Sequence record: MT446416.1 | Origin: Escherichia virus TH47 | Direction: 5' to 3' (one strand) | Length of the DNA stretch: 64,000 bases | Shown: positions 1-64,000 of the stretch, in pieces | How positions within the stretch are numbered: the first letter of the stretch is position 1 | Layout: every line of letters starts with the position of its first letter | Position numbers and translations under genes: made by a program | The notes under the pieces: model-generated | What the model was told of the DNA's origin: nothing | Seen by the model: only the letters and a program-made list of their open reading frames with translations | Database searches by the model: none

Positions 1-235
1 CTCCATAATCAAGTTTAACCAACTTACCACACAGATACCCAAAGTTTTCAGGCTTCGCATCTGAATAGAAGAAGTCAGTACTTAACTCTGAATTCAATGC
101 TAAAGCACACAACTCCACCCAAAATAAACCCCTATGTTGTACTGGCTTACAACGTTTCTGTACAGTTACTAGTCCAGTACATGATGACCACAAAGTAGGA
201 CAGATACCAGTATCACTACGCTTGGAGTACTGCAT
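1..235 (-). CDS. hypothetical protein, N-terminal part only (ORF runs off left edge)
   Basis: Hand translation: ATG at 235-233, open to position 1 (MQYSKRSDTGICPTLWSS...). No SD seen. A 16-codon SD-preceded ORF (MKLRTRNRLMDAVLQA) overlaps its start in another frame. Confidence 0.3.
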   Translation of the reverse strand, partial: MQYSKRSDTGICPTLWSSCTGLVTVQKRCKPVQHRGLFWVELCALALNSELSTDFFYSDAKPENFGYLCGKLVKLDYG

Positions 236-277
236 CCATCAGTCGATTACGAGTACGTAGTTTCATATAAGTTATCC

Positions 278-832
278 TTATTTCAAAGAATCATAGTAAG
301 CAGTGTCAAAGATTGGAGTCATAATAACATAGTCAATACGGTCAATGTAAGTTGAACTCCACATTTCTGGTTTGTCATAAAATTGACGCTCGCGTTCATT
401 CATACGAGTCAGTACTTCTTCCAATTTACTACGTGAAGCCATCAATGTATTACGCGATCCATAAGTGAAGTACTCAGTCCATTGATATTCATATTCAGTA
501 CTGATAGATTGAATAGTACCATCTTTGAAATGAGCTAAGGCATATCCTTTCTCTACAAAGTTATCAGGTGGAAGAACACCATCTGGATTAGTTTTCAATG
601 CTTTGGTTAACTTTTCTTTAATTTCAGTTAACGTGCATACTGAACGAATGTTCTTCAGGTTTGATACTTGAAAATCACTGTACTTTCCAAAGAAAAATAC
701 ACGCCAATCTTTAGGTTCATTATCAGATACGGTAATATTCGGATGATGGGCGAGTAAACGAAGAAGGCCAGCTTTGTGACCGTTAATGTAGATCTCATGG
801 ATGTGGTTAGCAGTTTTCTTAAAAGTAATCAT
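278..832 (-). CDS. hypothetical protein (184 aa)
   Basis: ORF track; GAGG SD a few nt before the ATG at 832; promoter 880-907 directly upstream. Confidence 0.75.
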   Translation of the reverse strand: MITFKKTANHIHEIYINGHKAGLLRLLAHHPNITVSDNEPKDWRVFFFGKYSDFQVSNLKNIRSVCTLTEIKEKLTKALKTNPDGVLPPDNFVEKGYALAHFKDGTIQSISTEYEYQWTEYFTYGSRNTLMASRSKLEEVLTRMNERERQFYDKPEMWSSTYIDRIDYVIMTPIFDTAYYDSLK

Positions 833-879
833 GACAATTCCTCGATTGTGGGGATGAGAAGTTCATCCCCTTGATAAAC

Positions 880-907
880 ATTATACAGTACTGAATGAGT
901 TTGTCAA
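880..907 (-). promoter_or_regulatory. sigma70-like promoter
   Basis: Minus strand reads TTGACA-aactcattcagtactg-TATAAT (16-nt spacer containing CAGTACTG). Confidence 0.6.
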
Positions 908-908
908 C

Positions 909-1289
909 TCAAAATAAATTCATTTCATGTGCGTATTGTGGTTCAAGATGCGATAAGTTTTTGAAGCTTTCTTTCAACTCAGCATCATCTACATACACCG
1001 TGCCTGGTACATTCCCCATAGTGAAACCTACCCACACAGTCATGTCACCAGTCCCTAAGCGTGGCATTGATAGCGAACCATCAGGTGAAACATCAAACGC
1101 TACACTGAAGTCATCAGTAACAACGTCATAACCATTTTCGAGAATAATACATCCACTATCTTTAAGCTTCTGAATGTGGATAGCAGCCTCTACAGCACGT
1201 TTGAAGTTATAGTAAGACTCTTTATCCTCAAACATTGATTGTTTAATCAGACGCTTGTTTAGCTCGGTTACTTTGTGCATTTGACGCAT
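909..1289 (-). CDS. hypothetical protein (126 aa)
   Basis: ORF track; its start abuts the stop of the upstream gene at 1289. Confidence 0.7.
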   Translation of the reverse strand: MRQMHKVTELNKRLIKQSMFEDKESYYNFKRAVEAAIHIQKLKDSGCIILENGYDVVTDDFSVAFDVSPDGSLSMPRLGTGDMTVWVGFTMGNVPGTVYVDDAELKESFKNLSHLEPQYAHEMNLF

Positions 1290-1546
1290 TACTTATCCAT
1301 CTCCAACAGTTGTAGAATTTCATAAGAGCCTGGTGGTGCTGGATTCCTGATCTCAGGGAATTGAGTACTTTTAGGATTACCACCAGCATTAAATTCATCA
1401 AGTAATGATTCGAGTTCATTCCTATCATGAACAACAAACACGCAATATCCAGTACCTTCTTCAAGAACAGTAGTTGAACCCGCACAATCCCATACTGTAT
1501 CAATACATAATAATTCTTTAGTGTTTTTGTTACGCAATGCAAACAT
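1289..1546 (-). CDS. hypothetical protein (85 aa)
   Basis: ORF track; packed in co-directional minus-strand array. Confidence 0.6.
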   Translation of the reverse strand: MFALRNKNTKELLCIDTVWDCAGSTTVLEEGTGYCVFVVHDRNELESLLDEFNAGGNPKSTQFPEIRNPAPPGSYEILQLLEMDK

Positions 1547-1555
1547 ATATGTCTC

Positions 1556-1900
1556 CTATCGATTCGGCATATTCTTTCGTAGTCGCAAGAGAAATTCAAC
1601 CACTGACCATGTTGAAATGAAGGTAATATAAGTTGCCAAGAATCCGGTAAGAATAAATGCAACCAGCGTACTACCATTTGGTCCATCTGCTTTAATACCA
1701 ATTATACCATCAACTACAGTGAAACATGTAGCCATTAGCGTGTAGCAGACGTACAACACAAAGAAGAACTCATTCTCCATTGAAGGGTAGAAACGGTTAA
1801 ACACTTTATAAAATTTAAAGTACAGTAGGATTATACCAACAAAGACATAAAATGTAAACAGGGTTGTTATAATATATGAGATTAGGTTCAAATTATACAT
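1556..1900 (-). CDS. small multi-pass membrane protein, tandem paralog 1 of 3
   Basis: Start re-picked at MYNLNL (GGAG SD upstream). Several hydrophobic segments. C-terminal ..LRKNMPNR tail shared with the next two genes. Confidence 0.65.
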   Translation of the reverse strand: MYNLNLISYIITTLFTFYVFVGIILLYFKFYKVFNRFYPSMENEFFFVLYVCYTLMATCFTVVDGIIGIKADGPNGSTLVAFILTGFLATYITFISTWSVVEFLLRLRKNMPNR

Positions 1901-1901
1901 A

Positions 1902-2243
1902 TTAACGCTCCGGTAAATTATCACGTAAGGTTTTAATTCGATTATACAATTTCACTGAAACATTACCAAATATACCATATCCAAGTACTAAAATGTATGC
2001 AATAAGCATAGTAATAATTACTATAGTGCCAAAACTATAATGTACACTACTGATACCCAATGTAGTTTCAACGATTATTTGGGAAAGAGAAAGAATCAAA
2101 AGTACAACTACAATAGGATGATTTGGATACATCCTATTAAATAGTGTTTTGTACTTGAAGAAGCAAAGCACTCCACCAAATAAGAAGTAAACAATGTAAA
2201 TGCAAGCAACAGCATAGGCAAACACGTTAGTGTAATAAATCAT
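1902..2243 (-). CDS. small multi-pass membrane protein, tandem paralog 2 of 3
   Basis: Track start is TTG; ATG at 2243 follows an AAGGA SD. Tail ..LRDNLPER. Confidence 0.65.
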   Translation of the reverse strand: MIYYTNVFAYAVACIYIVYFLFGGVLCFFKYKTLFNRMYPNHPIVVVLLILSLSQIIVETTLGISSVHYSFGTIVIITMLIAYILVLGYGIFGNVSVKLYNRIKTLRDNLPER

Positions 2244-2252
2244 TATCAATCC

Positions 2253-2591
2253 TTATTTTTCAGGGATATTAGAACGCCATACATCAAGGCGATGGATCAG
2301 CTCAAAAAACAACCATACTGGAAAGAAAGATATCATAACACCAAGTGATAACCCGGTCAATACCGATACCAGATTTAATTCATCAGTACTATATCCACAT
2401 ATCAGTACTTCTAATATTCCCCACGTACACGCACAGAATACCAAGAATGAAATCGGTGCATCATAATAGATACGTTCATATAAAGTAGTGTATCGGAAGA
2501 ATGCAATAATGTAGCAAAACATGAAATATACCCACATCAATGACACTACATAGAATGACACTTTATTAATTAATTCAAAATTTTGTTCCAT
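2253..2591 (-). CDS. small multi-pass membrane protein, tandem paralog 3 of 3
   Basis: ORF track; hydrophobic; tail ..WRSNIPEK. Confidence 0.65.
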   Translation of the reverse strand: MEQNFELINKVSFYVVSLMWVYFMFCYIIAFFRYTTLYERIYYDAPISFLVFCACTWGILEVLICGYSTDELNLVSVLTGLSLGVMISFFPVWLFFELIHRLDVWRSNIPEK

Positions 2592-2592
2592 T

Positions 2593-2874
2593 TTATACCT
2601 TCAAATATTCAGAAAATAATGCATGAGCTTCTTCTATATTCTTGAGATAATACATATGATATAGATTTGGTTGACCATTTTTATAACTTAAATCGAAGTA
2701 CTTTAAACTATGCACCTTCATGACAAAAACAAATAATGACTTAAAACCAATCTCACCGTACTTAATAAACAGTTCATCTAAATGAATGTAACTCTTAGTT
2801 TCAGATAATTCCTTCACATCAGCTTCAATTTCTTGTAAGCGAAGTTTACCGATTAAGTTTTCAAATGAACGCAT
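2593..2874 (-). CDS. hypothetical protein (93 aa)
   Basis: Start re-picked at MRSFENL (AAGGA SD 8 nt upstream); upstream gene stops at 2886. Confidence 0.6.
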   Translation of the reverse strand: MRSFENLIGKLRLQEIEADVKELSETKSYIHLDELFIKYGEIGFKSLFVFVMKVHSLKYFDLSYKNGQPNLYHMYYLKNIEEAHALFSEYLKV

Positions 2875-2885
2875 GATGTTGTTCC

Positions 2886-3299
2886 TTATGCTGGTACACA
2901 ATTTTTTATAATGAATACACGTTTCATGAATGAACTTTCATATACGTACTTCAGTTTACCATTTTCACGCATACGATGAAACACATCTTTACCACTAGTA
3001 CTCCAGGTTGAACCAGTCTCTGTATCAACATTGTTCATAACACCAGATGTTACGTTCACCCCGTACTTGAAGCTAAAGGTACTACCTTCTTCTACCAGAG
3101 GGATTGGTGTACTACGTTCATGTTCCAGTACAAGTTTACTGCCGATGATGTTGTACGAAGTTAGATTGCATTTTAAAACACCCATCTCTTGTGCAGTTGG
3201 GTAATTCTTCTCAAACAAATCAGATACTTCATTTGCATAACAAACTGAACTAATCATCAGAAGTAATGAACTGATAGAACGGAAAATAACTTTTAACAT
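2886..3299 (-). CDS. secreted hypothetical protein (137 aa)
   Basis: N-terminal signal-peptide-like MLKVIFRSISSLLLMISSVCYA. Confidence 0.65.
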   Translation of the reverse strand: MLKVIFRSISSLLLMISSVCYANEVSDLFEKNYPTAQEMGVLKCNLTSYNIIGSKLVLEHERSTPIPLVEEGSTFSFKYGVNVTSGVMNNVDTETGSTWSTSGKDVFHRMRENGKLKYVYESSFMKRVFIIKNCVPA

Positions 3300-3333
3300 G
3301 TTTGCCTCCAGTAGTTGATGAAATGATTATAGC

Positions 3334-3358
3334 AAAAAGGGCCGACCGAAGTCAACCC
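3334..3358 (-). terminator. intrinsic terminator (conserved cassette copy 1)
   Basis: Minus-strand RNA GGGUUGAC-UUCG-GUCGGCCC followed by UUUUU. Confidence 0.7.
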
Positions 3359-3363
3359 TTTTT

Positions 3364-3747
3364 TTATATTTTACATATTATGTCTGGTTTTGGCTTTTCA
3401 TTCTTTGGCTTTTCAAATGGATTTGGCTTAGGGGACTTTTTATCTTTGTCATCTTTAGCTTTCTTTTTGTTTTCTTTTTTATCCGATTTGTCAGCTTTGT
3501 CTTTCTTATCCTTGGAATCTTTGTCAGCTTTAGATTGTGGTTCCTCACATACAGCAGCTTTTGGCTCCGGCATATCACATGAGTTATCCACAGGTTTAAT
3601 GAACTCTTTACAGTTGTAGAAGTATAAACTTTCATTGGTAGTAAGATTGTGGAATCTAAAGGTATTTTCACCATTAGTATATACTTTCTTAGTACTCTCA
3701 ATATCATTACACATTGCAACCGTGTCACCGGAATTCATGCTCGACAC
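3364..3747 (-). CDS. hypothetical protein with Lys/Asp-rich low-complexity C-terminus (127 aa)
   Basis: ORF track; tail KADKDSKDKKDKADKSDKKENKKKAKDDKDKK; followed by a terminator. Confidence 0.6.
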   Translation of the reverse strand: MSSMNSGDTVAMCNDIESTKKVYTNGENTFRFHNLTTNESLYFYNCKEFIKPVDNSCDMPEPKAAVCEEPQSKADKDSKDKKDKADKSDKKENKKKAKDDKDKKSPKPNPFEKPKNEKPKPDIICKI

Positions 3748-3976
3748 CTAGTACATCAGATTTACGTTCAGATAGTATTCCAGACGTATATCGATCTTTG
3801 TTATCAAATGCATTGAACCCTATAGTTTTATTATTGTCATGTACTAATCCTCTAGTGTAAGACTTAGTATAGAACTCACCGTTTCTAAACTCCTGTCTAG
3901 CAATGGAGCACTGGTATTCAGTACTATAAGCTATATCAGTAAACAATACAAGTGAAAATAAAACATATTTAAACAT
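3725..3976 (-). CDS. secreted hypothetical protein (83 aa)
   Basis: Signal-peptide-like MFKYVLFSLVLFTDIAYS. Confidence 0.55.
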   Translation of the reverse strand: MFKYVLFSLVLFTDIAYSTEYQCSIARQEFRNGEFYTKSYTRGLVHDNNKTIGFNAFDNKDRYTSGILSERKSDVLGVEHEFR

Positions 3977-4012
3977 TGCATTACCTCTTATAAAAACCCT
4001 CTACAATATTTA

Positions 4013-4041
4013 CAAAAAAAAAGGTTGACCGAAGTCAACCT
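4013..4041 (-). terminator. intrinsic terminator (cassette copy 2)
   Basis: AGGUUGAC-UUCG-GUCAACCU perfect 8-bp stem plus a U8-9 run on the minus strand. Confidence 0.8.
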
Positions 4042-4050
4042 TTTAAATGT

Positions 4051-5580
4051 TTATTTTTGATACTTGCTCATGATATCTTTTTCCCAAGAAGTTACGTTAC
4101 CATTGTCGTAATCCTTGAATGAGTTATCAAGTGTAGTTAGTGCATACTCATATGCTTCTGGTGATTCGATGTCAACATCATCTGCACCATTGACTAAATC
4201 AGACCAAGCCTTTTGAAGTTTACGAGCATTATTACCAACATTATTTTTAATCCAACTAATGTTTCTGTTGATACTTTTACTATCAGCCCCGGCTTTTTTA
4301 CCAATCTCTGATATCCACATCATTAGCTTTTGAAGTTCATGAATTGAGTTATCGTTCATTTCACGATCTTTAGAAAGTTCTGCTTCCATACCATCGGAAC
4401 CAGTACTGTCAGATGAACCAACGTCAATTCCATTTTTAGCTAATAGTTTACCAAGTTCAAAGAATGCAGCTTCAGCAGGGAAGTCATAACCTTTCTCTTT
4501 GTAGTTATTCCATGCACTATCAAACTCGTCAACAAAACGGTTAGCATAATCTGGATTTTTAACTAATGCTTTATATACTGCCATTGCATGTTCAAAACCT
4601 TCTTTATCTGACCCAAACTCTTCCATCTCAGGACGATGAATGTATCCATCCATATCAACGGTATCAGGTAGTTCTTCTTGCTCAGGCTCAACATCTTTCT
4701 GTTCAACTGCACCTTCTTCATCTTTACGTAGTAGATATCCATCAGGTGTCACTTTCTCACCATGTTCTGCTTCATACTTTTTCATGGTATTGAATGCAGC
4801 ATCCATAGCTGTTACGAAGCGACTTTTCTCACCTTGTACATAAGATTTAAGTGCACTATTAACAGCGTCAGATACGAGCTTAACCTTATCGTCTTTACCT
4901 TCTAAACGGTTTTCAAGTTTAGCCAGTACATTCTTGACTTGCTGGGCATTAGCACGGTCTGCTTTACCAATACTATCAAAAGTTTTAAGAATACCATCAA
5001 GACTTGCTTCACCCTGTTCAGGTTCTTTGGAATCTTCTTTGTGTGTACCTTCAAGTGCACGCATGATAGTACTGAATACTTCAGTAGGTTCAGTGCTCTT
5101 ATTACCTTTCATTGCATCAAGTACAGCTTGTGCTTTACCTTTGAGTTCTTCTTTAGGAACTGCCTGTAGTGCTTTGACAATACCCTGAATCAACTGTGGT
5201 TTGTTAGCAAATATCTTACCTAAGTTATCAGAAAGTTCTTTGACAGGGTTAGATGCTTTTGATTGTGCAGGTGCTTCTGGTTCTACTTCTGGACGTTCTT
5301 GTGCATTATCCATTGCAGCTAGTTGTTCTTTTTGATGAGCATTAAGTAATCCCAAAGCATTCATGTATTTTAATTTTTCATGTGGATTCATTTTGGAAGT
5401 ATCTGTTACTTCACCTGGCTTTGCATTTTCTACACCTTGTGCACCAGTGCTTTGGTTACGACTCATTTTTCTACCACTATGATAGTTTCCAGCAGGGCGG
5501 TACTCCGACTTGCGTTTTGAATGTTGAACAATTGCACCATTTCTGTGCTTCATATCACCATTATTATAATCACTAGGCAT
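4051..5580 (-). CDS. large acidic hypothetical protein (509 aa)
   Basis: Longest uninterrupted ORF in this region. Plus-strand ORFs inside it are antisense artefacts. Confidence 0.8.
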   Translation of the reverse strand: MPSDYNNGDMKHRNGAIVQHSKRKSEYRPAGNYHSGRKMSRNQSTGAQGVENAKPGEVTDTSKMNPHEKLKYMNALGLLNAHQKEQLAAMDNAQERPEVEPEAPAQSKASNPVKELSDNLGKIFANKPQLIQGIVKALQAVPKEELKGKAQAVLDAMKGNKSTEPTEVFSTIMRALEGTHKEDSKEPEQGEASLDGILKTFDSIGKADRANAQQVKNVLAKLENRLEGKDDKVKLVSDAVNSALKSYVQGEKSRFVTAMDAAFNTMKKYEAEHGEKVTPDGYLLRKDEEGAVEQKDVEPEQEELPDTVDMDGYIHRPEMEEFGSDKEGFEHAMAVYKALVKNPDYANRFVDEFDSAWNNYKEKGYDFPAEAAFFELGKLLAKNGIDVGSSDSTGSDGMEAELSKDREMNDNSIHELQKLMMWISEIGKKAGADSKSINRNISWIKNNVGNNARKLQKAWSDLVNGADDVDIESPEAYEYALTTLDNSFKDYDNGNVTSWEKDIMSKYQK

Positions 5581-5623
5581 CGTGTGCCCTCCTTTAACAT
5601 AAAATATATTATTATTTATTATA

Positions 5624-6808
5624 CTACTTAATACTGTTCACATCAAGTTCTTGTACATTATATGATTCAATTATTTTTATTAATTTTTCATATTCCGATT
5701 CATTGATTGTTTCAGTATACCCGTCCAAATAATTTATTTTATCAATAACTTTTCTTTTTATGCCACTCATATGTTTAATAAAATATTCAAGTTCTTTGAT
5801 TAAAATACCATCAGCACTGTAATATGTTTTATATTTTTCAGTTCTAAATAAGTTTTTATTATATTGTTCAAATCTGTATATATAGTTGTTTGTTATACCA
5901 AATTTATAATATAACCTACCATTACCTAGTACTCGATGTATATAAAAATACCCAGGTTTACTTGGGTCATATCCACCTCGACTACAACTTGGACAACCTC
6001 TTTTCTTTTGAACAATATTTTGATATCGAGTTGTCCATTCAGGATGTTCACATTCTGAACATTTTAATGTAATTAATGTATGTACATTTTTATATATAAA
6101 TGGTTTATAAGTATATCCGTTAGATGTGCAAATTTCATTAAGTCTTTTAATTGATTCATCTTGTGAAAGACAAAGTTTTCTAGCTGTGGATTGATTTCCA
6201 CATTTTGCACATCCATTACCTTGATATACAAATTTATCATAACTTAAACTAAATTCATCATGGTCGGGATTGCAACATTTTAATGTAATTTTAGTTCTAT
6301 TATTTTTATATTCAAAAGGTTTATAAGTATATCCAGTAGTATTACATATGTTATTTACATTTAATTCTGCTTGTTGTTGGGTTAATTTTAACTTTCCACC
6401 ACATTCAATACATCCATTTTTCTTATTAACTAAAGAATTATAATTAGTTTCATGTGGTTTATGGGAGGCAACTCCACAATGAATTATTATTTTTGTTCCT
6501 ATAGCACCTTTAAAATCAAAGGGTTCATAAGTATATCCTTTTAATTCACATATTTCATGAACTTTAGTTCTTGCTGTTTTTTCTTTTAAAGAATTTCTTC
6601 CTTTACATTCTGGACACCCAGTTCTTTTATAAATGAATTTACTAAATTTACATTTCCATTCTTCATGTTTAAAGTTATCACATTTAAGTTCTAATATTGT
6701 TTTAGTGTTAATATAAGTGAAAGGTTTATATGTATAATTTTGTTCTAAACATCTGTTCGCTACTATTTTTTCAGCTTCTTCTTGTGTTAATCGTATCCCA
6801 CTAGCCAT
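5624..6808 (-). CDS. GIY-YIG superfamily (T5orf172/MUG113-like) nuclease-domain protein with four N-terminal zinc-ribbon repeats
   Basis: Four ~65-aa repeats (..GYTYKPF.YKN..T.ITLKC....H.EW......V.....GC..C). C-terminus reads GYFYIHRVLGNGRLYYKFGITNN..R...E..GYTE. Confidence 0.55.
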   Translation of the reverse strand: MASGIRLTQEEAEKIVANRCLEQNYTYKPFTYINTKTILELKCDNFKHEEWKCKFSKFIYKRTGCPECKGRNSLKEKTARTKVHEICELKGYTYEPFDFKGAIGTKIIIHCGVASHKPHETNYNSLVNKKNGCIECGGKLKLTQQQAELNVNNICNTTGYTYKPFEYKNNRTKITLKCCNPDHDEFSLSYDKFVYQGNGCAKCGNQSTARKLCLSQDESIKRLNEICTSNGYTYKPFIYKNVHTLITLKCSECEHPEWTTRYQNIVQKKRGCPSCSRGGYDPSKPGYFYIHRVLGNGRLYYKFGITNNYIYRFEQYNKNLFRTEKYKTYYSADGILIKELEYFIKHMSGIKRKVIDKINYLDGYTETINESEYEKLIKIIESYNVQELDVNSIK

Positions 6809-6853
6809 GAAATATAATCCTTGAATCTTTGTTATTTCATATATTTACTATAT

Positions 6854-6879
6854 AAAAAAAAGGCTGACCGAAGTCAACC
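6854..6879 (-). terminator. intrinsic terminator (cassette copy 3)
   Basis: GGUUGAC-UUCG-GUCAGCC plus a U run on the minus strand. Confidence 0.75.
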
Positions 6880-6887
6880 CCTTTTAA

Positions 6888-7094
6888 TTATTTTTTAAAC
6901 TTATGTTTTTCGCCGTCAATAGAGTTCACGATGACATCATGAATCTTGCGAAGGTTATGAGTTTTCTTTAGTGCTTCATGTAGTGCACGGAATGCTGCGT
7001 GTACTGTTGCCTTGAAGTGCTCTTTAGGAGTCACTTTAAGTTTCTCAATGATATCACGTACATAAATTGGATGATCTTCAAATACACGATTCAA
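6888..7094 (-). CDS. hypothetical protein (68 aa)
   Basis: ORF track; terminator directly downstream. Confidence 0.55.
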   Translation of the reverse strand: MNRVFEDHPIYVRDIIEKLKVTPKEHFKATVHAAFRALHEALKKTHNLRKIHDVIVNSIDGEKHKFKK

Positions 7095-7109
7095 TTCATG
7101 GCCTAGTGA

Positions 7110-7271
7110 TTATAAACTGAAAGCTTTTTCGCGTGAAGGACGATCATGTGCAAGACTTTGGTCAGGCTTTAGTAGACCTAGTGAATCAAGATACTTATGC
7201 TTATGTGCATTATCAATTCCAGAAATATCCACATCATGCGATGGATCTTTCTTATTCCATTTATCAACCAT
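7110..7271 (-). CDS. small hypothetical protein (53 aa), absent from the ORF track
   Basis: Hand translation MVDKWNKKDPSHDVDISGIDNAHKHKYLDSLGLLKPDQSLAHDRPSREKAFSL; AAGGAG SD 7 nt upstream. Confidence 0.55.
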   Translation of the reverse strand: MVDKWNKKDPSHDVDISGIDNAHKHKYLDSLGLLKPDQSLAHDRPSREKAFSL

Positions 7272-7345
7272 TTCACACTCCTTAAAGAGATAAATTACTT
7301 TAATATTTATACTTCATGTGCTGTTTATTTCCACAGACACTTAAG

Positions 7346-7356
7346 ATTATATCACA
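7346..7356 (-). promoter_or_regulatory. extended -10 promoter element TGTGATATAAT
   Basis: Minus strand reads ..catatgTGtGaTATAATc..; the same 11-mer recurs at 37107 and 38786. Confidence 0.45.
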
Positions 7357-7382
7357 TATGAAATGGTTGTTCCAAAGTCAAA

Positions 7383-7826
7383 TCAGTACTGTTTAAGTTC
7401 TGAACTGAAGATAAAGGAATCCATATCTTCTAGTGTTAACTTCAAGTCCGGTGTGTACTTTAATATCACACATTCAGGTTTCTTAATGGCAGCTTGATAG
7501 GCAGCAATTGCCAACTGTTGAAGCTGCTCTGGTGTGTAGTTCATGCGTTCTGCATTGAATACGATGTTGTTAATATCACCACCTGGCAGCTTCTCAAACT
7601 CACGCATAACAGCAGCCATCACATCATCAGATGTATTCTTATAAGCCCAATGAGGTAGTTGCATAACATCATAAATCTCGCCATTGTCGTTCATAAGAGA
7701 GATCCATTTTTTACCGTCCGATGAACTAAACAGACGACCTTTAATAGCAATGTTCTCTACCAAATTAACAAAGGCAAATATGTCTTGCTCATTTAGTTCA
7801 ATGCTATTAACGTTAATCCAACCCAT
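7383..7826 (-). CDS. hypothetical protein (147 aa)
   Basis: Start re-picked at MGWINVN (GGAG SD 8 nt upstream). Confidence 0.7.
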   Translation of the reverse strand: MGWINVNSIELNEQDIFAFVNLVENIAIKGRLFSSSDGKKWISLMNDNGEIYDVMQLPHWAYKNTSDDVMAAVMREFEKLPGGDINNIVFNAERMNYTPEQLQQLAIAAYQAAIKKPECVILKYTPDLKLTLEDMDSFIFSSELKQY

Positions 7827-7839
7827 ACTACATCTCCAG

Positions 7840-8412
7840 TTATAAATCACGAACGACATTCATTAAACACAATTTGGGCTTTATCGCATTCAAAACCCAT
7901 ATGCATTCTTTGTAAGTTGCTATTATAGCATCTAAATGCTCAGTTACAATGCTTTCTTGAAAATATTCTTCTTCATTGAGTTTTGCTAAATTAGTCACAT
8001 CACATGTAGGTACTATAGGTCTGGATTGTACACCCATTCCATTATTGATATTGGTAAAATGTAAAAAATTGTACTTCACCACACCGTTATCTACACTTAT
8101 GATGCATGTCAAATGTTCCAACTCAGTTAGTTCGGTATTACAAGTGACATGAATGAATCCAGCATTATAGGCTCTATAATCATCTACTAATATCTCAAAA
8201 TCATTACGTTCAAATATAAGTGAAATGAGTTTGTCTTGTGGTTTAACCTTCTGAAATTTTACCGAATTTACGTATGATACTTTAATCTTAGATGAAATTA
8301 TCTTTTTACTAAGTGCAGTTAATTCTTCTTTAGCCTTAAAAGTTAAAGTTATAGGTCTAAATCTAGAACTTTTGTTCTTCTTTGATACTTTGAACTTACC
8401 TTTTCTATTCAT
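7840..8412 (-). CDS. hypothetical protein (190 aa)
   Basis: ORF track. Confidence 0.7.
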   Translation of the reverse strand: MNRKGKFKVSKKNKSSRFRPITLTFKAKEELTALSKKIISSKIKVSYVNSVKFQKVKPQDKLISLIFERNDFEILVDDYRAYNAGFIHVTCNTELTELEHLTCIISVDNGVVKYNFLHFTNINNGMGVQSRPIVPTCDVTNLAKLNEEEYFQESIVTEHLDAIIATYKECIWVLNAIKPKLCLMNVVRDL

Positions 8413-8466
8413 TAATTAAACCCCACATAAAGTAAAAGGGATGGCATATTACCAACCCTATATCTT

Positions 8467-8703
8467 TTATTTTTTAATAGATTCATAAAGCAGAAACAAC
8501 CAAATAAACATTGATGAACAAACTACTACTGGGATTAATGTAAATTCAGTAAAGAATAAAAGTATTCCATAAGTTAGTATGCAACATAAGTTTACGTACA
8601 TAATTGCTTCTGCATTTTTATTTTTCATTTTATATGCAATGAATGTTGGTGACCACATTACCAAAAATGCAAACAACGCACATATGATGATTACAGTTTC
8701 CAT
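8467..8703 (-). CDS. small membrane protein (78 aa)
   Basis: Start re-picked at METVII (GGAGG SD); three hydrophobic segments. Confidence 0.6.
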   Translation of the reverse strand: METVIIICALFAFLVMWSPTFIAYKMKNKNAEAIMYVNLCCILTYGILLFFTEFTLIPVVVCSSMFIWLFLLYESIKK

Positions 8704-8774
8704 ATTACACCTCCGCAAAATAATGTTCTGTACTGCTATTATTTACAGAGAATATCTAAAAAAATTGATCTAGA

Positions 8775-8999
8775 TCAATTTTTAGTCACTTTACAATTTG
8801 AATCTTTTTTGTACTGAACAATCACATTGTTCTTAAGGAAGATGATGGTCCCATAGGAACCTTGGGCTGCAACTTCAACAATATGGTTCTTATATGTTTC
8901 AGTATACCCTTCCATCTCGTTGATACACACTACATGATACTTTGGTTTAGCACATACAACAGTACTCAAGAATAGCAGTACTAGTACTAGATATTTCAT
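8775..8999 (-). CDS. secreted small protein (74 aa)
   Basis: Signal-peptide-like MKYLVLVLLFLSTVVCA. Confidence 0.55.
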   Translation of the reverse strand: MKYLVLVLLFLSTVVCAKPKYHVVCINEMEGYTETYKNHIVEVAAQGSYGTIIFLKNNVIVQYKKDSNCKVTKN

Positions 9000-9049
9000 T
9001 TTATTACCTTATAAACAAGAACAGGAATCCTTTTACGGATTCCTATAAT

Positions 9050-9343
9050 TTAGTCCTTTAATGTACCATTGTGTAAACGATTATACACATCATTGCGACG
9101 CAACGCAACAATATCTTCAGCGTACTTCATTGTAAACGCCCATGCTTTTGGATGCACATTAAGCTTCATACGAATGCGATTCTTCATCAATTCACCGCTT
9201 AGGCGAACAAACTCATGAACACCACGACTTCCGTACTCTGAAATCAAATCATTGATGTACATGTTGCGAAGGGTTTCGTCTGTACATTCTTTAACCATTT
9301 CTACGTCTGCCACGATGCTTGCATTTACTGAAGTACTGATCAT
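9050..9343 (-). CDS. hypothetical protein (97 aa)
   Basis: ORF track. Confidence 0.6.
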   Translation of the reverse strand: MISTSVNASIVADVEMVKECTDETLRNMYINDLISEYGSRGVHEFVRLSGELMKNRIRMKLNVHPKAWAFTMKYAEDIVALRRNDVYNRLHNGTLKD

Positions 9344-9355
9344 TTTTAAGTTACC

Positions 9356-9622
9356 TTATTTGAATTGGACTGTAATTTTATCACCTTCAACTACGAACTT
9401 ACAGTCGTAGCGACGGGCCATATCCATATACATATGCTCAGAATACCACGGAACATCAATATCAGGATGCTCTGCGTATTGTAGCACTTCACGGTCACCA
9501 ACAGTAGTGATGACGAAAGGAATGTTCATCTCTCGCAAAAACAACTCAGCACCTGGTGAACGATTGACAAACTCAGTGTCGTTACGCAAAGTAAAACCAT
9601 TGTATTGTAATTTAAGCTTCAT
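9356..9622 (-). CDS. hypothetical protein (88 aa)
   Basis: ORF track. Confidence 0.6.
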   Translation of the reverse strand: MKLKLQYNGFTLRNDTEFVNRSPGAELFLREMNIPFVITTVGDREVLQYAEHPDIDVPWYSEHMYMDMARRYDCKFVVEGDKITVQFK

Positions 9623-9636
9623 GATTATCCTCTAAG

Positions 9637-9981
9637 TTAATACCATTCTTTTAAACCATCAAGTTCGGCTATGTGAGTAATTATAACACAGATCACACTG
9701 AGGTCAAGCATTATTTGCTCATAATTTAATTTTATTCTATCATCATTGTATGCTCTAAAAACAACATCAAAGTCGAAGTAGTTATCGTTTTCATCATTCA
9801 TTGGAATGATTCTATATCTACGCCTACCATCATCATTGAATACAGTTAAACACTGTTTAAATTTCTTCATTATCTGTGTATTCAATGCATTGTAATATGC
9901 AACATCATATTGTGTACAACGTGGGTCATTGGGTAGATAAAACGATACAAATTTTTTTAATTCTATTTGAGTCTTATCCAT
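9637..9981 (-). CDS. hypothetical protein (114 aa)
   Basis: Start re-picked at MDKTQ, overlapping the upstream stop (TATGGATAA). Confidence 0.6.
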   Translation of the reverse strand: MDKTQIELKKFVSFYLPNDPRCTQYDVAYYNALNTQIMKKFKQCLTVFNDDGRRRYRIIPMNDENDNYFDFDVVFRAYNDDRIKLNYEQIMLDLSVICVIITHIAELDGLKEWY

Positions 9982-10414
9982 ATACAGCCTCATGTATTAC
10001 TCTTTTACTTTGGCGGTACTCATCCTTTGCTTCTTTCACTGACATGATACGAACCAGTTTAGCACTACCACAATAGTACTGAACCTGACTACGACCAATG
10101 TCAACATGATTATCAGGAACTTCATATACTGATACAGCAAACCCTGCACGATGTAATTTACCCAAGTCCATAGTAAAGAACTTAAACAAATCATTCAAAC
10201 TCTGACAGCCAAATGCCCAGCCACGTTTGATTGAATAGATTCCATCTTCAGTTGGTTCTGGTTGGAATTGCGAAGGCGTGGTCATGCACAAACGGTCAAA
10301 TCCATTTTTAGTACTGTATCGTGAAGAGTACCGTGCGAACGGACCTACTGTTTTTGCTGGATCTAAGTTAGGTTCAATATAACTGAATTTAAGTTCAAAA
10401 CGATATACGTACAT
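9974..10414 (-). CDS. hypothetical protein (146 aa)
   Basis: ORF track. Confidence 0.7.
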   Translation of the reverse strand: MYVYRFELKFSYIEPNLDPAKTVGPFARYSSRYSTKNGFDRLCMTTPSQFQPEPTEDGIYSIKRGWAFGCQSLNDLFKFFTMDLGKLHRAGFAVSVYEVPDNHVDIGRSQVQYYCGSAKLVRIMSVKEAKDEYRQSKRVIHEAVYG

Positions 10415-10451
10415 AATTAAAATCCCCAGTATTTGATGAAATAATTATAAC

Positions 10452-10476
10452 AAAAAAGGCTGACCGAAGTCAACCT
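10452..10476 (-). terminator. intrinsic terminator (cassette copy 4)
   Basis: AGGUUGAC-UUCG-GUCAGCCU plus a U run; the stop codon of gene 10470-10661 lies inside the stem. Confidence 0.75.
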
Positions 10477-10661
10477 TTATTTTGAAGTTCTTGAACTAAT
10501 TGTCGTACTTCTTTGATGTTATGACACTGCTTTACAGTGAAGTAATCATACTTACGACCATAGGTTCTTGGGTCATCACCTTCCATATACTGCTGCACAT
10601 CAAAGATTTGTAAGTAGGGATGCTGCATAACACGAATGTTATCACATTGATAAATCAACAT
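10470..10661 (-). CDS. hypothetical protein (63 aa)
   Basis: Start re-picked at MLIYQ (GAGGA SD 8 nt upstream); alternative ATG at 10676. Confidence 0.5.
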   Translation of the reverse strand: MLIYQCDNIRVMQHPYLQIFDVQQYMEGDDPRTYGRKYDYFTVKQCHNIKEVRQLVQELQNKG

Positions 10662-10665
10662 ATGT

Positions 10666-11016
10666 TTAGTCCTCATATTTACACAAGCCACCGAATGTTG
10701 CCTGTTTTGCTGCCTTACGCATCATCACAAGTTTAACATACTGTTCGCCATTACTTTCTTCATATACATCAACTTGAAGAAATGCAAGCATATTGGGATC
10801 AGTATCATTCGAGTACTGCGTAAAACTAATGTCACCTACAGTATGTTCTTTAACAAAATTATACACTTCACCGTCGATATAAACGATAGTATGGTCATCG
10901 CTATCACCTTGGTAAATGTGTTTAATATCACCTTCAGTACAGACTAGTCCAGGTAATGGTTCTGCATAAGACATACCACACACAATCATACAAACAAAAA
11001 ACAAAATTACTTTCAT
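10666..11016 (-). CDS. secreted protein (116 aa), paralog of 11407-11772
   Basis: Signal peptide MKVILFFVCMIVCGMSYA; shares ..IVYIDGEVYNF.. versus ..IVVDNEVYRF.. Confidence 0.65.
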   Translation of the reverse strand: MKVILFFVCMIVCGMSYAEPLPGLVCTEGDIKHIYQGDSDDHTIVYIDGEVYNFVKEHTVGDISFTQYSNDTDPNMLAFLQVDVYEESNGEQYVKLVMMRKAAKQATFGGLCKYED

Positions 11017-11396
11017 GATTTGTTTCCTTTGGATAAAATTGATTTCTTCACTTTGTACTGCTTGTAGTTATTATACCAAACATCGGTTACATAAATCAAG
11101 TACCAAAGTGATGGATATAATGCTAGACCAATAAAAACTGAAAAAATACTTGTATTAATAAAATCAATACAGTACAGTGTAAATGCAAAGATTAGAATAC
11201 CAATGGTAATCATACTAGCTGTATATGGTACACTATCAGATGCAAACCATGAATCAATCTTACTAATTAAAGTATACTTTCCAGTACTAACAGCATAAAC
11301 AATTGCTACTATACCAAATAATGCCATTGAAATAGTTATTACTGAGTTAATAAGAATCGGAGTAATTAATACATAAAGCATTACATCGTTTATCAT
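11013..11396 (-). CDS. multi-pass membrane protein (127 aa)
   Basis: ORF track; four hydrophobic segments. Confidence 0.65.
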   Translation of the reverse strand: MINDVMLYVLITPILINSVITISMALFGIVAIVYAVSTGKYTLISKIDSWFASDSVPYTASMITIGILIFAFTLYCIDFINTSIFSVFIGLALYPSLWYLIYVTDVWYNNYKQYKVKKSILSKGNKS

Positions 11397-11406
11397 TTGT
11401 TATACC

Positions 11407-11772
11407 TTAAAGTTCACAATGAATATTCAATTTATCAATATCCTGATCGCGTTTGTTCGACGAATCTTGATAAATGTCTATGTAAATATCCCCATCCTTT
11501 GTCTTGGGGTCCACTATCAATATTACATTTGCTATTATACCAGCATCTGATTTATATGTCGATACCTTTTTATTCCCAATCAAACTCTCGGCCCTGAAAC
11601 GGTAAACCTCATTATCTACGACAATATTGTTTCCATTTTGTGGGTCATTAGAAAGTACATGCCATGTTCCATCGTTTCCCATACAATCAAGGGAAGCAGG
11701 TACGGCTGTACTGAACCTTGAATAAAGCATGAATACTACAAACACCATTATCATTCTTATATATTTTTTCAT
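11407..11772 (-). CDS. secreted protein (121 aa), paralog of 10666-11016
   Basis: Signal peptide MKKYIRMIMVFVVFMLYSRFSTA. Confidence 0.65.
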   Translation of the reverse strand: MKKYIRMIMVFVVFMLYSRFSTAVPASLDCMGNDGTWHVLSNDPQNGNNIVVDNEVYRFRAESLIGNKKVSTYKSDAGIIANVILIVDPKTKDGDIYIDIYQDSSNKRDQDIDKLNIHCEL

Positions 11773-11850
11773 TATAACCTCTAACGAGTAATACTTCTAT
11801 ACAAATAATATGTACAGAAGTATTTAATACTATTAGAGAATTTTTGAACG

Positions 11851-12177
11851 TTACTTCTTGCTAGTTAGTTTTTCTTTCAGGATATCAATCCAAATGGAAA
11901 CTTTACCAGCAAACAATGCATTAGCAAACCATACAATTCCAACAATGTTCTCAACTAAATTCATAATTGAAACAAAAGGTCCAATTGGGAATACAAAACT
12001 TACTAACCATGACAGTACTGAAATAAGTACTACAACAAAGAAGATTCGTGCAATAGGTGAGTCTAGCATAAACAACTCACGAAACTCATCACGCTCGGTT
12101 TCGTCTTTAATGAAGAATTCGAAAACCATAACCAATAACAGAATTAGAGCAGGAATTGAAATTAGAACTGATAACAT
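11851..12177 (-). CDS. membrane protein (108 aa)
   Basis: ORF track; hydrophobic. The antisense ORF 11858-12205 is rejected. Confidence 0.6.
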   Translation of the reverse strand: MLSVLISIPALILLLVMVFEFFIKDETERDEFRELFMLDSPIARIFFVVVLISVLSWLVSFVFPIGPFVSIMNLVENIVGIVWFANALFAGKVSIWIDILKEKLTSKK

Positions 12178-12224
12178 GTTTTATATCCTCAAGTTTAAGT
12201 GTTAAGTTTCAGACTACAAGAACC

Positions 12225-12252
12225 ATTATACAGTACTACGAACGTTTGTCAA
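12225..12252 (-). promoter_or_regulatory. sigma70-like promoter
   Basis: TTGACA-aacgttcgtagtactg-TATAAT on the minus strand (16-nt spacer). Confidence 0.55.
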
Positions 12253-12478
12253 CATTTGTTTCTTCAATAAGCATAAGATAACTTAACACGAAGAGTAATA
12301 CAGATACAATGTCAATAACGGTGAAGCTTACTGGAATGATAATAGACACTAGAACGAGTGCCACGTTTAGCAAGAATACAGTAGTGATATCTACCAGCTT
12401 TCGTTTAGTGGCTACTGCTACTAGTGTAGGGTAGAACATAAACAATAATGCAACTACAAAACTCAATACTAGATACAT
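12236..12478 (-). CDS. small membrane protein (80 aa)
   Basis: ORF track; three hydrophobic segments. Confidence 0.6.
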   Translation of the reverse strand: MYLVLSFVVALLFMFYPTLVAVATKRKLVDITTVFLLNVALVLVSIIIPVSFTVIDIVSVLLFVLSYLMLIEETNVDKRS

Positions 12479-13131
12479 TTCTTTTTCACCTTAAGAAAAT
12501 TATAACATAAAACAACCTCAACATCTGGCTCATCATACAAGTACTCAAAGCGTTCTTTACTACGCTTAGTACCGATGTACTCACCATTCTTATGCCAACG
12601 CCACCCACCACTCTCTGGTTGGTCAGACTTCAGTACTGGATGATAGCACATGACAATTTCTTCTGGACCTTCAATAAGGTTCTTGTACTTCGTCAAAATC
12701 TGTTCAAGCGTATCTGCTACACCATAAGATGGGTGCATAAGATAAGACTCAGGACGTGGACGACCACTTGGCAGAATGTCATCAGTACTATTAAAGATAG
12801 CACGGAAGTCTTCTGACGTGTATAAACTTCCATCTTCATGGATCATTGGATATTCATCCACTACATCATAATCAGTGAAGTGCTCGATGGCATGTTCAGG
12901 TCTGTAACCTGCGAGAATACCTGTATGTTTCGTCTGTACAATAGTCATAACAGATGTACTATTGTTTACATTAGGATCATGAATCTCAGCCCAAAAAGGA
13001 TGATGAGGATCAAATGTAGCATTAACTAAAGTACAATCACCAATGTAGTCGAAATTAGTTTCTTTAAAGTTCAAAGAAACACCACGCAATGCCCAATCAG
13101 GAGAAGTGATGAAATTAAGATTTACTAACAT
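12469..13131 (-). CDS. hypothetical protein (220 aa)
   Basis: ORF track; antisense ORFs inside are rejected. Confidence 0.75.
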   Translation of the reverse strand: MLVNLNFITSPDWALRGVSLNFKETNFDYIGDCTLVNATFDPHHPFWAEIHDPNVNNSTSVMTIVQTKHTGILAGYRPEHAIEHFTDYDVVDEYPMIHEDGSLYTSEDFRAIFNSTDDILPSGRPRPESYLMHPSYGVADTLEQILTKYKNLIEGPEEIVMCYHPVLKSDQPESGGWRWHKNGEYIGTKRSKERFEYLYDEPDVEVVLCYNFLKVKKKCI

Positions 13132-13164
13132 AGTATCCTCAGTTGCAGTTGTTTTTTGATGTAG

Positions 13165-13380
13165 TTATTGTATCAGAGACGTGTCAATTTGTACAACATT
13201 TATTGTAACTATTTCGTACATATATTCAATTGCATTGAACTCTGCATACCACTCTACAATCTCACAAGCAGCATCAACTTGGTTTTTCGCATTAACACGT
13301 CTGGCATAGGTGCTGCTCATTTTGAATCTACCATATTCATAGACATTGTAGACACCATGACACCACCACATCTTAGTCAT
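13165..13380 (-). CDS. hypothetical protein (71 aa)
   Basis: Start re-picked at MTKMWW, overlapping the upstream stop (ATTAATGACTAA). Confidence 0.5.
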   Translation of the reverse strand: MTKMWWCHGVYNVYEYGRFKMSSTYARRVNAKNQVDAACEIVEWYAEFNAIEYMYEIVTINVVQIDTSLIQ

Positions 13381-13591
13381 TAATGCTAGGCCATACAGTG
13401 AATTGTAAGTCTTGGTATTCAAATTTACCAATATCATTCTTCTTACGGAATGATTCTTCAACCTGAATTTCTGCGTCGTACTGACCATCGGCCTTTACTA
13501 CGTACTTAAAATTTTCTACATGTGAAAAACGATACCCTTCTCCGTCTTGCTTGGATACTTGTACTGACCCTTCAACTAGATATAAATTCAT
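13373..13591 (-). CDS. hypothetical protein (72 aa)
   Basis: ORF track. Confidence 0.55.
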   Translation of the reverse strand: MNLYLVEGSVQVSKQDGEGYRFSHVENFKYVVKADGQYDAEIQVEESFRKKNDIGKFEYQDLQFTVWPSIND

Positions 13592-13594
13592 TTG

Positions 13595-13816
13595 TCATTC
13601 TCCATCATATTCTGTGAGTATTACACTATGTACTGTTTCAACATAGCGTTGTGTTTTTGGTGTGTTGTACTTAGTTACTTCATCAAACAATTTAAATAGA
13701 GCATGTGTGGGGCTTAATGCACGAACAAATACATCAATCTTCTGAACTTCTTTCTTATAACCACGTACATTATTAAACTCAGATACATGCTCATAAACAA
13801 TGTAGTAACGATTCAT
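13595..13816 (-). CDS. hypothetical protein (73 aa)
   Basis: ORF track. Confidence 0.55.
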   Translation of the reverse strand: MNRYYIVYEHVSEFNNVRGYKKEVQKIDVFVRALSPTHALFKLFDEVTKYNTPKTQRYVETVHSVILTEYDGE

Positions 13817-14328
13817 ATATTAAGTAGTTCCATAAATTCATCGATCAAGGAAGTTCTAATGCACATAACAAATTCAAAATCAACATCGATAGTATCGAGT
13901 AGTTTGAACAACTTTGGTACATTTGGATCATTCAACTGGAAGTTATGAATCAAGCTCTGTTGAAACACACTTTCTTCAGTACTGTAATCAATAACAAAAT
14001 ATTCAGCTACACCTGGTGGTGAATAAACATCATATAATATCTGACGTTTATTGTGTGTTTCTGAACCAGGACAATATATAAGTTCTATTTCATACGAACC
14101 TGCCGAGGATCTATCATAAAACACAATTTCAGTACTGATTATTTCACTACCATCACTACGTTCATAAAAACATACATCGGCATATCGTTTACCATTGGGC
14201 TTCAAAATCTCATGAGTTGTTTTACCATAACATTTATCAGTTTCAATGTGAATTTTGTCTTGATATTCAGAACGTCTTACATCATTTCCACGATTAAACA
14301 ATAAGATTAACAACTCATTAATATCCAT
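13813..14328 (-). CDS. hypothetical protein (171 aa)
   Basis: ORF track; ATGA-type overlaps on both sides. Confidence 0.7.
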   Translation of the reverse strand: MDINELLILLFNRGNDVRRSEYQDKIHIETDKCYGKTTHEILKPNGKRYADVCFYERSDGSEIISTEIVFYDRSSAGSYEIELIYCPGSETHNKRQILYDVYSPPGVAEYFVIDYSTEESVFQQSLIHNFQLNDPNVPKLFKLLDTIDVDFEFVMCIRTSLIDEFMELLNI

Positions 14329-14528
14329 TATTTCGCCTCAATGACTTTAAGGTTAACGAAATCACCTTTTACTTTCATGCATTTGAATTCAGTGCGAGTT
14401 TCATCCCCACTATCGCGAGGCCAATGAGTAGCAGAGTAGCACTGGTCTGGTGTTTTATATACACCTTCACCAATAGTACGAGTGATTTCACCATTGGTGA
14501 GAACTACTGCGAGATATAAAGTAAACAT
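14328..14528 (-). CDS. hypothetical protein (66 aa)
   Basis: Start re-picked at MFTLYLAVV; the track N-terminus overlaps another small ORF. Confidence 0.5.
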   Translation of the reverse strand: MFTLYLAVVLTNGEITRTIGEGVYKTPDQCYSATHWPRDSGDETRTEFKCMKVKGDFVNLKVIEAK

Positions 14529-14538
14529 GATATTCGCC

Positions 14539-14682
14539 TTAGAATAATTTATTAATAATAGCACCCACCGCAAGAACTGCAATAATTACAGATACCCACA
14601 TTACTGCATTCACTGTACCAGTTAGTTCTTTATCAAACTCCCTGCACTTCTTACGGTACTCTTCCCACTCTTTGTTATTCAC
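14539..14682 (-). CDS. possible 47-aa C-terminally membrane-anchored peptide (GTG start)
   Basis: Hand translation (V/M)NNKEWEEYRKKCREFDKELTGTVNAVMWVSVIIAVLAVGAIINKLF; GGAG SD; GTGA overlap with the upstream stop. Confidence 0.35.
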   Translation of the reverse strand: MNNKEWEEYRKKCREFDKELTGTVNAVMWVSVIIAVLAVGAIINKLF

Positions 14683-14894
14683 ACTGCCGCTCCTAATAGG
14701 TCGGTAGCTTTCTTCAGTACTACGTCAATGGTTTCCAGTACTGCACCTTTGTGTTCAATTGATACAATATTATTATAAGTATCAAGGTCCAAGTACTCCA
14801 TATATTCAGTTTTGAATACACGAACATCAGTACTGGTGATTTTAAGATCGCAACCTTTATCCCAGATGACCTGCATCATTTCATTGGTAGTCAT
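14679..14894 (-). CDS. hypothetical protein (71 aa)
   Basis: ORF track. Confidence 0.55.
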   Translation of the reverse strand: MTTNEMMQVIWDKGCDLKITSTDVRVFKTEYMEYLDLDTYNNIVSIEHKGAVLETIDVVLKKATDLLGAAV

Positions 14895-15169
14895 TATTCA
14901 ACCTTATCATAAACAAGTTTGTGTGTACTTATTACTTTGTTGAGGTGTCCTGGACAATCATATACATACAGACGCTCCTGACGTTTTTCCCAACTCCCAC
15001 AAATACGTCCTGCTTGTGTACATATTTCATATTCGTTAATAAAAGACTTACCTGTGAATGTACAATCCTGACGAACTAAGTCTTTTGCACTAAACCTGCC
15101 GTCATCATTACATGCTGTAAGAAACATTGTACAGAATACAAAGACAACAGTCAATAGTTTTTTAATCAT
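14894..15169 (-). CDS. putative lipoprotein (91 aa)
   Basis: MIKKLLTVVFVFCTMFLTAC: signal peptide with lipobox-like LTAC. Confidence 0.6.
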   Translation of the reverse strand: MIKKLLTVVFVFCTMFLTACNDDGRFSAKDLVRQDCTFTGKSFINEYEICTQAGRICGSWEKRQERLYVYDCPGHLNKVISTHKLVYDKVE

Positions 15170-15534
15170 TGAACATCACCCCAACGGAAGCCATTCATAT
15201 AATTTAAATTCACCTCAACGAGTTCATGTGTTTTTGTACACCAAATTGACAGAGTTTTTGTAAAATCACCTGGTGAACTTTCATATTTCACACAATATCC
15301 TTCGATACGGAGAACCGAATGAGTCCATAATTCCCACTCAATCCAAATTTCATTTGGGTGATATACAATATCTTCGTTTAACTTGTGATATTCATCCAGT
15401 GGAAGCTGTGTAGTGATATCAATATATTTTACATTTCGACTGAGTTTTTCAAGCTGATATCGTGTATTAGCTAGATATTCTTCGTCATTCAGACGAGTTA
15501 ATAAACCTGCTGCACGGGTTGTATCAAGACTCAT
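15166..15534 (-). CDS. hypothetical protein (122 aa)
   Basis: ORF track. Confidence 0.65.
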   Translation of the reverse strand: MSLDTTRAAGLLTRLNDEEYLANTRYQLEKLSRNVKYIDITTQLPLDEYHKLNEDIVYHPNEIWIEWELWTHSVLRIEGYCVKYESSPGDFTKTLSIWCTKTHELVEVNLNYMNGFRWGDVQ

Positions 15535-15536
15535 TG

Positions 15537-15782
15537 TTATTCTCCATGAACCACAGATGTATCCACGCGAACTGTACCACTCATATAAGACGTAGTAGTG
15601 TTTGCATTAGGGCAATAAACTGTATACAAGGTTACGCCAGAACCATCCTTTTGCATACGATAAATCTTACATCCTGCTTCTTGTAATTCAATAGGGAGAA
15701 TAAAATCACTTGTGCGTTCTTTGGTTGAAGCGTCACATGCAGTGAGTAAAAATGCAACGAGTACTGCTACGATATATTTCAT
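15537..15782 (-). CDS. putative lipoprotein (81 aa)
   Basis: MKYIVAVLVAFLLTAC: lipobox-like LTAC. Confidence 0.6.
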   Translation of the reverse strand: MKYIVAVLVAFLLTACDASTKERTSDFILPIELQEAGCKIYRMQKDGSGVTLYTVYCPNANTTTSYMSGTVRVDTSVVHGE

Positions 15783-16090
15783 TAACGAACCTCCACTTCT
15801 TGAGAAAGAGCATGAGTCAGTGCATTTGAATTCGAACCATTCATTTCATGCTGACATACAAACATAATGGCATCTTGTACTGAACCTGCGATTTCATACT
15901 CACGACCTTCAGGATCAGTTACCAGGTGTTCAACGATGCAACCACCACTAAGTACAGAAGCACCAGTACTTACACTAATTCTGTAACCTAAAAAATCAAA
16001 CTGCATACATGCGTCAGTAGGTTTCATCCAATAACCGCTGTTTTGATTCAAATCGATGATTACAAAACCTTGAGTGTTAGTTTGAAACAT
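15782..16090 (-). CDS. hypothetical protein (102 aa)
   Basis: ORF track; first gene after promoter 16184-16211. Confidence 0.65.
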   Translation of the reverse strand: MFQTNTQGFVIIDLNQNSGYWMKPTDACMQFDFLGYRISVSTGASVLSGGCIVEHLVTDPEGREYEIAGSVQDAIMFVCQHEMNGSNSNALTHALSQEVEVR

Positions 16091-16119
16091 AGTTAATTCC
16101 TCATTTAATTTAAAAGGGC

Positions 16120-16171
16120 GGGAACGCAGTGACGAGTACGATTATGCTGTCTTTCCTTTCACTGCATTCCC
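16120..16171 (-). promoter_or_regulatory. 13-bp stem-loop in the 5' leader of gene 15782-16090
   Basis: Minus RNA GGGAAUGCAGUGA-(26 nt)-UCACUGCGUUCCC, then GCCCUUUUAAAUU. It lies between the predicted TSS and the SD. Confidence 0.45.
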
Positions 16172-16183
16172 TTTGATATAAAC

Positions 16184-16211
16184 ATTATACAGTACTGATA
16201 TCTTATGTCAA
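16184..16211 (-). promoter_or_regulatory. sigma70-like promoter
   Basis: TTGACA-taagatatcagtactg-TATAAT on the minus strand. Confidence 0.6.
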
Positions 16212-16214
16212 GTA

Positions 16215-16298
16215 TTAATCACCAAAAATCATCAGATACCCAAACCAACCCACACAGACGACTAAGCTAACAATACCAAAGACAATCTCTAAAGTCAT
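16215..16298 (-). CDS. possible 27-aa hydrophobic peptide
   Basis: Hand translation MTLEIVFGIVSLVVCVGWFGYLMIFGD; AAGGA SD 7 nt upstream. Confidence 0.3.
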   Translation of the reverse strand: MTLEIVFGIVSLVVCVGWFGYLMIFGD

Positions 16299-16307
16299 GT
16301 TGCATCC

Positions 16308-16508
16308 TTAATCAAGGATTTTATATTCAATATGACCAAAGTATCCAGCCTCAAGGATGCGATTACCATCAGCATCTTCCAAATCCCACCCACGGGATGT
16401 TTCGGCAATAATAGTCATGATGTGACCTTTAGTGAAGGTTCCACTCATAGTGGATACATCCTCAAGTAATTGAACCTTCTTACCAACATTTGTATTTGAT
16501 TTAAACAT
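16308..16508 (-). CDS. hypothetical protein (66 aa)
   Basis: ORF track. Confidence 0.55.
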   Translation of the reverse strand: MFKSNTNVGKKVQLLEDVSTMSGTFTKGHIMTIIAETSRGWDLEDADGNRILEAGYFGHIEYKILD

Positions 16509-16517
16509 ACTTTACCC

Positions 16518-16700
16518 TTATTCGTTGATTACGTCAAGTACTTTGTCCAGTTTCTTACCAATACTATCCTTTGGTTTCTCACCATTCTGGAATACATTAG
16601 TACTGCAATACTCAGGACGGGTATTAGGGAACTTCTCGTTCATCCAGGAGTGACCATATACACCAAGAATGATACCTACGATAAGAATGATGATTTGCAT
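16518..16700 (-). CDS. small N-terminally anchored membrane protein (60 aa)
   Basis: MQIIILIVGIILGVYGHSW hydrophobic N-terminus. Confidence 0.5.
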   Translation of the reverse strand: MQIIILIVGIILGVYGHSWMNEKFPNTRPEYCSTNVFQNGEKPKDSIGKKLDKVLDVINE

Positions 16701-16714
16701 GATATATCCTCTAA

Positions 16715-17509
16715 TTAAATTACATACGGTTTATAGTAATGAATCTCGTTTGCGATTGCAGTGAAGACTTTATTATTAAATCTTTCACCATAATCACGAA
16801 GTGATTCACCTTCTTCGCTTTCAATGAAGTAATTATATACTGGTAGACGTGCGTTGTCAACACCTATAAATGATTTCATGTAAATTTGTACTAAACGATT
16901 CATTCCTTCATTTAAGCATTGCACCTCAAAGTGCTTGATACCTTTGTCTAAATGTTTGAATGCATTAATGATACCACGTTTAAAATCACGCTGCATAGTA
17001 CTGAATAAATTCTCAGGGAACACGGTAATAGGTGACATTGATTTAAGAATGTATGTATCTTTGGCATTCTTAATGTACTCAATAAAGCAGTAGTTAACGT
17101 CCGGCTCAATTGAACGATCCGCGTTATGATACCAGTGTTTAAACTCACTGTACTCAGCAAACTTATGCTGGCGTAATGCGTTACAATCCTCACACAGTGC
17201 AGTTATGTTCTCTTTATCATTACCGCCCTGGAGACAGTCCAGTACATTATGGTCTAACGTCATGCGTACAAGGCGTTTACCTTTAAGTACATAAGGTCTG
17301 AATTTATAACGGTCTTTAGTACTGTGCTTATGTAAAGTGAATACCACATTGGATTCACCACAACAATCACATTTAAAGCCATCACGTGACATTACATGAA
17401 TGAGTTTTCGAGTATTTGGGCCGAACTCAGATTTAGTAATGTTGCCGACAATTTCTGATGGGTCGTAGTATTTTGAATTCCGGCGAATCAATTCATCTAT
17501 AGTGCTCAT
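16715..17509 (-). CDS. HNH endonuclease (264 aa)
   Basis: CDCCGE...LTLDHNVLDCLQGGNDKENITALCEDCNALRQH: Cys pairs plus a D-H..N..N HNH core. Confidence 0.7.
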   Translation of the reverse strand: MSTIDELIRRNSKYYDPSEIVGNITKSEFGPNTRKLIHVMSRDGFKCDCCGESNVVFTLHKHSTKDRYKFRPYVLKGKRLVRMTLDHNVLDCLQGGNDKENITALCEDCNALRQHKFAEYSEFKHWYHNADRSIEPDVNYCFIEYIKNAKDTYILKSMSPITVFPENLFSTMQRDFKRGIINAFKHLDKGIKHFEVQCLNEGMNRLVQIYMKSFIGVDNARLPVYNYFIESEEGESLRDYGERFNNKVFTAIANEIHYYKPYVI

Positions 17510-17510
17510 T

Positions 17511-17741
17511 TTACATTAATCCTTCTATGCTACAACCAATAAGTACTTTTTTCACTTCAATAACTCGTACCAAATAGAATCCATTTGAAAAGTTAAAACT
17601 ATACATTTGTACTAAGGCATCTGCTTCAGATTTCGCACGGATACATGATAGATATAGTTCTCGTATATCGCCATCCAACGATGCTTGTTTCTCGTCATTG
17701 ATAACAATAGAACGAATCTCAAAACGAACACCATAACTCAT
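17511..17741 (-). CDS. hypothetical protein (76 aa)
   Basis: ORF track. Confidence 0.55.
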   Translation of the reverse strand: MSYGVRFEIRSIVINDEKQASLDGDIRELYLSCIRAKSEADALVQMYSFNFSNGFYLVRVIEVKKVLIGCSIEGLM

Positions 17742-17947
17742 TCTGTTTGTCCAACAATTAGTTTTTCTTTAGTATTACTATTGTAACACCACATTAATTC
17801 TTCACCAACTGTTCTAAGTGAAACGCTGTTTACTTGTTCATACGTACTGTCACGTACTGCAATGCATTGATTCATTGAATTCATTGGGGTGATTTGTACA
17901 CCAGATTGTGGTGAAAGAGCAATAATTAAAAAGATTACTGAATTCAT
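17738..17947 (-). CDS. secreted small protein (69 aa)
   Basis: Signal-peptide-like MNSVIFLIIALSPQSG. Confidence 0.5.
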   Translation of the reverse strand: MNSVIFLIIALSPQSGVQITPMNSMNQCIAVRDSTYEQVNSVSLRTVGEELMWCYNSNTKEKLIVGQTE

Positions 17948-18552
17948 TAGATATTCCTCAATGGTTAATCATCCATCTCTTCGAGATGTCTGTTCGCTTC
18001 TAATACTACGTATTCTACGCGAATGAATCATAACTGTCAAGGACTTTTAATATTGACGGGATTTGTTGAGGACTTTTTCATCCCCCGCAGGGGAATGATG
18101 GTAAGAAAAAAGAGACAATTAAGTCTCTTCTTGACGCTGATGGCATCGGATTTTATTGTATCGTGAATTTAGGACGGATCTATATTGTAATAAATCAATC
18201 GCAAACGGAAGCGGGTTGCTCTGTTTCTCCCTATCACGGTCATATGCAACGGTCACTGGTCTTTTCATCCCAGCACTCACTTAAAACTCCATACAATCGA
18301 AGTTCAAGCTGTCTTATAATAAGACTCCCTTAGCAAATCTGGTAAGGTGCGATCCTTATATGTCTATCGAGGAACTCTCGGTATGCTTATCGGAGTTCTT
18401 TATACAGCCGCATTGCCGTGAGGGGTTCAAACTATGCCCACATCTAACGGGTTTCTTTTGCTGTTCGTTCTGTAGCACAACTCATCTGCCCTCTACATTT
18501 TCGAGTGGTTCAGGATTATTTTATTCTAAATGAGCTACAGGTTTTTTTTATT
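17948..18552 (-). ncRNA. candidate large structured non-coding RNA (strand uncertain)
   Basis: 605 nt with no ORF of 60 aa or more in any frame. Hand-counted 60-nt lines are 42-48% G+C versus 28% for a line in the adjacent gene. Several 6-8-bp hairpins (18079-18100, 18110-18129, 18371-18399). Confidence 0.35.
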
Positions 18553-18558
18553 CTAAAT
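18519..18558. repeat. 13-nt direct repeat TTTTATTCTAAAT x2 (18519-18531, 18546-18558)
   Basis: Read directly; the second copy spans the stop codon of the AP2/HEG-like gene. Confidence 0.7.
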
Positions 18559-19185
18559 TTTACTTAATGACAAAGTAATACGTCCATTAAGTAAATCATC
18601 GTTTAAAACATCAATTCTACGTTGTAAACCTTTTATTACACCATCTGACACACTATTATTATATTTTTTAATAATATCAGAAAGATGTTCTTTTTTGGCT
18701 AATTGCCATTTTGCATGAGCTTCTTCAGGTGTGGGAAATGCACCCAAATGATATTTTTTCTTATTTTTGTAAATTTGTGCATAATATGGATTTTTGTATT
18801 CAAAACTCATATTTTTTTTAGGTATATGATAACAAACACCAAGTGGTTGATTTTTATTATTTTTGTCAATGATACACATGTTTATTTCATTTGGTACAAA
18901 TGAACACGTTTCAGGAGAATACATTTTTTTATTACCGTCGATTAAATCTTTATCTAATTCATAACCATCTTTGTAATTTGATATATACCATTCTTTAAAT
19001 TTAGAGTATGTTTTCCATTCATCACATATAATAACTCCTATATATGTTTTATGAGTTTCTTGATACTTTTCAGAATAACATCGTTTTATCATATCTTTCC
19101 ATGTATAATAAACTTTACTATAAACACTTTTTTTTGTGGAATCACCTTTAACATCATTGATTCCAAAACCATATACCAATTTCAT
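18553..19185 (-). CDS. AP2-domain, homing-endonuclease-like DNA-binding protein (210 aa)
   Basis: YYTWKDMIKRCYSEKYQ..Y.GV.ICDEWKTYSKFKEWY, then KKYHLGAFPTPEEAHAKWQLAKKEH (AP2-like). Free-standing between a terminator and the ORF-free segment. Confidence 0.55.
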   Translation of the reverse strand: MKLVYGFGINDVKGDSTKKSVYSKVYYTWKDMIKRCYSEKYQETHKTYIGVIICDEWKTYSKFKEWYISNYKDGYELDKDLIDGNKKMYSPETCSFVPNEINMCIIDKNNKNQPLGVCYHIPKKNMSFEYKNPYYAQIYKNKKKYHLGAFPTPEEAHAKWQLAKKEHLSDIIKKYNNSVSDGVIKGLQRRIDVLNDDLLNGRITLSLSKI

Positions 19186-19246
19186 ATTAAATTCCAATTA
19201 TGGTTATCATACTAACATTGTATCACACTTTCTAAATTTGTCCCAT

Positions 19247-19273
19247 AAAAAAAGGGCTGACAGAAGTCAACCC
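19247..19273 (-). terminator. intrinsic terminator (cassette copy 5, UUCU loop)
   Basis: GGGUUGAC-UUCU-GUCAGCCC plus U7 on the minus strand. Confidence 0.75.
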
Positions 19274-19280
19274 TTTAATC

Positions 19281-20246
19281 TTAAAAATCTTCGAACTCAT
19301 AACCTTTTGTCTTAACCATCTTACGCAGTCGTTCCATTGCTTCAGAGTACTTACGGTGCAATGAAGAACGAGCAGTCATGACCTTACCCTTCTCATCTTC
19401 AAAACCACTCTCAATGATTTCTCGTAGCGTTTCTGGTTCAGAATAAGAACCAATACCATGTACACGTTCAATCAATTCACGGTCTTTGGCAGATAGGTTA
19501 CTCATCATTTCTGCAATACTTTGTACCAGTGGGGTACTGACAGTTTCTACGCCTAAGTTGTAATCAGGTTCAACTGAAGTAACAATGTCAGATAATGTAC
19601 TTTCTGAATCATTACTCATTTTCATATTCAATGCTACATAAGTGTTATTGTAAGTTAGACAATTCTTAACGTGTTGAATCTCAATACCAGTCTCTTTTGA
19701 CACCATCTCAGGAGTTGGGTATTTACCATGTTTCCTTTGATACTCTTCAACACAACGTTTCACATAAATGTTATTAACACTCATATAACGTGGGAAATGC
19801 ACTAGATAATTAGCATCTGCACTTTCGTTATAGATTGTCATGTACACAGTTGTTGTTGCATATGTAATGAACTTAACATTTTTGGTAGTGTCGAACGTAT
19901 GAATTGCTCGCATTAAACCTTCAACACCATAAGAAATCTTATCTTCAAATGGGATAAAACATGTACATTTACGTGCAACACTTACTACCATTGGATAGTT
20001 GTAGCGAACCAAAAGGTCAATGTTCTTTTCAACGTCAATACCATCACGCACTGCTTGGATGAGCATTTCATTCGTTATACCTTTAGGGCGAGTTAAACTG
20101 ATACCTGTTTTTGGTTTCTCAAACTTGTGACCGTCATGTTCTTCTTCATCAACCGAATCTAGAGCCTCTAAGACGTTGACTTCTTCACTAGCAAAACACT
20201 CATCCAGTACTTCTTCAAAAATTGCATTTAAATCAAGCTTTTTCAC
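19281..20246 (-). CDS. sigma-70 family RNA polymerase sigma factor (321 aa)
   Basis: Region-2-like LVRYNYPMVVSVARKC...YGVEGLMRAIHTFD..KFITYATTTVYMTIYNE. Region-4-like LSAKDRELIERVHGIG...TLREI...RSSLHRKYSEAMERLRKM. Confidence 0.8.
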   Translation of the reverse strand: MKKLDLNAIFEEVLDECFASEEVNVLEALDSVDEEEHDGHKFEKPKTGISLTRPKGITNEMLIQAVRDGIDVEKNIDLLVRYNYPMVVSVARKCTCFIPFEDKISYGVEGLMRAIHTFDTTKNVKFITYATTTVYMTIYNESADANYLVHFPRYMSVNNIYVKRCVEEYQRKHGKYPTPEMVSKETGIEIQHVKNCLTYNNTYVALNMKMSNDSESTLSDIVTSVEPDYNLGVETVSTPLVQSIAEMMSNLSAKDRELIERVHGIGSYSEPETLREIIESGFEDEKGKVMTARSSLHRKYSEAMERLRKMVKTKGYEFEDF

Positions 20247-20268
20247 TTACTTCTCCTAATGAATGAAA

Positions 20269-20766
20269 TCAAAAACGGTATACATTAATATTATCATCGG
20301 TATAGATATCATGGTTATGAACATCCATGAAGGTATCAAATACCTTATCAAGAAGAGTATTATACTCTTCATGTAATGCTGCATCAAGCATGTATTCACC
20401 ACCACTACCCATAAAGAATGTATAATCATTATGGAGATAATCAATCTTCTTGGTAAACTTACCCTTATTAATGATTAAGTGAATGATGTAATCTTTTGAC
20501 ACAAGAACACAGTGACAACTCGCCTTGCGGTCTGGTATCACAGTCTCTTGTGAAATCAAGTATCTCAGTACTTTGTTAATTTCACTAACCTCACCGCAAG
20601 CACTAAACAGTCGGTCGTGTACATACAATGTTTTTTGTGAAACTACACCATAACTAAGTTTTGGCTTCAACGGGAATAGGTTCAAAAATGAACGCTGCTC
20701 AGTTGATGTCACTTTTGAATCAGTAAGTAATACTCCCAAGCGTTTATCAATATAAACAGTTGTCAT
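20269..20766 (-). CDS. HslV/proteasome-beta-like Ntn hydrolase (165 aa)
   Basis: N-terminal MTTV (Thr nucleophile position). GVLLTDSKVT, KTLYVHDRLFSACGEVSE and FMGSGGEYM resemble E. coli HslV [30 protein letters not shown] and AIGSGGPYA (from memory). Confidence 0.55.
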   Translation of the reverse strand: MTTVYIDKRLGVLLTDSKVTSTEQRSFLNLFPLKPKLSYGVVSQKTLYVHDRLFSACGEVSEINKVLRYLISQETVIPDRKASCHCVLVSKDYIIHLIINKGKFTKKIDYLHNDYTFFMGSGGEYMLDAALHEEYNTLLDKVFDTFMDVHNHDIYTDDNINVYRF

Positions 20767-20767
20767 A

Positions 20768-21187
20768 TTAAACCTTATCTAAAAATTTAGCATAGATATA
20801 AAATTCTTTATCGTTGAATACATTAATTCTAATATCGAAGCGTTGAAGTGTATTCATGTATAATGAACTTTTTAAATAAAAATACAATGCAACAAATTCA
20901 GATATATGCATATTCTTTTTATTATTACATAAATTCTTTAGCATTTTAATGCTATCAAAATCATCTTTATCATATCTGTACTGGAAAAAATTGTATCTAT
21001 TTGAACGGCACTCATAGATGAGAAGGGCCATTATATCAATACATGCTTGAGATTTACAGTACTTATTCAATACAGGGTAATCACCAGTACATAATGCTAC
21101 GAAGATTTTATGTGCAAGTGTTGCTTTGCCTTCAATCGTATAATAGCCAAAAAATTTAATGATTAAGTAATGTATAAATCTAAGCAT
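20768..21187 (-). CDS. hypothetical protein (139 aa)
   Basis: ORF track. Confidence 0.65.
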   Translation of the reverse strand: MLRFIHYLIIKFFGYYTIEGKATLAHKIFVALCTGDYPVLNKYCKSQACIDIMALLIYECRSNRYNFFQYRYDKDDFDSIKMLKNLCNNKKNMHISEFVALYFYLKSSLYMNTLQRFDIRINVFNDKEFYIYAKFLDKV

Positions 21188-21192
21188 TGGAT

Positions 21193-21453
21193 TTAGAATT
21201 TCTCCGAAATTACAAGTGTATCATCATAGTCATCAGCAACGGAGTTCAGTACTTCCAAATTACTTTCACCAGAAATACTTTGTACTTCGTTCAAAAGATA
21301 GTTTAGATCAACAGTTGTTACTTTTTCTGAATCAAACACACAGAAAGTCAATTCAGCGTTTGGACAGATCTTCTTCAGATTATCAGCAACAACTTGTTTG
21401 AAGTTAAAAGATGGGGAAGCAACCAGGTTAACTGCAACGAGAATAGATTTCAT
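21193..21453 (-). CDS. hypothetical protein (86 aa)
   Basis: ORF track. Confidence 0.6.
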   Translation of the reverse strand: MKSILVAVNLVASPSFNFKQVVADNLKKICPNAELTFCVFDSEKVTTVDLNYLLNEVQSISGESNLEVLNSVADDYDDTLVISEKF

Positions 21454-21527
21454 AATGTTTTCCTTTTTAGCTGATAATTAAATTAGGAGCACATTGTACT
21501 CCATGTTATTGGTTAAGTCAAATACTT

Positions 21528-21779
21528 TTAGATACCGAGTACTGAATTCAATTCTTTACGCTTGTTATATGAATCAGATTCAAACTTGCTTTTCTTATTG
21601 AAAAGGGATTCGATATCCTTATAGATAGCTTCGATGGATTTAGTTACAACCCATTCGGATTCCTGAAGCATAGCTTGAAGACGTGCGTACTCAACTTTGA
21701 TAGTACTGCGAAGTTCTTCACAAGCTTCTTCGTTCTTAATTAGTGCTTCACTAAGTTCTTTGACCTTATCGATGTTCAT
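21528..21779 (-). CDS. hypothetical coiled-coil-like protein (83 aa)
   Basis: ORF track; heptad-like charged sequence. Confidence 0.55.
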   Translation of the reverse strand: MNIDKVKELSEALIKNEEACEELRSTIKVEYARLQAMLQESEWVVTKSIEAIYKDIESLFNKKSKFESDSYNKRKELNSVLGI

Positions 21780-21838
21780 AAGTTCCTTACCATTTCCTAG
21801 TTTTGATGTAATAATTATATATCTCTCAATAACTCACG

Positions 21839-22270
21839 TCAACTGTTTTCCGTACCTTTCTCTGCCATTTTGGTGATGTGCCATTTGAGTACTGATTTGT
21901 GTACCATAAAAAATGTGAATGCAAAGACTGTAATGGCTGCTGAAGTAACACTATTAGATAAAGACCCAAGTTGGATGTTAGTACCTAAAATAACAATAAA
22001 TGGATACAACACAATAAATCTACTGTAAGGTTCGTCTCCAGTATCACGGATAAATACAAGCCTTTCATGATCAGTATCCATTGTGACAATTACAATTGGA
22101 AAGAACATAAGTGCAGACATAAGAGCAATACCAATTTGTGCTACATTGGAAATTGTAAACCACAAAGGATTTAAACCATATGAAATGTTATTTTCAGTAC
22201 AGTAATATCCGAATGTATTGAATGTACAAACTAAAAATACAAAAATGCAAATCTTATTGTATGCCCTCAT
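21839..22270 (-). CDS. multi-pass membrane protein (143 aa), paralog of the next gene
   Basis: Four hydrophobic segments; shared ..ER/RRLVFIRD/LLFVKVFG.. loop. Confidence 0.65.
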   Translation of the reverse strand: MRAYNKICIFVFLVCTFNTFGYYCTENNISYGLNPLWFTISNVAQIGIALMSALMFFPIVIVTMDTDHERLVFIRDTGDEPYSRFIVLYPFIVILGTNIQLGSLSNSVTSAAITVFAFTFFMVHKSVLKWHITKMAEKGTENS

Positions 22271-22689
22271 TTGTTTAGCTCCGTTAATTTTCGTTTAACT
22301 TCAAGATCATAATACTCATCAGCATATGAGTTTTGAACAGTTCTTGTATATTCCAACATTACAAACATAGAACCACACACCCACAGATAAGTATAGTAAT
22401 CAAATACAAAAGCATAGATAATACATGGTATTAAAATAAATGTAAACACAAAACTATATCTCTTAGTACCGAATACTTTAACAAAAAGCAGACGGCGGTA
22501 ATCACGTGCAAATGTATGAATACATATAGAAAATATAATCAATGAATACCATGAAATGCCCTGGATTACACCTGAAACATTTACAAGTTTATGTCCGTCT
22601 GGAAACCCCAGTGCATTAAGCACTGGAGCCATAACCCAACCAATAATAGCAATAAGAAATAGATACTTTGCATTGCTAAGTGTGAACAT
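22267..22689 (-). CDS. multi-pass membrane protein (140 aa)
   Basis: Start re-picked at MFTLSNAK (TAATG overlap with the upstream stop). Confidence 0.65.
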   Translation of the reverse strand: MFTLSNAKYLFLIAIIGWVMAPVLNALGFPDGHKLVNVSGVIQGISWYSLIIFSICIHTFARDYRRLLFVKVFGTKRYSFVFTFILIPCIIYAFVFDYYTYLWVCGSMFVMLEYTRTVQNSYADEYYDLEVKRKLTELNK

Positions 22690-23147
22690 TATTTCAGTCC
22701 CCATGCCTTTTTAATAGCATCCACTGCGTTCTGGTCTACGACTTCCTGTTTAGTAGCACTGGCTTGTAGTTTATCAACTACATAGTTCTTAGCATCTTTT
22801 TCAATCATAAACTTACCATCAACTAAACACCCAAATACTTTAGAGTTACGTGCTGGGTATGTCCCGATTTCATCAAGAGTACGAACTTTCTTATCAACTA
22901 CAATTGCTTTGATGTAACCAGTTTCCAGTACTGTAGTAATGACAGTCATTTCGATTGCAATTGGTGACTCTTCCCAGAATGCAATCCACTTTGTGAAGCT
23001 GCGATCCGGTGAATCTTTTGTTGGCTTCAGTTTAATTGCACTGTTGAAAATGTACTGCTTGAATCCATCTTCAACCACTTCACTGATACTTAGGTAACCT
23101 TCACGTTCTTCTGCGTTGCGTTTGAATTGAGTAGCTAATACGTCCAT
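22689..23147 (-). CDS. hypothetical protein (152 aa)
   Basis: ORF track. Confidence 0.7.
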   Translation of the reverse strand: MDVLATQFKRNAEEREGYLSISEVVEDGFKQYIFNSAIKLKPTKDSPDRSFTKWIAFWEESPIAIEMTVITTVLETGYIKAIVVDKKVRTLDEIGTYPARNSKVFGCLVDGKFMIEKDAKNYVVDKLQASATKQEVVDQNAVDAIKKAWGLK

Positions 23148-23200
23148 CGTTAAATCCTCTTGTCAGTTATTGCGGTACGAAGCTATTATACTACCATTTA

Positions 23201-23644
23201 CTATTTGGAGTCAACACATTTCAACAAGTATTTTTCTATGTATCTTATATGTGATGGTGGTAACAGTAAGTTTTCGTATCTAACCCTGTACACACTACAA
23301 TCTCCTAGATGAAAATGACTGGTAGGATACAAGTCAGTTCTAATACTAACACGTTTACGATTATCAGTAAAGTTAATTAATGATTTTGGATTGTTATTAG
23401 CATGAGTTCTTACAAAGTATTCAATTTCATTGAGTGCTTTTTCGTCGTATACATACTTGTCAAACACACCTAGTGTAAAGTACCTTGGATGGTACATATA
23501 TGAGAATAACAATGCAGGAATATACTTCTTTATCCCTTCGTGTTTTGCAATAGCTGAAGCATATGCAAAATGTGATGCATCAGAGAAGATGTTAAGAAAA
23601 ATGAAATATGACACTAATAAACCTAGAATCAGCAAAAGTGTCAT
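23201..23644 (-). CDS. N-terminally anchored membrane protein (147 aa)
   Basis: MTLLLILGLLVSYFIFLNIF hydrophobic start. Confidence 0.65.
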   Translation of the reverse strand: MTLLLILGLLVSYFIFLNIFSDASHFAYASAIAKHEGIKKYIPALLFSYMYHPRYFTLGVFDKYVYDEKALNEIEYFVRTHANNNPKSLINFTDNRKRVSIRTDLYPTSHFHLGDCSVYRVRYENLLLPPSHIRYIEKYLLKCVDSK

Positions 23645-24105
23645 TCAAAACCTCTGTATTTTTCATATACTTCAACACATTCCATGATCTTGTCATCATC
23701 AGTCATGTCATAACCCTGAAGAAATTCTTCTTTATCAACATTAGCAGCCATCATGTCATCATCCGAAATCCTTGAATCATAGAATGTGTACATATCTTTA
23801 TAGTACTGCTTGTTGTGCTGTTCATCCTTAACCTTAGCATACCCAGCACAAAACGATGGTGATTTAACTACATTCCATTTATGCTTTTTGATAGGCTTAT
23901 CATTAGCATGTTTTTCACGGTATTGCTGGCGGTAACGTTCACGCATCTCAGGCATGTATTCTTCCGCAGTACGTTTTGGTTGGGCTTTCCCTGTTCCAAT
24001 CGTCTTGATTGTTTGACGCTGGTCTTCCGCATGTACTGGTGCAACAAAGCAGGAAGTACTGAATACAACAGCAGTGATTACTAGAAAGTGTTTAAACATA
24101 ATCAA
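23641..24105 (-). CDS. secreted protein (154 aa)
   Basis: Signal peptide MIMFKHFLVITAVVFSTSCFVAPVHA. Confidence 0.65.
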   Translation of the reverse strand: MIMFKHFLVITAVVFSTSCFVAPVHAEDQRQTIKTIGTGKAQPKRTAEEYMPEMRERYRQQYREKHANDKPIKKHKWNVVKSPSFCAGYAKVKDEQHNKQYYKDMYTFYDSRISDDDMMAANVDKEEFLQGYDMTDDDKIMECVEVYEKYRGFE

Positions 24106-24329
24106 ACCTCTTTTACAATAATGTCGATTTGCACAGGAATAGCAATCTCACTATTGCATGAATAAACATCTGCACAGTACTCAATATCTAGTACTTCATA
24201 GTATTTTTCAAAGCCACAGATTGTAAGATTCAACGTAGCACCAATAGCTGGCAATACGGGAAAGGATAAAAATGCAATTTTAGAATTAAATTCTTCATTA
24301 ATATCTTGATATACAGTGGCAGTAATCAT
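24102..24329 (-). CDS. hypothetical protein (75 aa)
   Basis: ORF track; ATGA overlaps. Confidence 0.55.
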   Translation of the reverse strand: MITATVYQDINEEFNSKIAFLSFPVLPAIGATLNLTICGFEKYYEVLDIEYCADVYSCNSEIAIPVQIDIIVKEV

Positions 24330-24910
24330 AATGGTAACTCCTGAAGTGGTTTAATAATACTCAGTACTGGGTGATTTTCAATCATCGGTCGCCCTGGTAC
24401 ACCTGTTAGCACAACTGGAATCGAACTAATGTCTTTTACATAGTTGAATCCCTCAAATGTGAATTCTTGCTTTTTCTCATTATACAATACCCACAGAATA
24501 ACGTCAGCTTTTTTCTGTATATTTTTTAACTGTCGAGTACTAACACATGGTCCAAAGTCTGTCCACGATTTGTACTTGATACCTTTCACTTCAATTCTTA
24601 AGTTGTTTACTTTGATATCACATTCACCATCACGACCATCACTTTGGAACGCTGGATCAATGTTAAGTGCAATACCTGAATAGTTTTCAATTTCATTAAA
24701 AAGTACAAATGATGCATGTTCACATACCATCCCTACAAAATGACTGTGAGCGTGATTAAATCCATACGGCGATTTACTTGCAGGTGCAAGAATCTTATAT
24801 CGTTCAGATTTCTCAATTGCTTTAGCCATAAAAGAATCAGCTTCATCTTTGTATAGCTTAACAGTCATTTTGCCATTTTTCAGTACTAAACGTTTTTCTA
24901 CAACACTCAT
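24326..24910 (-). CDS. hypothetical protein, possible PD-(D/E)xK nuclease fold (194 aa)
   Basis: ..DGRDGECDIKVNNLRIEVKG.. fits a D-x(n)-E-x-K pattern; weak motif-only call. Confidence 0.6.
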   Translation of the reverse strand: MSVVEKRLVLKNGKMTVKLYKDEADSFMAKAIEKSERYKILAPASKSPYGFNHAHSHFVGMVCEHASFVLFNEIENYSGIALNIDPAFQSDGRDGECDIKVNNLRIEVKGIKYKSWTDFGPCVSTRQLKNIQKKADVILWVLYNEKKQEFTFEGFNYVKDISSIPVVLTGVPGRPMIENHPVLSIIKPLQELPL

Positions 24911-24937
24911 AAAATCCCCTTATTGATATTCCATTTA

Positions 24938-24966
24938 AGTATACGTCAAAAACACAACTCAGTCAA
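24938..24966 (-). promoter_or_regulatory. sigma70-like promoter
   Basis: TTGACT-17 nt-TATACT on the minus strand, upstream of gene 24326-24910. Confidence 0.5.
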
Positions 24967-24974
24967 GGTGCTTT

Positions 24975-25004
24975 TTTACCTATCCAGAATAAATACGTTA
25001 TAAT
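24975..25004 (+). promoter_or_regulatory. possible promoter of the single plus-strand gene
   Basis: TTTACC-18 nt-TATAAT, about 22 nt before the GGAGGG SD of 25027. Confidence 0.4.
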
Positions 25005-25026
25005 AATTATACCAATGGAGGGATGA

Positions 25027-26184
25027 ATGTCAAGATCGATTGCTGCTGCTGGACGATATAAGTTCGGTGAATGTGGATATGTAGTCGATGGTGCAATTCT
25101 CAACGATGGGACTAAACTCAAAAATGTTCGAATCTATCGTCATAGAAGCCATAGATTATATGATTTACTTGATCCTGTAAGTAATGTAATTTATCGTAAA
25201 GTACAAATTACAACAAAGGATATACAAGGATATCAATTAAACTACAACAAAACTAATGATCAAATCCTAAGTGAAATAAGAAAGAACTCTTTTTTCGTAA
25301 GAGGATACTCAGATGCTAAACTTGAATCAGATCCTACTGGGTTTGTTTATAAGTTTCTTTTGCACAAAACAATTCTAGGTAGTTCACAAACACTATATAA
25401 TATGTACACCCCTGAATGCGGGATTATAGATAGAGATATAGACAACATCCTTATGTTCCCAACGTTCGTAGGTGATGATTTGGTAGGTGGTCGCCTATTC
25501 AACGCAGGTTCAGCCATTGATACAACTGGAATGCGTATTACCGTTATACTTCCTGACGGAACCGAGTACTTCACAACTGAAATAATTGATGATGTTTTTA
25601 GTATTCCAGTTGATCCAATTACTCAATCCGGTAAAGGAACCATCATACTCACTTCTGACATATATAATACCAAAACTATTGAATTTGATATACTAGAAAG
25701 CGGCGAAGATATTGACTTCGTTACTTCAGTACTTCTATCTCAGTTTGAGTACACGTCCGATGGTATGTACATGGCAACTGTACCAGCTACTGTGCATGAG
25801 CGTGGTGAGTATCTTGCTCTACAAGCATACAGTGGTGATTTATTCCAAATTGGAGTAGACCTCATTGTAGATCCTAGCGGTAATATTACTGTGTACCAAA
25901 CTGATGATGCTCCAATCTCATTGAGTATTATTGGTAAAACCTTACACACCACTCCATATCACAACACGTATACTGATAGTGATTGGGTAGTTGATGGTGA
26001 TTCTATGTACACACTGTCCATTCCTGCCAGTGAACATGGTAAAATCCTCCCACAAGTTCAAGTCTATGCTGAAGACAATCACGTTGTACTAAGTGAAGTT
26101 GAACTAGATGCCGATGATAATGTTGTATTAAAAGTTGTTGAACCATTTGGCTGTACTGTAGTCATTGTTGGTTATAACGCATAA
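25027..26184 (+). CDS. hypothetical protein (385 aa); only plus-strand gene in the window
   Basis: Strong SD GGAGGGatgaATG; ends at a bidirectional terminator; antisense ORFs rejected. Confidence 0.75.
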   Translation: MSRSIAAAGRYKFGECGYVVDGAILNDGTKLKNVRIYRHRSHRLYDLLDPVSNVIYRKVQITTKDIQGYQLNYNKTNDQILSEIRKNSFFVRGYSDAKLESDPTGFVYKFLLHKTILGSSQTLYNMYTPECGIIDRDIDNILMFPTFVGDDLVGGRLFNAGSAIDTTGMRITVILPDGTEYFTTEIIDDVFSIPVDPITQSGKGTIILTSDIYNTKTIEFDILESGEDIDFVTSVLLSQFEYTSDGMYMATVPATVHERGEYLALQAYSGDLFQIGVDLIVDPSGNITVYQTDDAPISLSIIGKTLHTTPYHNTYTDSDWVVDGDSMYTLSIPASEHGKILPQVQVYAEDNHVVLSEVELDADDNVVLKVVEPFGCTVVIVGYNA

Positions 26185-26216
26185 CAAAAAAGCCACTACA
26201 ATGTAGTGGCTTTTCT
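26185..26216. terminator. bidirectional intrinsic terminator between convergent genes
   Basis: AAAAAA-GCCACTAC-aat-GTAGTGGC-TTTT. Confidence 0.8.
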
Positions 26217-26228
26217 TTTATCTATATC

Positions 26229-27053
26229 TTATTTGAAGTTTTTACGTAGAACTTCTTCCAGTGTTTGTTCTGGATTAGCAATTGCAACAGTGTAAATCAA
26301 ATCTTTGAATGCCTGTACTGCTTGCTCAGTTGCTTCTTTACCGAAGTTAGCTGAAATACTGCTAAACATATTTTCAGCACGTTCAGAACTAATTAGTTCA
26401 TTAACAAAGGTATCAATCTCTTTTTTGAGTTGTCCAGTTGTCATGTCACCAATTAGCATTTCATCAACTTCTGGCTTTTCATCAGTACTAACACGTACAT
26501 TTGTAAAGCCAAATACATCATCCAGTGAACCAAAACTATGTTTAACTTTAGAAACAATAGATGGCTTGGTGCGTTCTACTGGTTCTACTGGTTCTTCTTG
26601 TTTCTCTTCAGAATCAGTACTTGATTCGTATGGCTTGGTGAACATATGAGTGAGAACGTCATCAATGTTTTTAATCATACCTTCAACACGTTCTTCAGTT
26701 TTCTTAGTAACTTCTTTGAATGCTTGCTCAAGTAGACGATCTTGAACTGTAGTACGTACATCACCAACAACACCACGTAATTTTTCATTACACTGGTCTA
26801 GAATTGATAATAGTTCACCACTTTTAATTTTGTCAACCAATAAATCAAGGTCAGATTTAACTTCAGGTTTCTTCTCAATACCATTTAGTAAGCTGTTAAG
26901 CTCTTGAGCACCCTCAATCGCTTCTTGATGACTGGTAAATTGAACAGGCACATCAACACCATCTAGAACGATATTGAGTACTTTACCATCTACATAAGCG
27001 TAAGAGTAATATTCTTTTTTGAAGGAAATGGTTTTGAAGAAAATGTTGCTCAT
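26229..27053 (-). CDS. hypothetical acidic protein (274 aa)
   Basis: ORF track. Confidence 0.75.
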   Translation of the reverse strand: MSNIFFKTISFKKEYYSYAYVDGKVLNIVLDGVDVPVQFTSHQEAIEGAQELNSLLNGIEKKPEVKSDLDLLVDKIKSGELLSILDQCNEKLRGVVGDVRTTVQDRLLEQAFKEVTKKTEERVEGMIKNIDDVLTHMFTKPYESSTDSEEKQEEPVEPVERTKPSIVSKVKHSFGSLDDVFGFTNVRVSTDEKPEVDEMLIGDMTTGQLKKEIDTFVNELISSERAENMFSSISANFGKEATEQAVQAFKDLIYTVAIANPEQTLEEVLRKNFK

Positions 27054-27064
27054 ATTGTTACTCC

Positions 27065-27406
27065 TTATTTCCCAGATGCTGGGTATGTTTTAAACATATA
27101 GTGACATTGTACTAAATCATTGAATTTCAATCCAAAATCTTTAGTACCCATCAGTGTGTGATAAAAATAATGTGAAATCTCATTGGTTTCTGCATCTTTA
27201 ATATAGATACCGAACTCGGTACAGCAGAACTGAACGACTTCATTATAACCTACTAATTTCGAAACAACAAGTACTTGATCATAAGAATTTGCATCAAAAC
27301 GAATGATATACATATCTTCAGTTTCAGGATGCACAATCATACCACCACGTGAAATGATTTTGACAAAATTCTCGCTCAAGTACTGAATTGTTGAACTCAT
27401 GTCCAT
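27065..27406 (-). CDS. hypothetical protein, possible divergent FQxST-family member (113 aa)
   Basis: EISHYFYHTLMGTKDFGLKFNDL occupies the position of the family motif. Confidence 0.6.
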   Translation of the reverse strand: MDMSSTIQYLSENFVKIISRGGMIVHPETEDMYIIRFDANSYDQVLVVSKLVGYNEVVQFCCTEFGIYIKDAETNEISHYFYHTLMGTKDFGLKFNDLVQCHYMFKTYPASGK

Positions 27407-27610
27407 CTACGACTCCTTGCGTATAACACGTCCTGTTAAGTGCTCATCTGCACAGAACTTCATTATAAATGCCTTAAGATAGAAGTTGTCTAAGATGCGG
27501 TATGCTTGCTTCTTCATAACAACTTCCTTCTTTTCTACATCTACAATTATATCATGTTCTTCATGAAGTTCCTGGATCATTTTGTAAGTTTGGAAATTTA
27601 GTACGCTCAT
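27407..27610 (-). CDS. hypothetical protein (67 aa)
   Basis: Track start is GTG; ATG at 27610. Overlaps the upstream gene by about 50 nt, so the boundaries are uncertain. Confidence 0.45.
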   Translation of the reverse strand: MSVLNFQTYKMIQELHEEHDIIVDVEKKEVVMKKQAYRILDNFYLKAFIMKFCADEHLTGRVIRKES

Positions 27611-27926
27611 AACCACCTATATCCTCCATTTCCCATAAAATTCCAATCGCAACTGAAAGATCATGGTGAATTTGAAAATAGCCATGTGCAGCAGTGTAGA
27701 TATAACCATGCTTGGTTATTGCATAACCCCACTTCTTACTCTCCGAATGCATCGCACGCTTCAATGCATATGGTGATCGGGGTAGCTTCTCTGGCTCTGG
27801 CTCACGGTTTTCGTTGTAAATCTCTTGTTCGATTCTCAACGCTTTATGATATGAGTATACATGAATTAGACGACAAAGTACAATAGTAATGCAACAAATA
27901 ATTGTAAAATATATCAGATTAATCAT
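27561..27926 (-). CDS. N-terminally anchored membrane protein (121 aa)
   Basis: MINLIYFTIICCITIVLC hydrophobic start. Confidence 0.6.
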   Translation of the reverse strand: MINLIYFTIICCITIVLCRLIHVYSYHKALRIEQEIYNENREPEPEKLPRSPYALKRAMHSESKKWGYAITKHGYIYTAAHGYFQIHHDLSVAIGILWEMEDIGGYERTKFPNLQNDPGTS

Positions 27927-28342
27927 TTCAACCTCTGCATAGAAACGTACTCGTTGATTGCATCAACTAAATCATATCCAGACATCACCGTATCATTGAT
28001 GGTCACATTGTACTTTTTACGAACTTGTGTACCATCTGTTTTACTGTATAGTGATCCATCTGGTTGAATTGTTAAAGTATTGTTTAGAATAAAATCAAAC
28101 ATTTCTTCTTTTGATAGATTTACAGTACGTGTGTCAATATGATCAGTACTTACCAATTCACGAGTATGTTTGACACCGTACTCGGTGTGTTCACCTACAC
28201 TACGATGCAATACCTTTAACTGCTCGGCTGCTGTCTCTTCATCATAGACATGAATAGTTTCAGTACTGTATACAATATCTTGAATATTACCAGTACTTAC
28301 TTCTGTCCATGTATCTTTGAAATGTGTTTTGATTGTTTTCAT
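27923..28342 (-). CDS. hypothetical protein (139 aa)
   Basis: ORF track. Confidence 0.7.
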   Translation of the reverse strand: MKTIKTHFKDTWTEVSTGNIQDIVYSTETIHVYDEETAAEQLKVLHRSVGEHTEYGVKHTRELVSTDHIDTRTVNLSKEEMFDFILNNTLTIQPDGSLYSKTDGTQVRKKYNVTINDTVMSGYDLVDAINEYVSMQRLK

Positions 28343-28353
28343 AGTAGTTCGTA

Positions 28354-28803
28354 TTAGTTATATGAAGTGAATAAATCAATATTTGCATCATCTACACTGA
28401 TTAATTTACCAGTTGAACTAACAAACACAATATTACCACCAGGGGTGAGTTGAACACGCTGGTTTACTGAATATTGATCACTAAGGTTATAATTAGCCCA
28501 TTCAACTACATAACGCTGTTCAACACCATTAGTATCATAAAGATAAACGTGTGTAACATCACGCATTTTTAAACGTTCTAGTAGTGTTGAGTTATCCATG
28601 AAATCAGATGGTGTGTCACTACGTAATGCGATACCGAACTCACCAATACCAGTACGAATAGTTAGACCGTTGGAAAAACGACTACAAAGAGTTTTCTCGT
28701 CAGCAATATGCATCCATAAAACATTCTTTACTTCAATCTCAATGAACTCACAATTTTCAAAAACTAAACCTACTTTAGAAACCTTACCATTAAATTGCAT
28801 CAT
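28354..28803 (-). CDS. hypothetical protein (149 aa)
   Basis: ORF track. Confidence 0.7.
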   Translation of the reverse strand: MMQFNGKVSKVGLVFENCEFIEIEVKNVLWMHIADEKTLCSRFSNGLTIRTGIGEFGIALRSDTPSDFMDNSTLLERLKMRDVTHVYLYDTNGVEQRYVVEWANYNLSDQYSVNQRVQLTPGGNIVFVSSTGKLISVDDANIDLFTSYN

Positions 28804-29206
28804 AAACTCCTGTTTTTTTGTATTTTAAAATAAAATCTCTTGCTGCTTTCATAAGTTTAAATGGAATAGCTAATTCTTTAACAGTACTATCCATGAAATG
28901 TTCTTCTTCTGTATCATAGAATGTTGACATGTAATGGTCACAATCGTCAATTCTATCCCAGAAATCGGATGTACTTGGCTTGTTAGCGATGACAGTTATT
29001 TGTTTATCAGTTTTAGTATAGGAGGCATGTATCGTTAATCCAACATCACCCTTTTCAACACGAATTATAAACGAATTATTAGATGTATAACTCAGCCAAC
29101 AATCTTCACCGAAGTATACAGTACTGTGTTTCTTCTCAAATGTATTACTGTTTTCAAGTACATCAATGACAATATCAACCGCATTGTCACTTAAAATTTT
29201 GACCAT
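28790..29206 (-). CDS. FQxST-motif paralog family member (138 aa)
   Basis: Start re-picked at MVKILSD (GAGGA SD); motif EEEHFMDSTVKELAIP. Confidence 0.7.
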   Translation of the reverse strand: MVKILSDNAVDIVIDVLENSNTFEKKHSTVYFGEDCWLSYTSNNSFIIRVEKGDVGLTIHASYTKTDKQITVIANKPSTSDFWDRIDDCDHYMSTFYDTEEEHFMDSTVKELAIPFKLMKAARDFILKYKKTGVYDAI

Positions 29207-29207
29207 A

Positions 29208-29612
29208 TCATCTTCCTCGTAGGTTTCTGGCAATTTCAAAGATACCATTAATGTTGTCAACTGTCAATCCACACATATCGTATACAGTAGATAGCTGAAA
29301 GAACATATCTTCATCTATAGTAACATGTTCAATCTGCATTTGCAAGAGCACTTCACCAAGAAAATGATCGTATGTTTGTATCTTAAAAGAATCATAATAT
29401 ATATCAATGAAGAATTTTGGCACACCATAGAACGAAACGACAAGTACAATGTTGTCAGAAGCTTCACATGGAACACTCAATGTATTTTTAAATGAACGGT
29501 ATTCAAATGTGTACGGGTCCACGTCACATGTATAGAATGAACTACACCCTTCAGAAAATATTACACCATTTTCAATTAGCATAGATAGTGCATGTGGTGG
29601 AATTTTCAACAT
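29208..29612 (-). CDS. FQxST-motif paralog family member (134 aa)
   Basis: Motif DEDMFFQLSTVYDMCGLT. Confidence 0.7.
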   Translation of the reverse strand: MLKIPPHALSMLIENGVIFSEGCSSFYTCDVDPYTFEYRSFKNTLSVPCEASDNIVLVVSFYGVPKFFIDIYYDSFKIQTYDHFLGEVLLQMQIEHVTIDEDMFFQLSTVYDMCGLTVDNINGIFEIARNLRGR

Positions 29613-29620
29613 TTCAATGT

Positions 29621-30037
29621 TTATCCTTTATTTTGTTGTACGTTATTATGTAGTACACCACAAATATAAAATAATTTACTTAGATTAGAATAACTTATGT
29701 TAGTTAGATCGTATACGAAATTTAGTTGCATATACATATCTTCAGTTAAATCATACAATGATTCGTCCACATCAATTACAATTTTCTTTGTAGTGTCAAT
29801 CTCTACTTTATTAGGCCATACATCAATAACATAATCATCACCATGTTTTTCAGATATGGAAATGAAAACATTATCGCTTTGTTCTAAAAACTCCATGTAT
29901 CCGTTAAGAAATGATCCAGTTATTATCTCATATTCACCAGAATGATACGTTGTTCTGGACTCAAATTCATTTAAAAATATCAAACGATATGTTTGGTTGA
30001 TATACTCATCAATTAAACTAATAACTTCTTTATTCAT
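29621..30037 (-). CDS. FQxST-motif paralog family member (138 aa)
   Basis: Start re-picked at MNKEVISL; motif TEDMYMQLNFVYDLTNIS. Confidence 0.65.
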   Translation of the reverse strand: MNKEVISLIDEYINQTYRLIFLNEFESRTTYHSGEYEIITGSFLNGYMEFLEQSDNVFISISEKHGDDYVIDVWPNKVEIDTTKKIVIDVDESLYDLTEDMYMQLNFVYDLTNISYSNLSKLFYICGVLHNNVQQNKG

Positions 30038-30054
30038 TACATTAATCCCCACAA

Positions 30055-30085
30055 GAAAAAAGGCCGATTCATAATGAATCAGCCT
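30055..30085 (-). terminator. intrinsic terminator overlapping the next promoter
   Basis: Minus RNA AGGCUGAU-(9 nt)-AUCGGCCU plus UUUUUCUU. Confidence 0.6.
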
Positions 30086-30087
30086 TA

Positions 30088-30117
30088 AGTATAACACAGT
30101 AGAAGTAAAAATGTCAA
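30088..30117 (-). promoter_or_regulatory. sigma70-like promoter
   Basis: TTGACA-18 nt-TATACT on the minus strand. Confidence 0.45.
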
Positions 30118-30216
30118 CTTCTAAAATACAGTATCAAAGAGGAATAAAAAAGATACTGTTAGAGGGTAACGAATATAATGAACCATGAGGGTGATATCAT
30201 TATACTTTAAAAGAGT

Positions 30217-30264
30217 GATAGCTTCTAGACAAAAGGAGGAATTCAGTACCGACTAGAAGCTATC
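30217..30264. repeat. 12-bp perfect inverted repeat GATAGCTTCTAG / CTAGAAGCTATC with a 24-nt loop
   Basis: Read directly; lies just downstream of gene 30278-30562. Confidence 0.7.
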
Positions 30265-30277
30265 CGGTTAAACGATT

Positions 30278-30562
30278 TCAGTACTGAATGTTTAGTTTAG
30301 GATGAGTATGTCCATCTTCGATTTGCTTTAGAATCGAGTCGCGGATCTCCACTGCACCCTGATAACTGTATTTATCGTTCGGAACTACCCATGTATATTC
30401 ACCATCAGTGGTTTTAAAATCAATACATGGATTGTCTCTGTATTCAGATGCAATGATTGATATAACATGCAATGAATTCAATGAATGATTTGTATAAGGA
30501 TAATTGTTATTGTCTCGGAACGTGAATGTTTTTAGTTCATCAGGTGCAACAATAAATTCCAT
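30278..30562 (-). CDS. hypothetical protein (94 aa)
   Basis: ORF track. Confidence 0.6.
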   Translation of the reverse strand: MEFIVAPDELKTFTFRDNNNYPYTNHSLNSLHVISIIASEYRDNPCIDFKTTDGEYTWVVPNDKYSYQGAVEIRDSILKQIEDGHTHPKLNIQY

Positions 30563-30753
30563 TATTCATCCTCGTACTTCTTGAATGGTGGAACATCTAC
30601 CTTGAAGTCTTTGCACATCTTAGTTGCACGAACTTCAGTATTGTTGTGGTAATTTTTATTAAATTCATAAGAAACATAATTACGAATACCAGGTGTATGA
30701 ATAATAGCAAGAACCAATGTACGACCAAATAAGCATAACAAATTCAAAAACAT
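30562..30753 (-). CDS. hypothetical protein (63 aa)
   Basis: ORF track. Confidence 0.5.
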   Translation of the reverse strand: MFLNLLCLFGRTLVLAIIHTPGIRNYVSYEFNKNYHNNTEVRATKMCKDFKVDVPPFKKYEDE

Positions 30754-30766
30754 ATTAAGCTCCGAG

Positions 30767-31126
30767 TTATGGATTAATCAAACGACACATACCAACTATA
30801 ACATTTATCTCTTCTAATGTCAAGTCACCAATGTCATTTATCATTGAGTACTGGAATAATGACTCTTCTGTGTACTCAAAATCACGTACTGCTATAAAAA
30901 TTGGCTCCTTAGAAACATCTAATGTTATCTTAGCCATTGTACTATATAAATCAAATTGATACAAAATATTAGGAGAAGTATATGCTATGTATATATTATT
31001 ACATTCTGATGGATGTACCAGTGTGAATCCATCATAACATAATATTTTTATGTTAGGATCATCAAAATTACCAGTATAAAGATTCTTACGAACATCTTGC
31101 ATTATACAAGTTATTAAACTAGTCAT
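30767..31126 (-). CDS. FQxST-motif paralog family member (119 aa)
   Basis: Motif TEESLFQYSMINDIGDLTLEEIN. Confidence 0.7.
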   Translation of the reverse strand: MTSLITCIMQDVRKNLYTGNFDDPNIKILCYDGFTLVHPSECNNIYIAYTSPNILYQFDLYSTMAKITLDVSKEPIFIAVRDFEYTEESLFQYSMINDIGDLTLEEINVIVGMCRLINP

Positions 31127-31535
31127 TAAACGGATTTAGAACCTCTTCTGGAATTAATCTTTGAACTTTAAGTATAGCATTAATGTCCTCAAATGTCAAT
31201 CCATTTAGATCGTTTACGAGACAGTACTGAAAGAATTTTTCTTCAGTATCTATATCGTCAAAATTCAATTCAATTCTAGTGTCAATATAATCACTATTTA
31301 CATTAGCAATTCTGATTTTAACTCGTTCAAAATACACATCAAATGAATAAAAATGATCATTGATTTCATAACCAAGAAAAATATTAAAACATTTACTCAA
31401 ATCAGTGGTTTCGTTCAAATCGCCATCATAGCAAAAAACTCTAACTTCACCAATATCTTCTAATTGTACATCATGCAGTGACCATGCGTTGTTTTTTAAT
31501 ACGTAGTTCACCATTTTAACAATGTTGTATTTCAT
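31119..31535 (-). CDS. FQxST-motif paralog family member (138 aa)
   Basis: Motif TEEKFFQYCLVNDLNGLTFEDIN. Confidence 0.7.
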   Translation of the reverse strand: MKYNIVKMVNYVLKNNAWSLHDVQLEDIGEVRVFCYDGDLNETTDLSKCFNIFLGYEINDHFYSFDVYFERVKIRIANVNSDYIDTRIELNFDDIDTEEKFFQYCLVNDLNGLTFEDINAILKVQRLIPEEVLNPFND

Positions 31536-31552
31536 AGTGTACCTTAAAAAAT

Positions 31553-31948
31553 TTATTTACGATTCCTTGCGGAGTTCTTGTTCCTCGCTCTGAATGTTGG
31601 TGTCATCGAATGACAATTAGGGCAAAGGATTTTTAAATTCGGTAGGTCATTATTTGTAGCATCACCATCAATGTGCTCAACTTCTGTCAGTACTGCACCA
31701 TCAACTGGGTGACGTTTATCCCATCCACATTCTTCACATGCAGTTCCGCGTGTTTCATGTAGATATCTTCTCACAAATGGGCATAACTGTATGGTAATAC
31801 CTTTATATCCAGGATGTTCACCGTTAAGCCATTTATCAACTTTCTGTTGATATTGTAGCTCTTGTTGACATGCAACACTACAATATTTTGTTTGGCCCTT
31901 TCGAACCAATTCAATTTTACAACATGTACAATAACGTTTTTCTTTCAT
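31553..31948 (-). CDS. HNH endonuclease (131 aa)
   Basis: CTCC..C..C, then CEECGWD...VEHIDGDATNNDLPNLKILCPNCH; start re-picked after a GGAG SD. Confidence 0.75.
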   Translation of the reverse strand: MKEKRYCTCCKIELVRKGQTKYCSVACQQELQYQQKVDKWLNGEHPGYKGITIQLCPFVRRYLHETRGTACEECGWDKRHPVDGAVLTEVEHIDGDATNNDLPNLKILCPNCHSMTPTFRARNKNSARNRK

Positions 31949-32076
31949 ATAGTTCTCCATATATTATGGAGTATTTATATGTAAGAAAAATATCATTTTT
32001 GAGGTCAATATCAGAATTGCACTGATTATTCAGACTTACAAGGTCCGTGTTATACTCTTTTAACTAATCGACCTGA

Positions 32077-32458
<382 letters not shown>

Positions 32459-32477
32459 GCATACTCGAAGTACCTCT

Positions 32478-32583
<106 letters not shown>

Positions 32584-32627
32584 AATTGCTTTATAAGCTA
32601 CTGAATCGGGAATCACAACCTCCCCAT

Positions 32628-33145
<518 letters not shown>

Positions 33146-33154
33146 ATTTGTTTC

Positions 33155-33340
33155 CTATGAAATGAATGTAGCGTTAATTCCCATTATAAATGCAAATATA
33201 CCAAACAATATCAGACCGATTGGTACAAAGATCATAGATCTATTTCCATGTTTCGATAAAAATCGTTCAAGTATAATTAAACGTATTGATATAGGAACCA
33301 TTATAATAATATACAATATTGAAAGAATTAAAAGTTGCAT
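33155..33340 (-). CDS. small two-pass membrane protein (61 aa)
   Basis: ORF track; hydrophobic. Confidence 0.5.
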   Translation of the reverse strand: MQLLILSILYIIIMVPISIRLIILERFLSKHGNRSMIFVPIGLILFGIFAFIMGINATFIS

Positions 33341-33368
33341 TTTAATTTCCTATTATCATTTCGTTTTG

Positions 33369-33441
33369 CGACTCTGGAGGAACTCGAATCCCCAACCAAT
33401 TAATTAACAGTTAATCGCACCACCAATTGTGCTACAGAGTC
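33369..33441 (-). tRNA. tRNA-Asn (anticodon GTT), 73 nt, CCA not encoded
   Basis: Hand-folded cloverleaf GACTCTG-TA-GCAC-AATTGGTG-GTGC-G-ATTAA-CTGTTAA-TTAAT-TGGTT-GGGGA-TTCGAGT-TCCTC-CAGAGTC-G. Confidence 0.85.
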
Positions 33442-33449
33442 ATAATTAT

Positions 33450-34154
33450 TTACAAGCCATGTCTTTTCAAAAATCTAGCAAACACATTTTTGGAAGCACC
33501 ATAGCTTTCATATATACTAACTTTTTTCTCACCATTAGTCAAACGTTTTTTTATATCTTCTATGTTATCTTCTAAACGTTTTACGTTTGCAAATTTCTTA
33601 GATGGTATGTTATTTTTGGTTCTATAATTCAGTACTGAACCTGAACTGATATTCATTATTTTAGCAATTTCAGTATCTAACAAACCTTGGTTAATATATT
33701 CTTTTACCTTTTCATAATCAACTGATGTTTCACCACCCTTTGTATTTGACGGAGGCTTGACCATTTTTTGTGAACACTCAACACTACAATATTTTGTATA
33801 TGATTTCACTTTAGTATGTCTACGGGAAAATTCCGTATTACAACAAGCACATACAAATGAATCATATCGTGCTTGTACTCCATTCTTATGTGTTTTATAA
33901 CGATGTTCATCAACATGAAGTATTTGTAAATTAGACAAATCATCATTTGTGAAATCATTATCAATGTGGTCTGCTTCTTCAGACTCAGTTAAATATCTAC
34001 CTTCTTGTACTGCTAATAGATATCTGGCATATTGAGTACTGCTTCTATCAGTTGGAGAATTATAAAGTATTACAGTTCTTCTACCTTCAGGGTTTATCTG
34101 TATATACCCATTCTTCCAATCATTACTATATGGATATTCTAATTTTATTTTCAT
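33450..34154 (-). CDS. HNH homing endonuclease with C-terminal HTH-like region (234 aa)
   Basis: EADHIDNDFTNDDLSNLQILHVDEHRYKTH; starts 19 nt after the tRNA-Met 3' end and stops 8 nt before tRNA-Asn. Confidence 0.75.
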   Translation of the reverse strand: MKIKLEYPYSNDWKNGYIQINPEGRRTVILYNSPTDRSSTQYARYLLAVQEGRYLTESEEADHIDNDFTNDDLSNLQILHVDEHRYKTHKNGVQARYDSFVCACCNTEFSRRHTKVKSYTKYCSVECSQKMVKPPSNTKGGETSVDYEKVKEYINQGLLDTEIAKIMNISSGSVLNYRTKNNIPSKKFANVKRLEDNIEDIKKRLTNGEKKVSIYESYGASKNVFARFLKRHGL

Positions 34155-34173
34155 TATTTTATTTCAAAGTTTG

Positions 34174-34478
34174 TGAGCCATCTGTGAGTCGAACACAGTA
34201 CCTAACGATTCGTATAATCTATAGTTTTCACTATAGTACGGACTATATCATCATCCCATAGGGATGCCGGACGCTAATGATGTATTACACAGTAAGATCG
34301 TACTGTACCATCTAGTCTCTGCACCTTCCCAATACGCTTATTGGGCTTGGCTCAGGATTGTCATCACCATTACGTGTTAAGATTTCCCTGAATTCATCCA
34401 GTTTTTCAATCACCATTACTGATGAAAGTCACCATTGTCGATGAGTCGTTTGCTCTAACCACCGTGAGCTAATGGCCC
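34174..34478 (-). tRNA. tRNA-Met/Ile2-type (anticodon CAT) interrupted by a 230-nt intron
   Basis: 5' exon (34478-34441) GGGCCAT-TA-GCTC-ACGGTGGTTA-GAGC-A-AACGA-CTCAT. 3' exon (34210-34174) AA-TCGTT-AGGTA-CTGTG-TTCGACT-CACAG-ATGGCTC-A. The joined exons give a canonical cloverleaf. Confidence 0.85.
34211..34440 (-). mobile_element. group I intron (IC3-like) in the anticodon loop of tRNA-Met
   Basis: Follows U36 and ends in G. Contains CAGGGAAA, CAATCCTGAGCCAAGCC, GGGAAGGTGCAGAGACTAGATGG and TAGTCCG, which match the core of bacterial tRNA group I introns as I remember them. No ORF inside. Confidence 0.8.
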
Positions 34479-34507
34479 GATTTGGGTGTTCCTAGTGTTT
34501 CATTATT

Positions 34508-34721
<214 letters not shown>

Positions 34722-34733
34722 AAATTAATTATA

Positions 34734-35126
<393 letters not shown>

Positions 35127-35483
35127 ATCACCAACTTTAATTAAAAAAATGGATGGTTACGCTTTTAAACGCCGCTGTTAATTCAGCTTTATAACCACCC
35201 GTTTTAACTTGCCTTTCGGCTACCTTGACGTGGGGGCGTACAGGCTACTAAAAGCAACTTCTGTAAACATATTTCCACACCTTACCCTTTTAAATAAAAG
35301 TCCATCCGGTTTTCCAGTTTGGTGAAGGACTGTCACCTCTAGTTTAAACCTGCTAGTCAAGTAATAATTGCCTATCGTCCAATTATCAAACCCGTCTAGG
35401 TTAACATTCACCACTTCCTAGAGTGCCAGAGATCTTGTTCTGGATTTCATCGACGTAACTTACACCATATACGTCTGATTGTG
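35127..35483 (-). ncRNA. ORF-free structured leader or candidate ncRNA (~355 nt)
   Basis: Starts just after promoter 35490-35518. About 45% G+C in a counted line. Hairpins include GCC-GAAA-GGC and GGTGA-cagtcct-TCACC. Ends ..CCAUCCAUUUUUUU 20 nt before the next ATG. Track ORF 35220-35414 is implausible. Confidence 0.3.
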
Positions 35484-35489
35484 GAATTC

Positions 35490-35514
35490 ATTATATCAGT
35501 ACTGAACTATTTAG

Positions 35515-35518
<4 letters not shown>
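35490..35518 (-). promoter_or_regulatory. sigma70-like promoter (extended -10)
   Basis: TTGACT-aaatagttcagtactga-TATAAT; the -35 overlaps the stop of 35515-35871. Confidence 0.6.
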
Positions 35519-35893
<375 letters not shown>

Positions 35894-35898
35894 TATAC

Positions 35899-36101
<203 letters not shown>

Positions 36102-36105
<4 letters not shown>

Positions 36106-36266
36106 ATTCGTACCAGTAGTTCAATTAAGTACATTTCATATGCTGGATCGTTGATAAGTTTATCATACAGATGTGACTCTGAAATGAATTCCCAATGATA
36201 TTTTCGCCATTTACCAAAACCTGCATATCTAAAATTAATGTCATTCATCCATTCTTCATGTGTCAT
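36102..36266 (-). CDS. 54-aa MTHEEW-family micro-protein, copy B
   Basis: MTHEEWMNDINFRYAGFGKWRKYHWEFISESHLYDKLINDPAYEMYLIELLVRI; ATGA overlaps on both sides. Confidence 0.6.
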
Positions 36267-36427
36267 AATCGTACCATTATTTCAATAAAGAACCACGGAT
36301 ATACTTCATGGTTTATAAGTTTATCGTATTCTGCTGGGTCTGATATAATTTCCCAATGATATTTTCGCCAACTACCTATACCCGAATATCTAACATTAAT
36401 GTCATCCATCCATTCTTCATGTGTCAT
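36263..36427 (-). CDS. 54-aa MTHEEW-family micro-protein, copy A
   Basis: MTHEEWMDDINVRYSGIGSWRKYHWEIISDPAEYDKLINHEVYPWFFIEIMVRL. Confidence 0.6.
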   Translation of the reverse strand: MTHEEWMDDINVRYSGIGSWRKYHWEIISDPAEYDKLINHEVYPWFFIEIMVRL

Positions 36428-36465
36428 GGTTTTTAACCTTTAATTAAAATTGTCAAAAATGTATT

Positions 36466-37004
<539 letters not shown>

Positions 37005-37024
37005 ATCCTTAATATTATATTTTA

Positions 37025-37096
37025 TAAAGGGCCGGAGAATCGAACTCCGATTGGATTCTTAGAAGGAATCTGTTTTATCCATTAAACTAGCCCCTC
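37025..37096 (-). tRNA. tRNA-Arg (anticodon TCT), 72 nt
   Basis: GAGGGGC-TA-GTTT-AATGGATA-AAAC-A-GATTC-CTTCTAA-GAATC-CAAT-CGGAG-TTCGATT-CTCCG-GCCCTTT-A; the acceptor stem has G1-U72 and G3-U70 wobbles. Confidence 0.75.
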
Positions 37097-37106
37097 AGTA
37101 CTAATA

Positions 37107-37117
37107 ATTATATCACA
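37107..37117 (-). promoter_or_regulatory. extended -10 promoter element TGTGATATAAT upstream of tRNA-Arg
   Basis: The -10 ends 10 nt before the tRNA 5' end. Confidence 0.5.
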
Positions 37118-37156
37118 TCTTTGTGGTCTGTCCCAGAAATTGTGATATAAAAGTTG

Positions 37157-37375
37157 TTATTCTTGTGGTTTAGTTACACCAACACCAATAATGCTTTTAA
37201 TATCAATATGGATATTAGCAAGTTCATTACTGTCAAACGGGTTAGTTTCAGTTACAACAACAGTGGCATCATTAACTAAAACTACTGAACCTTTTACGCG
37301 GTATCCCTGAAGGAGTACTTGAACATTGTCACCAGCGTTTAATGAGTTAATAACTTCTAATAGGGTAGATTCCAT
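37157..37375 (-). CDS. possible Sm/Hfq-like small protein (72 aa)
   Basis: NVQVLLQGYRVKGSVVLVNDATVVVTE fits an Sm1-like pattern (h.h.L..G..h.G.h..hD...hhh); IHIDIKSIIGVGV is Sm2-like; motif-level only. Confidence 0.6.
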   Translation of the reverse strand: MESTLLEVINSLNAGDNVQVLLQGYRVKGSVVLVNDATVVVTETNPFDSNELANIHIDIKSIIGVGVTKPQE

Positions 37376-37391
37376 TTTATATTCCTTACGG

Positions 37392-37583
37392 TTAACTATT
37401 TTTACGTTTTTCTGATTCTGGTACAGTTTTCATTTCACCAATACATAGTTCCATGATGAGTACACCTTTATCATTATAACGTACTACATCTTCAATGTCA
37501 AAATGTCTCGCACTATGAACAACTTCAATACATGCATCATCGGGATATGATTCCAATAATGCTACAAGTTCTGCTTTTGTCAT
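37392..37583 (-). CDS. hypothetical protein (63 aa), related to 32664-32879
   Basis: ORF track; promoter 37614-37641 upstream. Confidence 0.55.
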   Translation of the reverse strand: MTKAELVALLESYPDDACIEVVHSARHFDIEDVVRYNDKGVLIMELCIGEMKTVPESEKRKNS

Positions 37584-37613
37584 TTGCCATCTCTCTGTTA
37601 TTTATCTTTAGTA

Positions 37614-37641
37614 ATTATAGCATAAAAACACATCATGTCAA
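37614..37641 (-). promoter_or_regulatory. sigma70-like promoter
   Basis: TTGACA-tgatgtgtttttatgc-TATAAT on the minus strand. Confidence 0.6.
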
Positions 37642-37712
37642 ATGTTTTATCTTTATTTTAAGTGATACACAGTACTGAAAATATAATAAAGAAAAATTTC
37701 CAGTACTGAGTT

Positions 37713-38687
37713 TTATTTAACGTGTTTCCATGATACACCTCTAATAGCTCTACTTATTTGCATTCTATGAACGCCAAACTTTTTTGCTAATGCGTCATAA
37801 CCAAATTCTTTATGTTTTGGTACAAATACTTTTCTACAGTATCTAACTATATCTTCAGTTAATTTGGAATTTGGTTGTTCATCACCTTTAAGATGATAAT
37901 CAGGGTTATTTATTTCTTTATATTCTGTACTTTCTTTTGCAGTCGCCCACATAAGATTGTCTAAATCATTATGTTCTTTATTACCATCTTTATGTATTAC
38001 GTATGGTTTGTTTTCGGGATTTGGTATAAAAGCCATTGCCATTACACGACTTATTTTAAATCCTATATGTTTGAATTCATCACCAACTTTTATTTTTGTT
38101 GCATGATATGGATTTCCATTACTTAGAGTCTGCTTTAATATTTTTCCAGTGCGTTTGCTGAATAAATTTCCATTATCACTAATAGAAAAATCATCCTCAA
38201 ATCCAATTACATCTTTAAATATTTCAGTTTCATTTTCTGGTGGTTCAAATGGTATTCGGTTTTTATAGTAATATGTATTTTTACAAGAAGTTCCGCAAAA
38301 TCCTTTTGACCTACTATCAGAAATTATTATTCTATTAGTACAGTTGATACATTTTGTTTCATATGGTACAAAGGGTTTATAATTTTCGTATTTTATATTA
38401 CTTCTTTCTAACATATGAATTCTAGCATGTTCAGATGCTGACAATATTTCAAGATTTTCTGGGGAATTATTTAATATATTTTCATCTATATGATGTACAT
38501 GTTCATCGGATGATAACCATCTACCTGCTGCAACTGCTGCAACATGTCTGTGATAATATACTCTCCCAGTTTTATGACACATGGGGTGTTCTTTATCCAT
38601 AAAATAAAGATAACCCTTATTAGTGCCGTGTAATTTTAATTGGTTTATTATACATACCAAAGTTCTCCGTAAGTTGTTGTTTCGCAT
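37713..38687 (-). CDS. chimeric double-HNH homing endonuclease (324 aa)
   Basis: The N-terminus has HRHVAAV..EHVHHIDENILNNSPENLEILSASEHARIH. The C-terminal half is paralogous to 36466-36990 (FKDVIGFEDDFSISDNGNLFS; IHKDGNKEHNDLDNLMWA; SKLTEDIVRY..ISRAIRGVSWKHVK). The start codon abuts the tRNA-like element. Confidence 0.8.
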   Translation of the reverse strand: MRNNNLRRTLVCIINQLKLHGTNKGYLYFMDKEHPMCHKTGRVYYHRHVAAVAAGRWLSSDEHVHHIDENILNNSPENLEILSASEHARIHMLERSNIKYENYKPFVPYETKCINCTNRIIISDSRSKGFCGTSCKNTYYYKNRIPFEPPENETEIFKDVIGFEDDFSISDNGNLFSKRTGKILKQTLSNGNPYHATKIKVGDEFKHIGFKISRVMAMAFIPNPENKPYVIHKDGNKEHNDLDNLMWATAKESTEYKEINNPDYHLKGDEQPNSKLTEDIVRYCRKVFVPKHKEFGYDALAKKFGVHRMQISRAIRGVSWKHVK

Positions 38688-38755
38688 AGAGATATCGGGG
38701 AGTCGAACCCCGCCTTAGAAAATCGGAAGTCTCCAGGAAAACCACTATATACCTC
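38688..38755 (-). tRNA. degenerate tRNA-Gly(TCC)-like element, 68 nt, possibly a pseudo-tRNA
   Basis: Good acceptor (GAGGTAT/ATATCTC), T arm (CGGGG-TTCGACT-CCCCG) and anticodon arm (GGAGA-CTTCCGA-TTTTC, two G-U pairs). The D arm is only 12 nt with at most 2-3 bp. Confidence 0.4.
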
Positions 38756-38785
38756 AATATGTGCATTTCATCTTTCAATAACTGC

Positions 38786-38796
38786 ATTATATCACA
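38786..38796 (-). promoter_or_regulatory. extended -10 promoter element TGTGATATAAT
   Basis: Third copy of the 11-mer; about 30 nt upstream of the tRNA-like element. Confidence 0.45.
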
Positions 38797-38829
38797 GTTT
38801 TTTGATTTGTCTCAGGTTTATTTATCTTG

Positions 38830-39006
38830 TTATTTTTTATCTCTAATAGCAAGCTCGTAGATGAACCAGTGGTTAGAATCTTCGTCCAAAACCAATGATT
38901 CGAACGTTTTTTTATCGTTCAAAACATCATAATGGCCTTGGCGTATACCAAAACCAAAAGGATTATGTTTGAATTTTAGTTCATCTAACCATTCTTTGTG
39001 TGTCAT
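38830..39006 (-). CDS. 58-aa MTHEEW-family micro-protein, copy D (not in the ORF track)
   Basis: MTHKEWLDELKFKHNPFGFGIRQGHYDVLNDKKTFESLVLDEDSNHWFIYELAIRDKK; ATGA overlap with the upstream stop. Confidence 0.55.
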   Translation of the reverse strand: MTHKEWLDELKFKHNPFGFGIRQGHYDVLNDKKTFESLVLDEDSNHWFIYELAIRDKK

Positions 39007-39188
39007 CTTATTTTATCCATAACTGCTATACTAAAATATTTACCAAAATCATCACAATTGATAATGTTGTTATAGTACTCAATTGGGTTACGCAATGATA
39101 TATACAATTCAAGCTTAAAATAGTATATATCTGCTGCATTTATATTATAGTGTAGATTAAACCACTCATCAAATGTCTTAGGCTGCAT
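39003..39188 (-). CDS. hypothetical protein (61 aa)
   Basis: ORF track. Confidence 0.5.
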   Translation of the reverse strand: MQPKTFDEWFNLHYNINAADIYYFKLELYISLRNPIEYYNNIINCDDFGKYFSIAVMDKIR

Positions 39189-39582
39189 TATATTTATCTT
39201 TATAAAAATCCATGATTTTAGTCAACAGTACTGCAATCGTATAATCTAAATCAGGATAAAGTAAATTGTACTGAAATTCTTCCTCTACACTATAGTTTGT
39301 GGTGCAGTACTGATAGTCTTTATAACCAATGGAAAAATGGTTAGGATACAATGTACAACGAAATCGATATGCTTCATCTGTCATATAATCATTGTATTCA
39401 ACACAGAAGTATAGTGATTTGGCATTTAATTCAATAAGCTCGACAAAACCATCAGGTAATGAATGGTTATAAATGACTGAATCTTCATTAAACCATTCAT
39501 AGTATTTTTCCAAAAAATCACTAATAGATACATCCAGACTTTGTATAGGTGGAGTAATGATAATTTGAACTTCGTTATTCAT
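39178..39582 (-). CDS. FQxST-motif paralog family member (134 aa)
   Basis: Motif SVEEEFQYNLLYPDLD. Confidence 0.65.
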   Translation of the reverse strand: MNNEVQIIITPPIQSLDVSISDFLEKYYEWFNEDSVIYNHSLPDGFVELIELNAKSLYFCVEYNDYMTDEAYRFRCTLYPNHFSIGYKDYQYCTTNYSVEEEFQYNLLYPDLDYTIAVLLTKIMDFYKDKYNAA

Positions 39583-40067
39583 TTCGACCCCTTACTATAT
39601 TTCACGTATGGGCTATCATACAGATCATAACTTTTTTGTGCACGTTCTTTTCTACGTTCATACATGATTCTATCATACTCCTTGGCTTTCGCATTTGCTT
39701 CATTATACAATTTTAAAATTAGCAAAAATGTATCAAGGTCAGGATAGTTTGCTGGATTGATAGTACTCAGCATAAATCGTTCTTCTTCAGTTCTAGCTAA
39801 GTCAAACTCGTACTTAATAGTTTTATACCCACTCCATTTATATGTATGTGTTACTTTATTAGTAAGTACATTGTATCCAACGAAGTCAGTACTACCATCA
39901 AGTACACGAGTAATCATAATAGATGTACCAATGACAATCTGCACAGAACTCATTTCTGTAGTTTTAAAGTAATATATATTACCACGTCGCAGATTAACTT
40001 CTCGTGTCCCAACATGAACATGCTTAAGAACTTCACTTAATGGTTCTGGTACACCACGAATAGGCAT
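39579..40067 (-). CDS. FQxST-motif paralog family member (162 aa)
   Basis: Start re-picked at MPIRGVP (AAGGAG SD); motif TEEERFMLSTINPANY. Confidence 0.65.
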   Translation of the reverse strand: MPIRGVPEPLSEVLKHVHVGTREVNLRRGNIYYFKTTEMSSVQIVIGTSIMITRVLDGSTDFVGYNVLTNKVTHTYKWSGYKTIKYEFDLARTEEERFMLSTINPANYPDLDTFLLILKLYNEANAKAKEYDRIMYERRKERAQKSYDLYDSPYVKYSKGSK

Positions 40068-40068
40068 A

Positions 40069-40287
40069 TTAATGCTCCTTTTTAATTCTATACATTTTAA
40101 CAGCACTGGTTTCCCAAAAGTCACCATCTAAGTTGCTGAATTTATATATAGTTTCGAGATTTTCACCATCAAACGAAAACAATACAACATCTTCTTGTAC
40201 AGTACCGTTATGTAACATGATATCATAAACTTCATTTCTTACAAATAATTCTTTGGCCTTAGAAATATCAAAATTAATAAATTTCAT
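40069..40287 (-). CDS. hypothetical protein (72 aa)
   Basis: Start re-picked at MKFINFD (AGGAGG SD). Confidence 0.6.
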   Translation of the reverse strand: MKFINFDISKAKELFVRNEVYDIMLHNGTVQEDVVLFSFDGENLETIYKFSNLDGDFWETSAVKMYRIKKEH

Positions 40288-40335
40288 ATATCCTCCTATT
40301 ATCATTATTTGTATTATATCAGAGTTTCATTGCAC

Positions 40336-40728
40336 TTACCAGCATGTTTTCATAACTTCTGTGATGTAAATCATTTTATCTTTTAGTTCATAAGGGATGC
40401 AAATTTCACCTGGGCTTAACGTTGTGTTCTTTTGAAACTCATCCTCTTCGGAATCAGCCAGGTAAAATGGGTGCGTCACAAAGTTATCATCAACTGGACG
40501 ATTATGTGGTTTCATTAATGCATCATGATTGACAAAATAATAAGCATCAATATCAGGACGGAAATACAAACAATCAACCTTAATGCACGGGTGTAACCAT
40601 AAGGACAAAGAATATGTTATTTGGTTACCAATTTGTCTTGGACCAGATGCAATTGTATTGATGTTATTTTTATCTTGTACCATTTCATAAATGAAATCTA
40701 TCATTTCACGTAGTTCAGATTCAGTCAT
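40336..40728 (-). CDS. FQxST-motif paralog family member (130 aa)
   Basis: Motif DSEEDEFQKNTTLSPG. Confidence 0.65.
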   Translation of the reverse strand: MTESELREMIDFIYEMVQDKNNINTIASGPRQIGNQITYSLSLWLHPCIKVDCLYFRPDIDAYYFVNHDALMKPHNRPVDDNFVTHPFYLADSEEDEFQKNTTLSPGEICIPYELKDKMIYITEVMKTCW

Positions 40729-40740
40729 TTTATTTCCTTA

Positions 40741-40768
40741 AAAAAAATACCCAGTACTAGACTGGGTA
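40741..40768 (-). terminator. intrinsic terminator
   Basis: Minus RNA UACCCAGU-cuagu-ACUGGGUA plus U7. Confidence 0.75.
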
Positions 40769-40779
40769 TAAAGTAATGT

Positions 40780-40929
40780 TCAATCAGATTTCTTTTCGTA
40801 ATCTGCAAAAACAGTCAGGATTGTTGCACCCAGTGAATCAACTGCTGCTGCACGTTTTTCATCAAGGGATTTCGCTAGTTCTTGAATCTCTTGAAGTTTT
40901 ACTACTAAGTCAATTTTTTGATTACTCAT
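40780..40929 (-). CDS. small hypothetical protein (49 aa)
   Basis: Start re-picked at MSNQKIDLV (AGGAG SD); the track N-terminus overlaps the upstream gene. Confidence 0.5.
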   Translation of the reverse strand: MSNQKIDLVVKLQEIQELAKSLDEKRAAAVDSLGATILTVFADYEKKSD

Positions 40930-40951
40930 TACTTCTCCTATTGAATGTATT

Positions 40952-41257
40952 TTAGATGTTAATTTTGATACCAGATAGATCCAGTACTTTACGTATAGTA
41001 GGTTCTGGTTCAGGCTGAACAACCTCTTCAGGCTCTTGTACTGGAATCTTTGTGTTAATATTTAGACCATCTTGAAGAATTTCAGGGATAATTCCATGCT
41101 GCACATCATTGTACATAGACACAACAGTTTCTGCACAAGATAACATTTCACGAACTTTAAACTGATATCCTTGTGGTAAATCTTTGATGATTTCCATAAC
41201 ATCTAATAACTTCGTTTGTACATCAATAAGAATACTGTTTGATTTATCTGCGTCCAT
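40952..41257 (-). CDS. hypothetical protein (101 aa)
   Basis: ORF track. Confidence 0.6.
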   Translation of the reverse strand: MDADKSNSILIDVQTKLLDVMEIIKDLPQGYQFKVREMLSCAETVVSMYNDVQHGIIPEILQDGLNINTKIPVQEPEEVVQPEPEPTIRKVLDLSGIKINI

Positions 41258-41763
41258 TAATCCAACTCCACTACGTTATTTTTTTTCTTTGTATTTACTA
41301 CAGTGGGTGAATCATTTTTTGTCACATCACCTCGTAATTTCTTTTCTAGTGCGATGATACGCTTTAATGTCTTAATTGACGGTCGTTTCTTTGTTAGCTC
41401 GGCTTTTGCTTCAGTATAATACTTTCGGATATATCCATATGCATAATACTTAGAACCAATAAAAATTTCAGCAACGGCTGGCTGGTAACTCATTTCGGCC
41501 CCATCAAGATCCACTGGTGATGCATAAAATACAATATTTGTATTACACGAAGAAATTTTAGCAACCAGTAAGTTAGCTTCAAGTTTATTCAAAATCAACG
41601 TAGTGGTTTCTTCTGCCTCGTCACTGTACTGCATTGCTGACATTAGAAGTTGAAATGACTTGAAGTAATTACTACCACTGATTACCGTATTGAAGATTAA
41701 GCCCAATGTAATCAGTACTAGTGTACCAAGACATATAAACAAAAACCAATATTCAACACTCAT
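41257..41763 (-). CDS. N-terminally anchored membrane protein (168 aa)
   Basis: MSVEYWFLFICLGTLVLITLGLIF hydrophobic start. Confidence 0.7.
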   Translation of the reverse strand: MSVEYWFLFICLGTLVLITLGLIFNTVISGSNYFKSFQLLMSAMQYSDEAEETTTLILNKLEANLLVAKISSCNTNIVFYASPVDLDGAEMSYQPAVAEIFIGSKYYAYGYIRKYYTEAKAELTKKRPSIKTLKRIIALEKKLRGDVTKNDSPTVVNTKKKNNVVELD

Positions 41764-41790
41764 TAATATATCCTCAGTTTGTATTTTATT

Positions 41791-41818
41791 AAAAAAGCCC
41801 CATCAACATTGATGAGGC
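41791..41818 (-). terminator. intrinsic terminator
   Basis: Minus RNA GCCUCAUCAA-ug-UUGAUGGGGC plus U6. Confidence 0.7.
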
Positions 41819-41828
41819 GGGAAATCAA

Positions 41829-42038
41829 TTACTTACGGTTTGCTTTACGCAGTTCAGAAAGTTCTTCTTGTAGACTTTTCTTCCATGCAATTAGATGAGC
41901 AAAACGGATTGGCCTTGCACCAGTACCGTGGAATACTGCGAGAGCTTCTTCAGCTTGATGAATCTGGAACTGAATGTAGTTCACAGTGCGGTCGAAGTCG
42001 GTGATATCTAGTACTTGTGCCTTAGTTTCTTTAGCCAT
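41829..42038 (-). CDS. hypothetical protein (69 aa)
   Basis: ORF track; terminator downstream. Confidence 0.6.
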   Translation of the reverse strand: MAKETKAQVLDITDFDRTVNYIQFQIHQAEEALAVFHGTGARPIRFAHLIAWKKSLQEELSELRKANRK

Positions 42039-42065
42039 TTTAATACCCTTTTATTTCTTTTTTAT

Positions 42066-42086
42066 GAAAAACCCTCATCATTGAGG
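42066..42086 (-). terminator. weak intrinsic terminator
   Basis: CCUCA-AUGA-UGAGG plus GUUUUU; only a 5-bp stem. Confidence 0.35.
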
Positions 42087-42155
42087 AATGGTTTGCATTT
42101 TTACATCTGCCGATAATATACATTATATCATGCTTTTCAGCGTTGTCCCAAAAAA

Positions 42156-42452
42156 TTAATTATTTTTTAGAACAAATTTCACAACTGGTAACTCTGTTTC
42201 GTTTGATTCGGATTCATTATATCCGTTCTTCGTGAGAACGTCAATAACTTTTTTAGAATCGATTGTAAATTTATCAAGTTCAGTATAACGATAATAATCA
42301 ATGGTCTGACTGAACTCATACTCACCTGGACGCTGACGGCAACATGTTTGTGTTTCTGACATAATTGCATTGATTAGATAATAAGATTCAGTACTATCAT
42401 TGTTTGGTACATAAATCTTACCATCAAAATGAATCACTTCATGCTTATTCAT
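42156..42452 (-). CDS. hypothetical protein (98 aa)
   Basis: Start re-picked at MNKHEVIHF, overlapping the upstream stop (TATGAATAA). Confidence 0.6.
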   Translation of the reverse strand: MNKHEVIHFDGKIYVPNNDSTESYYLINAIMSETQTCCRQRPGEYEFSQTIDYYRYTELDKFTIDSKKVIDVLTKNGYNESESNETELPVVKFVLKNN

Positions 42453-42714
42453 ACAGTGAGTTAATCTCCGATTGAAGAATTGAAATAATTTCCTTTTGAA
42501 GACCTGTAATTTCACTGTTCAGTGAGGATAAACGTTTGGTCAATGCCATAAACTGTTTAGCGTCTTCTTTGGAACGGTCGTTACGAACTTTATCGGAACT
42601 CCAGTTAGCATATGATTGCTCATCTTTTTTGTTAAGAATGTCCCAGTCCAAACGGACTAGTTTTCGTTCTTTCTTAAGTTCGCTTAGGCGAGATTTCATT
42701 TCTTCTTTAGTCAT
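42445..42714 (-). CDS. hypothetical coiled-coil-like protein (89 aa)
   Basis: ORF track. Confidence 0.6.
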   Translation of the reverse strand: MTKEEMKSRLSELKKERKLVRLDWDILNKKDEQSYANWSSDKVRNDRSKEDAKQFMALTKRLSSLNSEITGLQKEIISILQSEINSLYE

Positions 42715-43004
42715 TACAAGGTTCCTTTCATAAAGTCAGGGATAACGATTACGATAGAAGGATTATACTCCACATATCCATTCTTTGTCAATAGACTTTT
42801 GATATCAGAAATAACATTATCATGTTGTTCCATATCTTTATCGCAGTGAATTTCCAATTCTTTTAGGAAAGGTTGTTTAACTGAAATTGATTGGGTCAGT
42901 GTTTGAATACGCTGCATCATATCAATTGGATCAGGACTGAACTCATTACCAACATAAAGAGTGCCAGATGCATCCTTTTCAAGTAAGACTTCTAAAATTT
43001 TCAT
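42714..43004 (-). CDS. hypothetical protein (96 aa)
   Basis: ORF track. Confidence 0.6.
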   Translation of the reverse strand: MKILEVLLEKDASGTLYVGNEFSPDPIDMMQRIQTLTQSISVKQPFLKELEIHCDKDMEQHDNVISDIKSLLTKNGYVEYNPSIVIVIPDFMKGTL

Positions 43005-43831
43005 TTTGTACCCTTTAATGTACCAAAATTACGTAGTGTAAATCCAGGAACTGGAAAATATACATCACAGTCAATGTCAGGATTCATTGTCACTACCTCA
43101 TTACACATTATATCACGAATTCCACTTCCGTCTACGATTTTTTGCATTAAATCGTTCCATTCTTTTCGTTCAATAACATATGTGTTAATCAAACACAAGT
43201 CATGACCACGTTTCGAAATATAACCAAGTACTACATCATTGTGGACAACACGCATAGTAACTTTTCCAATTCGAATTCCTCGTACTGCATTAGTACTAGT
43301 ATCGTCGTAAATCAGTTCTATTCTAAGTGAACCATTAGATATAAGAGTTGTGGTATATTTTGAAACCATATTCTCAATTTCTTGAGTTAAATCGTCTCGG
43401 TTAAGGTACTCAAACACCGAATATGTCAACTCATTTGCATCCAAACATTGGACTGTTGGAAGCTGGGCAACCATATCCAAAGATACAGGTTCTATGTATA
43501 TTTTTTCAATATCAGATGTTTTGACGAATAGATACCCTTCTAGCGTCATTGAACTAACAATTTCTGCATAATAAGAGTACAGATAAAAAACATTCGTCTC
43601 ATTCGAATCAGTTTCTACCCAAACCTCTGCCTGTTTCATCTCATATTGTTGTAGAATTCGTTGTGTAAACCCAATGTAAAATCCAAGATTAACATCGGAT
43701 TGAGTTTCAAACGGTTTAAACATCAAATATGGATATTTGTCAAGATACTCATTGAACTTACGCTGGGTATCTCTATCACAATCAATGATGTACTTTCGGA
43801 ATTCAGAAATGATTACTTTTTCCAATGACAT
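43001..43831 (-). CDS. hypothetical protein (276 aa)
   Basis: ORF track. Confidence 0.75.
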   Translation of the reverse strand: MSLEKVIISEFRKYIIDCDRDTQRKFNEYLDKYPYLMFKPFETQSDVNLGFYIGFTQRILQQYEMKQAEVWVETDSNETNVFYLYSYYAEIVSSMTLEGYLFVKTSDIEKIYIEPVSLDMVAQLPTVQCLDANELTYSVFEYLNRDDLTQEIENMVSKYTTTLISNGSLRIELIYDDTSTNAVRGIRIGKVTMRVVHNDVVLGYISKRGHDLCLINTYVIERKEWNDLMQKIVDGSGIRDIMCNEVVTMNPDIDCDVYFPVPGFTLRNFGTLKGTK

Positions 43832-43833
43832 AA

Positions 43834-44031
43834 TTATTCCTCACGATGCATAAAGTACATAAACATCGCCAACCATATACAGAATCCAACGCAACGAAGA
43901 AACATATCAACTGTTGGATCAGTGCCACCAGTAACTTGGTAAACGATTACTGGAATTAAAGCAATAGCAATAGACACTGTACATAAGATGAATGCAACAA
44001 ACACCTCAAACATAAACTTAATCGTTTCCAT
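43834..44031 (-). CDS. small two-pass membrane protein (65 aa)
   Basis: ORF track; hydrophobic. Confidence 0.55.
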   Translation of the reverse strand: METIKFMFEVFVAFILCTVSIAIALIPVIVYQVTGGTDPTVDMFLRCVGFCIWLAMFMYFMHREE

Positions 44032-44605
44032 TATTATCCTTCAATGTGTAGTGTAGTACATCTAAAAAGTTATACATTGATTCATTACGCATAACCTTGA
44101 TTGTTAAATTACCACAACCCAACATACGTTTGAGGCGACGCTTCACCGCAGTTAAATCATGAGAACTATTTGTGTACAGACCATTAACCTGACCCGGAAC
44201 AGTAGGAACATGAAGAATGTAATCATAATTCATTAGTAAGCGTTGATTATATTTCTTTAATGCTTGCTTGTATTCTGAAATATTTTCAAAGAATGTACAA
44301 TAACGGTCGTAACGATTCATTTTATTCAAAATTGAAATACGAAAAGCGTTACCACTATTCCAATCATCTTCAGTTGGGTTTGGGTTGATATGTGCCATGT
44401 TAGCTGTACTGTACCCACCACTTGTGAAAACTTCAGAATATCCATTCTCAAAAACATACAATGTTGCTTTGTGGCCTCGGAATTCTTTACGGTACTTTGA
44501 CAGTACTTGAATGTGATTACGCTTGGACTTGTACATCTCGTAACCTTCATAATCGCCACTGAATTCACAAATTTTATCAACACCAGCCATTTCGTATATC
44601 CTCAT
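44018..44605 (-). CDS. hypothetical protein (195 aa)
   Basis: ORF track; the nested alternate-frame ORF is rejected. Confidence 0.7.
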   Translation of the reverse strand: MRIYEMAGVDKICEFSGDYEGYEMYKSKRNHIQVLSKYRKEFRGHKATLYVFENGYSEVFTSGGYSTANMAHINPNPTEDDWNSGNAFRISILNKMNRYDRYCTFFENISEYKQALKKYNQRLLMNYDYILHVPTVPGQVNGLYTNSSHDLTAVKRRLKRMLGCGNLTIKVMRNESMYNFLDVLHYTLKDNNGND

Positions 44606-44647
44606 TTGATTAATATAGGAGTATTATACATACTCCATTTTCATGTG

Positions 44648-44791
44648 TCAAGCTTTATAATACGGAAGACTTTTCACTAAAGATTCGGACGTATTATTTT
44701 TAACCCATGTACTACCGTTGTCATTGGATACATATCCAGTACCATTAACAAACTTACGCATAATACCAGTAAAAATGTTCGTATACACCAT
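44648..44791 (-). CDS. small hypothetical protein (47 aa), not in the ORF track
   Basis: MVYTNIFTGIMRKFVNGTGYVSNDNGSTWVKNNTSESLVKSLPYYKA; AAGGA SD; TAATG overlap with the upstream ORF. Confidence 0.45.
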   Translation of the reverse strand: MVYTNIFTGIMRKFVNGTGYVSNDNGSTWVKNNTSESLVKSLPYYKA

Positions 44792-44961
44792 TATTCAGTA
44801 TCCTTCGGTTTAGAATGTAAACCATACTTTTCATCATAACGGTCATAAGTAGTACCATTCGTACTAGCTTTGATGCTTTCGGTACGATTGATTTGTTCAA
44901 TCTTCACACCACGATAACCAATCTCTTCTTTAAATTGTTCCCATGATTCACGTAGACTCAT
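44791..44961 (-). CDS. small hypothetical protein (56 aa), not in the ORF track
   Basis: MSLRESWEQFKEEIGYRGVKIEQINRTESIKASTNGTTYDRYDEKYGLHSKPKDTE. Confidence 0.45.
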   Translation of the reverse strand: MSLRESWEQFKEEIGYRGVKIEQINRTESIKASTNGTTYDRYDEKYGLHSKPKDTE

Positions 44962-44973
44962 TTTAGTCCCCTT

Positions 44974-45120
44974 TTGTTATTTCATACACTCACGTAGAAC
45001 AATCTTTTCAACTGAACCACCGAGTACTAGATAGTGAAAATTAGAATCTTTGTTTGCCATATTCAAAAGATCTGCTTTCTGTTGAAGCGTAAAGCGTGAA
45101 GTACTGTTACGTACTGGCAT
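44974..45120 (-). CDS. small hypothetical protein (48 aa), not in the ORF track
   Basis: MPVRNSTSRFTLQQKADLLNMANKDSNFHYLVLGGSVEKIVLRECMK; AAGGAG SD 6 nt upstream. Confidence 0.5.
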
Positions 45121-45122
45121 AG

Positions 45123-45566
45123 TTACTCCTTAAAGTAGATATCACGAATTTGCTTAATCATCTCTAACTCTTGAAGTCCTATCATACCGAAGTTTTCTTG
45201 CACTGTCAACTGTTGGAAGTACATTTCCTCTAAATTATTATAAGGAATATCCACTAATGATAAAGGAACACTTTCACCACGGTATAGCAGATCTTCAACG
45301 AAAAGTTTTAAAATCATGATAGAAAATGAATCTTTTTGGATATGAAATTTGTAAAATGTTTGGTTAGTGCTGAGCATTGTATTTGATGGATTGAACCCCA
45401 TTTCAACAAATACTGTATCTTTATCATTATGTTTGAAATATGTACATCTTGAATTCGCAAGAACTTTAGATTTTGGGAAATAAAAATCACCCATCATCTT
45501 CTGTCGTTTCCAGTCCTCATATACAACTGGATGCTTTACCTTCTTCAATTGGTGCAGTACTGTCAT
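45123..45566 (-). CDS. FQxST-motif paralog family member (147 aa)
   Basis: Motif NLEEMYFQQLTVQENFG. Confidence 0.7.
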   Translation of the reverse strand: MTVLHQLKKVKHPVVYEDWKRQKMMGDFYFPKSKVLANSRCTYFKHNDKDTVFVEMGFNPSNTMLSTNQTFYKFHIQKDSFSIMILKLFVEDLLYRGESVPLSLVDIPYNNLEEMYFQQLTVQENFGMIGLQELEMIKQIRDIYFKE

Positions 45567-45946
45567 AGTTTTTTCCAGTCCAATGAATCGAAATCGATTT
45601 GTTCAGGATTATCAACAGCGACAACTCGTGCATTATGAAGAGTTTCAAAGTAGCCGTTCCACGGTGTTCGTAATGGAACAGTCACATCGCCAACTTTAAC
45701 CAAGAATGAATATTCTGGTGATATTGGGTCAAACCACTCTTTTTGTTTAGCATTTTCTATGATAGTTTCGTGTTCATTTGTATAGCAATTAGATTGCTTC
45801 ATATAAAACACCCAATGCTCTTTTAAGCACTGTAAAGCAGCCACTGCTTCCTCTTTAGAAGACCATTGAATATCAATTGTATTAAGAACGTCATAATAAT
45901 TTTCAGTATCACCTGTAGTGTAATGTACTTCAATGCAGTATTTCAT
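45563..45946 (-). CDS. hypothetical protein (127 aa)
   Basis: ORF track. Confidence 0.7.
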   Translation of the reverse strand: MKYCIEVHYTTGDTENYYDVLNTIDIQWSSKEEAVAALQCLKEHWVFYMKQSNCYTNEHETIIENAKQKEWFDPISPEYSFLVKVGDVTVPLRTPWNGYFETLHNARVVAVDNPEQIDFDSLDWKKL

Positions 45947-46401
45947 TATTCATCACCTTTTAGTAATTTACAAATTTCAATCATATGATAATAACATGTA
46001 TTCCAAAATTGCCCATTAGTACTACCAACATCATGCACAGTACTTTGTTGGAAAACATATTCATCATTGAACAACTTTTTAATATCATCAATGTAAAATT
46101 CTGGTTTTGAATCATTATTGTATTCAATACTCGTTTCACCATCTGGATCAAGTGAAATTGATGATATATCGTGAATGCCTATCGGATTTGTTGGATAAAT
46201 TCTCAACGTAAGAGGATAGAAGTCTGGATCGGTTTCATATGTATATTCGATTATGTAATTACCATCTCCAGTAATTGATTGATATTTAAATGTAGTTTCA
46301 ATTGAATTTGAGATGTTAAATCCCAGTCTCTTTATCTCATGTAGATGTAATAATATTTTATGTAAAGTTCCTAAAACATGAATCAAATTATCAATTTTCA
46401 T
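45946..46401 (-). CDS. FQxST-motif paralog family member (151 aa)
   Basis: Motif FNDEYVFQQSTVHDVGS. Confidence 0.7.
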   Translation of the reverse strand: MKIDNLIHVLGTLHKILLHLHEIKRLGFNISNSIETTFKYQSITGDGNYIIEYTYETDPDFYPLTLRIYPTNPIGIHDISSISLDPDGETSIEYNNDSKPEFYIDDIKKLFNDEYVFQQSTVHDVGSTNGQFWNTCYYHMIEICKLLKGDE

Positions 46402-46940
46402 TTACGGTCCTTTGAAAAGTTCAGTTTAAAAGTTTTACCAAATTCCATTGTAGCTTTACCCAGATTGTTAATATTTTCTTTCAACATTTCTTGCATCTTC
46501 CTAATACTTTCATTCCAGGCTTCTTCTTCTTTGCGGAGGATTGGTCGCAATCGTTCCTGAATATCGTTAAAACGTGTATTGAGTTCAACCAATGATTCAT
46601 ATGTGAAATCTTTCATATCGATGATAGTACTACGTTGAAAGAATTCTTCTTCGGATAAATTACTCAAAATGATTTTATCACTACCAATAGATAATGTCAA
46701 TTCATCATCTTGATTTTTTTTAATTACAATACGTACAGGTGATTTTATAGTAATGTGAACATCATGATTATTAAAAGTTTCAGTTTTGTTTGACGTTCTG
46801 AATTGTAGTCTTCCGGTTAGTGCGTGTACTGGCATTGGTTTCTTTTTACCAGTAATAACATCTTCCCACGAATCAAGGATATTATTAATAATTTTAACAT
46901 AAGGAACTGTCATATATGCACCTATGAAAAATCCACGCAT
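46398..46940 (-). CDS. FQxST-motif paralog family member (up to 180 aa)
   Basis: Motif LSEEEFFQRSTIIDMKDFT; the start may instead be at MTVPYVK (46913). Confidence 0.7.
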   Translation of the reverse strand: MRGFFIGAYMTVPYVKIINNILDSWEDVITGKKKPMPVHALTGRLQFRTSNKTETFNNHDVHITIKSPVRIVIKKNQDDELTLSIGSDKIILSNLSEEEFFQRSTIIDMKDFTYESLVELNTRFNDIQERLRPILRKEEEAWNESIRKMQEMLKENINNLGKATMEFGKTFKLNFSKDRK

Positions 46941-46955
46941 AGCGTGGATCTGTAA

Positions 46956-47435
46956 TTAATCGAGTATAGTAACTTCAATCAAACGAATTTCGATGAATTC
47001 GTTTTCAGTTTCCCATGATGAACCTAATTTCTTATTAAGTTCAGTTTTAACATCACTTTTAAATTTTCCCATAGTATTAGGAATAATTTGTTTGGTTAGT
47101 TTGTCATAACCACAATAAAACATAGGTTTCTCCCTTCGAGATATTAGAACAACAAAATCCTTTGGATATGCAGGTATATTATGCATCACTTCATGAATGC
47201 ACTCAGTACTTGAATCTTGTACTTTGTACATTACATTAAGTTTACCTTTGAAAGTGCTAATCATATCAACAATAATACCTTTACCAGATTTAAGTAAAGT
47301 TCCATTCTTTGTATGAGAACAATAGAATACCTCATCACCAATATTAGGATAGTACAAATTAAATTCTAATTCTTCCTTTGATGACTGACGTTGAAATTTC
47401 ATTACACGTTCAGTATAGGTGGGGTAGTTCTTCAT
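46956..47435 (-). CDS. hypothetical protein (159 aa)
   Basis: Start re-picked at MKNYPTY, 2 nt after the methyltransferase stop. Confidence 0.65.
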   Translation of the reverse strand: MKNYPTYTERVMKFQRQSSKEELEFNLYYPNIGDEVFYCSHTKNGTLLKSGKGIIVDMISTFKGKLNVMYKVQDSSTECIHEVMHNIPAYPKDFVVLISRREKPMFYCGYDKLTKQIIPNTMGKFKSDVKTELNKKLGSSWETENEFIEIRLIEVTILD

Positions 47436-47437
47436 GT

Positions 47438-49327
47438 TCAAAAGAATATCTCTCGTAGTAAGTGTGATATAACTGGCATAGTCCATCCATTCCCAAGCAT
47501 TTTATATGCTTGTGTCTTACTAGACACTTTAAAGAAATCTTCAGGAACGCCCTGTAATTTACAACATTCTACTACACTTAAGTGTCTATAGTCAATATTT
47601 CTTTTACCATTCTCTAATAGATATTGACGATTAATCATTGGGTCACGAAACACCAATTGTCGTCTTGATTTATTAAAGTACTGGTTGCAATCACCACCCT
47701 TAAAATAGTTAGCATCTATACAGTACGAAGCGGTCCTGTCAGTGTACCAACCATCTTCAATGATATCTTGAAGTTTAGGGGCATTTGATAATGCAGGTGG
47801 TATAAAAAGCTTATCAGTACTGCACCAGTAGTATCTCTGCCTGAAGTGAGGCGTATAATGCTGGGAATTTATCAGTACTGGTGTCATCTCAAGAACACTA
47901 TTAATATATTGCTTGAAATCTTCTTTCATTTTAACATTCTCGAACAGTACTTTCAAGTCTGGATTGAGACTTTTTATGTGCTCATAAATGTCAACCATTG
48001 TATGAAACAACATTCCACGCGGATCATTTATTCCACCCTGTTTACCTGCAACAGACCAAGATTGACAATTGTGCACAACTATGTTATTTGCGGTATATGT
48101 ATTGTCAACGGCAACTTCAAAATTATATACGGTTTTCCATTCACCTGTCGAAATACTTGTTTTTATACCTTTAACCCATGAATAATTTTCGTCATAAAAA
48201 GCTTCCTCTTTTTTGGGTTTGTCTTTTTTATATGATAAAACATAATACGGTTTTTGGTTTACAATTCGTCCCTCAATAACTTTAGTTTTTTCTGGTTCGG
48301 TAAGGCTTATGTTGGAATGTCTTCCGTAAACGTTCATTATTAATTGTTGGACACCTAATACACAGTCTATTGATGTTGTAGTGAATTTATAACAATTACT
48401 ATCAATATGACCATCTGCATCAAAATATCCATCAAGGAATGCTTTTTGGTTCTGTACACATTCATTGAATAAATCGGGATGAACTTTCTTATTAGATGCA
48501 CCTTTACCCATTTGTTCACAGAATTCAACGAGTTCTTTTGAACATATATAAAATTTATATGATGTTCTTTCTTTGACATAATTATATTTCATGTTCATAC
48601 CTTCAAAACACGAAATCAATTCATCAAATTCATCATGTGCACAACAGATGAAAACTCTATACTGGTAACTATTCTTTCTATTATTACGCTTTACTTTATA
48701 AGTCCATCCGTCACCCATAAAGCGTCCCATAAAATACCAGAATTTTTCATCTTTTGATGATTTACTAGATTCAATTGATTTAACATTACAAAGAAAATGT
48801 TCAGATGTTAATTCGTGTGCCTCAACCCATTCAGGTTCAGTGAAGGATCGTTCAGATTGTCTAATTCTGTTATTCCAGCTAGACGACATTTTTCTAGCAT
48901 AAAATGGATGATTATCAGTGCATTCAATTGGGATATGACCTTGACCAGTTATAATACGGGTTGGTGCTTTTTTAACACCTGTACTCAATACTGGATGATA
49001 TTGTCCAGTATGTGTTAGTACCATGTCACCAACTTGAATGTCTTTAATGTCTTTATGACCTTTATCGGTCATTATCATTGTTCCTTCCGTGAAGCACGGG
49101 AACCCTCCCATGAGAAGGTCAATTTTATCCCACTCAATATCCCATTCTCTCCATTTAGTTACATCACCCAATTGGGTGATATCAGGAAAGTTAGCTTGAG
49201 ATTCAGCTATTGCGTACTTGTCAATTTCGGATGAATAATATTTTTCAACAGGGATACCAGCATCTTTTAATGCCATGTATCCCACACTCATCCCATTAAA
49301 AAGAGATAGTACTCGGATAGGTTTCAT
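47438..49327 (-). CDS. DNA (cytosine-5) methyltransferase precursor containing an intein (629 aa; 286 aa after splicing)
   Basis: Motif I LSLFNGMSVG; motif IV GGFP|C..intein..HN|CQSWSVAG; ENV (VLFENVKM); QRYYW; ECCKLQGVPEDF; MLGNGWTMPV. Confidence 0.9.
   Translation of the reverse strand: MKPIRVLSLFNGMSVGYMALKDAGIPVEKYYSSEIDKYAIAESQANFPDITQLGDVTKWREWDIEWDKIDLLMGGFPCFTEGTMIMTDKGHKDIKDIQVGDMVLTHTGQYHPVLSTGVKKAPTRIITGQGHIPIECTDNHPFYARKMSSSWNNRIRQSERSFTEPEWVEAHELTSEHFLCNVKSIESSKSSKDEKFWYFMGRFMGDGWTYKVKRNNRKNSYQYRVFICCAHDEFDELISCFEGMNMKYNYVKERTSYKFYICSKELVEFCEQMGKGASNKKVHPDLFNECVQNQKAFLDGYFDADGHIDSNCYKFTTTSIDCVLGVQQLIMNVYGRHSNISLTEPEKTKVIEGRIVNQKPYYVLSYKKDKPKKEEAFYDENYSWVKGIKTSISTGEWKTVYNFEVAVDNTYTANNIVVHNCQSWSVAGKQGGINDPRGMLFHTMVDIYEHIKSLNPDLKVLFENVKMKEDFKQYINSVLEMTPVLINSQHYTPHFRQRYYWCSTDKLFIPPALSNAPKLQDIIEDGWYTDRTASYCIDANYFKGGDCNQYFNKSRRQLVFRDPMINRQYLLENGKRNIDYRHLSVVECCKLQGVPEDFFKVSSKTQAYKMLGNGWTMPVISHLLREIFF
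48068..49096 (-). mobile_element. intein with LAGLIDADG homing-endonuclease domain (343 aa, residues C78-N420)
   Basis: Starts CFTEGTMIMT; block B VLTHTGQYHP; LAGLIDADG motifs FWYFMGRFMGDGW and KAFLDGYFDADGH; ends NNIVVHN followed by the +1 Cys of the PCQ motif. Confidence 0.88.
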
Positions 49328-49379
49328 ATAAAATCCTTTTTATATTGTTAAGGTACTATAATATATTATAGCATCTTAT

Positions 49380-49631
49380 TTAGAAATCTCCCAAACTTTT
49401 TTCATCACACCATCGTGATGTGCAGATGATTGCAGATGCCAAAATTGAAGCACTTGCTCGGCCTCCACCGAGTAAGTACTGGCTAATGACACCAATCATA
49501 TTGAAGACTTTATCATACTCAGCAAGGAGTTCGAAATCCTTCTTCCAACATTGATATTCTTCTTCAGTAACATTAAACTCATCACCAAGTTCATTTAAAA
49601 TCTTTTTTAGTACTGCACGATGTTCACTCAT
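49380..49631 (-). CDS. hypothetical protein (83 aa)
   Basis: Start re-picked at MSEHRAVLKK. A 25-codon upstream ORF (MTEKPKEPLDRDDDFYDERYGESDE) overlaps it. Confidence 0.55.
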   Translation of the reverse strand: MSEHRAVLKKILNELGDEFNVTEEEYQCWKKDFELLAEYDKVFNMIGVISQYLLGGGRASASILASAIICTSRWCDEKSLGDF

Positions 49632-49709
49632 CGGATTCCCCATATCGTTCGTCGTAAAAATCATCATCACGGTCCAACGGTTCTTTTGGTTTTTCTGTCA
49701 TATATTTCC

Positions 49710-49970
49710 TCACATGGTAAATGTATTATCACCATCCATATCTTCATCTGTAGCTTCAGCTAAGGTCTTAATCGTCAATAATTCACGCTTCACGTACAAC
49801 ATGAAGACCTTTTCATAATTACCAAACATCATCTCAGGTGACATGTAATTCTCCGTTACAATGACGATTGGGCGGCCCTGTGACAGCATACGAAACATAG
49901 TACGGTATTTGTCAAAGGTGCGAAATTCATCCATGTTCATCATGTGGCGTTTACGAACTACTTTAGTCAT
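49710..49970 (-). CDS. hypothetical protein (86 aa)
   Basis: ORF track. Confidence 0.6.
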   Translation of the reverse strand: MTKVVRKRHMMNMDEFRTFDKYRTMFRMLSQGRPIVIVTENYMSPEMMFGNYEKVFMLYVKRELLTIKTLAEATDEDMDGDNTFTM

Positions 49971-49984
49971 TTTGATACCTTTAG

Positions 49985-50440
49985 TTAATTGAACTCGATT
50001 TCTGGATAATGATTATAGAACATCTCACGTACTGCGTCAAGCTGTTCTTTAAATTTCTCAATGTCATCAAGAGTTAGTACAGTATCACTAACAGTACTCA
50101 ACTGAAAAAGTGTCTCTTCAGTACTGTTTTCTGATAAATCAAATGTACATGATGAATCATCTGATATAATATTATCACATATTTCAAATGTGTCAATATG
50201 AACATCATTGAGTAGATCACCACTATAATCATTATATATGAACACAAAAATGTATGATGGTTTTTTTATCTCAGTTTCTGACTCATAGGCTACCAAATCA
50301 TATGTAACGTAACATTTAAAGTCAGGTGAATCGTATTCCATAGATACAATTCCTATATCACGATATTGATTCGTTTCACTGATTAAATCCGGTATAGGTG
50401 TAATACCAAGTAAATGAAAAAACTGTCCTGGATTTAGCAT
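49985..50440 (-). CDS. FQxST-motif paralog family member (151 aa)
   Basis: Motif STEETLFQLSTVSDTVLT. Confidence 0.7.
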   Translation of the reverse strand: MLNPGQFFHLLGITPIPDLISETNQYRDIGIVSMEYDSPDFKCYVTYDLVAYESETEIKKPSYIFVFIYNDYSGDLLNDVHIDTFEICDNIISDDSSCTFDLSENSTEETLFQLSTVSDTVLTLDDIEKFKEQLDAVREMFYNHYPEIEFN

Positions 50441-50889
50441 TTGATTACCTTCGGGTTTTGCTCTGTGATATCAAACATAGATAGAACGAAATCATTTAGC
50501 TTTTCAACACAATTGATTATAGTGCTTAAATCAGAATAACTAACTGTTAAATTTTTAACAAGAGATTCCTGAAAGTATCCTTCTTCAGTTGAGCAATAAC
50601 TCACATTTGAGATAGTCTCATAATGTATATCTTTGCTTGTTTTACATGTTATAATTTCTATTATATCCGATGTTGTGTTATATAATAATATAAATGTTGT
50701 TGTTCGTGAATTCTTATTGTAAAATGCGAGTTCTGTGCTGTCATATGTTTTCTCAATAAGAACATTGTACTCTTCCGAAAATGATGTGGAAATTCTAATT
50801 ATCTCTTCTGGATCAGGAACATAAGAGCCATCAAATTTACAAGACAATGCAATTTCAAAATGATTTTTTATTTCATCAATTTTCATCAT
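50434..50889 (-). CDS. FQxST-motif paralog family member (151 aa)
   Basis: Motif STEEGYFQESLVKNLTVS; ATGA overlap with the upstream stop. Confidence 0.7.
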   Translation of the reverse strand: MMKIDEIKNHFEIALSCKFDGSYVPDPEEIIRISTSFSEEYNVLIEKTYDSTELAFYNKNSRTTTFILLYNTTSDIIEIITCKTSKDIHYETISNVSYCSTEEGYFQESLVKNLTVSYSDLSTIINCVEKLNDFVLSMFDITEQNPKVIKC

Positions 50890-51260
50890 AGCTCACCATT
50901 TAATTTGCTATTTACATATTCTAATGCTTTTTTAGCAATGCCAATTTCGGTAACTCCTATTACATTTTTCTCGATTAACGACAATTGAAATAGTTCATCT
51001 TCATCAATATCAATACTATGGGTTCTTGACCAATAATAATTGAAGTCATATGCATATCGTATTGTATTTTCTTTAATATCAAGTACCAATATGACCATAC
51101 CATCGTGTAGGTATGTCAGTGTTTTTCCGTATATATTAAAAATTAACCTATCTGGTGTACCCAATGGAAGATGAATTATATTTTGTGTAGTTCCAACAAT
51201 AACAAAATCATTATCTATATTTTTATTCAAGTCACCTAGAATGTCATATATAGTAGTCAT
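50886..51260 (-). CDS. FQxST-motif paralog family member (124 aa)
   Basis: Start re-picked at MTTIYDIL; motif DEDELFQLSLIEKNVIGVT. Confidence 0.7.
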   Translation of the reverse strand: MTTIYDILGDLNKNIDNDFVIVGTTQNIIHLPLGTPDRLIFNIYGKTLTYLHDGMVILVLDIKENTIRYAYDFNYYWSRTHSIDIDEDELFQLSLIEKNVIGVTEIGIAKKALEYVNSKLNGEL

Positions 51261-51261
51261 G

Positions 51262-51666
51262 TTAATCTTGACCCTCAGCATTTCTGATGATTCGCATTAC
51301 TTCTCTGGATAGGTCGAATACTTTTTTATAGTACTCAAATGTAACTGAACCAAAATCATTAACAGTACTATCCATGAAGAACGATTCTTCGGTGCAATAC
51401 ACACCTGTAATTGAAACATGCTCTTGATGGAATTTAGCATCTTTCCAGTAACGGAATTCGAAAATAAATTGCCCGTCATGACCAACCCTACAACACTCGG
51501 CACGGTCACTGTCTACACAGCTAATCACAATATCCCTCTCGGAGTCATACCAGATATTTCCAATATTTGTTTCAATAACTGCATAATCAATTTTTGTAGA
51601 ATTGGGAATTAAACCTTTTTTTACCAGTACTAGACTGGTATTATCAATATCCAGAAAACTTACCAT
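51262..51666 (-). CDS. FQxST-motif paralog family member (134 aa)
   Basis: Motif CTEESFFMDSTVNDFGSVT. Confidence 0.7.
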   Translation of the reverse strand: MVSFLDIDNTSLVLVKKGLIPNSTKIDYAVIETNIGNIWYDSERDIVISCVDSDRAECCRVGHDGQFIFEFRYWKDAKFHQEHVSITGVYCTEESFFMDSTVNDFGSVTFEYYKKVFDLSREVMRIIRNAEGQD

Positions 51667-51667
51667 A

Positions 51668-52078
51668 TCAACTCCCCACTATTACTGTGTTTTTAATTTC
51701 TAACAATTCACTATACATCTTCTTCAATTGTACAATATCTTCATATAAAATACCACCCATATCATCAATCAAAGAACGTTGAAATAGTGATTCATCTGAC
51801 TGTATTGTGTCCAAATCAGAAATTTTCAAAACTGTATCTGGGTTTAGTGTGTTTACAATAAGTTTGTTTGTGTATGGTACGTATGTGATCTTGATATTCA
51901 TTTCTGAATCAAGGGCATACAACCTCAAAACTGACAAATCACCACAAAGTTGGATTTTTGGTTCATCAAACTCATCAGACCACCACATAGTACTAGTCAT
52001 ATAATTGACGTGTTGGTTCAAATGTGATATATCCAAATCGAAATAATATTTTAGTTCATTGTGTAAATCTAAACTCAT
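51668..52078 (-). CDS. FQxST-motif paralog family member (136 aa)
   Basis: Motif QSDESLFQRSLIDDMGGIL. Confidence 0.7.
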   Translation of the reverse strand: MSLDLHNELKYYFDLDISHLNQHVNYMTSTMWWSDEFDEPKIQLCGDLSVLRLYALDSEMNIKITYVPYTNKLIVNTLNPDTVLKISDLDTIQSDESLFQRSLIDDMGGILYEDIVQLKKMYSELLEIKNTVIVGS

Positions 52079-52133
52079 AAATTTATCCTCTATGCATCAT
52101 TATCTTACATTGTAGGATAAACCCACGATAATG

Positions 52134-52529
52134 TCAAGATGTGAATTGCTTATACCAGTGATACAATTCTTTTAATTCTTCAGTACTGAATAGAACATCT
52201 TCAATCGTTGTTTGTTGGAAGTGGTAATCTTCGTTTAAGTACATTGAAATATTTTTATATACTTTTCGATTACATTTTCCAAGAAACGATGTTCTTTTGG
52301 ATGTGTATTCAATAAATGTTAACTTATCTAATTCTATATCCAATGACAATTTAGTACAGTATTCAGTATCATCTACGTACATAAGTTTATTTGAATAACA
52401 ATCAACTGTGATATATTCTTTATGTGAGAATTGATATATACCATTAAATTTTTTACCATTTGTACTTCTGAATTTTTCAAGGTAATAAGATAGTGGTTTA
52501 GATATTGTACTACCAATAGTATTATTCAT
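52134..52529 (-). CDS. FQxST-motif paralog family member (131 aa)
   Basis: Motif LNEDYHFQQTTIEDVLFST. Confidence 0.7.
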   Translation of the reverse strand: MNNTIGSTISKPLSYYLEKFRSTNGKKFNGIYQFSHKEYITVDCYSNKLMYVDDTEYCTKLSLDIELDKLTFIEYTSKRTSFLGKCNRKVYKNISMYLNEDYHFQQTTIEDVLFSTEELKELYHWYKQFTS

Positions 52530-52551
52530 AGAACCTCAAAATTTAGACAAG

Positions 52552-52576
52552 AAAAATGCCCCGAAGATCGGGGCAG
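52552..52576 (-). terminator. intrinsic terminator
   Basis: Minus RNA UGCCCCG-aucuu-CGGGGCA plus UUUUUC. Confidence 0.75.
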
Positions 52577-52691
52577 TACGAAAAAGATTTTGTACAAAAA
52601 AGGGGAATAATACAATCAAATAAAATGATAACGTATCATTATTATGTAAGGGAGGAAAGTAACATGATAATGTTAACCATTGCTGGTATAA

Positions 52692-53243
52692 TTATTTATC
52701 ATTTAATTCTTTTAATTGAGCTTGTATATCACCAGAAAGTTTGCGGATTTTCTTGAAACAGTACACGCTATCATCAAGTTCAAGTTCTAGACCGTGAGTG
52801 ATTGCATAAAGCATTTCAGCAAGCACTAGATCCTGACGCATCCAGTTACCATTCTTATAGGTTGTCATTACACAATACGGACAGTGGCTGTTTCCGGTTT
52901 GTTTACCCAGGAATACAGATTGGATTGTATCATGCTTGAAACCTACAAAAGATTGGTTGATCTTATTGATTTCAGCTACAACGTCCATTTGTGCACCAGT
53001 GTTAATTGCAAACACTTCATCACCGTTCTCGGTTTTGTTGATGTTTAGTTCAATATCACTACCAAGTTTACGAACAGCCAATGTATAAAGTAGGATTTCA
53101 TACATATCATAATTAGTTGTTTCGCCATTTGGTGCAGTTACATCGAGACTAACACCATGCATTTTTACTTCAGTACTGAATCCATCTTTATCTGCTAGAA
53201 AATCAGTGATTTGTTCAGTTAGGATTTTAATTTGGTCAATCAT
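52692..53243 (-). CDS. hypothetical protein (183 aa)
   Basis: ORF track. Confidence 0.7.
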   Translation of the reverse strand: MIDQIKILTEQITDFLADKDGFSTEVKMHGVSLDVTAPNGETTNYDMYEILLYTLAVRKLGSDIELNINKTENGDEVFAINTGAQMDVVAEINKINQSFVGFKHDTIQSVFLGKQTGNSHCPYCVMTTYKNGNWMRQDLVLAEMLYAITHGLELELDDSVYCFKKIRKLSGDIQAQLKELNDK

Positions 53244-53261
53244 TATTCATATCCTTATGTT

Positions 53262-53289
53262 GGAAAAGCCCCCATTACGGAGGCTTTTT
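53262..53289. terminator. intrinsic terminator (A- and T-tracts on both sides)
   Basis: AAAA-GCCCCC-attac-GGAGGC-TTTTT. Confidence 0.65.
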
Positions 53290-53296
53290 AATCTAA

Positions 53297-53725
53297 TTAT
53301 AGGGAAGCTTCGTATTCAGCTACAATGTCAACCATCTCATTGACAAAGTTGATGTGGTCATGAGTTACTGTGCGGAAATCATAAACCAGTGATTGTTGGA
53401 AGAATACGTCTTCAGCCAGATTACCTTCAAAGTTCAGGTCGATGTTTTCTTCATCGTTGGTCGGAGCAACTTTGATATTTAGTTGATTTTCATCAACAAC
53501 CAATTTCACAACACAACCCAATGCAATCGCCAGTACATAAGCAGGTTTCTTCGCCGCTTCAGAACGGAATGGAGCACGTAGAGCACAAATGGTGCTGCTA
53601 ATCTCATCATTCTGTTCTTTATATTTAACGTTAATCATCAGTTCTTCAATTTTGACGCTCTCGATTACACGACCAGTTTCAGCAGCGAAGAAAGAGTGGT
53701 TACGGATAGTTTGTTCGATATTCAT
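53297..53725 (-). CDS. FQxST-motif paralog family member (142 aa)
   Basis: Motif LAEDVFFQQSLVYDFRTVT. Confidence 0.7.
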   Translation of the reverse strand: MNIEQTIRNHSFFAAETGRVIESVKIEELMINVKYKEQNDEISSTICALRAPFRSEAAKKPAYVLAIALGCVVKLVVDENQLNIKVAPTNDEENIDLNFEGNLAEDVFFQQSLVYDFRTVTHDHINFVNEMVDIVAEYEASL

Positions 53726-53728
53726 GTG

Positions 53729-53923
53729 TTATTCCTTATATAGATTGCTAAAGTTACGAAGATTACGGTTTGCTTTAAACTGTTTTAAATCACCAAATCT
53801 ATCATCAACGATAAAAGTGGCAGCCTGTTTTGATTGGCATATTGTACAAATCAACATACCCTGTATTGTATACTCGGTTGAACAATTTGTACAGTACTTT
53901 TTTTCATAAAGTTCAGTACTCAT
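53729..53923 (-). CDS. small zinc-ribbon protein (64 aa)
   Basis: CTNC...CTIC Cys pairs. Confidence 0.55.
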   Translation of the reverse strand: MSTELYEKKYCTNCSTEYTIQGMLICTICQSKQAATFIVDDRFGDLKQFKANRNLRNFSNLYKE

Positions 53924-54255
53924 AAAACCTTCACATCACTACGTTTATCTCTTTCTTCTTTCTTTACCTCATCGGAGCGGGTATCTTCTAATTGTAACAC
54001 AACTTCTTTCAGAATGTCAACATCAATCATTGCTTCTTTGTATTGAAAGTCGTTTACGCCGAAAATATACTTCAATGCAACCCATACACGTTTGTACCAT
54101 TTTAAGAAAGGATTCAAACGCATACTCACCAGACATTGACCAAGTTTATCATCTCCATGTTCTTGTGTCAAGTCAAATTGTGAAATGTGAACACAATGTT
54201 CCGTATTATCGCCACAACTACAACGTACTATAAATTCTTTGCTGTCTTTGCTCAT
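53920..54255 (-). CDS. hypothetical protein (111 aa)
   Basis: ORF track. Confidence 0.6.
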   Translation of the reverse strand: MSKDSKEFIVRCSCGDNTEHCVHISQFDLTQEHGDDKLGQCLVSMRLNPFLKWYKRVWVALKYIFGVNDFQYKEAMIDVDILKEVVLQLEDTRSDEVKKEERDKRSDVKVL

Positions 54256-54674
54256 ACTGGATAAGCCTTCATAAATTGTTTTAGAACTCCAAACTTAGAA
54301 GCACTGTAATCATACTGATAACTTAGCTCACGTTTATCATTCATTCGATAAACCATATGATTGTTTGGATAACCAATTCTAACAGGTTTGATAGGATTTG
54401 CAAGCAAAATTGCCCATTCTTTTACAGGAAAAACGTTTTCAGATAACATCTTCACATCTTTACTGTAATACTTCATTGCTTGGGTACAGTGCTTGTAATC
54501 TTCTGCACTCAGTTCTTCACACACAACACTGTGCGTTTCAGTACTGGATACCCATGTCTCTTCTTCATAATATAAGTCAATTACATCTTCTACGGTATAG
54601 CTATCAGGTAGATCATAATATACCCAATTACTAAAACCAGAGCTTACACCAACTCGAATTCGATAGTACTTCAT
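54252..54674 (-). CDS. hypothetical protein (140 aa)
   Basis: ORF track. Confidence 0.7.
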   Translation of the reverse strand: MKYYRIRVGVSSGFSNWVYYDLPDSYTVEDVIDLYYEEETWVSSTETHSVVCEELSAEDYKHCTQAMKYYSKDVKMLSENVFPVKEWAILLANPIKPVRIGYPNNHMVYRMNDKRELSYQYDYSASKFGVLKQFMKAYPV

Positions 54675-54838
54675 ATTTTTTTATCATCCGATTTTACGTA
54701 ATAGTAACATACAATGCAGTGAATTACAAGAAGAATAATTTCTAATACATTCAGTGCCACGACATGCCCTTGTGGGACCGTAAGTGCCAATAACAACATT
54801 ATAGTAGGTATTACGAATATTGTCCATGTTTTTTTCAT
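54671..54838 (-). CDS. small two-pass membrane protein (55 aa), not in the ORF track
   Basis: MKKTWTIFVIPTIMLLLALTVPQGHVVALNVLEIILLVIHCIVCYYYVKSDDKKI; ATGA overlaps at both ends. Confidence 0.5.
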   Translation of the reverse strand: MKKTWTIFVIPTIMLLLALTVPQGHVVALNVLEIILLVIHCIVCYYYVKSDDKKI

Positions 54839-55071
54839 TTTATTTCCTTAATGTAGGCAAATGGTAAAAATACAACCTCTACACCAGGGAATGTTGTTGC
54901 AAGTGCATCAACTATAGACTTGTTTTTGTTACATTGCCAAACTTTTGTAACTTTGTGCTGAAATACTTTACCATCTTTTACTAGCCAATACATTTGCATC
55001 TTAACAGTACAGTTATCAGATGGTATTAGTAAATCCTCTATATCATATGAATTAAAGATTCTCTCGTTCAT
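54835..55071 (-). CDS. hypothetical protein (78 aa)
   Basis: ORF track. Confidence 0.55.
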   Translation of the reverse strand: MNERIFNSYDIEDLLIPSDNCTVKMQMYWLVKDGKVFQHKVTKVWQCNKNKSIVDALATTFPGVEVVFLPFAYIKEIK

Positions 55072-55330
55072 ACAATCTCCTAGTGAAAAAAGCCAGATTC
55101 TTTCTTATATACTCGGCGACACAATCAGTAGTCTGTGTATTTGTGAATGCAACAACTTCATTCGATACACCATTCCCATTACACAATGGACAAATCCCCA
55201 TATACTTAGGTGTTGGAACTGTATCTAGTTTATATTTCCCTGAAGATATCATGTATTGTTGTGGTAATACATCCAAAGAAATAATATAATCATCATCGAA
55301 TTGCTTACAACATACCCAACATTTACTCAT
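55052..55330 (-). CDS. zinc-ribbon protein (92 aa)
   Basis: CWVCC...CPLCNGNG. Confidence 0.6.
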   Translation of the reverse strand: MSKCWVCCKQFDDDYIISLDVLPQQYMISSGKYKLDTVPTPKYMGICPLCNGNGVSNEVVAFTNTQTTDCVAEYIRKNLAFFTRRLYERENL

Positions 55331-55814
55331 TGTGGTTCTCCTTCAAAACAATTCTTATATCTTCGAATGTTTGAACAAACCAGTCATGCTCATCAGATAC
55401 ATCAACCACCTTCCCACCATAAACATAGTAATGATAGAAGGGTAACTTACTTTTCCTCAATCGTTCAGCAAGTTCTGGGTTTTGAAATATCTTAGCACAT
55501 ATTGCATCCTGGATACAAGAAATGCATTCGGGTGTCATTTCAATACGGTCGTGCATATACTTGTTCGCCGCTGCTTTTGCAGCAGCACCCGACACTTTTC
55601 TAAGATCATCATGTTTCTGGCCTGTTAAAAACCAAAAATAAAAAGTTTCTACCGATGGGAACCAACCGTATGGTTCTAAGGTAAAACTATGTGACGAAAA
55701 GTTAGATAGATCCCTACCTAACTTAGTTTTAGCTTTACTATAGATATTAATGTGTCTGTATCCGTCATCAGTAGGGTCAATATAGTTAAATGACTCTTCA
55801 GGAAATTCAAACAT
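55323..55814 (-). CDS. hypothetical protein (163 aa)
   Basis: ORF track. Confidence 0.7.
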   Translation of the reverse strand: MFEFPEESFNYIDPTDDGYRHINIYSKAKTKLGRDLSNFSSHSFTLEPYGWFPSVETFYFWFLTGQKHDDLRKVSGAAAKAAANKYMHDRIEMTPECISCIQDAICAKIFQNPELAERLRKSKLPFYHYYVYGGKVVDVSDEHDWFVQTFEDIRIVLKENHNE

Positions 55815-55816
55815 AA

Positions 55817-56170
55817 TTACTCTTCTTCACCAGATGGTGTACCACGCAGTTTATCAAAATCAACCCAAATACCATGCTGGTTTTTGAAGCGACATTTCTC
55901 ATAGTACCAGCTATAGTCGGTTTCAACACCCTGAGAAATTGAACGAACACTACAGTCATACATATTGTATAAATGTGTACGTACAATGAATGTTCCTATA
56001 AGAAGAACAAACACAACAATCCCAGTACAGATCTTTGGATGATCCATAATTAGGTCCAACACAGAACTGGTTTCAGTACTATCAATTTTACTACGACCGA
56101 TAGCAACAACTTTCAGTACTGCTAATGATACCAGTAATGAAATAACAAGAACACTCAAATAAATTAGCAT
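55817..56170 (-). CDS. two-pass membrane protein (117 aa)
   Basis: ORF track; hydrophobic segments at residues 1-23 and ~45-65. Confidence 0.65.
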   Translation of the reverse strand: MLIYLSVLVISLLVSLAVLKVVAIGRSKIDSTETSSVLDLIMDHPKICTGIVVFVLLIGTFIVRTHLYNMYDCSVRSISQGVETDYSWYYEKCRFKNQHGIWVDFDKLRGTPSGEEE

Positions 56171-56172
56171 AT

Positions 56173-56757
56173 TTAGACTCCTACCCCAAAACGTAAAAGG
56201 ATGTTATTAACAAACACAAAATCAAATGGAGACTTTGGTTCAGATACCGAGTACTGAAAAGTTTCAGTGGCAAAATTTTCCCTATTATGCCATGTTGATG
56301 AATCGATTAGTAATTGTTTATCACCAATTGACGTTGAATGTAATGGGACGTGTGCTGATGAATTTATAGAATACGCATTTAGTTTTCCTTGTTCATCAAA
56401 TGTAACACAAAGGTAATATCTCTTCTTAACATCAGGATAACGCTCTTTAATATACGAATATATTGATTCATTCAAATCATCATCATCCCTTGTCTTAGCA
56501 CCGAGAACTTGAGCAAAAGACAAACTACGTTTCGGTTGGATCGTTCCTGGTCTTTTTAGAATGAATTCTTTTGTTAAGTAAAAGTTATTGTGTTTTACCT
56601 CAATATTAACAGTTTTAAAGTTTGTGATTTTATCATATACGTTCCTAAAAACTGTTATATCCCATGAACTAATTTCTTGCATCGTTACCGTAACTAGTTC
56701 TTCTAGTTCTTGGATAAATGGCAAATCGTCTTGATCAAATCTAATCACAGTTTTCAT
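56173..56757 (-). CDS. hypothetical protein, possible divergent FQxST-family member (194 aa)
   Basis: FATETFQYSVSEPKSPFDF near the C-terminus. Confidence 0.65.
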   Translation of the reverse strand: MKTVIRFDQDDLPFIQELEELVTVTMQEISSWDITVFRNVYDKITNFKTVNIEVKHNNFYLTKEFILKRPGTIQPKRSLSFAQVLGAKTRDDDDLNESIYSYIKERYPDVKKRYYLCVTFDEQGKLNAYSINSSAHVPLHSTSIGDKQLLIDSSTWHNRENFATETFQYSVSEPKSPFDFVFVNNILLRFGVGV

Positions 56758-57328
56758 ATACCTTTTTTAAATTCATAATTTCAAGAAGACTATATTCTTT
56801 TTCACTAATCAAATCTTCAGTGAGTGCTTCTGGTTCGGTGTTACAATACAACTTCCCATTAATGATAACATAACCATTGCTAAGATACAACGCACTCATT
56901 ATCTGTTGTCCTTCTTTTGCATTGACTGCTATACCAGCATTTGTTACAACAAGCCCATTGTTTGCAAATGCTGATGTTAGTTCTGACCATTCAACTGATA
57001 TTAAATCACGATAGTCTTTTGATACTTTTATATTAACAATACAAGCAACTCTTGTAATAGATGGAGTACTAATCGTATACATCTGTGGGTGTTGGTAGTT
57101 TGAGTTATATGTTTGTGGTGTATTAACAGCAGTTCCTGAATTCGGAGTTGTTGGCATAATTACTTGATCCATATTTGGAACAGCCGTTCTTAGTGATGCA
57201 ATACGCCCAGTTTCATCCAATTTCAAAACTAAACGATGAGTTTTATCCTCAGAGTGATACGGGAATAGACCACCGGAATTCATATTTTGAAGCATTTTAA
57301 TTAATTCATAAGTATTTTTTAAAAACAT
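56741..57328 (-). CDS. hypothetical protein (195 aa)
   Basis: ORF track. Confidence 0.7.
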   Translation of the reverse strand: MFLKNTYELIKMLQNMNSGGLFPYHSEDKTHRLVLKLDETGRIASLRTAVPNMDQVIMPTTPNSGTAVNTPQTYNSNYQHPQMYTISTPSITRVACIVNIKVSKDYRDLISVEWSELTSAFANNGLVVTNAGIAVNAKEGQQIMSALYLSNGYVIINGKLYCNTEPEALTEDLISEKEYSLLEIMNLKKVYENCD

Positions 57329-57340
57329 AATAAATCCTAT

Positions 57341-57366
57341 AGAAAATGAGAGTACAATGTACTCCC
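57341..57366 (-). terminator. probable intrinsic terminator after the LemA-like gene
   Basis: Minus RNA GGGAGUACA..UGUACUCUC plus AUUUUCU. Confidence 0.45.
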
Positions 57367-57375
57367 AGATTTAGA

Positions 57376-57930
57376 TTATAGTTTAATTACTTCTTGGATA
57401 CCAGTATCCATTGCTTTCTTAGTGCGTGTATCAGAAACTACTGTACATAAATGTTCAATATTTTCACTTGGGAATGTGTTAGTATCAAGAATTTTGGAGT
57501 TCCAGAAACCTTTACGGAACTTAGCATAATCAGTACACTGGTCAATTTTCATTTTCTGAAGATTGTTGAACTGTGTACGTCCTGACTCGATAGTTACCAT
57601 AAGTTCTTGATAAATCTTAGGATCGAGATTAGGAACCTGTTGTTGAATCTGTGACATCACAAACTTCTGGTCAACACCTTCACGACCTTTAAAGTATGTT
57701 TCGATGGTTTCTTTCAATGCATCCTTATACTTATCAGAAACTTGTACTTTTTCTTGAATGACAAGAGTGTATTTACTTAGTTGGCTTTCTGATGCATCAT
57801 AGTACTTTTTAATATTACCTTCAAATTCAACAGCACGGTCATGTGCATCTACATACATACTAACTGAACCAATTGCCATAAGACCGAATACAACAACAAC
57901 ACCAATCAATGCAATAATTTTACCATTCAT
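57376..57930 (-). CDS. lemA: LemA-family membrane protein (184 aa)
   Basis: Single N-terminal TM, then a helical domain ending ..VPNLDPKIYQELMVTIESGRTQFNNLQKMKIDQCTDYAKFRKGFWN, resembling the LemA consensus as remembered. Confidence 0.5.
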   Translation of the reverse strand: MNGKIIALIGVVVVFGLMAIGSVSMYVDAHDRAVEFEGNIKKYYDASESQLSKYTLVIQEKVQVSDKYKDALKETIETYFKGREGVDQKFVMSQIQQQVPNLDPKIYQELMVTIESGRTQFNNLQKMKIDQCTDYAKFRKGFWNSKILDTNTFPSENIEHLCTVVSDTRTKKAMDTGIQEVIKL

Positions 57931-59021
57931 AACTTGTTATCCCTCATATAAAGGCCAATGAAAATAGATACAATCAGTAACAAAATAGAAGCACCGATGA
58001 GAACATCTTTACGTGGTTCCATTTTTACAGACAAGTACTCGAACTCTTTGTTAGAGAGTCTTTCAAACTTTGTGTCAATATTATGCACTTCTTTGGTCAG
58101 TAAGTCAAGAGTTAATTTTTCATTTAATGCATCCATTCGCATCTTAGCATGTAGTTCTTCATTCTTCATACCTTGTGCAAATGATGTGCTATCAAATTTA
58201 ACGATCTTCCCATCAGCATCAATACCAAAGAACATGATAACATCATTCTTCTTACCACCACGCCACGATGCGAGTGTTGCTTCCACAAAATCTACGTTTT
58301 TATAATCATAAACCAAAACTTGGATGTTTACTTGTTTACGTGCACCCATAGTTTTTAGTTCTTCACGCAGATACTCATCATAACCATCTACATTATAATT
58401 AGTAGTGTTGATTACATGGTGTGTTTTATAATAGTCTACCACACTTGGGTATTCTGGTAAAGTACTAAGATATTTCTCATCATACATTTCATGTAATTCA
58501 CCAGGACTAAACAATGAGTTTTTATCAGCGAACAGATAGTTAATATAAGAACTTTCTGCGGCGGCATAATCCCCAATGTTAACCTGTTGCCAGCGGGGAG
58601 GGGTCATTGTACCCTGGCGGTTTACTCGCTCAATCTCAAACTTCCCTACAGTACTTTTTACATACCAGTCAACTTCGTATGAATAATCAAATACCTTATA
58701 GGACTCACATTCACGATGGGATTTCCCCTTACTATCATAACGAGTTCTGCATTTCTCGTGCCACGTGTAATGCTTACATGAGCTTGATTGTGTACAAAAC
58801 TCCTTGTGATTATATTTGGATGTTACCTGCCCATTTAGAATCTCTACATCGTACAATTGGCTGTAGTTGATTGCATATGAGATACCAAGCACAAGAGCAG
58901 CACCAACTATACAACAACCAATATGAATCAACAGTTCTTTAGTACTGATATGCTTATCATACATGTATTTCATAACAAATACAACGATAAGTGAAGGAAT
59001 CAACAGAATAATAAAATTCAT
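57927..59021 (-). CDS. membrane protein with Cys-rich central domain (364 aa)
   Basis: Two N-terminal TMs and one C-terminal TM; CTQSSSCKHYTWHEKCRTRYDSKGKSHRECE; ATGA-coupled to the LemA-like gene. Confidence 0.7.
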   Translation of the reverse strand: MNFIILLIPSLIVVFVMKYMYDKHISTKELLIHIGCCIVGAALVLGISYAINYSQLYDVEILNGQVTSKYNHKEFCTQSSSCKHYTWHEKCRTRYDSKGKSHRECESYKVFDYSYEVDWYVKSTVGKFEIERVNRQGTMTPPRWQQVNIGDYAAAESSYINYLFADKNSLFSPGELHEMYDEKYLSTLPEYPSVVDYYKTHHVINTTNYNVDGYDEYLREELKTMGARKQVNIQVLVYDYKNVDFVEATLASWRGGKKNDVIMFFGIDADGKIVKFDSTSFAQGMKNEELHAKMRMDALNEKLTLDLLTKEVHNIDTKFERLSNKEFEYLSVKMEPRKDVLIGASILLLIVSIFIGLYMRDNKL

Positions 59022-59024
59022 GTA

Positions 59025-59714
59025 TTAGTCCAGTTTAAGTTTATTGAGACAATAGGAGATTTGGATAGCTTCACGTGCTGCATCATACAGAGGGTGATGT
59101 AATTCCAAACCATTAATACCACATTTTTCTACATACTTCACGAATTTAGCTAACTGCACTGACACAATCTCATCCATTTCGGTGCGAGCTTCTTCATTCA
59201 ATAAACGCTTCAGGGTTCGTGCGTTTTCAGGAGCATCATATTTCCACAAATCACCAACATTCAATAGTTTTAAGTGATTAGCTTGTAAAATACTACAGTC
59301 GAAGTTGCAGCCATTTCCCCAAATTGAATGTTCAACCTCTTTACCATAACAATCAAAACGGATATCTTTCCAGAAATCGACAATAGCATTAGAAGTAAAG
59401 ATTTGTTTGGATTTACCATTAGGACCGTACAATTCTGGTGCAACAAGTGCCATAGTACTGGCAACTTCAGCATATGCATTAGGATATTCCTTCTGACATG
59501 TATTCATCCAGAAATCCATTGCACCTGCATCTGATTTCAGCCCAGCGTTGACTTGTGCTTGGTATGGTAACTTAACATATACAAATTGTCTGATATCATG
59601 TTCAGGTTTACTTGGAACAACTACTGCTGCATAATTTGGAATAATAATATCATAACCAGAGTTTTCAGGAGTACCGAGAGCTTCGATATCAACACTAACA
59701 TGACGGCGTTTCAT
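59025..59714 (-). CDS. DEDDh-type 3'-5' exonuclease (229 aa)
   Basis: Exo I VSVDIEALG; Exo II GNGCNFDCSIL; Exo III HHPLYDAAREA (H-x4-D). Confidence 0.7.
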   Translation of the reverse strand: MKRRHVSVDIEALGTPENSGYDIIIPNYAAVVVPSKPEHDIRQFVYVKLPYQAQVNAGLKSDAGAMDFWMNTCQKEYPNAYAEVASTMALVAPELYGPNGKSKQIFTSNAIVDFWKDIRFDCYGKEVEHSIWGNGCNFDCSILQANHLKLLNVGDLWKYDAPENARTLKRLLNEEARTEMDEIVSVQLAKFVKYVEKCGINGLELHHPLYDAAREAIQISYCLNKLKLD

Positions 59715-59736
59715 ATTTCGTTCCTTATCTGTATAT

Positions 59737-59784
59737 TAAAAAAGAGTGCGTTTCAATAAGAACATTATATTGAAAACGCACTCT
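59737..59784 (-). terminator. intrinsic terminator after the TelA gene
   Basis: 11-bp perfect stem AGAGTGCGTTT / AAACGCACTCT with a 20-nt loop, followed by a U run on the minus strand. Confidence 0.6.
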
Positions 59785-59795
59785 TGTGTCAACTA

Positions 59796-60938
59796 TTACT
59801 TGTTAGCTTTTTCAGCAATTTCACGAAGAGTATCTTCGAGTTCATGAGAGAGTTTTGCGATTTCAATCTTAGCACGCTCACGCTCTTCTTTACCTTTCTT
59901 CTCTTCAATCAGTACTGCTTCGATACTATCGATCATTGTTTTATGTACATTACGCAATGTTTTAATATCCACGATACCACGATTATTTGCTTTAGCAGCA
60001 TCCAACATGTTAGTTGCTACCATTTTAGAGTTTACTTCGAGTAAACGGTTAGTTTCATTGTCAATCAGATTACCCAACTCATTGTCTTTACGTTGACGTT
60101 CGGAAATCAACTGTTCAGCCAATTGTGATTTCCATGCTGGAATAACAACTGATTTCAAATCCTCAAACTTAGAAACAGTGTTGAGGTTTACTTTCTTCAT
60201 ACTCATCAGGCGAGGACCACTCAGTTCACACATCATGATAAGACGACGAATCTTATCTTCCTGCTTAGAAAGAGCTTCACAAATCATCTTTTGCTCCTGG
60301 ATTGCAAAAGAATCAACGTCAGGGTTCGCTTGCATTGCTACCAATTCAGCATCTTGTGCTTTGGTAACTTCTTCCAACTCAACTAACGTATCACGCAGTT
60401 CAAAGAGATAGTTTTTGTTTTCGTTGTAAGCAGTGTCTAGCCATGCACATTCCCCATGCTGGCGGTTAATACCAACCTGAAGAGTGTTCATGATTTCATC
60501 AATTTGTTCTTTACTGTTTTTGTACTGATCGCCAACTTTCTGTTTAGCATTAACAAAGAGTTTTTTGACCCAGCCTACGATTGATTTATCATCCTGTAGA
60601 CTATCAATATCAACTGCACGTGTCAATGTCAAGATAGTAGTAATAGACTTACCGAATTCGGTATTATCATCAGTGACGTTAACTTTTGACATGATTTCAT
60701 CAGCCAAACGTCCTACACCTGCCCCAGCAGTGGTTCCGATGGTATTAATATTCTGCACAGTTAAAGCCATACTGTTACCTTTGGTATCTTTCAGTACTGG
60801 AAGTGACTTGGACTGTTGTTCGAAGATATCAGTTGCGTCAATTGTGTGTGCTGCTGTTTTGGTAGTACGTTTGGCAGTTTTGGTTGCTTTGGCTTGTTTA
60901 ACTGTTGCTTTTTTCGGATTGATTTCTTTCTCGGACAT
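59796..60938 (-). CDS. telA: TelA/YceH/KlaA-family toxic-anion-resistance protein (380 aa)
   Basis: Start re-picked at MSEKEINP (GAGGA SD). C-terminus ..NNRGIVDIKTLRNVHKTMIDSIEAVLIEEKKGKEERERAKIEIAKLSHELE closely parallels B. subtilis YceH ..[50 protein letters not shown] (from memory). Confidence 0.8.
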   Translation of the reverse strand: MSEKEINPKKATVKQAKATKTAKRTTKTAAHTIDATDIFEQQSKSLPVLKDTKGNSMALTVQNINTIGTTAGAGVGRLADEIMSKVNVTDDNTEFGKSITTILTLTRAVDIDSLQDDKSIVGWVKKLFVNAKQKVGDQYKNSKEQIDEIMNTLQVGINRQHGECAWLDTAYNENKNYLFELRDTLVELEEVTKAQDAELVAMQANPDVDSFAIQEQKMICEALSKQEDKIRRLIMMCELSGPRLMSMKKVNLNTVSKFEDLKSVVIPAWKSQLAEQLISERQRKDNELGNLIDNETNRLLEVNSKMVATNMLDAAKANNRGIVDIKTLRNVHKTMIDSIEAVLIEEKKGKEERERAKIEIAKLSHELEDTLREIAEKANK

Positions 60939-61020
60939 TGTGTATTCCTCAGTTAATTTAAGATAGTGTTGCTCAGTGATAAACATTCTACAGGCAACAC
61001 TCAGTACTGTCAACTACTTT

Positions 61021-62148
61021 TTACTCTTTATTTCCATACGCCAGGTTACGAATGATATTGGCAGTATCTTCATCAACTGCTTTACCAGTTTGAGCTTGCA
61101 AACGGCCTATGATCAATGGGATAGTGATAGTTTGAATATCAATCATTCGGCTCATATCAATCTGATACTGCTTACTAACACCAACAATACTAGTTTCAGT
61201 CATTGCTGTTGAAATCCCCATTTTCATAATACGTTCAAGCGTCAGTTCATATTCAAATGGATCTTCCAAACGACGAATTGCATATTCACACCCAATCTTA
61301 CCATACTCAAGTTCATTTTTGATTTCACGAACTTCATCACGAATTTCAGTGAATAAAGTCGTAATACCACTAAACTTATTCGTATCGTACTTCACTGCTT
61401 CATTCAATGCTTTCATTACTTTTGGTAAATCAGTTGGCTGTACTTTGATATCAGCTTTCCCAAACAACTTCTGTGTAAATGTAGGCTTCAAAGGGAATAA
61501 CTTTTCCAGTGCTGTTGTAAGGTTACCCATTAATAAACGGATATAATCACTATGCTGCTGTAATGCTGCGTTTAAATCCAACTGACGCTCGGAGATCTTC
61601 TGAATCTTCACACCAACTTCTTGTGCACATACTGGTAGGTTTACATACCAATCCAGAACCTTCACCGGATCTTTTTTAATTGTATCTGGAAAATCCATCC
61701 AACGTTCAATGTCAGCAACCATATCACATTCAGGGTCGATAGGTTTCTTCTTAAGAACAATCGGAGCCGGAACTTCTGGTGAAGTAGCTACTGCTGCCAT
61801 GTTTGGACGAAGTTTACCTTCCTTCCAGTCTCGGTACTCCTTCTCTAACGGAGGAATTGGGAGATCTGGAACGATTCTCACATTTGAGAAATGAATTTTA
61901 TCTTTCATTAAATCCATTACCTTCAAACGGCGATTATCAAAATAGATCTCGTCAAGTGAAAGTGAACGTGTGTCGAAATGTGGATTTCCCAGTGAATCGT
62001 ATGTTCTGTCCACAACAATGGTATACATATATTTTCGATTCGATGAACGGTCATACTGTTTTAACAGTGAGTTAAGAACGTAGTTGAAGTTAAATTCTTT
62101 GATTTCGACTTCTTTACCGTTGTCAATGAAAAAATATTTTCCTTTCAT
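61021..62148 (-). CDS. hypothetical protein, possible distant TelA-like paralog (375 aa)
   Basis: C-terminal ..IDIQTITIPLIIGRLQAQ.. resembles the TelA ..ILNTIPLWKNQM.. region; weak. Confidence 0.7.
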   Translation of the reverse strand: MKGKYFFIDNGKEVEIKEFNFNYVLNSLLKQYDRSSNRKYMYTIVVDRTYDSLGNPHFDTRSLSLDEIYFDNRRLKVMDLMKDKIHFSNVRIVPDLPIPPLEKEYRDWKEGKLRPNMAAVATSPEVPAPIVLKKKPIDPECDMVADIERWMDFPDTIKKDPVKVLDWYVNLPVCAQEVGVKIQKISERQLDLNAALQQHSDYIRLLMGNLTTALEKLFPLKPTFTQKLFGKADIKVQPTDLPKVMKALNEAVKYDTNKFSGITTLFTEIRDEVREIKNELEYGKIGCEYAIRRLEDPFEYELTLERIMKMGISTAMTETSIVGVSKQYQIDMSRMIDIQTITIPLIIGRLQAQTGKAVDEDTANIIRNLAYGNKE

Positions 62149-62188
62149 TACTGACCTCTTAATTAATTAAAATTGATACGATACGTAC

Positions 62189-62217
62189 ATTCTACATACA
62201 CACGATGTATTTGTCAA
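62189..62217 (-). promoter_or_regulatory. sigma70-like promoter
   Basis: TTGACA-17 nt-TAGAAT on the minus strand, upstream of 61021-62148. Confidence 0.55.
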
Positions 62218-62230
62218 ACCATTTTTTAAA

Positions 62231-62259
62231 AGAAAAAAGGACGCACCTTAGTGCATCCT
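62231..62259 (-). terminator. intrinsic terminator overlapping the last codons of 62248-63066
   Basis: Minus RNA AGGAUGCAC-UAAG-GUGCGUCCU plus U6; the TAA stop sits in the loop. Confidence 0.7.
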
Positions 62260-63066
62260 TTTGTTACTCTTGTCCTTGTACCACACAAATGTTTTTACTG
62301 GTGGGTACTTTTCATTCTTCGGTGGCTCCGGCATATCATACACAGTTGCATTTCTGAATTTCAAAATGTATGAATCCATTAAACGAATTATACAATAGTT
62401 CATGCACTTTTGTGCACGTTCTTTCCAAAAATGTTTATATGGTTCTGGACACCCAAGATAATCCAATTTGTACATACCCATAGCAGCTTGCATAAAGCGT
62501 TGGGCAGAGAACTTACGCTTGTCTACCTTACTAGCTCGATGCTGGTCACATGTCCAACTAGAGATACCAGGGAGATGACAGAATAAATCAAAACTCACCA
62601 TACTATCAAAGTACTTGTTATGACCGTTCAACTCTCCATAAAATACCGCTTCGGAAACAGTTTCATATAGTGAGTAATTTGTATGTATATGTTCATTGTC
62701 AAATATAGCTTTTAGATCTTTGTAAGTTTCTGGTACTGGTGGCTCTGGTAAAACTTCACCGAACGTCTCTAAGCACCAAATCTTCCACAAGCCTTTCGTA
62801 AATTTTACTTCAAGTTCTTTATCGCTGTCAATATAAAAAGTTTTCTCATTGATAAAAACTTTTCGTGCCATGTATGCTTTGAATACCGCATCAGGGTCGA
62901 TATCTTCACGTTTGATATCGTCCCATCCTTTACCGATTCGAGAAATTTCGAATCGTCTCATATACATCCTACATGCCAAATCTTTAGTTGTACTACGATG
63001 ATACTTGTCGTCTTGATGAAGTTTGGTAGTCTCATGGAGAGATTTAAGCATGTTTAAAATTCTCAT
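62248..63066 (-). CDS. hypothetical protein (272 aa)
   Basis: ORF track. Confidence 0.75.
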   Translation of the reverse strand: MRILNMLKSLHETTKLHQDDKYHRSTTKDLACRMYMRRFEISRIGKGWDDIKREDIDPDAVFKAYMARKVFINEKTFYIDSDKELEVKFTKGLWKIWCLETFGEVLPEPPVPETYKDLKAIFDNEHIHTNYSLYETVSEAVFYGELNGHNKYFDSMVSFDLFCHLPGISSWTCDQHRASKVDKRKFSAQRFMQAAMGMYKLDYLGCPEPYKHFWKERAQKCMNYCIIRLMDSYILKFRNATVYDMPEPPKNEKYPPVKTFVWYKDKSNKRMH

Positions 63067-63743
63067 CGTAACACCAAATACTTCCCATCTTTACCTACTA
63101 CATACTGATTACCGCTACGTAGGACGCTATAACTTTCACCTAGTACCGAACTTAAGCGAGATGTATCTACCTGCGTATCGTTCGATAGAAGCTGTTTTAC
63201 GTATGCTTCTGACACAAATCCACTACCAGTACTGTAATGTAGTTTACCATATGCAGTGTTTAGTGCAAGCATGTGACCTTCTTTAACAACAGATACACCA
63301 GCAAAGTCTAAAAATTCACTGATGGATTTAGGAATACCCAAATCGATACGTTGTTGAATTTCATCAAAATCAACATCAATCGGATCATTCACACCATAAA
63401 GCTGAATCTTCCAGCCAGGATTTGGGCAAATGTTTTCAATAGTTTTGATAAGACGAAGTAGGTTTTCTGGAAATTCCGCATCACGTTCCATTTCAACGAA
63501 TACCTGATAACGACCATCCAGGTTAGGTGTTTCAGCAGCTTCAGTATCAACTGCATCAATTGGAGACTTCTCAATAAAAGATGACAGGTCATATGCAGCA
63601 TCAAAGTTGTTTAGTACTTGAAACATAACAACGATATTACTATCTTCAATCTTAGGAGTATATTCATCTACACTAATAATAGGATGAATCAAATCCTTTA
63701 GTACTTGTGGACGTAAACCTTGTTCATTTAGTTTCTTTTTCAT
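63063..63743 (-). CDS. hypothetical protein (226 aa)
   Basis: ORF track; ATGA overlaps. Confidence 0.75.
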   Translation of the reverse strand: MKKKLNEQGLRPQVLKDLIHPIISVDEYTPKIEDSNIVVMFQVLNNFDAAYDLSSFIEKSPIDAVDTEAAETPNLDGRYQVFVEMERDAEFPENLLRLIKTIENICPNPGWKIQLYGVNDPIDVDFDEIQQRIDLGIPKSISEFLDFAGVSVVKEGHMLALNTAYGKLHYSTGSGFVSEAYVKQLLSNDTQVDTSRLSSVLGESYSVLRSGNQYVVGKDGKYLVLR

Positions 63744-63994
63744 TGCATACCACCTTGTTGTACATCATCAGATACTTCTACATCTAAATCAACATCTTCA
63801 CCAGTAATTGGATCATCTGATGGTTCTTGTGCATTCATAGGATTACTATTGAATTCTGAAGCCATTAGTTTGTATTCATCAAAACTTTCAGGGTTAATTA
63901 AGTTTCTGGGAATTTGTACACGAACCAATAGAACTGGAATTCGTTCATTTTTTGGAATGCGAACAGAACCAGATTGCGTAGCCACACTCTTCAT
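63740..63994 (-). CDS. hypothetical acidic protein (84 aa)
   Basis: ORF track; the start is 6 nt from the window edge, so the true N-terminus could lie further upstream. Confidence 0.5.
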   Translation of the reverse strand: MKSVATQSGSVRIPKNERIPVLLVRVQIPRNLINPESFDEYKLMASEFNSNPMNAQEPSDDPITGEDVDLDVEVSDDVQQGGMQ

Positions 63995-64000
63995 ATCAGC

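Follow-up and report, generated by a model that had tools for sequence, protein, structure and literature searches.

The window analysed here, the whole 64,000-nt stretch of Escherichia virus TH47 DNA, covers the early region, with its small genes, of a jumbo coliphage belonging to Asteriusvirus (121Q/PBECO4-like, "Rak2-like"); it is 82.7% identical to 121Q and has a G+C content of 34.3%, near the figure that an earlier note on this sequence had estimated by eye. Nearly all of its genes lie on the minus strand, among them an intein-interrupted C5 cytosine DNA methyltransferase gene at 47438..49327 (PF00145, E = 1.8e-32, with Hint and LAGLIDADG domains), whose spliced product of 286 aa is 93% identical to 121Q gp91. 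A tRNA-Ser gene is found at 34632-34721. Dispersed over the whole of this region (1..64000, no strand) is a family of 156 AGTACT hexamers, 40 of which lie within the full palindrome CAGTACTG. The octamers start at positions 496, 886, 4401, 7384, 12013, 12631, 13977, 14130, 14736, 14828, 16190, 22926, 24362, 28261, 29119, 30279, 31222, 31688, 32513, 32634, 33059, 33630, 35497, 35909, 37670, 37701, 39226, 39305, 45555, 47815, 47873, 50119, 52181, 53171, 54539, 56114, 59910, 60792, 61002 and 63227. The earlier note had found 39 of these by hand, every one exact, the extra copy being that at 12013, and its counts of AGTACT in three 3-kb samples (12, 7 and 3) proved exactly right on recount.

The expectation for CAGTACTG in the window is 0.75 copies from 100 dinucleotide-preserving shuffles (largest 4), and 0.62 and 0.81 copies from order-0 and order-1 Markov models respectively; for the AGTACT core 17.8-21.5 copies are expected. 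When the words of the window were ranked by order-1 and order-3 Markov models, CAGTACTG was the top 8-mer and AGTACT the top 6-mer, and the exact k-mer counts that the note had proposed as a check still give an excess at order 3 (40 against 4.56 for the octamer and 156 against 60 for the hexamer). The observed/expected ratio of CAGTACTG drops to 2.8x at order 4 and 1.45x at order 5 because these models train on AGTAC, GTACT, AGTACT and CAGTAC, that is, on the signal itself, and these ratios are no refutation of the excess. In the window together with 150 kb of 121Q there are 131 octamers against 2.7 expected, and across the phage and its relatives AGTACT, often extended to CAGTACTG, is 10-50x above chance.

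The enrichment is graded, from 1.25x for GTAC alone through 2.1x with one matching flank, 8.8x for AGTACT and 11.8x with one outer C/G to 49x for CAGTACTG. One-base deviations from the octamer pile up at positions 1 and 8 (13.9x, compared with 1.4-3.9x at inner positions), and beyond position -1/+1 of AGTACT there is almost no sequence information. Such symmetry and graded enrichment are typical of a site for a dimer. The hexamer has a mean spacing of 410 bp and the octamer occurs once per 1.6 kb; AGTACT spacing in the window is close to exponential, i.e. a near-random spread, and at short range departs from this only in pairs 20-21 bp apart at promoters. Copies span the early, replication and structural regions, with density peaks in the promoter-rich early and terminal regions. 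A Chi-like or packaging signal, one of the roles suggested earlier, would be an oriented word with strand or positional bias; it is unlikely because a perfect palindrome carries no orientation and the spread is near-random.

About 90% of the AGTACT copies in the window are intragenic, and none is found in the 25 bp that precede a start codon. Within genes there are 32 octamers, compared with 2.25 after synonymous-codon shuffling (z about 20) and 0.88 after codon-order shuffling, and 141 hexamers, compared with 33.7 after synonymous-codon shuffling. The octamers are divided 5/13/13 among the three reading frames, another eight lying between genes and one within an ORF of the plus strand, and the hexamers within genes are divided 60/31/50. 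Over the synonymous shuffle AGTACT is enriched 3.7-5.7x in each frame, and it is in excess in intergenic DNA as well; the similarity between frames means that the excess does not come from a single dipeptide or frame, the artefact against which the earlier note had asked for the frame distribution to be examined. It might still be supposed that selection acts on protein or RNA, through favoured dipeptides or codon pairs or through a motif in the RNA, since the coding strand favours AGTACTGA(A) over its complement (48 against 27) and Ser is most often encoded by AGT and Thr by ACT. However, AGT-ACT encodes 60 of the 117 Ser-Thr pairs when codon usage predicts 16, the palindrome is perfect although the genes are nearly all on one strand, and synonymous third positions within the motif are conserved. 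An origin in protein, RNA or codon usage is scarcely credible: the comparison of frames and the shuffles refute it. The Ser-Thr and Val-Leu dipeptides are themselves raised (1.54x and 1.47x), whilst the reversed dipeptides are not.

Comparison with 121Q leads to the same level of selection. Of 144 AGTACT sites 100 (69%) are kept, compared with 42% for all hexamers and 43% for composition-matched hexamers, and intergenic copies are 100% identical. Third-codon positions within AGTACT are 84.8% identical against 70.6% overall, the substitution rate at such positions inside the motif being about half of that elsewhere. Judged from these alignments, the motif sites are under purifying selection that acts on the DNA itself, and the earlier argument from copies in differing frames is thereby borne out. 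The excess is 10-14x in each Rak2-like genus sampled, its carriers being Asteriusvirus, RaK2, GAP32, CBB, XbC2, Munch, Yen9-04 and pEa_SNUABM_12/50, and it was not seen in the distant relative PA5oct, a Pseudomonas phage. The hosts of the clade are nearly all Enterobacterales; XbC2 has been reported on Xanthomonas.

A minority of copies have a fixed place in sigma-70-type early promoters. Four promoters (880-907, 16184-16211, 35490-35518 and 35903-35930) had been noticed earlier, with correct positions and with the motif present, but they have to be read on the minus strand. The arrangement is TTGACA-N8-CAGTACTG-TATAAT at 880..907 (-10 at 880-885, adjoining box at 887-892, -35 at 902-907), where the box is kept in the orthologous 121Q promoter, and likewise at 16184..16211 (box 16191-16196); it is TTGACT-N8-CAGTACTG-a-TATAAT at 35490..35518 (box 35498-35503) and TTGACT-N8-CAGTACTG-TATAAT at 35903..35930 (box 35910-35915). 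A further minus-strand promoter at 12225..12252, TTGACA-N8-tAGTACTg-TATAAT, has the hexamer box only (12232-12237). Upstream of the tRNA-Ser gene, again on the minus strand, lies a paired-box promoter at 34728..34761, AGTAC/TGGACA-N..-AGTACTga/TATAAT (slashes set off the promoter hexamers), with boxes at 34756-34761 and 34736-34741 whose starts are 20 bp apart, and this two-box layout recurs in RaK2, Yen9-04, CBB, Serratia BF and 121Q. AGTACT lies in the spacer of six of the 55 promoter-like sites on the gene strand of the window, compared with about 0.5 expected; five of these adjoin the -10 hexamer, and a sixth -10-adjacent copy is the one at 34736-34741. In 121Q at 100-150 kb, 22 of 65 promoter-like sites have a spacer copy. 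Across genera there are two fixed registers, AGTACT(G)/TATAAT and AGTAC/TTGACA, 20-21 bp apart, and the spacings between boxes peak accordingly (47 and 23 pairs at 20-21 bp over a baseline of about 5). The architecture is found in RaK2 (10 exact copies of CAGTACTGTATAAT in 11 kb), Yen9-04, CBB, Serratia BF and metagenomic contigs, and diverged relatives, in six genera, keep the boxes in the same fixed positions with respect to -35 and -10, as expected of operators. The promoter association noticed earlier is thus genuine.

The best reading of these observations is that AGTACT is a site for a symmetric DNA-binding or DNA-modifying protein, serving at early promoters as an operator and over the phage DNA as a dispersed mark, and it is probably read genome-wide by a protein. 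In its narrower form, which we put forward tentatively, AGTACT, with CAGTACTG as the preferred form, would be recognised by a sequence-specific DNA-binding protein, symmetric and probably a dimer, that only the Rak2-like clade has. At host-sigma-70-type early promoters one box sits against the -10 hexamer and a second often overlaps the -35 hexamer at its upstream end; 20-21 bp is about two helical turns, so both are on the same face of the helix. We infer that protein binds at these sites, that the promoter copies are operators, most likely ones that switch early transcription, and that the dispersed copies concentrate the factor. The intragenic copies, more than 90% of all, are maintained by DNA-level selection strong enough to bias codons and even dipeptides, and the factor would load onto phage DNA, in which AGTACT occurs 2.4-6.5 times per kb, over host DNA, with about 0.2 (0.22 per kb in a sample of E. 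coli K-12). The site of a global regulator or nucleoid-type protein, as the earlier note had it, is still the best reading, but neither Pfam nor PHROGs yielded a candidate for the cognate DNA-binding protein. Among the 133 ORFs of the window Pfam recognised almost nothing, and no HTH or RHH domain, and the sole annotated HTH regulator beside the sigma gene is confined to Mimasvirus. A handful of operators suffices for a regulator and we know of none that explains one intragenic site per 410 bp, so the concentrating role is a conjecture. The upstream promoter box could, moreover, simply be a good proximal UP element, and a 6-bp palindrome is also a typical target of a methyltransferase or nuclease, an enzyme that would give the same sequence statistics.

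The UP-element argument can be extended to the whole promoter box, the word being selected only in promoters because RNA polymerase touches it directly (with alpha-CTD upstream of -35 and with sigma region 3 upstream of -10) and the intragenic copies being a by-product, e.g. decayed or cryptic promoters. The proximal UP-element consensus of Estrem et al. 1999 is reportedly AAAAAARNR, which we take AAAAAAGTA to fit, and ...CTG presumably supplies the TG near -14. The fixed registers beside -35 and -10 in many genera would suit such contacts, and UP-like elements at these promoters were noted in the CBB paper (PMC5259590). However, only 7 of the 156 window copies adjoin a -10-like hexamer, 49 of the 55 strong promoters lack the word, the intragenic copies are randomly spread, in every frame and individually conserved, and polymerase contacts do not predict the identical palindrome at two promoter positions, all of which makes this explanation improbable. 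It is similarly improbable that the sites bind a protein of the Enterobacterales host which the phage titrates or redirects, for example the nucleoid-occlusion factor SlmA. The host range of the clade, the lack of an excess in PA5oct and the high density in promoter-rich early and terminal regions speak for such a protein, and the palindromic, genome-dispersed SlmA site GTGAGTACTCAC has the identical AGTACT core (PMC3020112). In each half-site, however, SlmA requires G1, T2, A4 and G5 with a purine at position 3 (PMC3020112), whereas position 3 of the phage sites prefers C and disfavours G. With the wrong base class at the adjacent position and none of about 950 copies having the required GTR...YAC flanks, the phage sites are not members of the SlmA family and SlmA binding is excluded by sequence. 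The excess in XbC2 also stands against a host protein of the Enterobacterales, and we know of no other host regulator with an AGTACT site.

A doubtful but possible alternative, in line with the modification target suggested earlier, is that a DNA methyltransferase of the phage acts on AGTACT or on its GTAC core, the motif being a counterpart of the cyanobacterial HIP1, with the methylation state marking or timing phage DNA (e.g. parental versus new DNA, or repair guidance). A candidate would be a small adenine methyltransferase of the Dam family (PF05869) that occurs throughout the clade: RaK2 gp447 belongs to this family (E = 1.3e-27) and has orthologues in Asteriusvirus (32 Escherichia records), Klebsiella (10) and Erwinia (8) phages, Yersinia Yen9-04 and pEa_SNUABM_50, in conserved synteny with an adjacent cytidylyltransferase gene. 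The compact 6-bp palindrome with its nesting of GTAC within AGTACT within CAGTACTG favours this possibility, as do the deviations at the first and last positions, as in HIP1 (PMC4390886), the report that RaK2 DNA was cut only by methylation-insensitive enzymes (PMC3622015) and the fact that the paper on PA5oct, a phage without the excess, mentions no methyltransferase. On the other side, methylation alone is no reason for sites to accumulate, and the phage sigma factor and probably many other clade genes share the presence/absence pattern, so the correlation between methyltransferase and motif is weak. The characterised PF05869 members known to us are, moreover, GATC-specific or non-specific, none acting on GTAC or AGTACT. 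The C5 methyltransferase of the window is an unlikely driver. Its closest solved relatives are DNMT3 catalytic domains, which are CpG methylases. CpG methylation has been reported for RaK2 DNA (PMC3622015), and the enzyme is probably CpG-specific, whereas AGTACT contains no CpG; nor was an orthologue found in Eneladusvirus or the Munch-like phages, two sub-clades with the excess. The same points bear on neutral accumulation through biased repair or gene conversion, in which a very-short-patch-like system coupled to this enzyme would restore C in AGTA(C/T)T mismatches. In E. coli, Dcm/Vsr very-short-patch repair causes oligonucleotide skews, and vsr overlaps dcm. The window similarly has the methyltransferase gene with a small ORF overlapping its stop codon and a palindromic word in excess, and similar repair has been suggested as a model for HIP1 (PMC4390886). 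In contrast to E. coli, however, the ORF matches neither Vsr nor any other Pfam family, the excess is far larger and persists in genera where the methyltransferase orthologue was not found, AGTATT/AATACT are not depleted (0.97-1.32, equal to the other two substitutions there), the sites lost or gained between the window and 121Q are not biased towards C/T changes, and site-by-site conservation, which is 100% for intergenic copies, fits selection better. Such repair is very unlikely and largely refuted, as neither a C5 enzyme targeting the word, nor a Vsr nuclease, nor depletion of the deamination product was found.

The closest analogue is HIP1 (GCGATCGC), an octameric palindrome that is 15-300x over-represented, occurs about once per gene within and between ORFs and is conserved between genomes, and hence maintained by selection (PMC5861425). 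The structure of HIP1 is nested, and most deviations from it fall on the outer bases (PMC4390886); where it is abundant there are orphan methyltransferases whose recognition sequences are nested within it. The phage octamer is likewise in more than tenfold excess genome-wide, spaced at gene scale as hexamer and octamer, found both inside ORFs, in every frame, and between them, beyond what codon and protein usage explain, conserved above control words and most variable at its outer bases. Unlike HIP1, it has a fixed place in promoters, the HIP1 study having found no evidence of gene regulation (PMC5861425). It is also AT-rich, viral and restricted to one jumbo-phage clade, and its six-base core carries most of the signal. 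Phage P1 has many dispersed operators for its global repressor C1, and the phage motif resembles these as a short site reused at many promoters of a large genome, overlapping -35 and -10. In contrast to the tens of nearly always promoter-borne sites of P1-type repressors, the hundreds to thousands of sites here are compact symmetric 6-8-mers and more than 90% of them are intragenic. AGTACT is the ScaI/Eco255I site. Restriction-site avoidance is evident in the same phage genomes, in which GCGC and AGGCCT are absent and GATC and CTAG depleted, whereas AGTACT departs from expectation in the opposite direction, by an order of magnitude.

Short palindromes are restriction sites and are commonly avoided by phage genomes, and a 350-kb phage clade does the opposite for one word, AGTACT. 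The closest matches of the window are the Asteriusvirus jumbo coliphages Ecwhy_1, EC.P1, 121Q and PBECO4 (90-96% identity, in patches), and 55 kb of it aligned with 121Q at ~48-109 kb, with a mean identity of 82.7%. It is the early region of the phage genome; in a greedy ORF set made for this analysis its small ORFs number about 130, and almost all of them lie on the minus strand. Besides tRNA genes, the window contains a phage sigma-70-family factor (19281-20246), HNH endonucleases and a TelA-like protein, and Pfam recognises hardly anything more. The 39 positions at which an earlier note had placed the octamer palindrome CAGTACTG by hand are all exact, and one further copy at 12013 brings the count to 40, compared with 0.75 (maximum 4) in dinucleotide-preserving shuffles. 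Its hexamer core, AGTACT, is present in 156 copies in the window where about 18 are expected; for GTAC the corresponding figures are 463 and 205. Under both order-1 and order-3 Markov models CAGTACTG is the most deviant 8-mer and AGTACT the most deviant 6-mer. The octamer ratio is 2.8x and 1.45x under models of order 4 and 5, which are unable to test the excess because they are built from 5- and 6-mers that are the signal itself.

Within genes, 32 octamers and 141 hexamers were observed, as against 2.25 (z about 20) and 33.7 after synonymous-codon shuffling, and relative to that null AGTACT is enriched 3.7-, 5.7- and 4.2-fold in the three frames. Of the 117 Ser-Thr pairs 60 are encoded by AGT-ACT, compared with 16 predicted from codon usage, and Ser-Thr (1.54x) and Val-Leu (1.47x) are among the most over-represented dipeptides; the reversed pairs, Thr-Ser and Leu-Val, stand at 1.0. 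The pressure therefore acts at the level of DNA, with enough strength to influence codon choice and bend the proteome. The DNA-level selection proposed in the earlier note is thus borne out, the Markov ratio not being near 1 in the models that can test the excess and no dipeptide or codon pair in a single frame accounting for it.

The sequence information is limited to AGTACT and a preferred C before and G after it, this outer preference reaching 0.46-0.50 in Asteriusvirus and RaK2 and being weaker elsewhere, and a G directly before the core is disfavoured. Enrichment is graded and synergistic, rising from 1.25x for GTAC alone to 2.1x with one correct flank, 8.8x for AGTACT, 11.8x with one outer C/G and 49x with both, and single-base departures from the octamer are frequent only at its outer positions (13.9x vs 1.4-3.9x). 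Copies of AGTACT are spread almost randomly through the window, with exponential spacing and a mean of 410 bp, and no positional rule within genes or operons was found except that the 25 bp preceding start codons hold no copy. The hexamer is equally dense in coding and intergenic DNA and the octamer ~2x denser between genes. Extended forms are also frequent (TCAGTACTGA, n=9; TTCAGTACTGAA, n=6), and a perfect 14-bp palindrome, ATTCAGTACTGAAT, is present in two copies (32510-32523 and 32631-32644) that lie 121 bp apart in the tRNA-gene region. A link between the motif and the tRNA anticodon loop was considered and rejected, the tRNA-Ser(act) of 121Q containing no AGTACT.

In the 121Q alignment 100 of 144 AGTACT sites (69%) are kept, compared with 42% of hexamers in general and 43% of those matched in composition, and the next most conserved matched hexamer, TAGTAC, overlaps the motif. 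Losses and gains between the window and 121Q are balanced (44 each) without directional substitution bias, third-codon identity is 84.8% inside the motif but 73.3% in its flanks and 70.6% overall, and the aligned intergenic copies (roughly ten) are all unchanged. Sampling covered 150 kb of 121Q and 17-41 kb per other genus, some genus samples having been picked around promoters or marker genes, and a 10-14-fold excess was found in every Rak2-like genus sampled: RaK2 (46 observed vs 4.3 expected, and 115 vs 8.8), GAP32 (107 vs 10.1), CBB (74 vs 6.8), XbC2 (81 vs 7.4), Salmonella phage Munch (63 vs 6.0), Yersinia fHe-Yen9-04 (77 vs 5.5), and Erwinia pEa_SNUABM_50 (76 vs 6.1) and pEa_SNUABM_12 (56 vs 4.6). 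Sigma-factor identity between these genera is only 33-40%. Per 50 kb of 121Q there are 76 copies (12.7 expected) in the replication and structural modules and, in the early regions, 131 and 221, with a peak of 6.5 per kb at 130-150 kb; the density in E. coli K-12 is 0.22 per kb (50-kb sample). There was no excess in the more distant Pseudomonas phage PA5oct (3 vs 9.5 and 2 vs 6.3) or in about 70 unrelated viral contigs. A palindromic hexamer/octamer is maintained genome-wide by DNA-level selection in one phage clade.

The motif also has a place in promoters. AGTACT lies in the spacer of six of the 55 gene-strand sigma-70-like promoter candidates in the window, against about 0.5 expected, and five of these copies directly precede the -10 hexamer; a separate scan yielded a sixth -10-adjacent copy at 34736-34741. 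Promoters with an AGTACT box were located at 880-907, 12225-12252, 16184-16211, 35490-35518 and 35903-35930, together with a paired-box promoter at 34728-34761, and at 100-150 kb in 121Q the spacer of 22 of 65 candidates contains the hexamer. Scanning IMG/VR for CAGTACTGTATAAT gave, besides many chance matches, 15 loci in which AGTACT is in at least 8-fold excess, most of them on contigs of ~350 kb including RaK2, 121Q, CBB, Yen9-04 and Serratia BF, and the remainder (one 109-kb and two short contigs) are taken to be fragments of such genomes. The common architecture is aaaAGTAC directly followed by TTGACA (or TTGCAw), then 9-10 nt, then AGTACT(g/t)(g) directly followed by (T/C)ATAAT, and these two boxes are seen in RaK2, Yen9-04, CBB, Serratia BF, 121Q and metagenomic relatives. 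Accordingly, the start-to-start distance of neighbouring AGTACT copies peaks sharply at 20 bp (47 pairs) and 21 bp (23 pairs) over a baseline of about 5, a spacing of two helical turns. A third register, TTGAC/AGTACT, also recurs. AGTACT occupies fixed, conserved positions in early promoters. Two identical palindromes that lie on one helix face and overlap the regions contacted by polymerase are laid out as in a classic operator pair; the boxes point to a putative regulator of early transcription. Arrays of very short ORFs, each behind a near-identical strong AGTACT-box promoter, were observed at 137-150 kb in 121Q (about 37000-50000 of L003, the 100-150 kb stretch) and in the RaK2 locus L100, where 10 exact copies of CAGTACTGTATAAT fall within 11 kb. 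The AGTACT density in such arrays is up to 6.5 per kb, and they probably represent the terminal-repeat or immediate-early region.

A symmetric protein presumably reads AGTACT. The most economical explanation, which we offer tentatively and which falls somewhat short of being probable, is a clade-specific DNA-binding factor that would bind the boxes as operators at early promoters and whose occupancy would be shifted toward phage DNA by the many intragenic sites. A Pfam screen of 133 window ORFs found no DNA-binding domains, and an XRE-type regulator beside the sigma gene was rejected as the binder, being confined to Mimasvirus. SlmA sites have the AGTACT core in common and were rejected on their flanks, which SlmA requires and the phage sites lack. 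The main rival, that AGTACT is the target of a methyltransferase, we consider unlikely, and the two readings are not mutually exclusive. The window encodes an intein-split C5 cytosine methyltransferase (47438-49327, minus strand) whose nearest solved structures are DNMT3 catalytic domains. The latter are CpG enzymes, CpG is absent from AGTACT, and CpG methylation blocks SmaI, NruI and ClaI. Orthologues (at least 63% identity) occur in Asteriusvirus, EJP2, Mimasvirus and the RaK2 group, and none was present at E <= 1e-100 in the tblastn hit lists for Munch-like phages or Eneladusvirus, where the absence of any C5 enzyme is read from hit counts; about 70 other viral contigs with C5 homologues of <55% identity have no AGTACT excess. 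RaK2 DNA has been reported to be CpG-methylated by bisulfite, data not shown (PMC3622015), and full CpG methylation in Asteriusvirus sits awkwardly with the fEgEco12 paper, which reports the predicted cuts for ten enzymes, SmaI, NruI and ClaI among them. With CpG-type relatives and no orthologue found in the excess-bearing Munch-like phages and Eneladusvirus, this enzyme is probably not the cause of the motif. A Vsr-like partner driving very short patch repair was rejected: the ORF overlapping the methyltransferase stop codon has no Pfam match and is not Vsr-like, and the footprint of T:G-to-C:G repair is absent, AGTATT not being depleted and turnover having no C/T bias. The only methyltransferase with a fitting distribution is a small (about 172 aa) PF05869 Dam-family adenine enzyme, found in all Rak2-like genera including Eneladusvirus and here a candidate only; its gene lies outside the window, at 6980-7498 of L092 (RaK2 gp447) and 10001-10540 of L093 (pEa_SNUABM_50), and a cytidylyltransferase gene follows it. 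The Eneladusvirus paper loosely mentions 'adenine or cytosine' methylases.

The intein itself (about 48068-49096; 343 aa, Hint and LAGLIDADG) is inserted directly before the catalytic Cys of motif IV (GGFP/C...VVHN/CQSWS) and is lacking from the 121Q enzyme, and tblastn matches limited to aa 78-286 in ph0011, JNE01, UE-S1 and A4 suggest other intein-bearing alleles.

To our knowledge the only comparable case is HIP1, the highly iterated palindrome of cyanobacteria, which has been without an established function for three decades, and no mention of the AGTACT motif in Rak2-like phages was found in the searchable literature. The two share hyper-abundance, frame-independence, conservation and deviations at the outer bases. 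The phage motif differs in its viral setting, its AT-rich six-base core and its promoter role, and its cognate methyltransferase is only a candidate. The phage system, whose genome is 350 kb, whose life cycle is short and whose motif has defined promoter positions as well, would be far easier to dissect than HIP1. About 80% of the genes in these jumbo phages have no known function, and a binding or modifying protein, if found, would explain how they control their early genes, could reveal a means of marking self DNA without wholesale base modification and would provide a simple sequence signature for spotting the clade in metagenomes.

The same genomes eliminate another word, GCGC, entirely. 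It is found 0 times in the window against 30 expected and is zero in every AGTACT-rich or Rak2-like locus sampled (the window, loci L001-L004, L084-L087, L089 and L091-L094, and the 15 IMG/VR loci), so that GCGC absence and AGTACT excess occur together in every sample. GCGC has a normal frequency in PA5oct, which has neither property, and E. coli carries 7.1 copies per kb. No AGGCCT or AGCGCT occurs either, and the window shows a depletion of roughly 1.4- to 2-fold for GATC and CTAG. Among the early proteins of the clade, the most conserved (64-69% identity across genera) is a PD-(D/E)XK nuclease of 194 aa (24326-24910) with invariant residues E64, D98 and E107-x-K109. It is a speculative and quite improbable suggestion that sequence alone may let Rak2-like phages distinguish their own unmodified DNA from the host's, through two complementary marks fixed clade-wide, one the site of an AGTACT-reading factor and the other that of a GCGC-cutting nuclease. 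AGTACT, at 2-6 per kb in phage and about 0.2 per kb in E. coli, would then be a positive mark by which the phage factor steers transcription, or another DNA transaction, to the phage genome, and GCGC, zero in phage and about 7 per kb in E. coli, would be a negative mark and a possible target of the nuclease, which would destroy host DNA.

One further feature of the window is an ORF-free stretch of ~400 nt (about 18103-18510, minus strand) between the genes at 17738-17947 and 18553-19197, visibly richer in G+C and ending in a terminator-like hairpin and T-run (AAGAGAC-TTAATT-GTCTCTT-TTTTCT). It has no Rfam match and contains no AGTACT; part of it is kept in the matching intergenic gaps of GAP32, CBB, XbC2, Munch and pEa_SNUABM_12, and the stretch may represent a phage non-coding RNA that has yet to be described.

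Follow-up and report, generated by a model that had tools for sequence, protein, structure and literature searches.

Short genes in the gaps of the ORF track

The window (the whole 64-kb stretch of DNA analysed) comes from an Asteriusvirus, a 121Q/PBECO4-like jumbo phage of E. coli, and nearly every gene in it is carried on the minus strand. A sequence-only reading had listed eight ORFs of fewer than 60 codons in apparent gaps, and we found ORF structure (a start codon with a ribosome-binding site or translational coupling) in all eight; the span 32147-32363 as listed is not one frame, its 217 nt being indivisible by three and merging two ORFs in different frames. The resulting features are:

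44648..44791, minus strand: 47-aa gene (121Q gp99, PBECO4 gp408)
44791..44961, minus strand: 56-aa gene (121Q gp98)
44977..45120, minus strand: 47-aa gene (121Q gp97, A4_125)
54671..54838, minus strand: 55-aa hydrophobic protein gene (121Q gp76, A4_105)
14539..14682, minus strand: 47-aa gene (121Q gp179)
32147..32260, minus strand: 37-aa gene (121Q gp139), the real part of 32147-32363
32247..32363, minus strand: 38-aa ATG ORF, the upstream part of 32147-32363
6888..7271, minus strand: 127-codon gene with an in-frame TAA at 7110-7112 (121Q gp199, 'virion structural protein')
16215..16298, minus strand: 27-aa hydrophobic ORF, unsupported as a gene

From sequence comparison we put at about 0.88 the probability that the first six entries (the first five of which we call the main ORFs) are genuine genes, that 7110-7271 is the 5' part of a broken gene, and that 16215-16298 and 32247-32363 are most likely non-coding. 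Diverged relatives keep all six frames open, and every indel has a length divisible by three. Substitutions in the five main ORFs are biased to the third codon position (dN/dS 0.02-0.21 at informative divergence), and their start codons and Shine-Dalgarno (SD) sequences are conserved. Counterparts at the same positions in 121Q (NC_025447; gp76, gp97, gp98, gp99, gp139 and gp179), PBECO4 (gp408-410), A4 and Turkey3 show 74-100% amino-acid identity and lengths that differ from those of the window genes by at most one to three codons; every one carries the name 'hypothetical protein', and none has yet been the subject of a study. Judged by these records the small genes are already known, related phages having annotated them, and the proposal that short genes fill apparent gaps and shrink the non-coding space is borne out for five of the eight ORFs and the 37-aa part of a sixth, which are conserved under purifying selection and annotated in relatives. 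Our comparisons are based on GenBank phage records because IMG/VR, scanned for relatives of a neighbouring protein and for a core RNA motif, yielded nothing beyond 121Q and RaK2.

Whole-length PHROG profile matches were obtained across the short genes (E 2.5e-9 to 4e-34; families 2381, 6110/5441, 26722, 38271, 38501 and 10970, all labelled 'unknown function'), including four of the five main ORFs, 54671-54838 being the one without a family. Neither the small proteins nor either of two HNH-type ORFs exceeded the Pfam threshold. Coding potential was scored with a home-made third-order periodic Markov model trained on the window itself, which gives long genes a mean of +0.17 bits per codon and plus-strand ORFs a mean of -0.29. 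Four of the five main ORFs scored +0.09 to +0.34, and 7110-7271 was likewise positive; both hydrophobic ORFs, 54671-54838 and 16215-16298, were negative.

The trio at 44648-45120 would encode three small soluble proteins. The first two had been placed at their exact coordinates and are conserved genes. The product of 44648-44791 carries one Asp-box-like motif (SNDNGSTW) and matches phrog_2381 (E 2.5e-9); against 121Q the substitutions per codon position are 1/0/9 (dN/dS 0.02). It is a CDS in the 121Q, PBECO4 and Turkey3 annotations, and tblastn gives matches in 233 phage records, among them myoviruses of 140-155 kb (phAPEC8, for example). A4 has no counterpart, so the gene would not be essential. 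The TAA stop of 44791-44961 overlaps the ATG of the neighbouring gene as TAATG. This gene, annotated in four relatives (121Q, PBECO4, Turkey3 and A4), matches phrog_6110 (E 6e-22; dN/dS 0.02-0.07) and ranks first in the set for coding potential (+0.34 bits per codon); approximately 85% of residues 26-51 are shared with T5-like phages, and relatives occur in 251 phage records. The third gene had been drawn as 44974-45120 (48 aa). It is real, and its correct span is 44977-45120 (47 aa), the earlier end lying 3 nt past the TAA stop at 44977-44979. It too is annotated in four relatives, with a conserved TAAGGAG and ATG, a match to phrog_26722 (E 5e-32) and dN/dS of 0.06-0.13 at informative divergence.

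The gene at 54671-54838 has an ATGA overlap at each end, and both its coordinates and the suggestion of two TM segments hold up: the hydrophobic stretch covers residues 3-49, with PQGH at 22-25, the expected turn position, so the product is probably a membrane hairpin of two helices. Its dN/dS is 0.14-0.21, with a 3-nt indel relative to 121Q. A broad protein search yielded no more than 6 clusters of homologues, each drawn from E. coli jumbo phages or contigs and confined to one genus, and we attribute its Markov score of -0.10 bits per codon to hydrophobic composition. The ORF at 14539-14682, previously ranked as a weaker candidate, proved to be a conserved 47-aa gene with a GTG start and an AGGAG/GGGAG SD in 4 of 4 genomes, a match to phrog_38271 (E 4e-34), dN/dS of 0.07-0.12 and one 3-nt indel. 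Its product has a charged N-terminus and a hydrophobic C-terminal helix. RaK2 lacks a counterpart, so this gene also would not be essential.

Within the merged span near 32 kb, 32147-32260 is a conserved 37-aa gene, the first ORF past a conserved TTGACA-17-TATAAT promoter, with 100% amino-acid identity to 121Q, 95% to A4 and Turkey3, and a match to phrog_38501 (E 1e-30); the surrounding DNA is highly conserved and the changes are too few for an informative dN/dS. The other half, 32247-32363, is the ATG-initiated tail of a 77-aa GTG ORF (32247-32480). Its start ATG falls within a TATAATG -10 box, A4 and 121Q have a 9-codon ORF in its place, and its only match is weak (phrog_37371, E 2.4e-5); it is probably not a gene.

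The list was mostly right and also incomplete, since at least five more conserved genes of under 60 aa are present:

35941-36105, 36102-36266 and 36263-36427, minus strand: three tandem overlapping 54-aa paralogues (121Q gp127, gp126, gp125)
38830..39006, minus strand: 58-aa gene of the same family as the trio (121Q gp118)
40780..40929, minus strand: 49-aa gene (121Q gp109), within an 80-aa TTG ORF of the ORF list

The paralogues match phrog_10970 (E 1e-24; dN/dS 0.15-0.49), as does 38830-39006 (E 3e-29; dN/dS 0.12-0.17). The gene at 40780-40929 is 84-90% identical to 121Q and Turkey3 and matches phrog_22175 (E 9e-26).

ORFs that are probably not separate genes

The 27-aa ORF at 16215-16298 exists as described and lacks a coding signature. 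That it might be a real membrane micro-protein overlooked by annotators is suggested by the retention of a similar-length ORF with a TAAGGAT SD and ATG in the window, Turkey3, A4 and 121Q, and by a peptide that stays hydrophobic even past a frameshift in 121Q. We consider this unlikely. The frameshift, a 1-nt indel, rewrites two thirds of the peptide; substitutions per codon position (4/2/4 and 5/3/4) have no third-position bias, with dN/dS of 0.45-0.97; the ORF is annotated in none of 121Q, A4 and Turkey3; no PHROG family or RaK2 homologue was found; and, in addition to the negative coding score, the conservation may stem from an adjoining promoter region. Most likely 16215-16298 is non-coding.

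The ORF at 7110-7271 was correctly described as 53 aa with an AAGGAG SD, 7 nt upstream of the start, yet it is not an extra gene: it comprises the first 53 codons of the 127-codon gene 6888-7271, whose tail is the 68-aa TTG ORF at 6888-7094. Codon 54 is TAA in the window versus GAA in Turkey3 and 121Q (a single G-to-T change), and in relatives, where this stop is not conserved, the same frame runs for 73 more codons. The read-through protein matches phrog_16530 (E 3e-54), and whole-gene dN/dS versus 121Q is 0.03. The gene is colinear with 121Q gp199/phrog_16530 over all 127 codons at 94-98% protein identity, but in the window, translation beginning at the usual start can cover no more than 53 of them. 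Comparison with relatives thus identifies 7110-7271 as the 5' piece of a structural-protein gene cut by a genome-specific GAA-to-TAA change.

It is conceivable, but in our view very unlikely, that 7110-7271 is a functional stand-alone gene for 53 aa. On that view the short product is a new isoform, or else readthrough or suppression at the TAA still yields the complete protein. The N-terminal ORF does retain its AAGGAG and ATG, and the 73 codons past the stop are still open and 97.6% identical in protein to Turkey3, which means that the stop is recent or the tail still in use. A second window gene, 32888-33145, has a similar one-base in-frame stop (TAG at 33044-33046 versus TAC in relatives). 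On the other hand, the stop at 7110-7112 is private to this genome, a 51-mer spanning it having no match in 50,697 phage records, and it reads TAA followed by T, a context in which termination is efficient. The window contains no suppressor tRNA, and as the two premature stop codons differ, one recoding event does not account for both; recoding or suppression as a common account was therefore set aside. The simpler explanation is an error in sequencing or assembly, or a null mutation that arose recently. With 7110-7271 read as the front of a broken gene, the case illustrates that a gap ORF may be a stump, and relatives should be compared before a new gene is called.

Hardly credible for the set as a whole is a reading of the small ORFs as chance frames in AT-rich intergenic DNA, with the relatives' annotations as automatic over-calls. 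Such over-calls are indeed seen among these phages: in the window 121Q gp82 and gp129, which we rejected as extra small genes, are not intact, one being frameshifted and the other carrying a stop, and they lie across a terminator and an RNA-like unit; fHe-Yen9-04 and Hallingskeid have tiny CDSs annotated on top of structured RNA, and 16215-16298 and 32247-32363 are consistent with chance. Against this stand the position-3 substitutions, multiple-of-three indels and conserved starts and SDs of the five main ORFs and 32147-32260, which as a set have homologues in unrelated phage groups. We also counted dinucleotide shuffles in which gene-strand ORF coverage of a gap equalled or exceeded that observed: there were 0 of 2000 for each of the two main gaps (44606-45122 and 54675-54834), 9 of 2000 for the gap at 14539-14682, and 142 of 2000 for that containing 7110-7271. 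The chance reading is largely refuted for these six ORFs.

Conserved non-coding elements

The sequence-only reading had also singled out three ORF-free segments (17948-18552, 32481-32663 and 35127-35483), and each does contain a conserved non-coding element:

~18100..18515, minus strand: structured RNA of ~430 nt, within 17948-18552
32370..32660, minus strand: ultra-conserved non-coding block, covering 32481-32663
35127..35483, minus strand: two small RNA-like units downstream of a promoter at ~35515-35487

The RNA at 18100-18515 is followed by an intrinsic terminator, a second hairpin and a TTGACA-17-TAGAAT promoter at ~18040-18010. Compensatory changes affect 27 of its 60 pairs, 99.2% of cells are paired, and the covariation score is 0.42 versus 0.04-0.07 in slid controls. 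Every RaK2/121Q/GAP32/CBB/BF-type jumbo phage found carries members of the family at 4-5 sites in its genome. Each member is closed by a long-range helix and has a terminator of its own, and one copy adjoins endonuclease VII in the three lineages examined (121Q, Hallingskeid and Munch). Searches of Rfam 15 gave no match in the window segment at E up to 10, and none to the RNA in eight other members at E up to 1; two weak matches at those eight loci both lay outside it. PA5oct ncRNA002, an RNA of 451 nt that RNA-seq defined in a related jumbo phage (PMC7318152), was rejected as a member, not being a sequence homologue. We found no description of the family in the literature, of which our coverage is incomplete, and novelty is unproven; the chances are about even that 17948-18552 encodes a member of a previously undescribed ~430-nt structured RNA family. 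Such an RNA might act in trans or serve as a structured pre-primer at origins of replication.

The block at 32370-32660 is near-invariant in four genomes, has 92-100% identity in 36 matching records and contains the palindrome ATTCAGTACTGAAT twice. The RNA-like units, situated in a tRNA cluster, are unit A (~35480-35300) and unit B (~35290-35150), each ended by a T-run; unit A is 92% identical to the tRNA-Gly/tRNA-Asp spacer of the T4-like Proteus phage PM2. Searches with nhmmer rejected both segments as further copies of the ~430-nt RNA.

Near these two segments, a tRNA-Met gene is split in its anticodon loop by an unannotated, predicted group I intron at 34211-34440 (RF00028, 100.5 bits, with the gathering score at 50). 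The last base of the 5' exon is U and that of the intron is G; once joined, the exons are predicted to form a 76-nt tRNA-Met(CAT) cloverleaf, and A4 has an uninterrupted, intron-less allele. We found no description of a phage tRNA gene interrupted by a group I intron; coverage of the literature was incomplete and novelty is unproven. The multi-copy structured RNA family, this intron and the RNA-like units of the tRNA cluster are the parts that merit specialist time.

Significance of the short genes

A 60-aa cut-off conceals about a dozen real genes in the 64-kb window, genes that the standard annotation of related phages lists; the converse error in this group is the annotation of tiny ORFs over conserved RNA elements. 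The window is best viewed as a piece of the Asteriusvirus accessory gene region, packed head to tail on one strand with many genes of under 60 codons. The six ORFs would be read off a polycistronic transcript through their own Shine-Dalgarno sequences, or be coupled to a neighbour by an ATGA or TAATG overlap.

T4-type phages possess small early and accessory proteins, among them Stp (26 aa) and the membrane proteins Imm and Sp. The likeness lies in very short products, dense coupled genes, a non-structural region and membrane-embedding of some members, but no sequence relationship was found between these proteins and the window ORFs, and the analogy is one of kind of role. By that analogy, the products would be small accessory proteins that most likely bind host or membrane targets in takeover or exclusion.

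Short genes in the gaps of the ORF track

Three segments of the window, searched by BLAST against a set of 50,697 phage records, had relatives only among the 121Q/PBECO4-group jumbo phages of E. coli and Salmonella (Asteriusvirus), with the Klebsiella RaK2-type phages more distant. Identity to the window is 96-99% for the closest relatives, 77-96% for 121Q and PBECO4, varying by region, and approximately 72% for A4. G+C content is about 34%, and the minus strand carries nearly all long ORFs. All comparisons described here are based on the annotated syntenic regions of 121Q, A4 and Turkey3, and gp numbers refer to 121Q gene products.

The sequence-only reading had proposed that eight ORFs of less than 60 codons, or spans thereof, are genes hidden in apparent gaps. 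All are present, on the minus strand, with the ribosome-binding sites and overlaps with neighbouring genes that had been described, and the proposal proved largely right, its exceptions being one stump of a broken gene, one mis-drawn span and one unsupported ORF. Gene-strand ORFs fill the tested gaps far beyond chance: the observed coverage was matched by 0 of 2000 dinucleotide shuffles at both 44606-45122 and 54675-54834 and by 9 of 2000 in the gap at 14539-14682, the exception being the gap holding 7110-7271, where coverage was not significant (142 of 2000). On comparative sequence grounds we regard the following five as real genes.

Supported short genes, with annotation in relatives
44648-44791, minus strand: gp99; CDS in 121Q, PBECO4 and Turkey3, none in A4
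44791-44961, minus strand: gp98; CDS in 121Q, PBECO4, Turkey3 and A4
44977-45120, minus strand: gp97, 47 aa (previously drawn from 44974 as 48 aa); CDS in 121Q, PBECO4, Turkey3 and A4
54671-54838, minus strand: gp76; CDS in 121Q, PBECO4, Turkey3 and A4
14539-14682, minus strand: gp179; CDS in 121Q, PBECO4, Turkey3 and A4

All five keep their start codon and Shine-Dalgarno sequence in relatives, including the GTG start of 14539-14682 (4 of 4 genomes). Against relatives of informative divergence, substitutions fall mostly at codon position 3 (e.g. 1/0/9, 1/0/8, 2/1/7, 11/5/19 and 3/3/15 for positions 1/2/3), dN/dS is 0.02-0.21 (Nei-Gojobori), and every indel is of 3 nt. Four of the five have whole-length PHROG matches (E 2.5e-9 to 4e-34), and four score positive in a periodic Markov model (third order) trained on the window's long genes, the hydrophobic 54671-54838 scoring negative. 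Conservation, purifying selection and tight coupling to adjacent genes are shown for these short genes. They are also already known, from PHROGs and from the annotation of related genomes in GenBank, which makes this an ordinary finding.

The product of 44648-44791 carries an Asp-box-like motif (SNDNGSTW); its full-length relatives are spread over 233 phage records, some of them from 140-155-kb myoviruses (phAPEC8, for example). Residues 26-51 of the 44791-44961 product have approximately 85% identical counterparts in T5-like phages (251 records overall). Homologues of 54671-54838 form 6 clusters, found only in E. coli jumbo phages or contigs; its product is hydrophobic over residues 3-49, with PQGH at 22-25, the expected position of a turn, and its sequence fits a two-helix membrane hairpin. 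The short genes would be translated from long polycistronic transcripts, and by analogy with T4-type phages, whose small early proteins act in this way, the products would most likely be accessory proteins of small size that act on host or membrane targets, two of them embedded in the membrane.

Premature stop codons

The ORF at 7110-7271, previously taken for a small gene in its own right, is the 5' stump of a 127-aa gene. Its product matches, at 98-100%, the N-terminal 53 residues of the 127-aa gp199 (annotation: virion structural protein) and of its Turkey3 counterpart, and DNA alignment shows that codon 54 (7110-7112) is TAA here and GAA in both relatives. The same frame continues to 6888, and the 68-aa TTG ORF at 6888-7094 is therefore the tail of the gp199 homologue. 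Read through, 6888-7271 encodes a phrog_16530 protein (E 3e-54), and the whole homologue has a dN/dS of 0.03 against 121Q. A 51-nt query centred on the stop had no match in the phage collection while both of its flanks are identical in Turkey3, and thus the T is private to this genome. A systematic scan for premature stops added one case, the 85-aa gp134 homologue (32888-33145, minus strand), in which a single base makes an in-frame TAG at 33044-33046 where three relatives read TAC. With the TAA at 7110-7112 this makes two premature stops in 64 kb, each of which may be a sequencing error or a nonsense mutation of recent origin.

Weaker candidates, further short genes and over-calls

The 217-nt span 32147-32363, described as a single ORF, is in fact two overlapping ORFs, each in its own frame. 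The first (32147-32260, minus strand, 37 aa) is gp139, with 100% amino-acid identity and a match to phrog_38501 (E 1e-30). The second (32247-32363) has a weak PHROG match; it is probably not a gene, since its ATG lies within the -10 box of a conserved TTGACA-17-TATAAT promoter and A4 and 121Q have a 9-codon ORF in its place. As for 16215-16298 (27 aa, hydrophobic), none of 121Q, A4 and Turkey3 annotates a CDS there, third-position bias is absent (4/2/4 and 5/3/4) and dN/dS is 0.45-0.97. A 1-nt indel changes its frame in 121Q, where an ORF of similar length persists. By these sequence measures it is a possible, unsupported gene.

When short CDSs annotated in 121Q, A4 and Turkey3 were transferred to the window and the gaps were scanned, five more conserved genes of less than 60 aa emerged that had been missed.

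Additional short genes
35941-36105, 36102-36266 and 36263-36427, minus strand: three tandem overlapping 54-aa paralogues (phrog_10970)
38830-39006, minus strand: 58 aa, same family (phrog_10970)
40780-40929, minus strand: 49 aa (phrog_22175)

The phrog_10970 family (54-58 aa) thus has three tandem copies and one dispersed copy in the tRNA region of the window, and further paralogues occur in relatives. Two other transferred CDSs, gp82 and gp129, were rejected; they look like over-calls because neither is intact in the window and their spans run into a terminator and an RNA-like unit. CDSs of 23-68 aa are annotated over the structured RNA described below or over RNA-like units in Yersinia phage fHe-Yen9-04 (L021, 560-712), in Erwinia phage Hallingskeid (L023, 262-766) and at gp129 of 121Q; these are small-ORF over-calls, the opposite of the overlooked small genes that the sequence-only reading describes. 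At the window edge (1-277), the gp213 homologue (58 aa) can be matched for no more than its first 13 residues (266-228), and the remainder appears to have been replaced or lost in this genome.

Conserved RNA elements in the ORF-free segments

The remark that the remaining ORF-free segments stand out was well founded, and was the most useful part of the sequence-only reading, because these segments contain conserved RNA elements.

RNA elements
18100-18515, minus strand: conserved, covarying structured RNA of about 430 nt, inside ORF-free 17948-18552
35127-35483, minus strand: promoter, then two RNA-like units (about 180 and 135 nt), each with a T-run as its end
32370-32660, minus strand: 290-nt non-coding block to which ORF-free 32481-32663 belongs
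34478-34441, 34440-34211 and from 34210, minus strand: tRNA-Met exon 1, intron (230 nt) and exon 2, from sequence reading

By blastn the 430-nt RNA occurs at 277 places in 69 records, with 4-5 copies per genome and 1 in the window. Its carriers are RaK2-, 121Q-, GAP32-, CBB-, BF-, fHe-Yen9-04- and XbC2-type jumbo phages of Escherichia, Klebsiella, Salmonella, Erwinia, Yersinia, Serratia, Xanthomonas, Pectobacterium and Cronobacter; every RaK2/121Q/GAP32/CBB/BF-type jumbo phage found has it, almost always unannotated. In a 13-sequence alignment the consensus structure has 60 pairs, 27 with compensatory double changes, and standard pairs fill 99.2% of pair cells. The covariation score is 0.42, versus 0.04-0.07 after the partners were shifted by 1-3 columns, and was reached in 0 of 500 shuffles. 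The 5' GGCAGAUGA pairs with the 3' UCAUCAGCGUC in a long-range helix, and the 3' end is an intrinsic terminator whose stem also covaries. Neither the window copy nor the element in eight other members matched Rfam, and our non-exhaustive literature search found no description of the family. The window copy is closer to the 121Q paralogue beside endonuclease VII than to the syntenic 121Q copy, and an HNH endonuclease ORF (18553-19197, minus strand; phrog_953), which Turkey3, 121Q and A4 lack, is inserted at its 5' edge.

The RNA-like units of 35127-35483 share 97-98% identity with 121Q and Turkey3 and approximately 80% with RaK2. The first is 92% identical to the tRNA-Gly/tRNA-Asp spacer of the T4-like Proteus phage PM2, an unannotated spacer type found in T4-like Proteus and Morganella phages. 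The T4 tRNA cluster has small stable RNAs, which these units may be said to recall. The 32370-32660 block is nearly invariant across Asteriusvirus (92-100% identity in the 36 E. coli and Salmonella jumbo phage records that match it) and contains the palindrome ATTCAGTACTGAAT twice; TCAGTACTG lies in the TTGACA/TATAAT spacer of several promoters of the window, including ones near this block.

The tRNA-Met(CAT) gene (34174-34478, minus strand) is split just past the anticodon, at positions 36/37, by a group I intron (Rfam, 34219-34532, 100.5 bits). T is the last base of the 5' exon and G that of the intron, exon joining gives a canonical 76-nt tRNA fold, and A4 carries the same tRNA uninterrupted, as an intron-less allele. 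The interrupted gene, missed by ARAGORN in default mode, also occurs in Turkey5 (99%) and five Klebsiella jumbo phage records (86-89%), and is unannotated in all. Group I introns are known at the same position in bacterial tRNA genes (PMC13011429); our literature search, which was not exhaustive, turned up no phage tRNA gene reported to carry one. A second HNH endonuclease ORF (33450-34154, minus strand; phrog_14913) lies outside the intron, directly downstream of exon 2, and the two free-standing HNH ORFs suggest homing-endonuclease traffic around RNA genes. The conserved RNA elements in the ORF-free segments merit separate study.

Follow-up and report, generated by a model that had tools for sequence, protein, structure and literature searches.

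Introduction

Large structured RNAs without a known function are rare, with fewer than 12 classes recognized, each of which has revealed unexpected biology, and the well-studied examples all come from Gram-positive, extremophile or uncultured sources. For GOLLD and ROOL, "ornate" RNAs that phages and prophages carry and that are known from Firmicutes or from lake and rumen taxa, cryo-EM revealed homo-oligomeric cages made of RNA alone (PMC12286853). A different role is played by ColE1 RNA II and the transcripts of T4 oriF and oriG, which are R-loop primer RNAs, and T4-like phages use several origins in each genome. In the Pseudomonas jumbo phage PA5oct, RNA-seq defined four ORF-free "lncRNAs" of 236–619 nt, two of them abundant throughout infection (PMC7318152). 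PA5oct is a distant relative within the RaK2/121Q/GAP32 clade. Finally, pseudo-ToxI of phage phiTE and the RNA anti-CRISPRs, by which phages mimic immune RNAs of their hosts, are short repeats beside a known protein partner.

The DNA analyzed here, which we call the window, is a stretch of 64,000 nt from Escherichia virus TH47 (MT446416.1). An earlier note, based only on the letters of this stretch, proposed that positions 17948–18552 encode a large structured RNA in the size range of GOLLD and ROOL. We show by sequence analysis, there being no expression data for any member, that this segment holds the gene for a large non-coding RNA of ~490 nt with a conserved complex fold, located on the minus strand. 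Like GOLLD and ROOL, the RNA is several hundred nucleotides long, has many conserved helices and a pseudoknotted core, is carried by phages and mobile elements rather than core genomes, lacks an associated protein gene and is of unknown function. Unlike them, it is found in Enterobacteriaceae and their virulent jumbo phages, occurs as 3–6 dispersed paralogues per genome and is also a core part of integrative defence islands. Neither their sequences nor their structures are matched (cmscan, E ≤ 10), and the comparison holds solely as an analogy of size and carrier. With ColE1 RNA II and the T4 origin transcripts it shares a promoter for host RNA polymerase, a folded RNA of ~0.5 kb and no need of an element-encoded protein. 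It differs from them in having no known sequence similarity, no identified antisense regulator or unwinding element, no change of skew at the locus and a conserved core far more elaborate than RNA II. The four lncRNA regions of PA5oct are similar in size; homology is unsupported, as nhmmer at maximum sensitivity found no similarity to ncRNA001 and ncRNA002, the only two compared. As with pseudo-ToxI and the RNA anti-CRISPRs, the same RNA is present in a bacterial defence-associated element and, amplified, in virulent phages, but its island copy has no conserved partner gene adjoining it, and we found no evidence that the island RNA belongs to an immune system.

Results

The ORF-Free Segment and Its Neighbours

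Most of what the earlier note had claimed about this segment held. There is no ORF of 60 aa or more in any frame of 17948–18552, the longest being of 40–57 aa. The segment is richer in G+C than its surroundings, with a moderate contrast: 0.41–0.45 in 200-nt windows across 18100–18499, against 0.34–0.37 in the left flank, 0.25–0.28 in the neighbouring endonuclease gene and a mean of ~0.34 for the whole window. The adjoining inserted gene, being unusually AT-rich, makes the contrast look larger. The three local stems pointed out (18079–18100, 18110–18129, and 18371–18399) all exist and are kept in relatives, and the sigma-factor gene said to be nearby lies at 19281–20246 (Pfam Sigma70_r2/r3). 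Two claims held in part. The neighbour described as AP2/HEG-like is a homing-endonuclease-like ORF (18553–19197, PHROG 953) without an AP2 hit in Pfam, and of the proposed extent the element proper takes up only about 18053–18541, the remainder including the promoter and leader of the next gene (17948–18052). The minus strand, the ends at about 18541 and 18053, the 3–6 copies per genome, the presence of the family in bacterial chromosomes and the insertion of the endonuclease gene within the transcription unit of the RNA had all been missed. The central claim, that this is a large structured RNA and not a decayed gene, withstood both findings that could have refuted it and were checked. Relatives carry no conserved ORF, as frames, starts, and stops vary among copies, and covariation on 40 homologues is strong, above all 500 shuffles.

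The element matches no known family. A cmscan search with all 4227 Rfam 15 models on both strands returned nothing at E ≤ 10 in window positions 17500–19400 or in three further copies, and at the gathering score there was no match in five island loci nor, when the whole window was searched, within the element. Thus the covariance models of GOLLD and ROOL were silent in these searches, HEARO/IscB omega RNA, OLE, and raiA gave no Rfam match, and group I and II introns, RNase P RNA, tmRNA, and 6S RNA gave none at E ≤ 10. A tRNA/tmRNA scan found nothing in the element, and no IscB/TnpB-like or OLE-associated genes occur at any locus examined. Elsewhere in the window the same Rfam scan does detect a group I intron as well as tRNAs, and the element sits between complete genes, with no exons of an interrupted gene flanking it. 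A hammerhead-like CUGANGA reading of CUGACGAG was rejected by eye, since stem II does not follow, and the Rfam ribozyme models did not support it. A search of the full-text literature yielded no description of this RNA and no transcriptome for Asteriusvirus or RaK2-like coliphages. The RNA, unmatched to any curated RNA family, belongs to an apparently undescribed one.

Covariation Supports a Complex Fold

The structured RNA body spans 18053–18541 on the minus strand (~490 nt; nhmmer family matches with E from 1e-108 to 1e-150). We curated a structure of 17 helices, including one pseudoknot, and tested it on 40 copies against 500 shuffles. In the model 94.8% of cells were paired, compared with 80.4% in the shuffles, compensatory double changes were found in 52 of 84 pairs (35.6 expected) and the covariation score was 0.422, compared with 0.162. 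Not one of the 500 shuffles matched the observed pairing, double changes or covariation score, and when partners were shifted by 1–3 columns only 35–44% remained paired. RNAalifold, run on 28 copies, gave 47 pairs, 24 of which had double changes. At least 15 helices of the fold are supported by covariation, and it includes long-range closures as well as one pseudoknot. Its peripheral hairpins are variable, whereas hardly any variation is seen at the junctions or in the pseudoknot core. Core helices A, B, D, F, H, I, and J and pseudoknot helix E all map to window coordinates with Watson-Crick pairs.

Starting from the 5′ side of the RNA, helix L (18470–18540) is formed by CUGUAGC (18540–18534) and GCUACAG (18476–18470) and encloses hairpin M (18513–18486). 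The window sequence is a compensatory variant of this helix, because other copies pair with different sequences such as CUGAUUGA:UCAAUCAG and CUGAAAGG:CCUUUCAG; its non-Watson-Crick cells read as G.U on the minus strand but as A.C on the plus strand. Helices I (18464–18460 with 18408–18404) and J (18450–18443 with 18421–18416) occupy 18404–18464 and surround a variable hairpin and the invariant CGGCAAUGCGGC. In the 40 copies helix I is 100% paired, with double changes in 4 of its 5 pairs, and helix J is 96% paired. Hairpin H (18372–18398), which corresponds to the stem noted before at 18371–18399, shows compensatory double changes in all 7 of its 7 pairs, with as many as four Watson-Crick pair types at one position.

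The core domain (18155–18297, minus strand) comprises helices A, B, and D, hairpin F (18276–18252) and pseudoknot helix E. Six of the seven pairs of helix A (18297–18291 with 18161–18155) are doubly changed. Helices B (18238–18234 with 18166–18162) and D (18231–18227 with 18211–18207) are each 100% paired and doubly changed at 4 of 5 pairs. Helix E (18250–18246 with 18219–18215) crosses B and D and is likewise 100% paired, with 3 of 5 pairs doubly changed. The stretch containing D and E (18205–18256) is the only one that BLAST still detects in RaK2 and K64-1.

Toward the 3′ end, a terminator-like hairpin was read from the sequence at 18103–18129 on the minus strand, AAGAGAC-UUAAUU-GUCUCUU followed by UUUUUCUU. 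It is present in a subset of copies and absent from many; elsewhere the stem at this position varies yet still pairs (GUACAC..GUGUAC, AUACC..GGUAU), always with a T-run after it on the minus strand. If transcription ended at this hairpin and U-run (18129–18103), the product could be ~440 nt long. Hairpin P1 follows (18079–18100, minus strand; CAUCAUUCCCC-UGC-GGGGGAUG). Its G-run arm is nearly invariant, and its C-rich arm shows C-to-U changes at five positions, where pairs alternate between C-G and U.G on the minus strand (41 U.G cells). These changes favour the minus strand, because the U.G cells would be A.C mismatches on the plus strand. A CGUCA(G/A) motif occurs twice, first at 18139–18130 and then as the last conserved block (18053–18061, minus strand; CAAAUCCCGUCAA), which is nearly invariant in the 40 copies; both motifs read CUUCAA in RaK2. 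This block might pair with AAGGGAG and GAC inside the RNA, a suggestion that rests on G-C/G.U alternation only, without double changes. The 3′ end of the RNA remains undefined, as many copies lack the terminator-like hairpin and P1 has no U-run.

The Sense Strand

We had at first taken the plus strand as sense, on account of its TTGACG-17-TATTGT motifs and its better local folds, but abandoned this reading once the "−10" proved to be part of an RNA helix and to covary with its partner; the wobble cells of covarying helices also spoke for the minus strand, as did the TGnTATAAT promoter conserved there. The sense strand is the minus strand, an inference from sequence alone in which several lines agree. 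The TGnTATAAT promoter is conserved on that strand, the hairpin and U-run terminators are likewise on it, wobble cells in covarying helices read as G.U on it, and the fold z-score against dinucleotide shuffles is −2.81, compared with −0.89 for the plus strand. Alignment folding energies, calculated for both strands, did not separate them. Against the minus strand, some local hairpins fold better as plus strand, and the helix GAUGG:CUAUC has G.U on the plus strand only, but this helix shows no covariation.

A Multi-Copy Family in Jumbo Phages and Integrative Islands

BLAST found homologues in 69 jumbo-phage records, with 1–6 matching places each; Klebsiella RaK2-like records gave a single short match and the others 4–6 places. 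Genomes of RaK2/121Q-like jumbo phages have 3–6 co-oriented copies. The co-orientation weighs little, since it amounts to a single ancestral arrangement (the chance being roughly 1 in 8 to 1 in 16). In Yen9-04, CBB, GAP32, and BF the copies occupy conserved places, at about 30, 175, 260, and 335 kb of roughly 355 kb. Full-length copies were also found in IMG/VR jumbo contigs, in the genomes of 6 bacterial species, in 2 of 5426 E. coli genomes and in 41 metagenomic loci. The plasmids searched contained no copy, and neither BLAST nor nhmmer found a second copy within the window. In phages of Pectobacterium, Erwinia, and Xanthomonas, megablast detected the RNA core only and not the flanking genes. 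The window copy is 91% identical to that of ph0011 and 82% identical to 121Q locus B; single-sequence and profile searches were reciprocal, and nhmmer recovered all copies. Two pattern hits (L007 and L011) were discarded as unrelated G+C-rich chance matches. A proposed synteny of a CBB copy with the sigma-factor locus was also unsupported, its neighbours having no Sigma70 domains.

In Enterobacteriaceae the RNA is present as a single copy in integrative islands, in the order int, RNA, cI and ner, and defence cargo; int, the RNA and ner point one way and cI the other, so that the RNA converges on cI. At 121Q locus B the RNA and its flanking genes are on opposite strands. Both arrangements indicate an independent gene. 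No neighbouring protein is common to the phage and island loci examined; the RNA alone is shared.

A Host-Type Promoter Separated From the RNA by an Inserted Gene

The family carries its own strong host-type promoter, with a −35 (A/T)TGAAAC and an extended −10 TGnTATAAT, as shown from sequence and without expression data. This arrangement is found in most of the 40 copies; the −10 is TACAAT in the window copy and TATACT without TGn in five island copies and one metagenomic copy. The promoter scan placed the window promoter at 19217–19244 on the minus strand (sigma-70-type, extended −10, GGGACA-16-TG-TACAAT), and in the alignment it corresponds to the TGnTATAAT promoters of ph0011, 121Q_A, and 121Q_B. 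Directly upstream is the intrinsic terminator of the sigma-factor gene (19251–19276, minus strand), an 11-bp stem followed by a T-run, and ph0011 and 121Q have the same terminator hairpin in the corresponding place, after the sigma gene and before the promoter of the RNA.

In the window the promoter and the RNA body are parted by a homing-endonuclease-like gene that has inserted itself between them. The ORF (18553–19197, minus strand) encodes 214 aa, has 25–28% G+C and matches PHROG 953 "HNH endonuclease" with E 3.5e-74, although without a Pfam hit. It is missing at the same place in ph0011 and 121Q, and the alignment shows clean insertion boundaries. The promoter (19244 to 19217) is thereby displaced ~670 nt from the RNA body. 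Therefore the window RNA presumably comes from the endonuclease transcript, as its 3′ part, or else from a weak new −10 box, TAGAAT (18555–18550); expression data are lacking for either. The next gene has a promoter of its own outside the RNA (18012–18040, minus strand; TTGACA-17-TAGAAT, 11 of 12 consensus matches), followed by its leader (17948–18011, minus strand) and the ORF at 17738–17947, which belongs to PHROG 37707. Another HNH gene is located 0.6 kb downstream of the window RNA.

Discussion

We favour, with moderate confidence, the reading that this is a trans-acting, dosage-dependent RNA gene working with host or phage factors. It is an inference, and there are no data on trans action, partner or dosage. 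Host RNA polymerase would transcribe the RNA from the start of infection, and the folded RNA would act in trans, binding and titrating a factor or working jointly with one that is supplied by the host or phage and not encoded beside the RNA. This is inferred because phage and island loci have just the RNA in common, and because the peripheral hairpins vary freely while the junctions and pseudoknot core hardly change. Dosage may matter, since the phages keep several paralogues.

The main rival is that the locus is a replication origin, its transcript serving as a pre-primer held in a persistent R-loop, like ColE1 RNA II and the T4 oriF/oriG transcripts. A T4-like phage replisome or host Pol I would extend the primer, several copies would mean several origins per 350-kb genome, and an island would carry one copy either for its replication once excised or for hijacking the phage replisome. 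Several features agree with this. Copies are dispersed at conserved places in Yen9-04, CBB, GAP32, and BF and are co-oriented within every genome, and a strong host-type promoter drives a folded RNA of ~500 nt, which is the size of RNA II. The near-invariant G-run and the strongly conserved 3′ block without covariation could be read at the DNA or hybrid level, and there is no dedicated partner protein nearby, as in ColE1-type origins. Nevertheless, near-invariant junctions and a pseudoknot kept from phages to islands go beyond what a primer needs, GC skew is monotonic at the locus and shows no inflection anywhere in the 64-kb window, and in the window 650 bp of gene separate the promoter from an otherwise intact RNA copy. 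The absence of a rep gene from the islands, whose full gene content we have not seen, is not established. We regard an origin as unlikely.

Unlikely, too, is that the functional RNA is the plus strand, made from TTGACG-17-TATTGT-like motifs at 18131–18159 and 18053–18081, with the minus promoter serving merely for antisense or read-through transcription. In its favour are the two tandem TTGACG/CTGACG-N17-T(A/T)T(T/C)(G/A)T modules, local hairpins that are 1–8 kcal/mol more stable in 57 of 58 comparisons, G.U pairing that is invariant at the base of hairpin H and also seen in cells of GAUGG:CUAUC, and alignment folding energies equal for both strands. Against it, the "−10" of the second module is within helix A and covaries with its partner (from ATTGTAT:ATACAAT to TTCATGT:ACATGAA), which therefore reflects an RNA-pairing constraint and not a promoter constraint. 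Moreover, the wobble cells would be A.C in the covarying helices L, D, B, and P1 (helix D in 16 of 28 copies), the z-score is the weaker of the two (−0.89 against −2.81) and there is no conserved terminator on that strand.

Very little supports a cis-acting leader, attenuator or antisense element for the neighbours, be they the downstream phage genes or, through convergent transcription, the island cI. The island RNA does always converge on the 3′ end of the cI repressor gene, "a"- and "e"-type copies have an attenuator-like hairpin and U-run between promoter and body, and the window RNA lies upstream of small same-strand genes. However, neighbours are different at each phage locus and on the other strand at 121Q locus B, the downstream gene in the window has its own near-consensus promoter, and a conserved pseudoknotted fold of 500 nt, identical across unrelated contexts, far exceeds known leaders. 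It is also improbable that the family is mobile but non-autonomous, its copies spread by transposition or by homing-endonuclease activity, or that it is the conserved target or remnant of such an element, with a structure that is incidental or serves mobility. This would fit a multi-copy family also found in unrelated mobile elements, with a copy number varying from 3 to 6, a homing-endonuclease-like gene inside the window copy's transcription unit and a further HNH gene nearby, signs of gene conversion among paralogues and an internal 20-nt module at two alternative positions. Yet neither terminal repeats, inverted or direct, nor target duplications mark the boundaries, the family lacks an associated transposase or reverse transcriptase, the Rfam intron, HEARO, and ribozyme models are unmatched, and the copies are old and fixed because the groups of paralogues defined by position persist from genus to genus.

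A decayed protein gene or small-protein locus is all but excluded: some annotators do place 2–6 short "hypothetical proteins" over the region, and RaK2 ORF245 overlaps it, but the ORFs that cover the conserved core have, on both strands, frames, starts, stops, and lengths that vary among copies, in many copies a TAG follows the ATGTCTATC "start", length differences are located in hairpins and are not in threes, and stem substitutions are compensatory.

With the trans-acting RNA as the preferred reading, a bolder one can be entertained as no more than a possibility: that this undescribed pseudoknotted class is a "core gene" both of virulent jumbo phages, in 3–6 early-expressed copies, and of SOS-switch defence islands, in one, and acts in the conflict between phage and host. 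If so, one party might use the RNA to mimic an RNA of the other or as its decoy, or the RNA might be an R-loop origin that needs no protein and lets islands ride the phage replisome, or an RNA-only assembly like those of GOLLD and ROOL.

The family is present in culturable phages of E. coli, Salmonella, Klebsiella, Yersinia, and Erwinia (121Q, PBECO4, phAPEC6, RaK2, GAP32, CBB) and in chromosomal islands of E. coli and Citrobacter. Since these phages and hosts can be cultured, genetics, RNA-seq, pull-downs, and cryo-EM are immediately feasible. The RNA accounts for unannotated gaps of 0.6–0.7 kb and for some spurious "hypothetical proteins" in the records examined, and probably in many of the 69. 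It is also a marker that defines a family of integrative defence islands, and it may offer a handle on how infection starts in RaK2-like phages, some of which are candidates for phage therapy.

Structure and covariation of the element

The stretch at 17948-18552 is flanked by two ORFs on the minus strand (17738-17947 and 18553-19197). An earlier note had proposed it as a candidate large structured RNA, on account of the lack of any ORF of 60 aa or more, an enrichment in G+C and three local stems. All three observations held: the longest ORF in any frame is 57 aa, the G+C fraction at 18100-18499 is 0.41-0.45 compared with 0.34-0.37 in the left flank and 0.25-0.28 in the right-hand ORF (the mean of the entire window is about 0.34), and every stem was found in the sequence. 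A scan against Rfam (4227 models), which the note had proposed as a check, gave no match within 17948-18552 even at E ≤ 10, and ARAGORN called no tRNA or tmRNA there. Elsewhere in the window Rfam matched three tRNAs and a group I intron (34219-34532, minus strand, 100.5 bits), the latter placed between tRNA-Asn (33368-33441) and tRNA-Ser (34632-34721). The insert in its cmscan alignment resembles the 5′ half of a tRNA (GGGCCAUUAGCUCACGGUGGUUAGAGC...CUCAU), so an intron-interrupted tRNA gene overlooked by ARAGORN is a possibility.

Using RNAalifold on 28 copies of the element, we obtained 47 predicted pairs, 24 of which show compensatory double changes and hardly any of which are broken. A curated model of 17 helices and 84 pairs was then evaluated on a sense-oriented alignment of 40 copies, seven of them from bacterial islands; one of the helices, a pseudoknot, crosses two others. 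In this model 94.8% of the cells are paired (80.4% in shuffles), 52 of the 84 pairs carry double changes (35.6 in shuffles) and the covariation score is 0.422 (0.162 in shuffles), values that none of 500 shuffles reached. When the partner columns were slid by one to three positions, pairing dropped to 35-44% of cells. Helices B, D, E (the pseudoknot) and I are 100% paired, with double changes at three to four of five positions each. The element is a structured RNA, as the earlier note had suspected, although we have no expression data.

We also considered a decayed protein gene; an intact ORF in relatives would, according to the same note, have refuted the RNA. This reading was rejected because, on both strands, copies disagree in the frame, start and stop of the ORFs across the conserved core, many relatives have TAG following the apparent ATG at 18360, and length differences between copies are restricted to hairpins. 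Short hypothetical proteins are annotated across the RNA in several GenBank records, for example RaK2 ORF245 (1358-1564 of the retrieved locus L162), and BLAST matches to the element overlap features labelled 'hypothetical protein (x2-x6)'. Given the covariation and the absence of a conserved frame, these annotations are probably spurious. A conserved module of about 20 nt (sense UACAAUAUAGAUCCGUCC, a small hairpin) lies at 18172-18190; in other copies it is found between the CAAUC and CUCCCUUA blocks, occupying one of two alternative positions depending on the copy, as though shuffled inside the RNA.

The RNA is probably read from the minus strand

The plus strand was first adopted as sense for its TTGACG-17-TATTGT motifs and better local folds, a choice that four lines of evidence reversed. 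First, the putative plus-strand −10 box forms one side of helix A, and its bases covary with those of the opposite arm. Second, a −35 box (A/T)TGAAAC and an extended −10 box TGnTATAAT lie on the minus strand directly 5′ of the body in most copies, phage and island alike; TACAAT stands in the window copy, and TATACT without TGn in one metagenomic and five island copies. Third, the non-Watson-Crick cells of covarying helices read A.C in the plus sense and G.U in the minus sense; they occur in at least five distinct lineages for helix L, 16 of 28 copies for helix D and 7 copies for helix B, and hairpin P1 alternates, in the minus sense, between C-G and U.G at five positions. Fourth, the fold z-score of the window copy is −2.81 for the minus strand and −0.89 for the plus strand. 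A hairpin and a U-run are also present near the minus-strand 3′ end in many copies. There is thus little doubt that the minus strand is sense; what doubt remains comes from an invariant G.U closing hairpin H that exists only on the plus strand, one helix without covariation that favours the plus strand, and alignment folding energies that are the same for both strands.

Multiple copies in jumbo phages

BLAST against phage genomes found 18046-18524 conserved across 69 RaK2/121Q-like jumbo-phage records, whose hosts are Escherichia, Salmonella, Klebsiella, Yersinia, Erwinia, Cronobacter, Pectobacterium, Serratia and Xanthomonas, with one short match in Klebsiella RaK2-like phages and four to six separate matching places per record in the others, nearly all unannotated. 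In distant genera megablast detected the core at 18324-18504 alone, and not the genes flanking it. Scanning IMG/VR for patterns and searching with profiles, we recovered full-length copies: five in Yersinia phage fHe-Yen9-04, three in Serratia phage BF (plus two truncated by locus ends), three each in 121Q, CBB and GAP32, and two to four in each of several metagenomic contigs of about 350 kb. The window holds only one. All copies inside any one genome share a strand, while that of the flanking genes varies, being the same as the RNA's in the window and opposite at 121Q locus B. RaK2 carries a divergent full-length copy (E = 1.5e-42) directly downstream of the sigma-factor gene, as in the window; in it, both CGUCAG motifs have changed in concert to CUUCAA.

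The window copy is 91% identical to the syntenic copy of ph0011, a related jumbo phage. When 18046-18524, at the sigma-factor locus, was compared with 121Q (326672-327150 and 90332-91130), it proved closer to the locus-B paralogue, which adjoins endonuclease VII (81.7% identity), than to the syntenic copy, which suggests gene conversion among paralogues.

Anatomy of the window copy

Along the minus strand, the sigma-gene terminator (19276-19251) is followed by the family promoter GGGACA-16-TG-TACAAT (19244-19217), a 214-aa ORF of the PHROG 953 'HNH endonuclease' family (19197-18553), the RNA body (18541-18053) and a separate near-consensus promoter of the next gene (18040-18012). The 214-aa ORF is AT-rich, sits exactly between the RNA promoter and the first helix, and is missing from the corresponding position in ph0011 and 121Q, so a homing-endonuclease-like gene has entered the short leader of the RNA. 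The first helix persists through compensation: CUGUAGC (18540-18534) pairs with GCUACAG (18476-18470).

Partial matches to 17700-18800 at 99% identity or more occur in eight phage records, and since none spans most of the query, they may fall in the 214-aa ORF, conceivably a spreading mobile gene. The RNA is followed 0.6 kb downstream by a second HNH-type endonuclease gene (16715-17509, minus strand), whose Pfam HNH_5 match is weak but whose homologue carries the label 'HNH endonuclease' in 121Q and ph0011; the neighbourhood seems to attract homing endonucleases. In two paralogue types, 'a' (e.g., loci L003, L013 and L022) and 'e' (e.g., L084, L087 and L088), a G+C-rich hairpin and then a T-run separate the TGnTATAAT promoter from the body (columns ~90-125 of A3, our alignment of copies), and could serve in attenuation or as a stabilising hairpin at the 5′ end.

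The RNA in bacterial islands

Scanning one bacterial genome per species, we recovered the element at full length, with E-values of 1e-87 to 1e-98, from Citrobacter amalonaticus, Silvania hatchlandensis, Enterobacter chinensis, a Buttiauxella MAG, Enterobacteriaceae RIT714 and a short MAG contig. The element is present in 2 of 5426 complete E. coli genomes, a plasmid search returned no copy, and a metagenome scan added 41 loci. In the RNA's direction, the order in non-phage loci is constant: integrase, RNA, a convergent CI-type repressor with an S24 peptidase, then a Ner-like regulator and further genes. The integrase is one of two kinds of large serine recombinase or a tyrosine recombinase. 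One island locus carries a UvrD-like helicase, DarT and an ADP-ribosylglycohydrolase; the island of E. coli LR-29-1, about 10 kb long and sited between ybaA and ffs, carries DuOB, DUF488 and DUF4326. Judging from sequence alone, this variable cargo resembles defence genes. Given the constant gene order, the RNA belongs to the core of a family of small defence islands that are integrative and apparently SOS-switchable. Enterobacteriaceae examples are the retrieved loci L119 (292-7323), L100 (8243-18587), L094, L093, L092, L099, L107, L123 and L159. The common core consists of the RNA, the CI/S24 repressor and the Ner-like regulator, with exchangeable integrases; a 286-aa membrane protein and an LprI-like protein are often present as well.

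Possible function

An autonomous, strong, host-type promoter is a family trait. Junctions and the pseudoknot core are near-invariant and the peripheral hairpins vary freely; several paralogues have been anciently maintained in phages, and the RNA is shared by elements that are otherwise unrelated and have no neighbouring protein gene in common. On balance we favour, as a joint reading, an RNA gene whose product acts in trans, linked to a factor and dependent on dosage, a function that is inferred in the absence of functional data. Such an RNA would work with, or titrate, a factor from the host or from elsewhere in the phage, and its dosage would matter to the phage. The main rival, in which the RNA primes replication through an R-loop at origins like those of ColE1 or T4, is supported by the several dispersed, co-oriented copies, by the dispensability of an element-encoded protein, and by a G-run and a 3′ block conserved without covariation. 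It remains unlikely, as the conserved core is very rich and no skew change was found. Less likely still are a role in cis regulation, a remnant of a mobile element and a coding function.

Relation to known RNAs

The nearest analogues of this RNA are GOLLD and ROOL. Both are large, ornate RNAs carried by phages; their function is unknown, and they form cages made of RNA alone (PMC12286853). Membership in either family was excluded because no Rfam model matches the element copies searched. Four lncRNAs were defined by RNA-seq in PA5oct, a distant relative (PMC7318152); the two we compared show no similarity to the RNA. In the full-text literature searched we found neither a description of this RNA nor a transcriptome of these coliphages. 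With no Rfam match and no published description found, we regard it as probably a family not described before, though of a general kind that is known, the large structured RNAs of mobile elements; it is set apart by two unusual traits, its multi-copy carriage in virulent jumbo phages and its core status in integrative defence islands.
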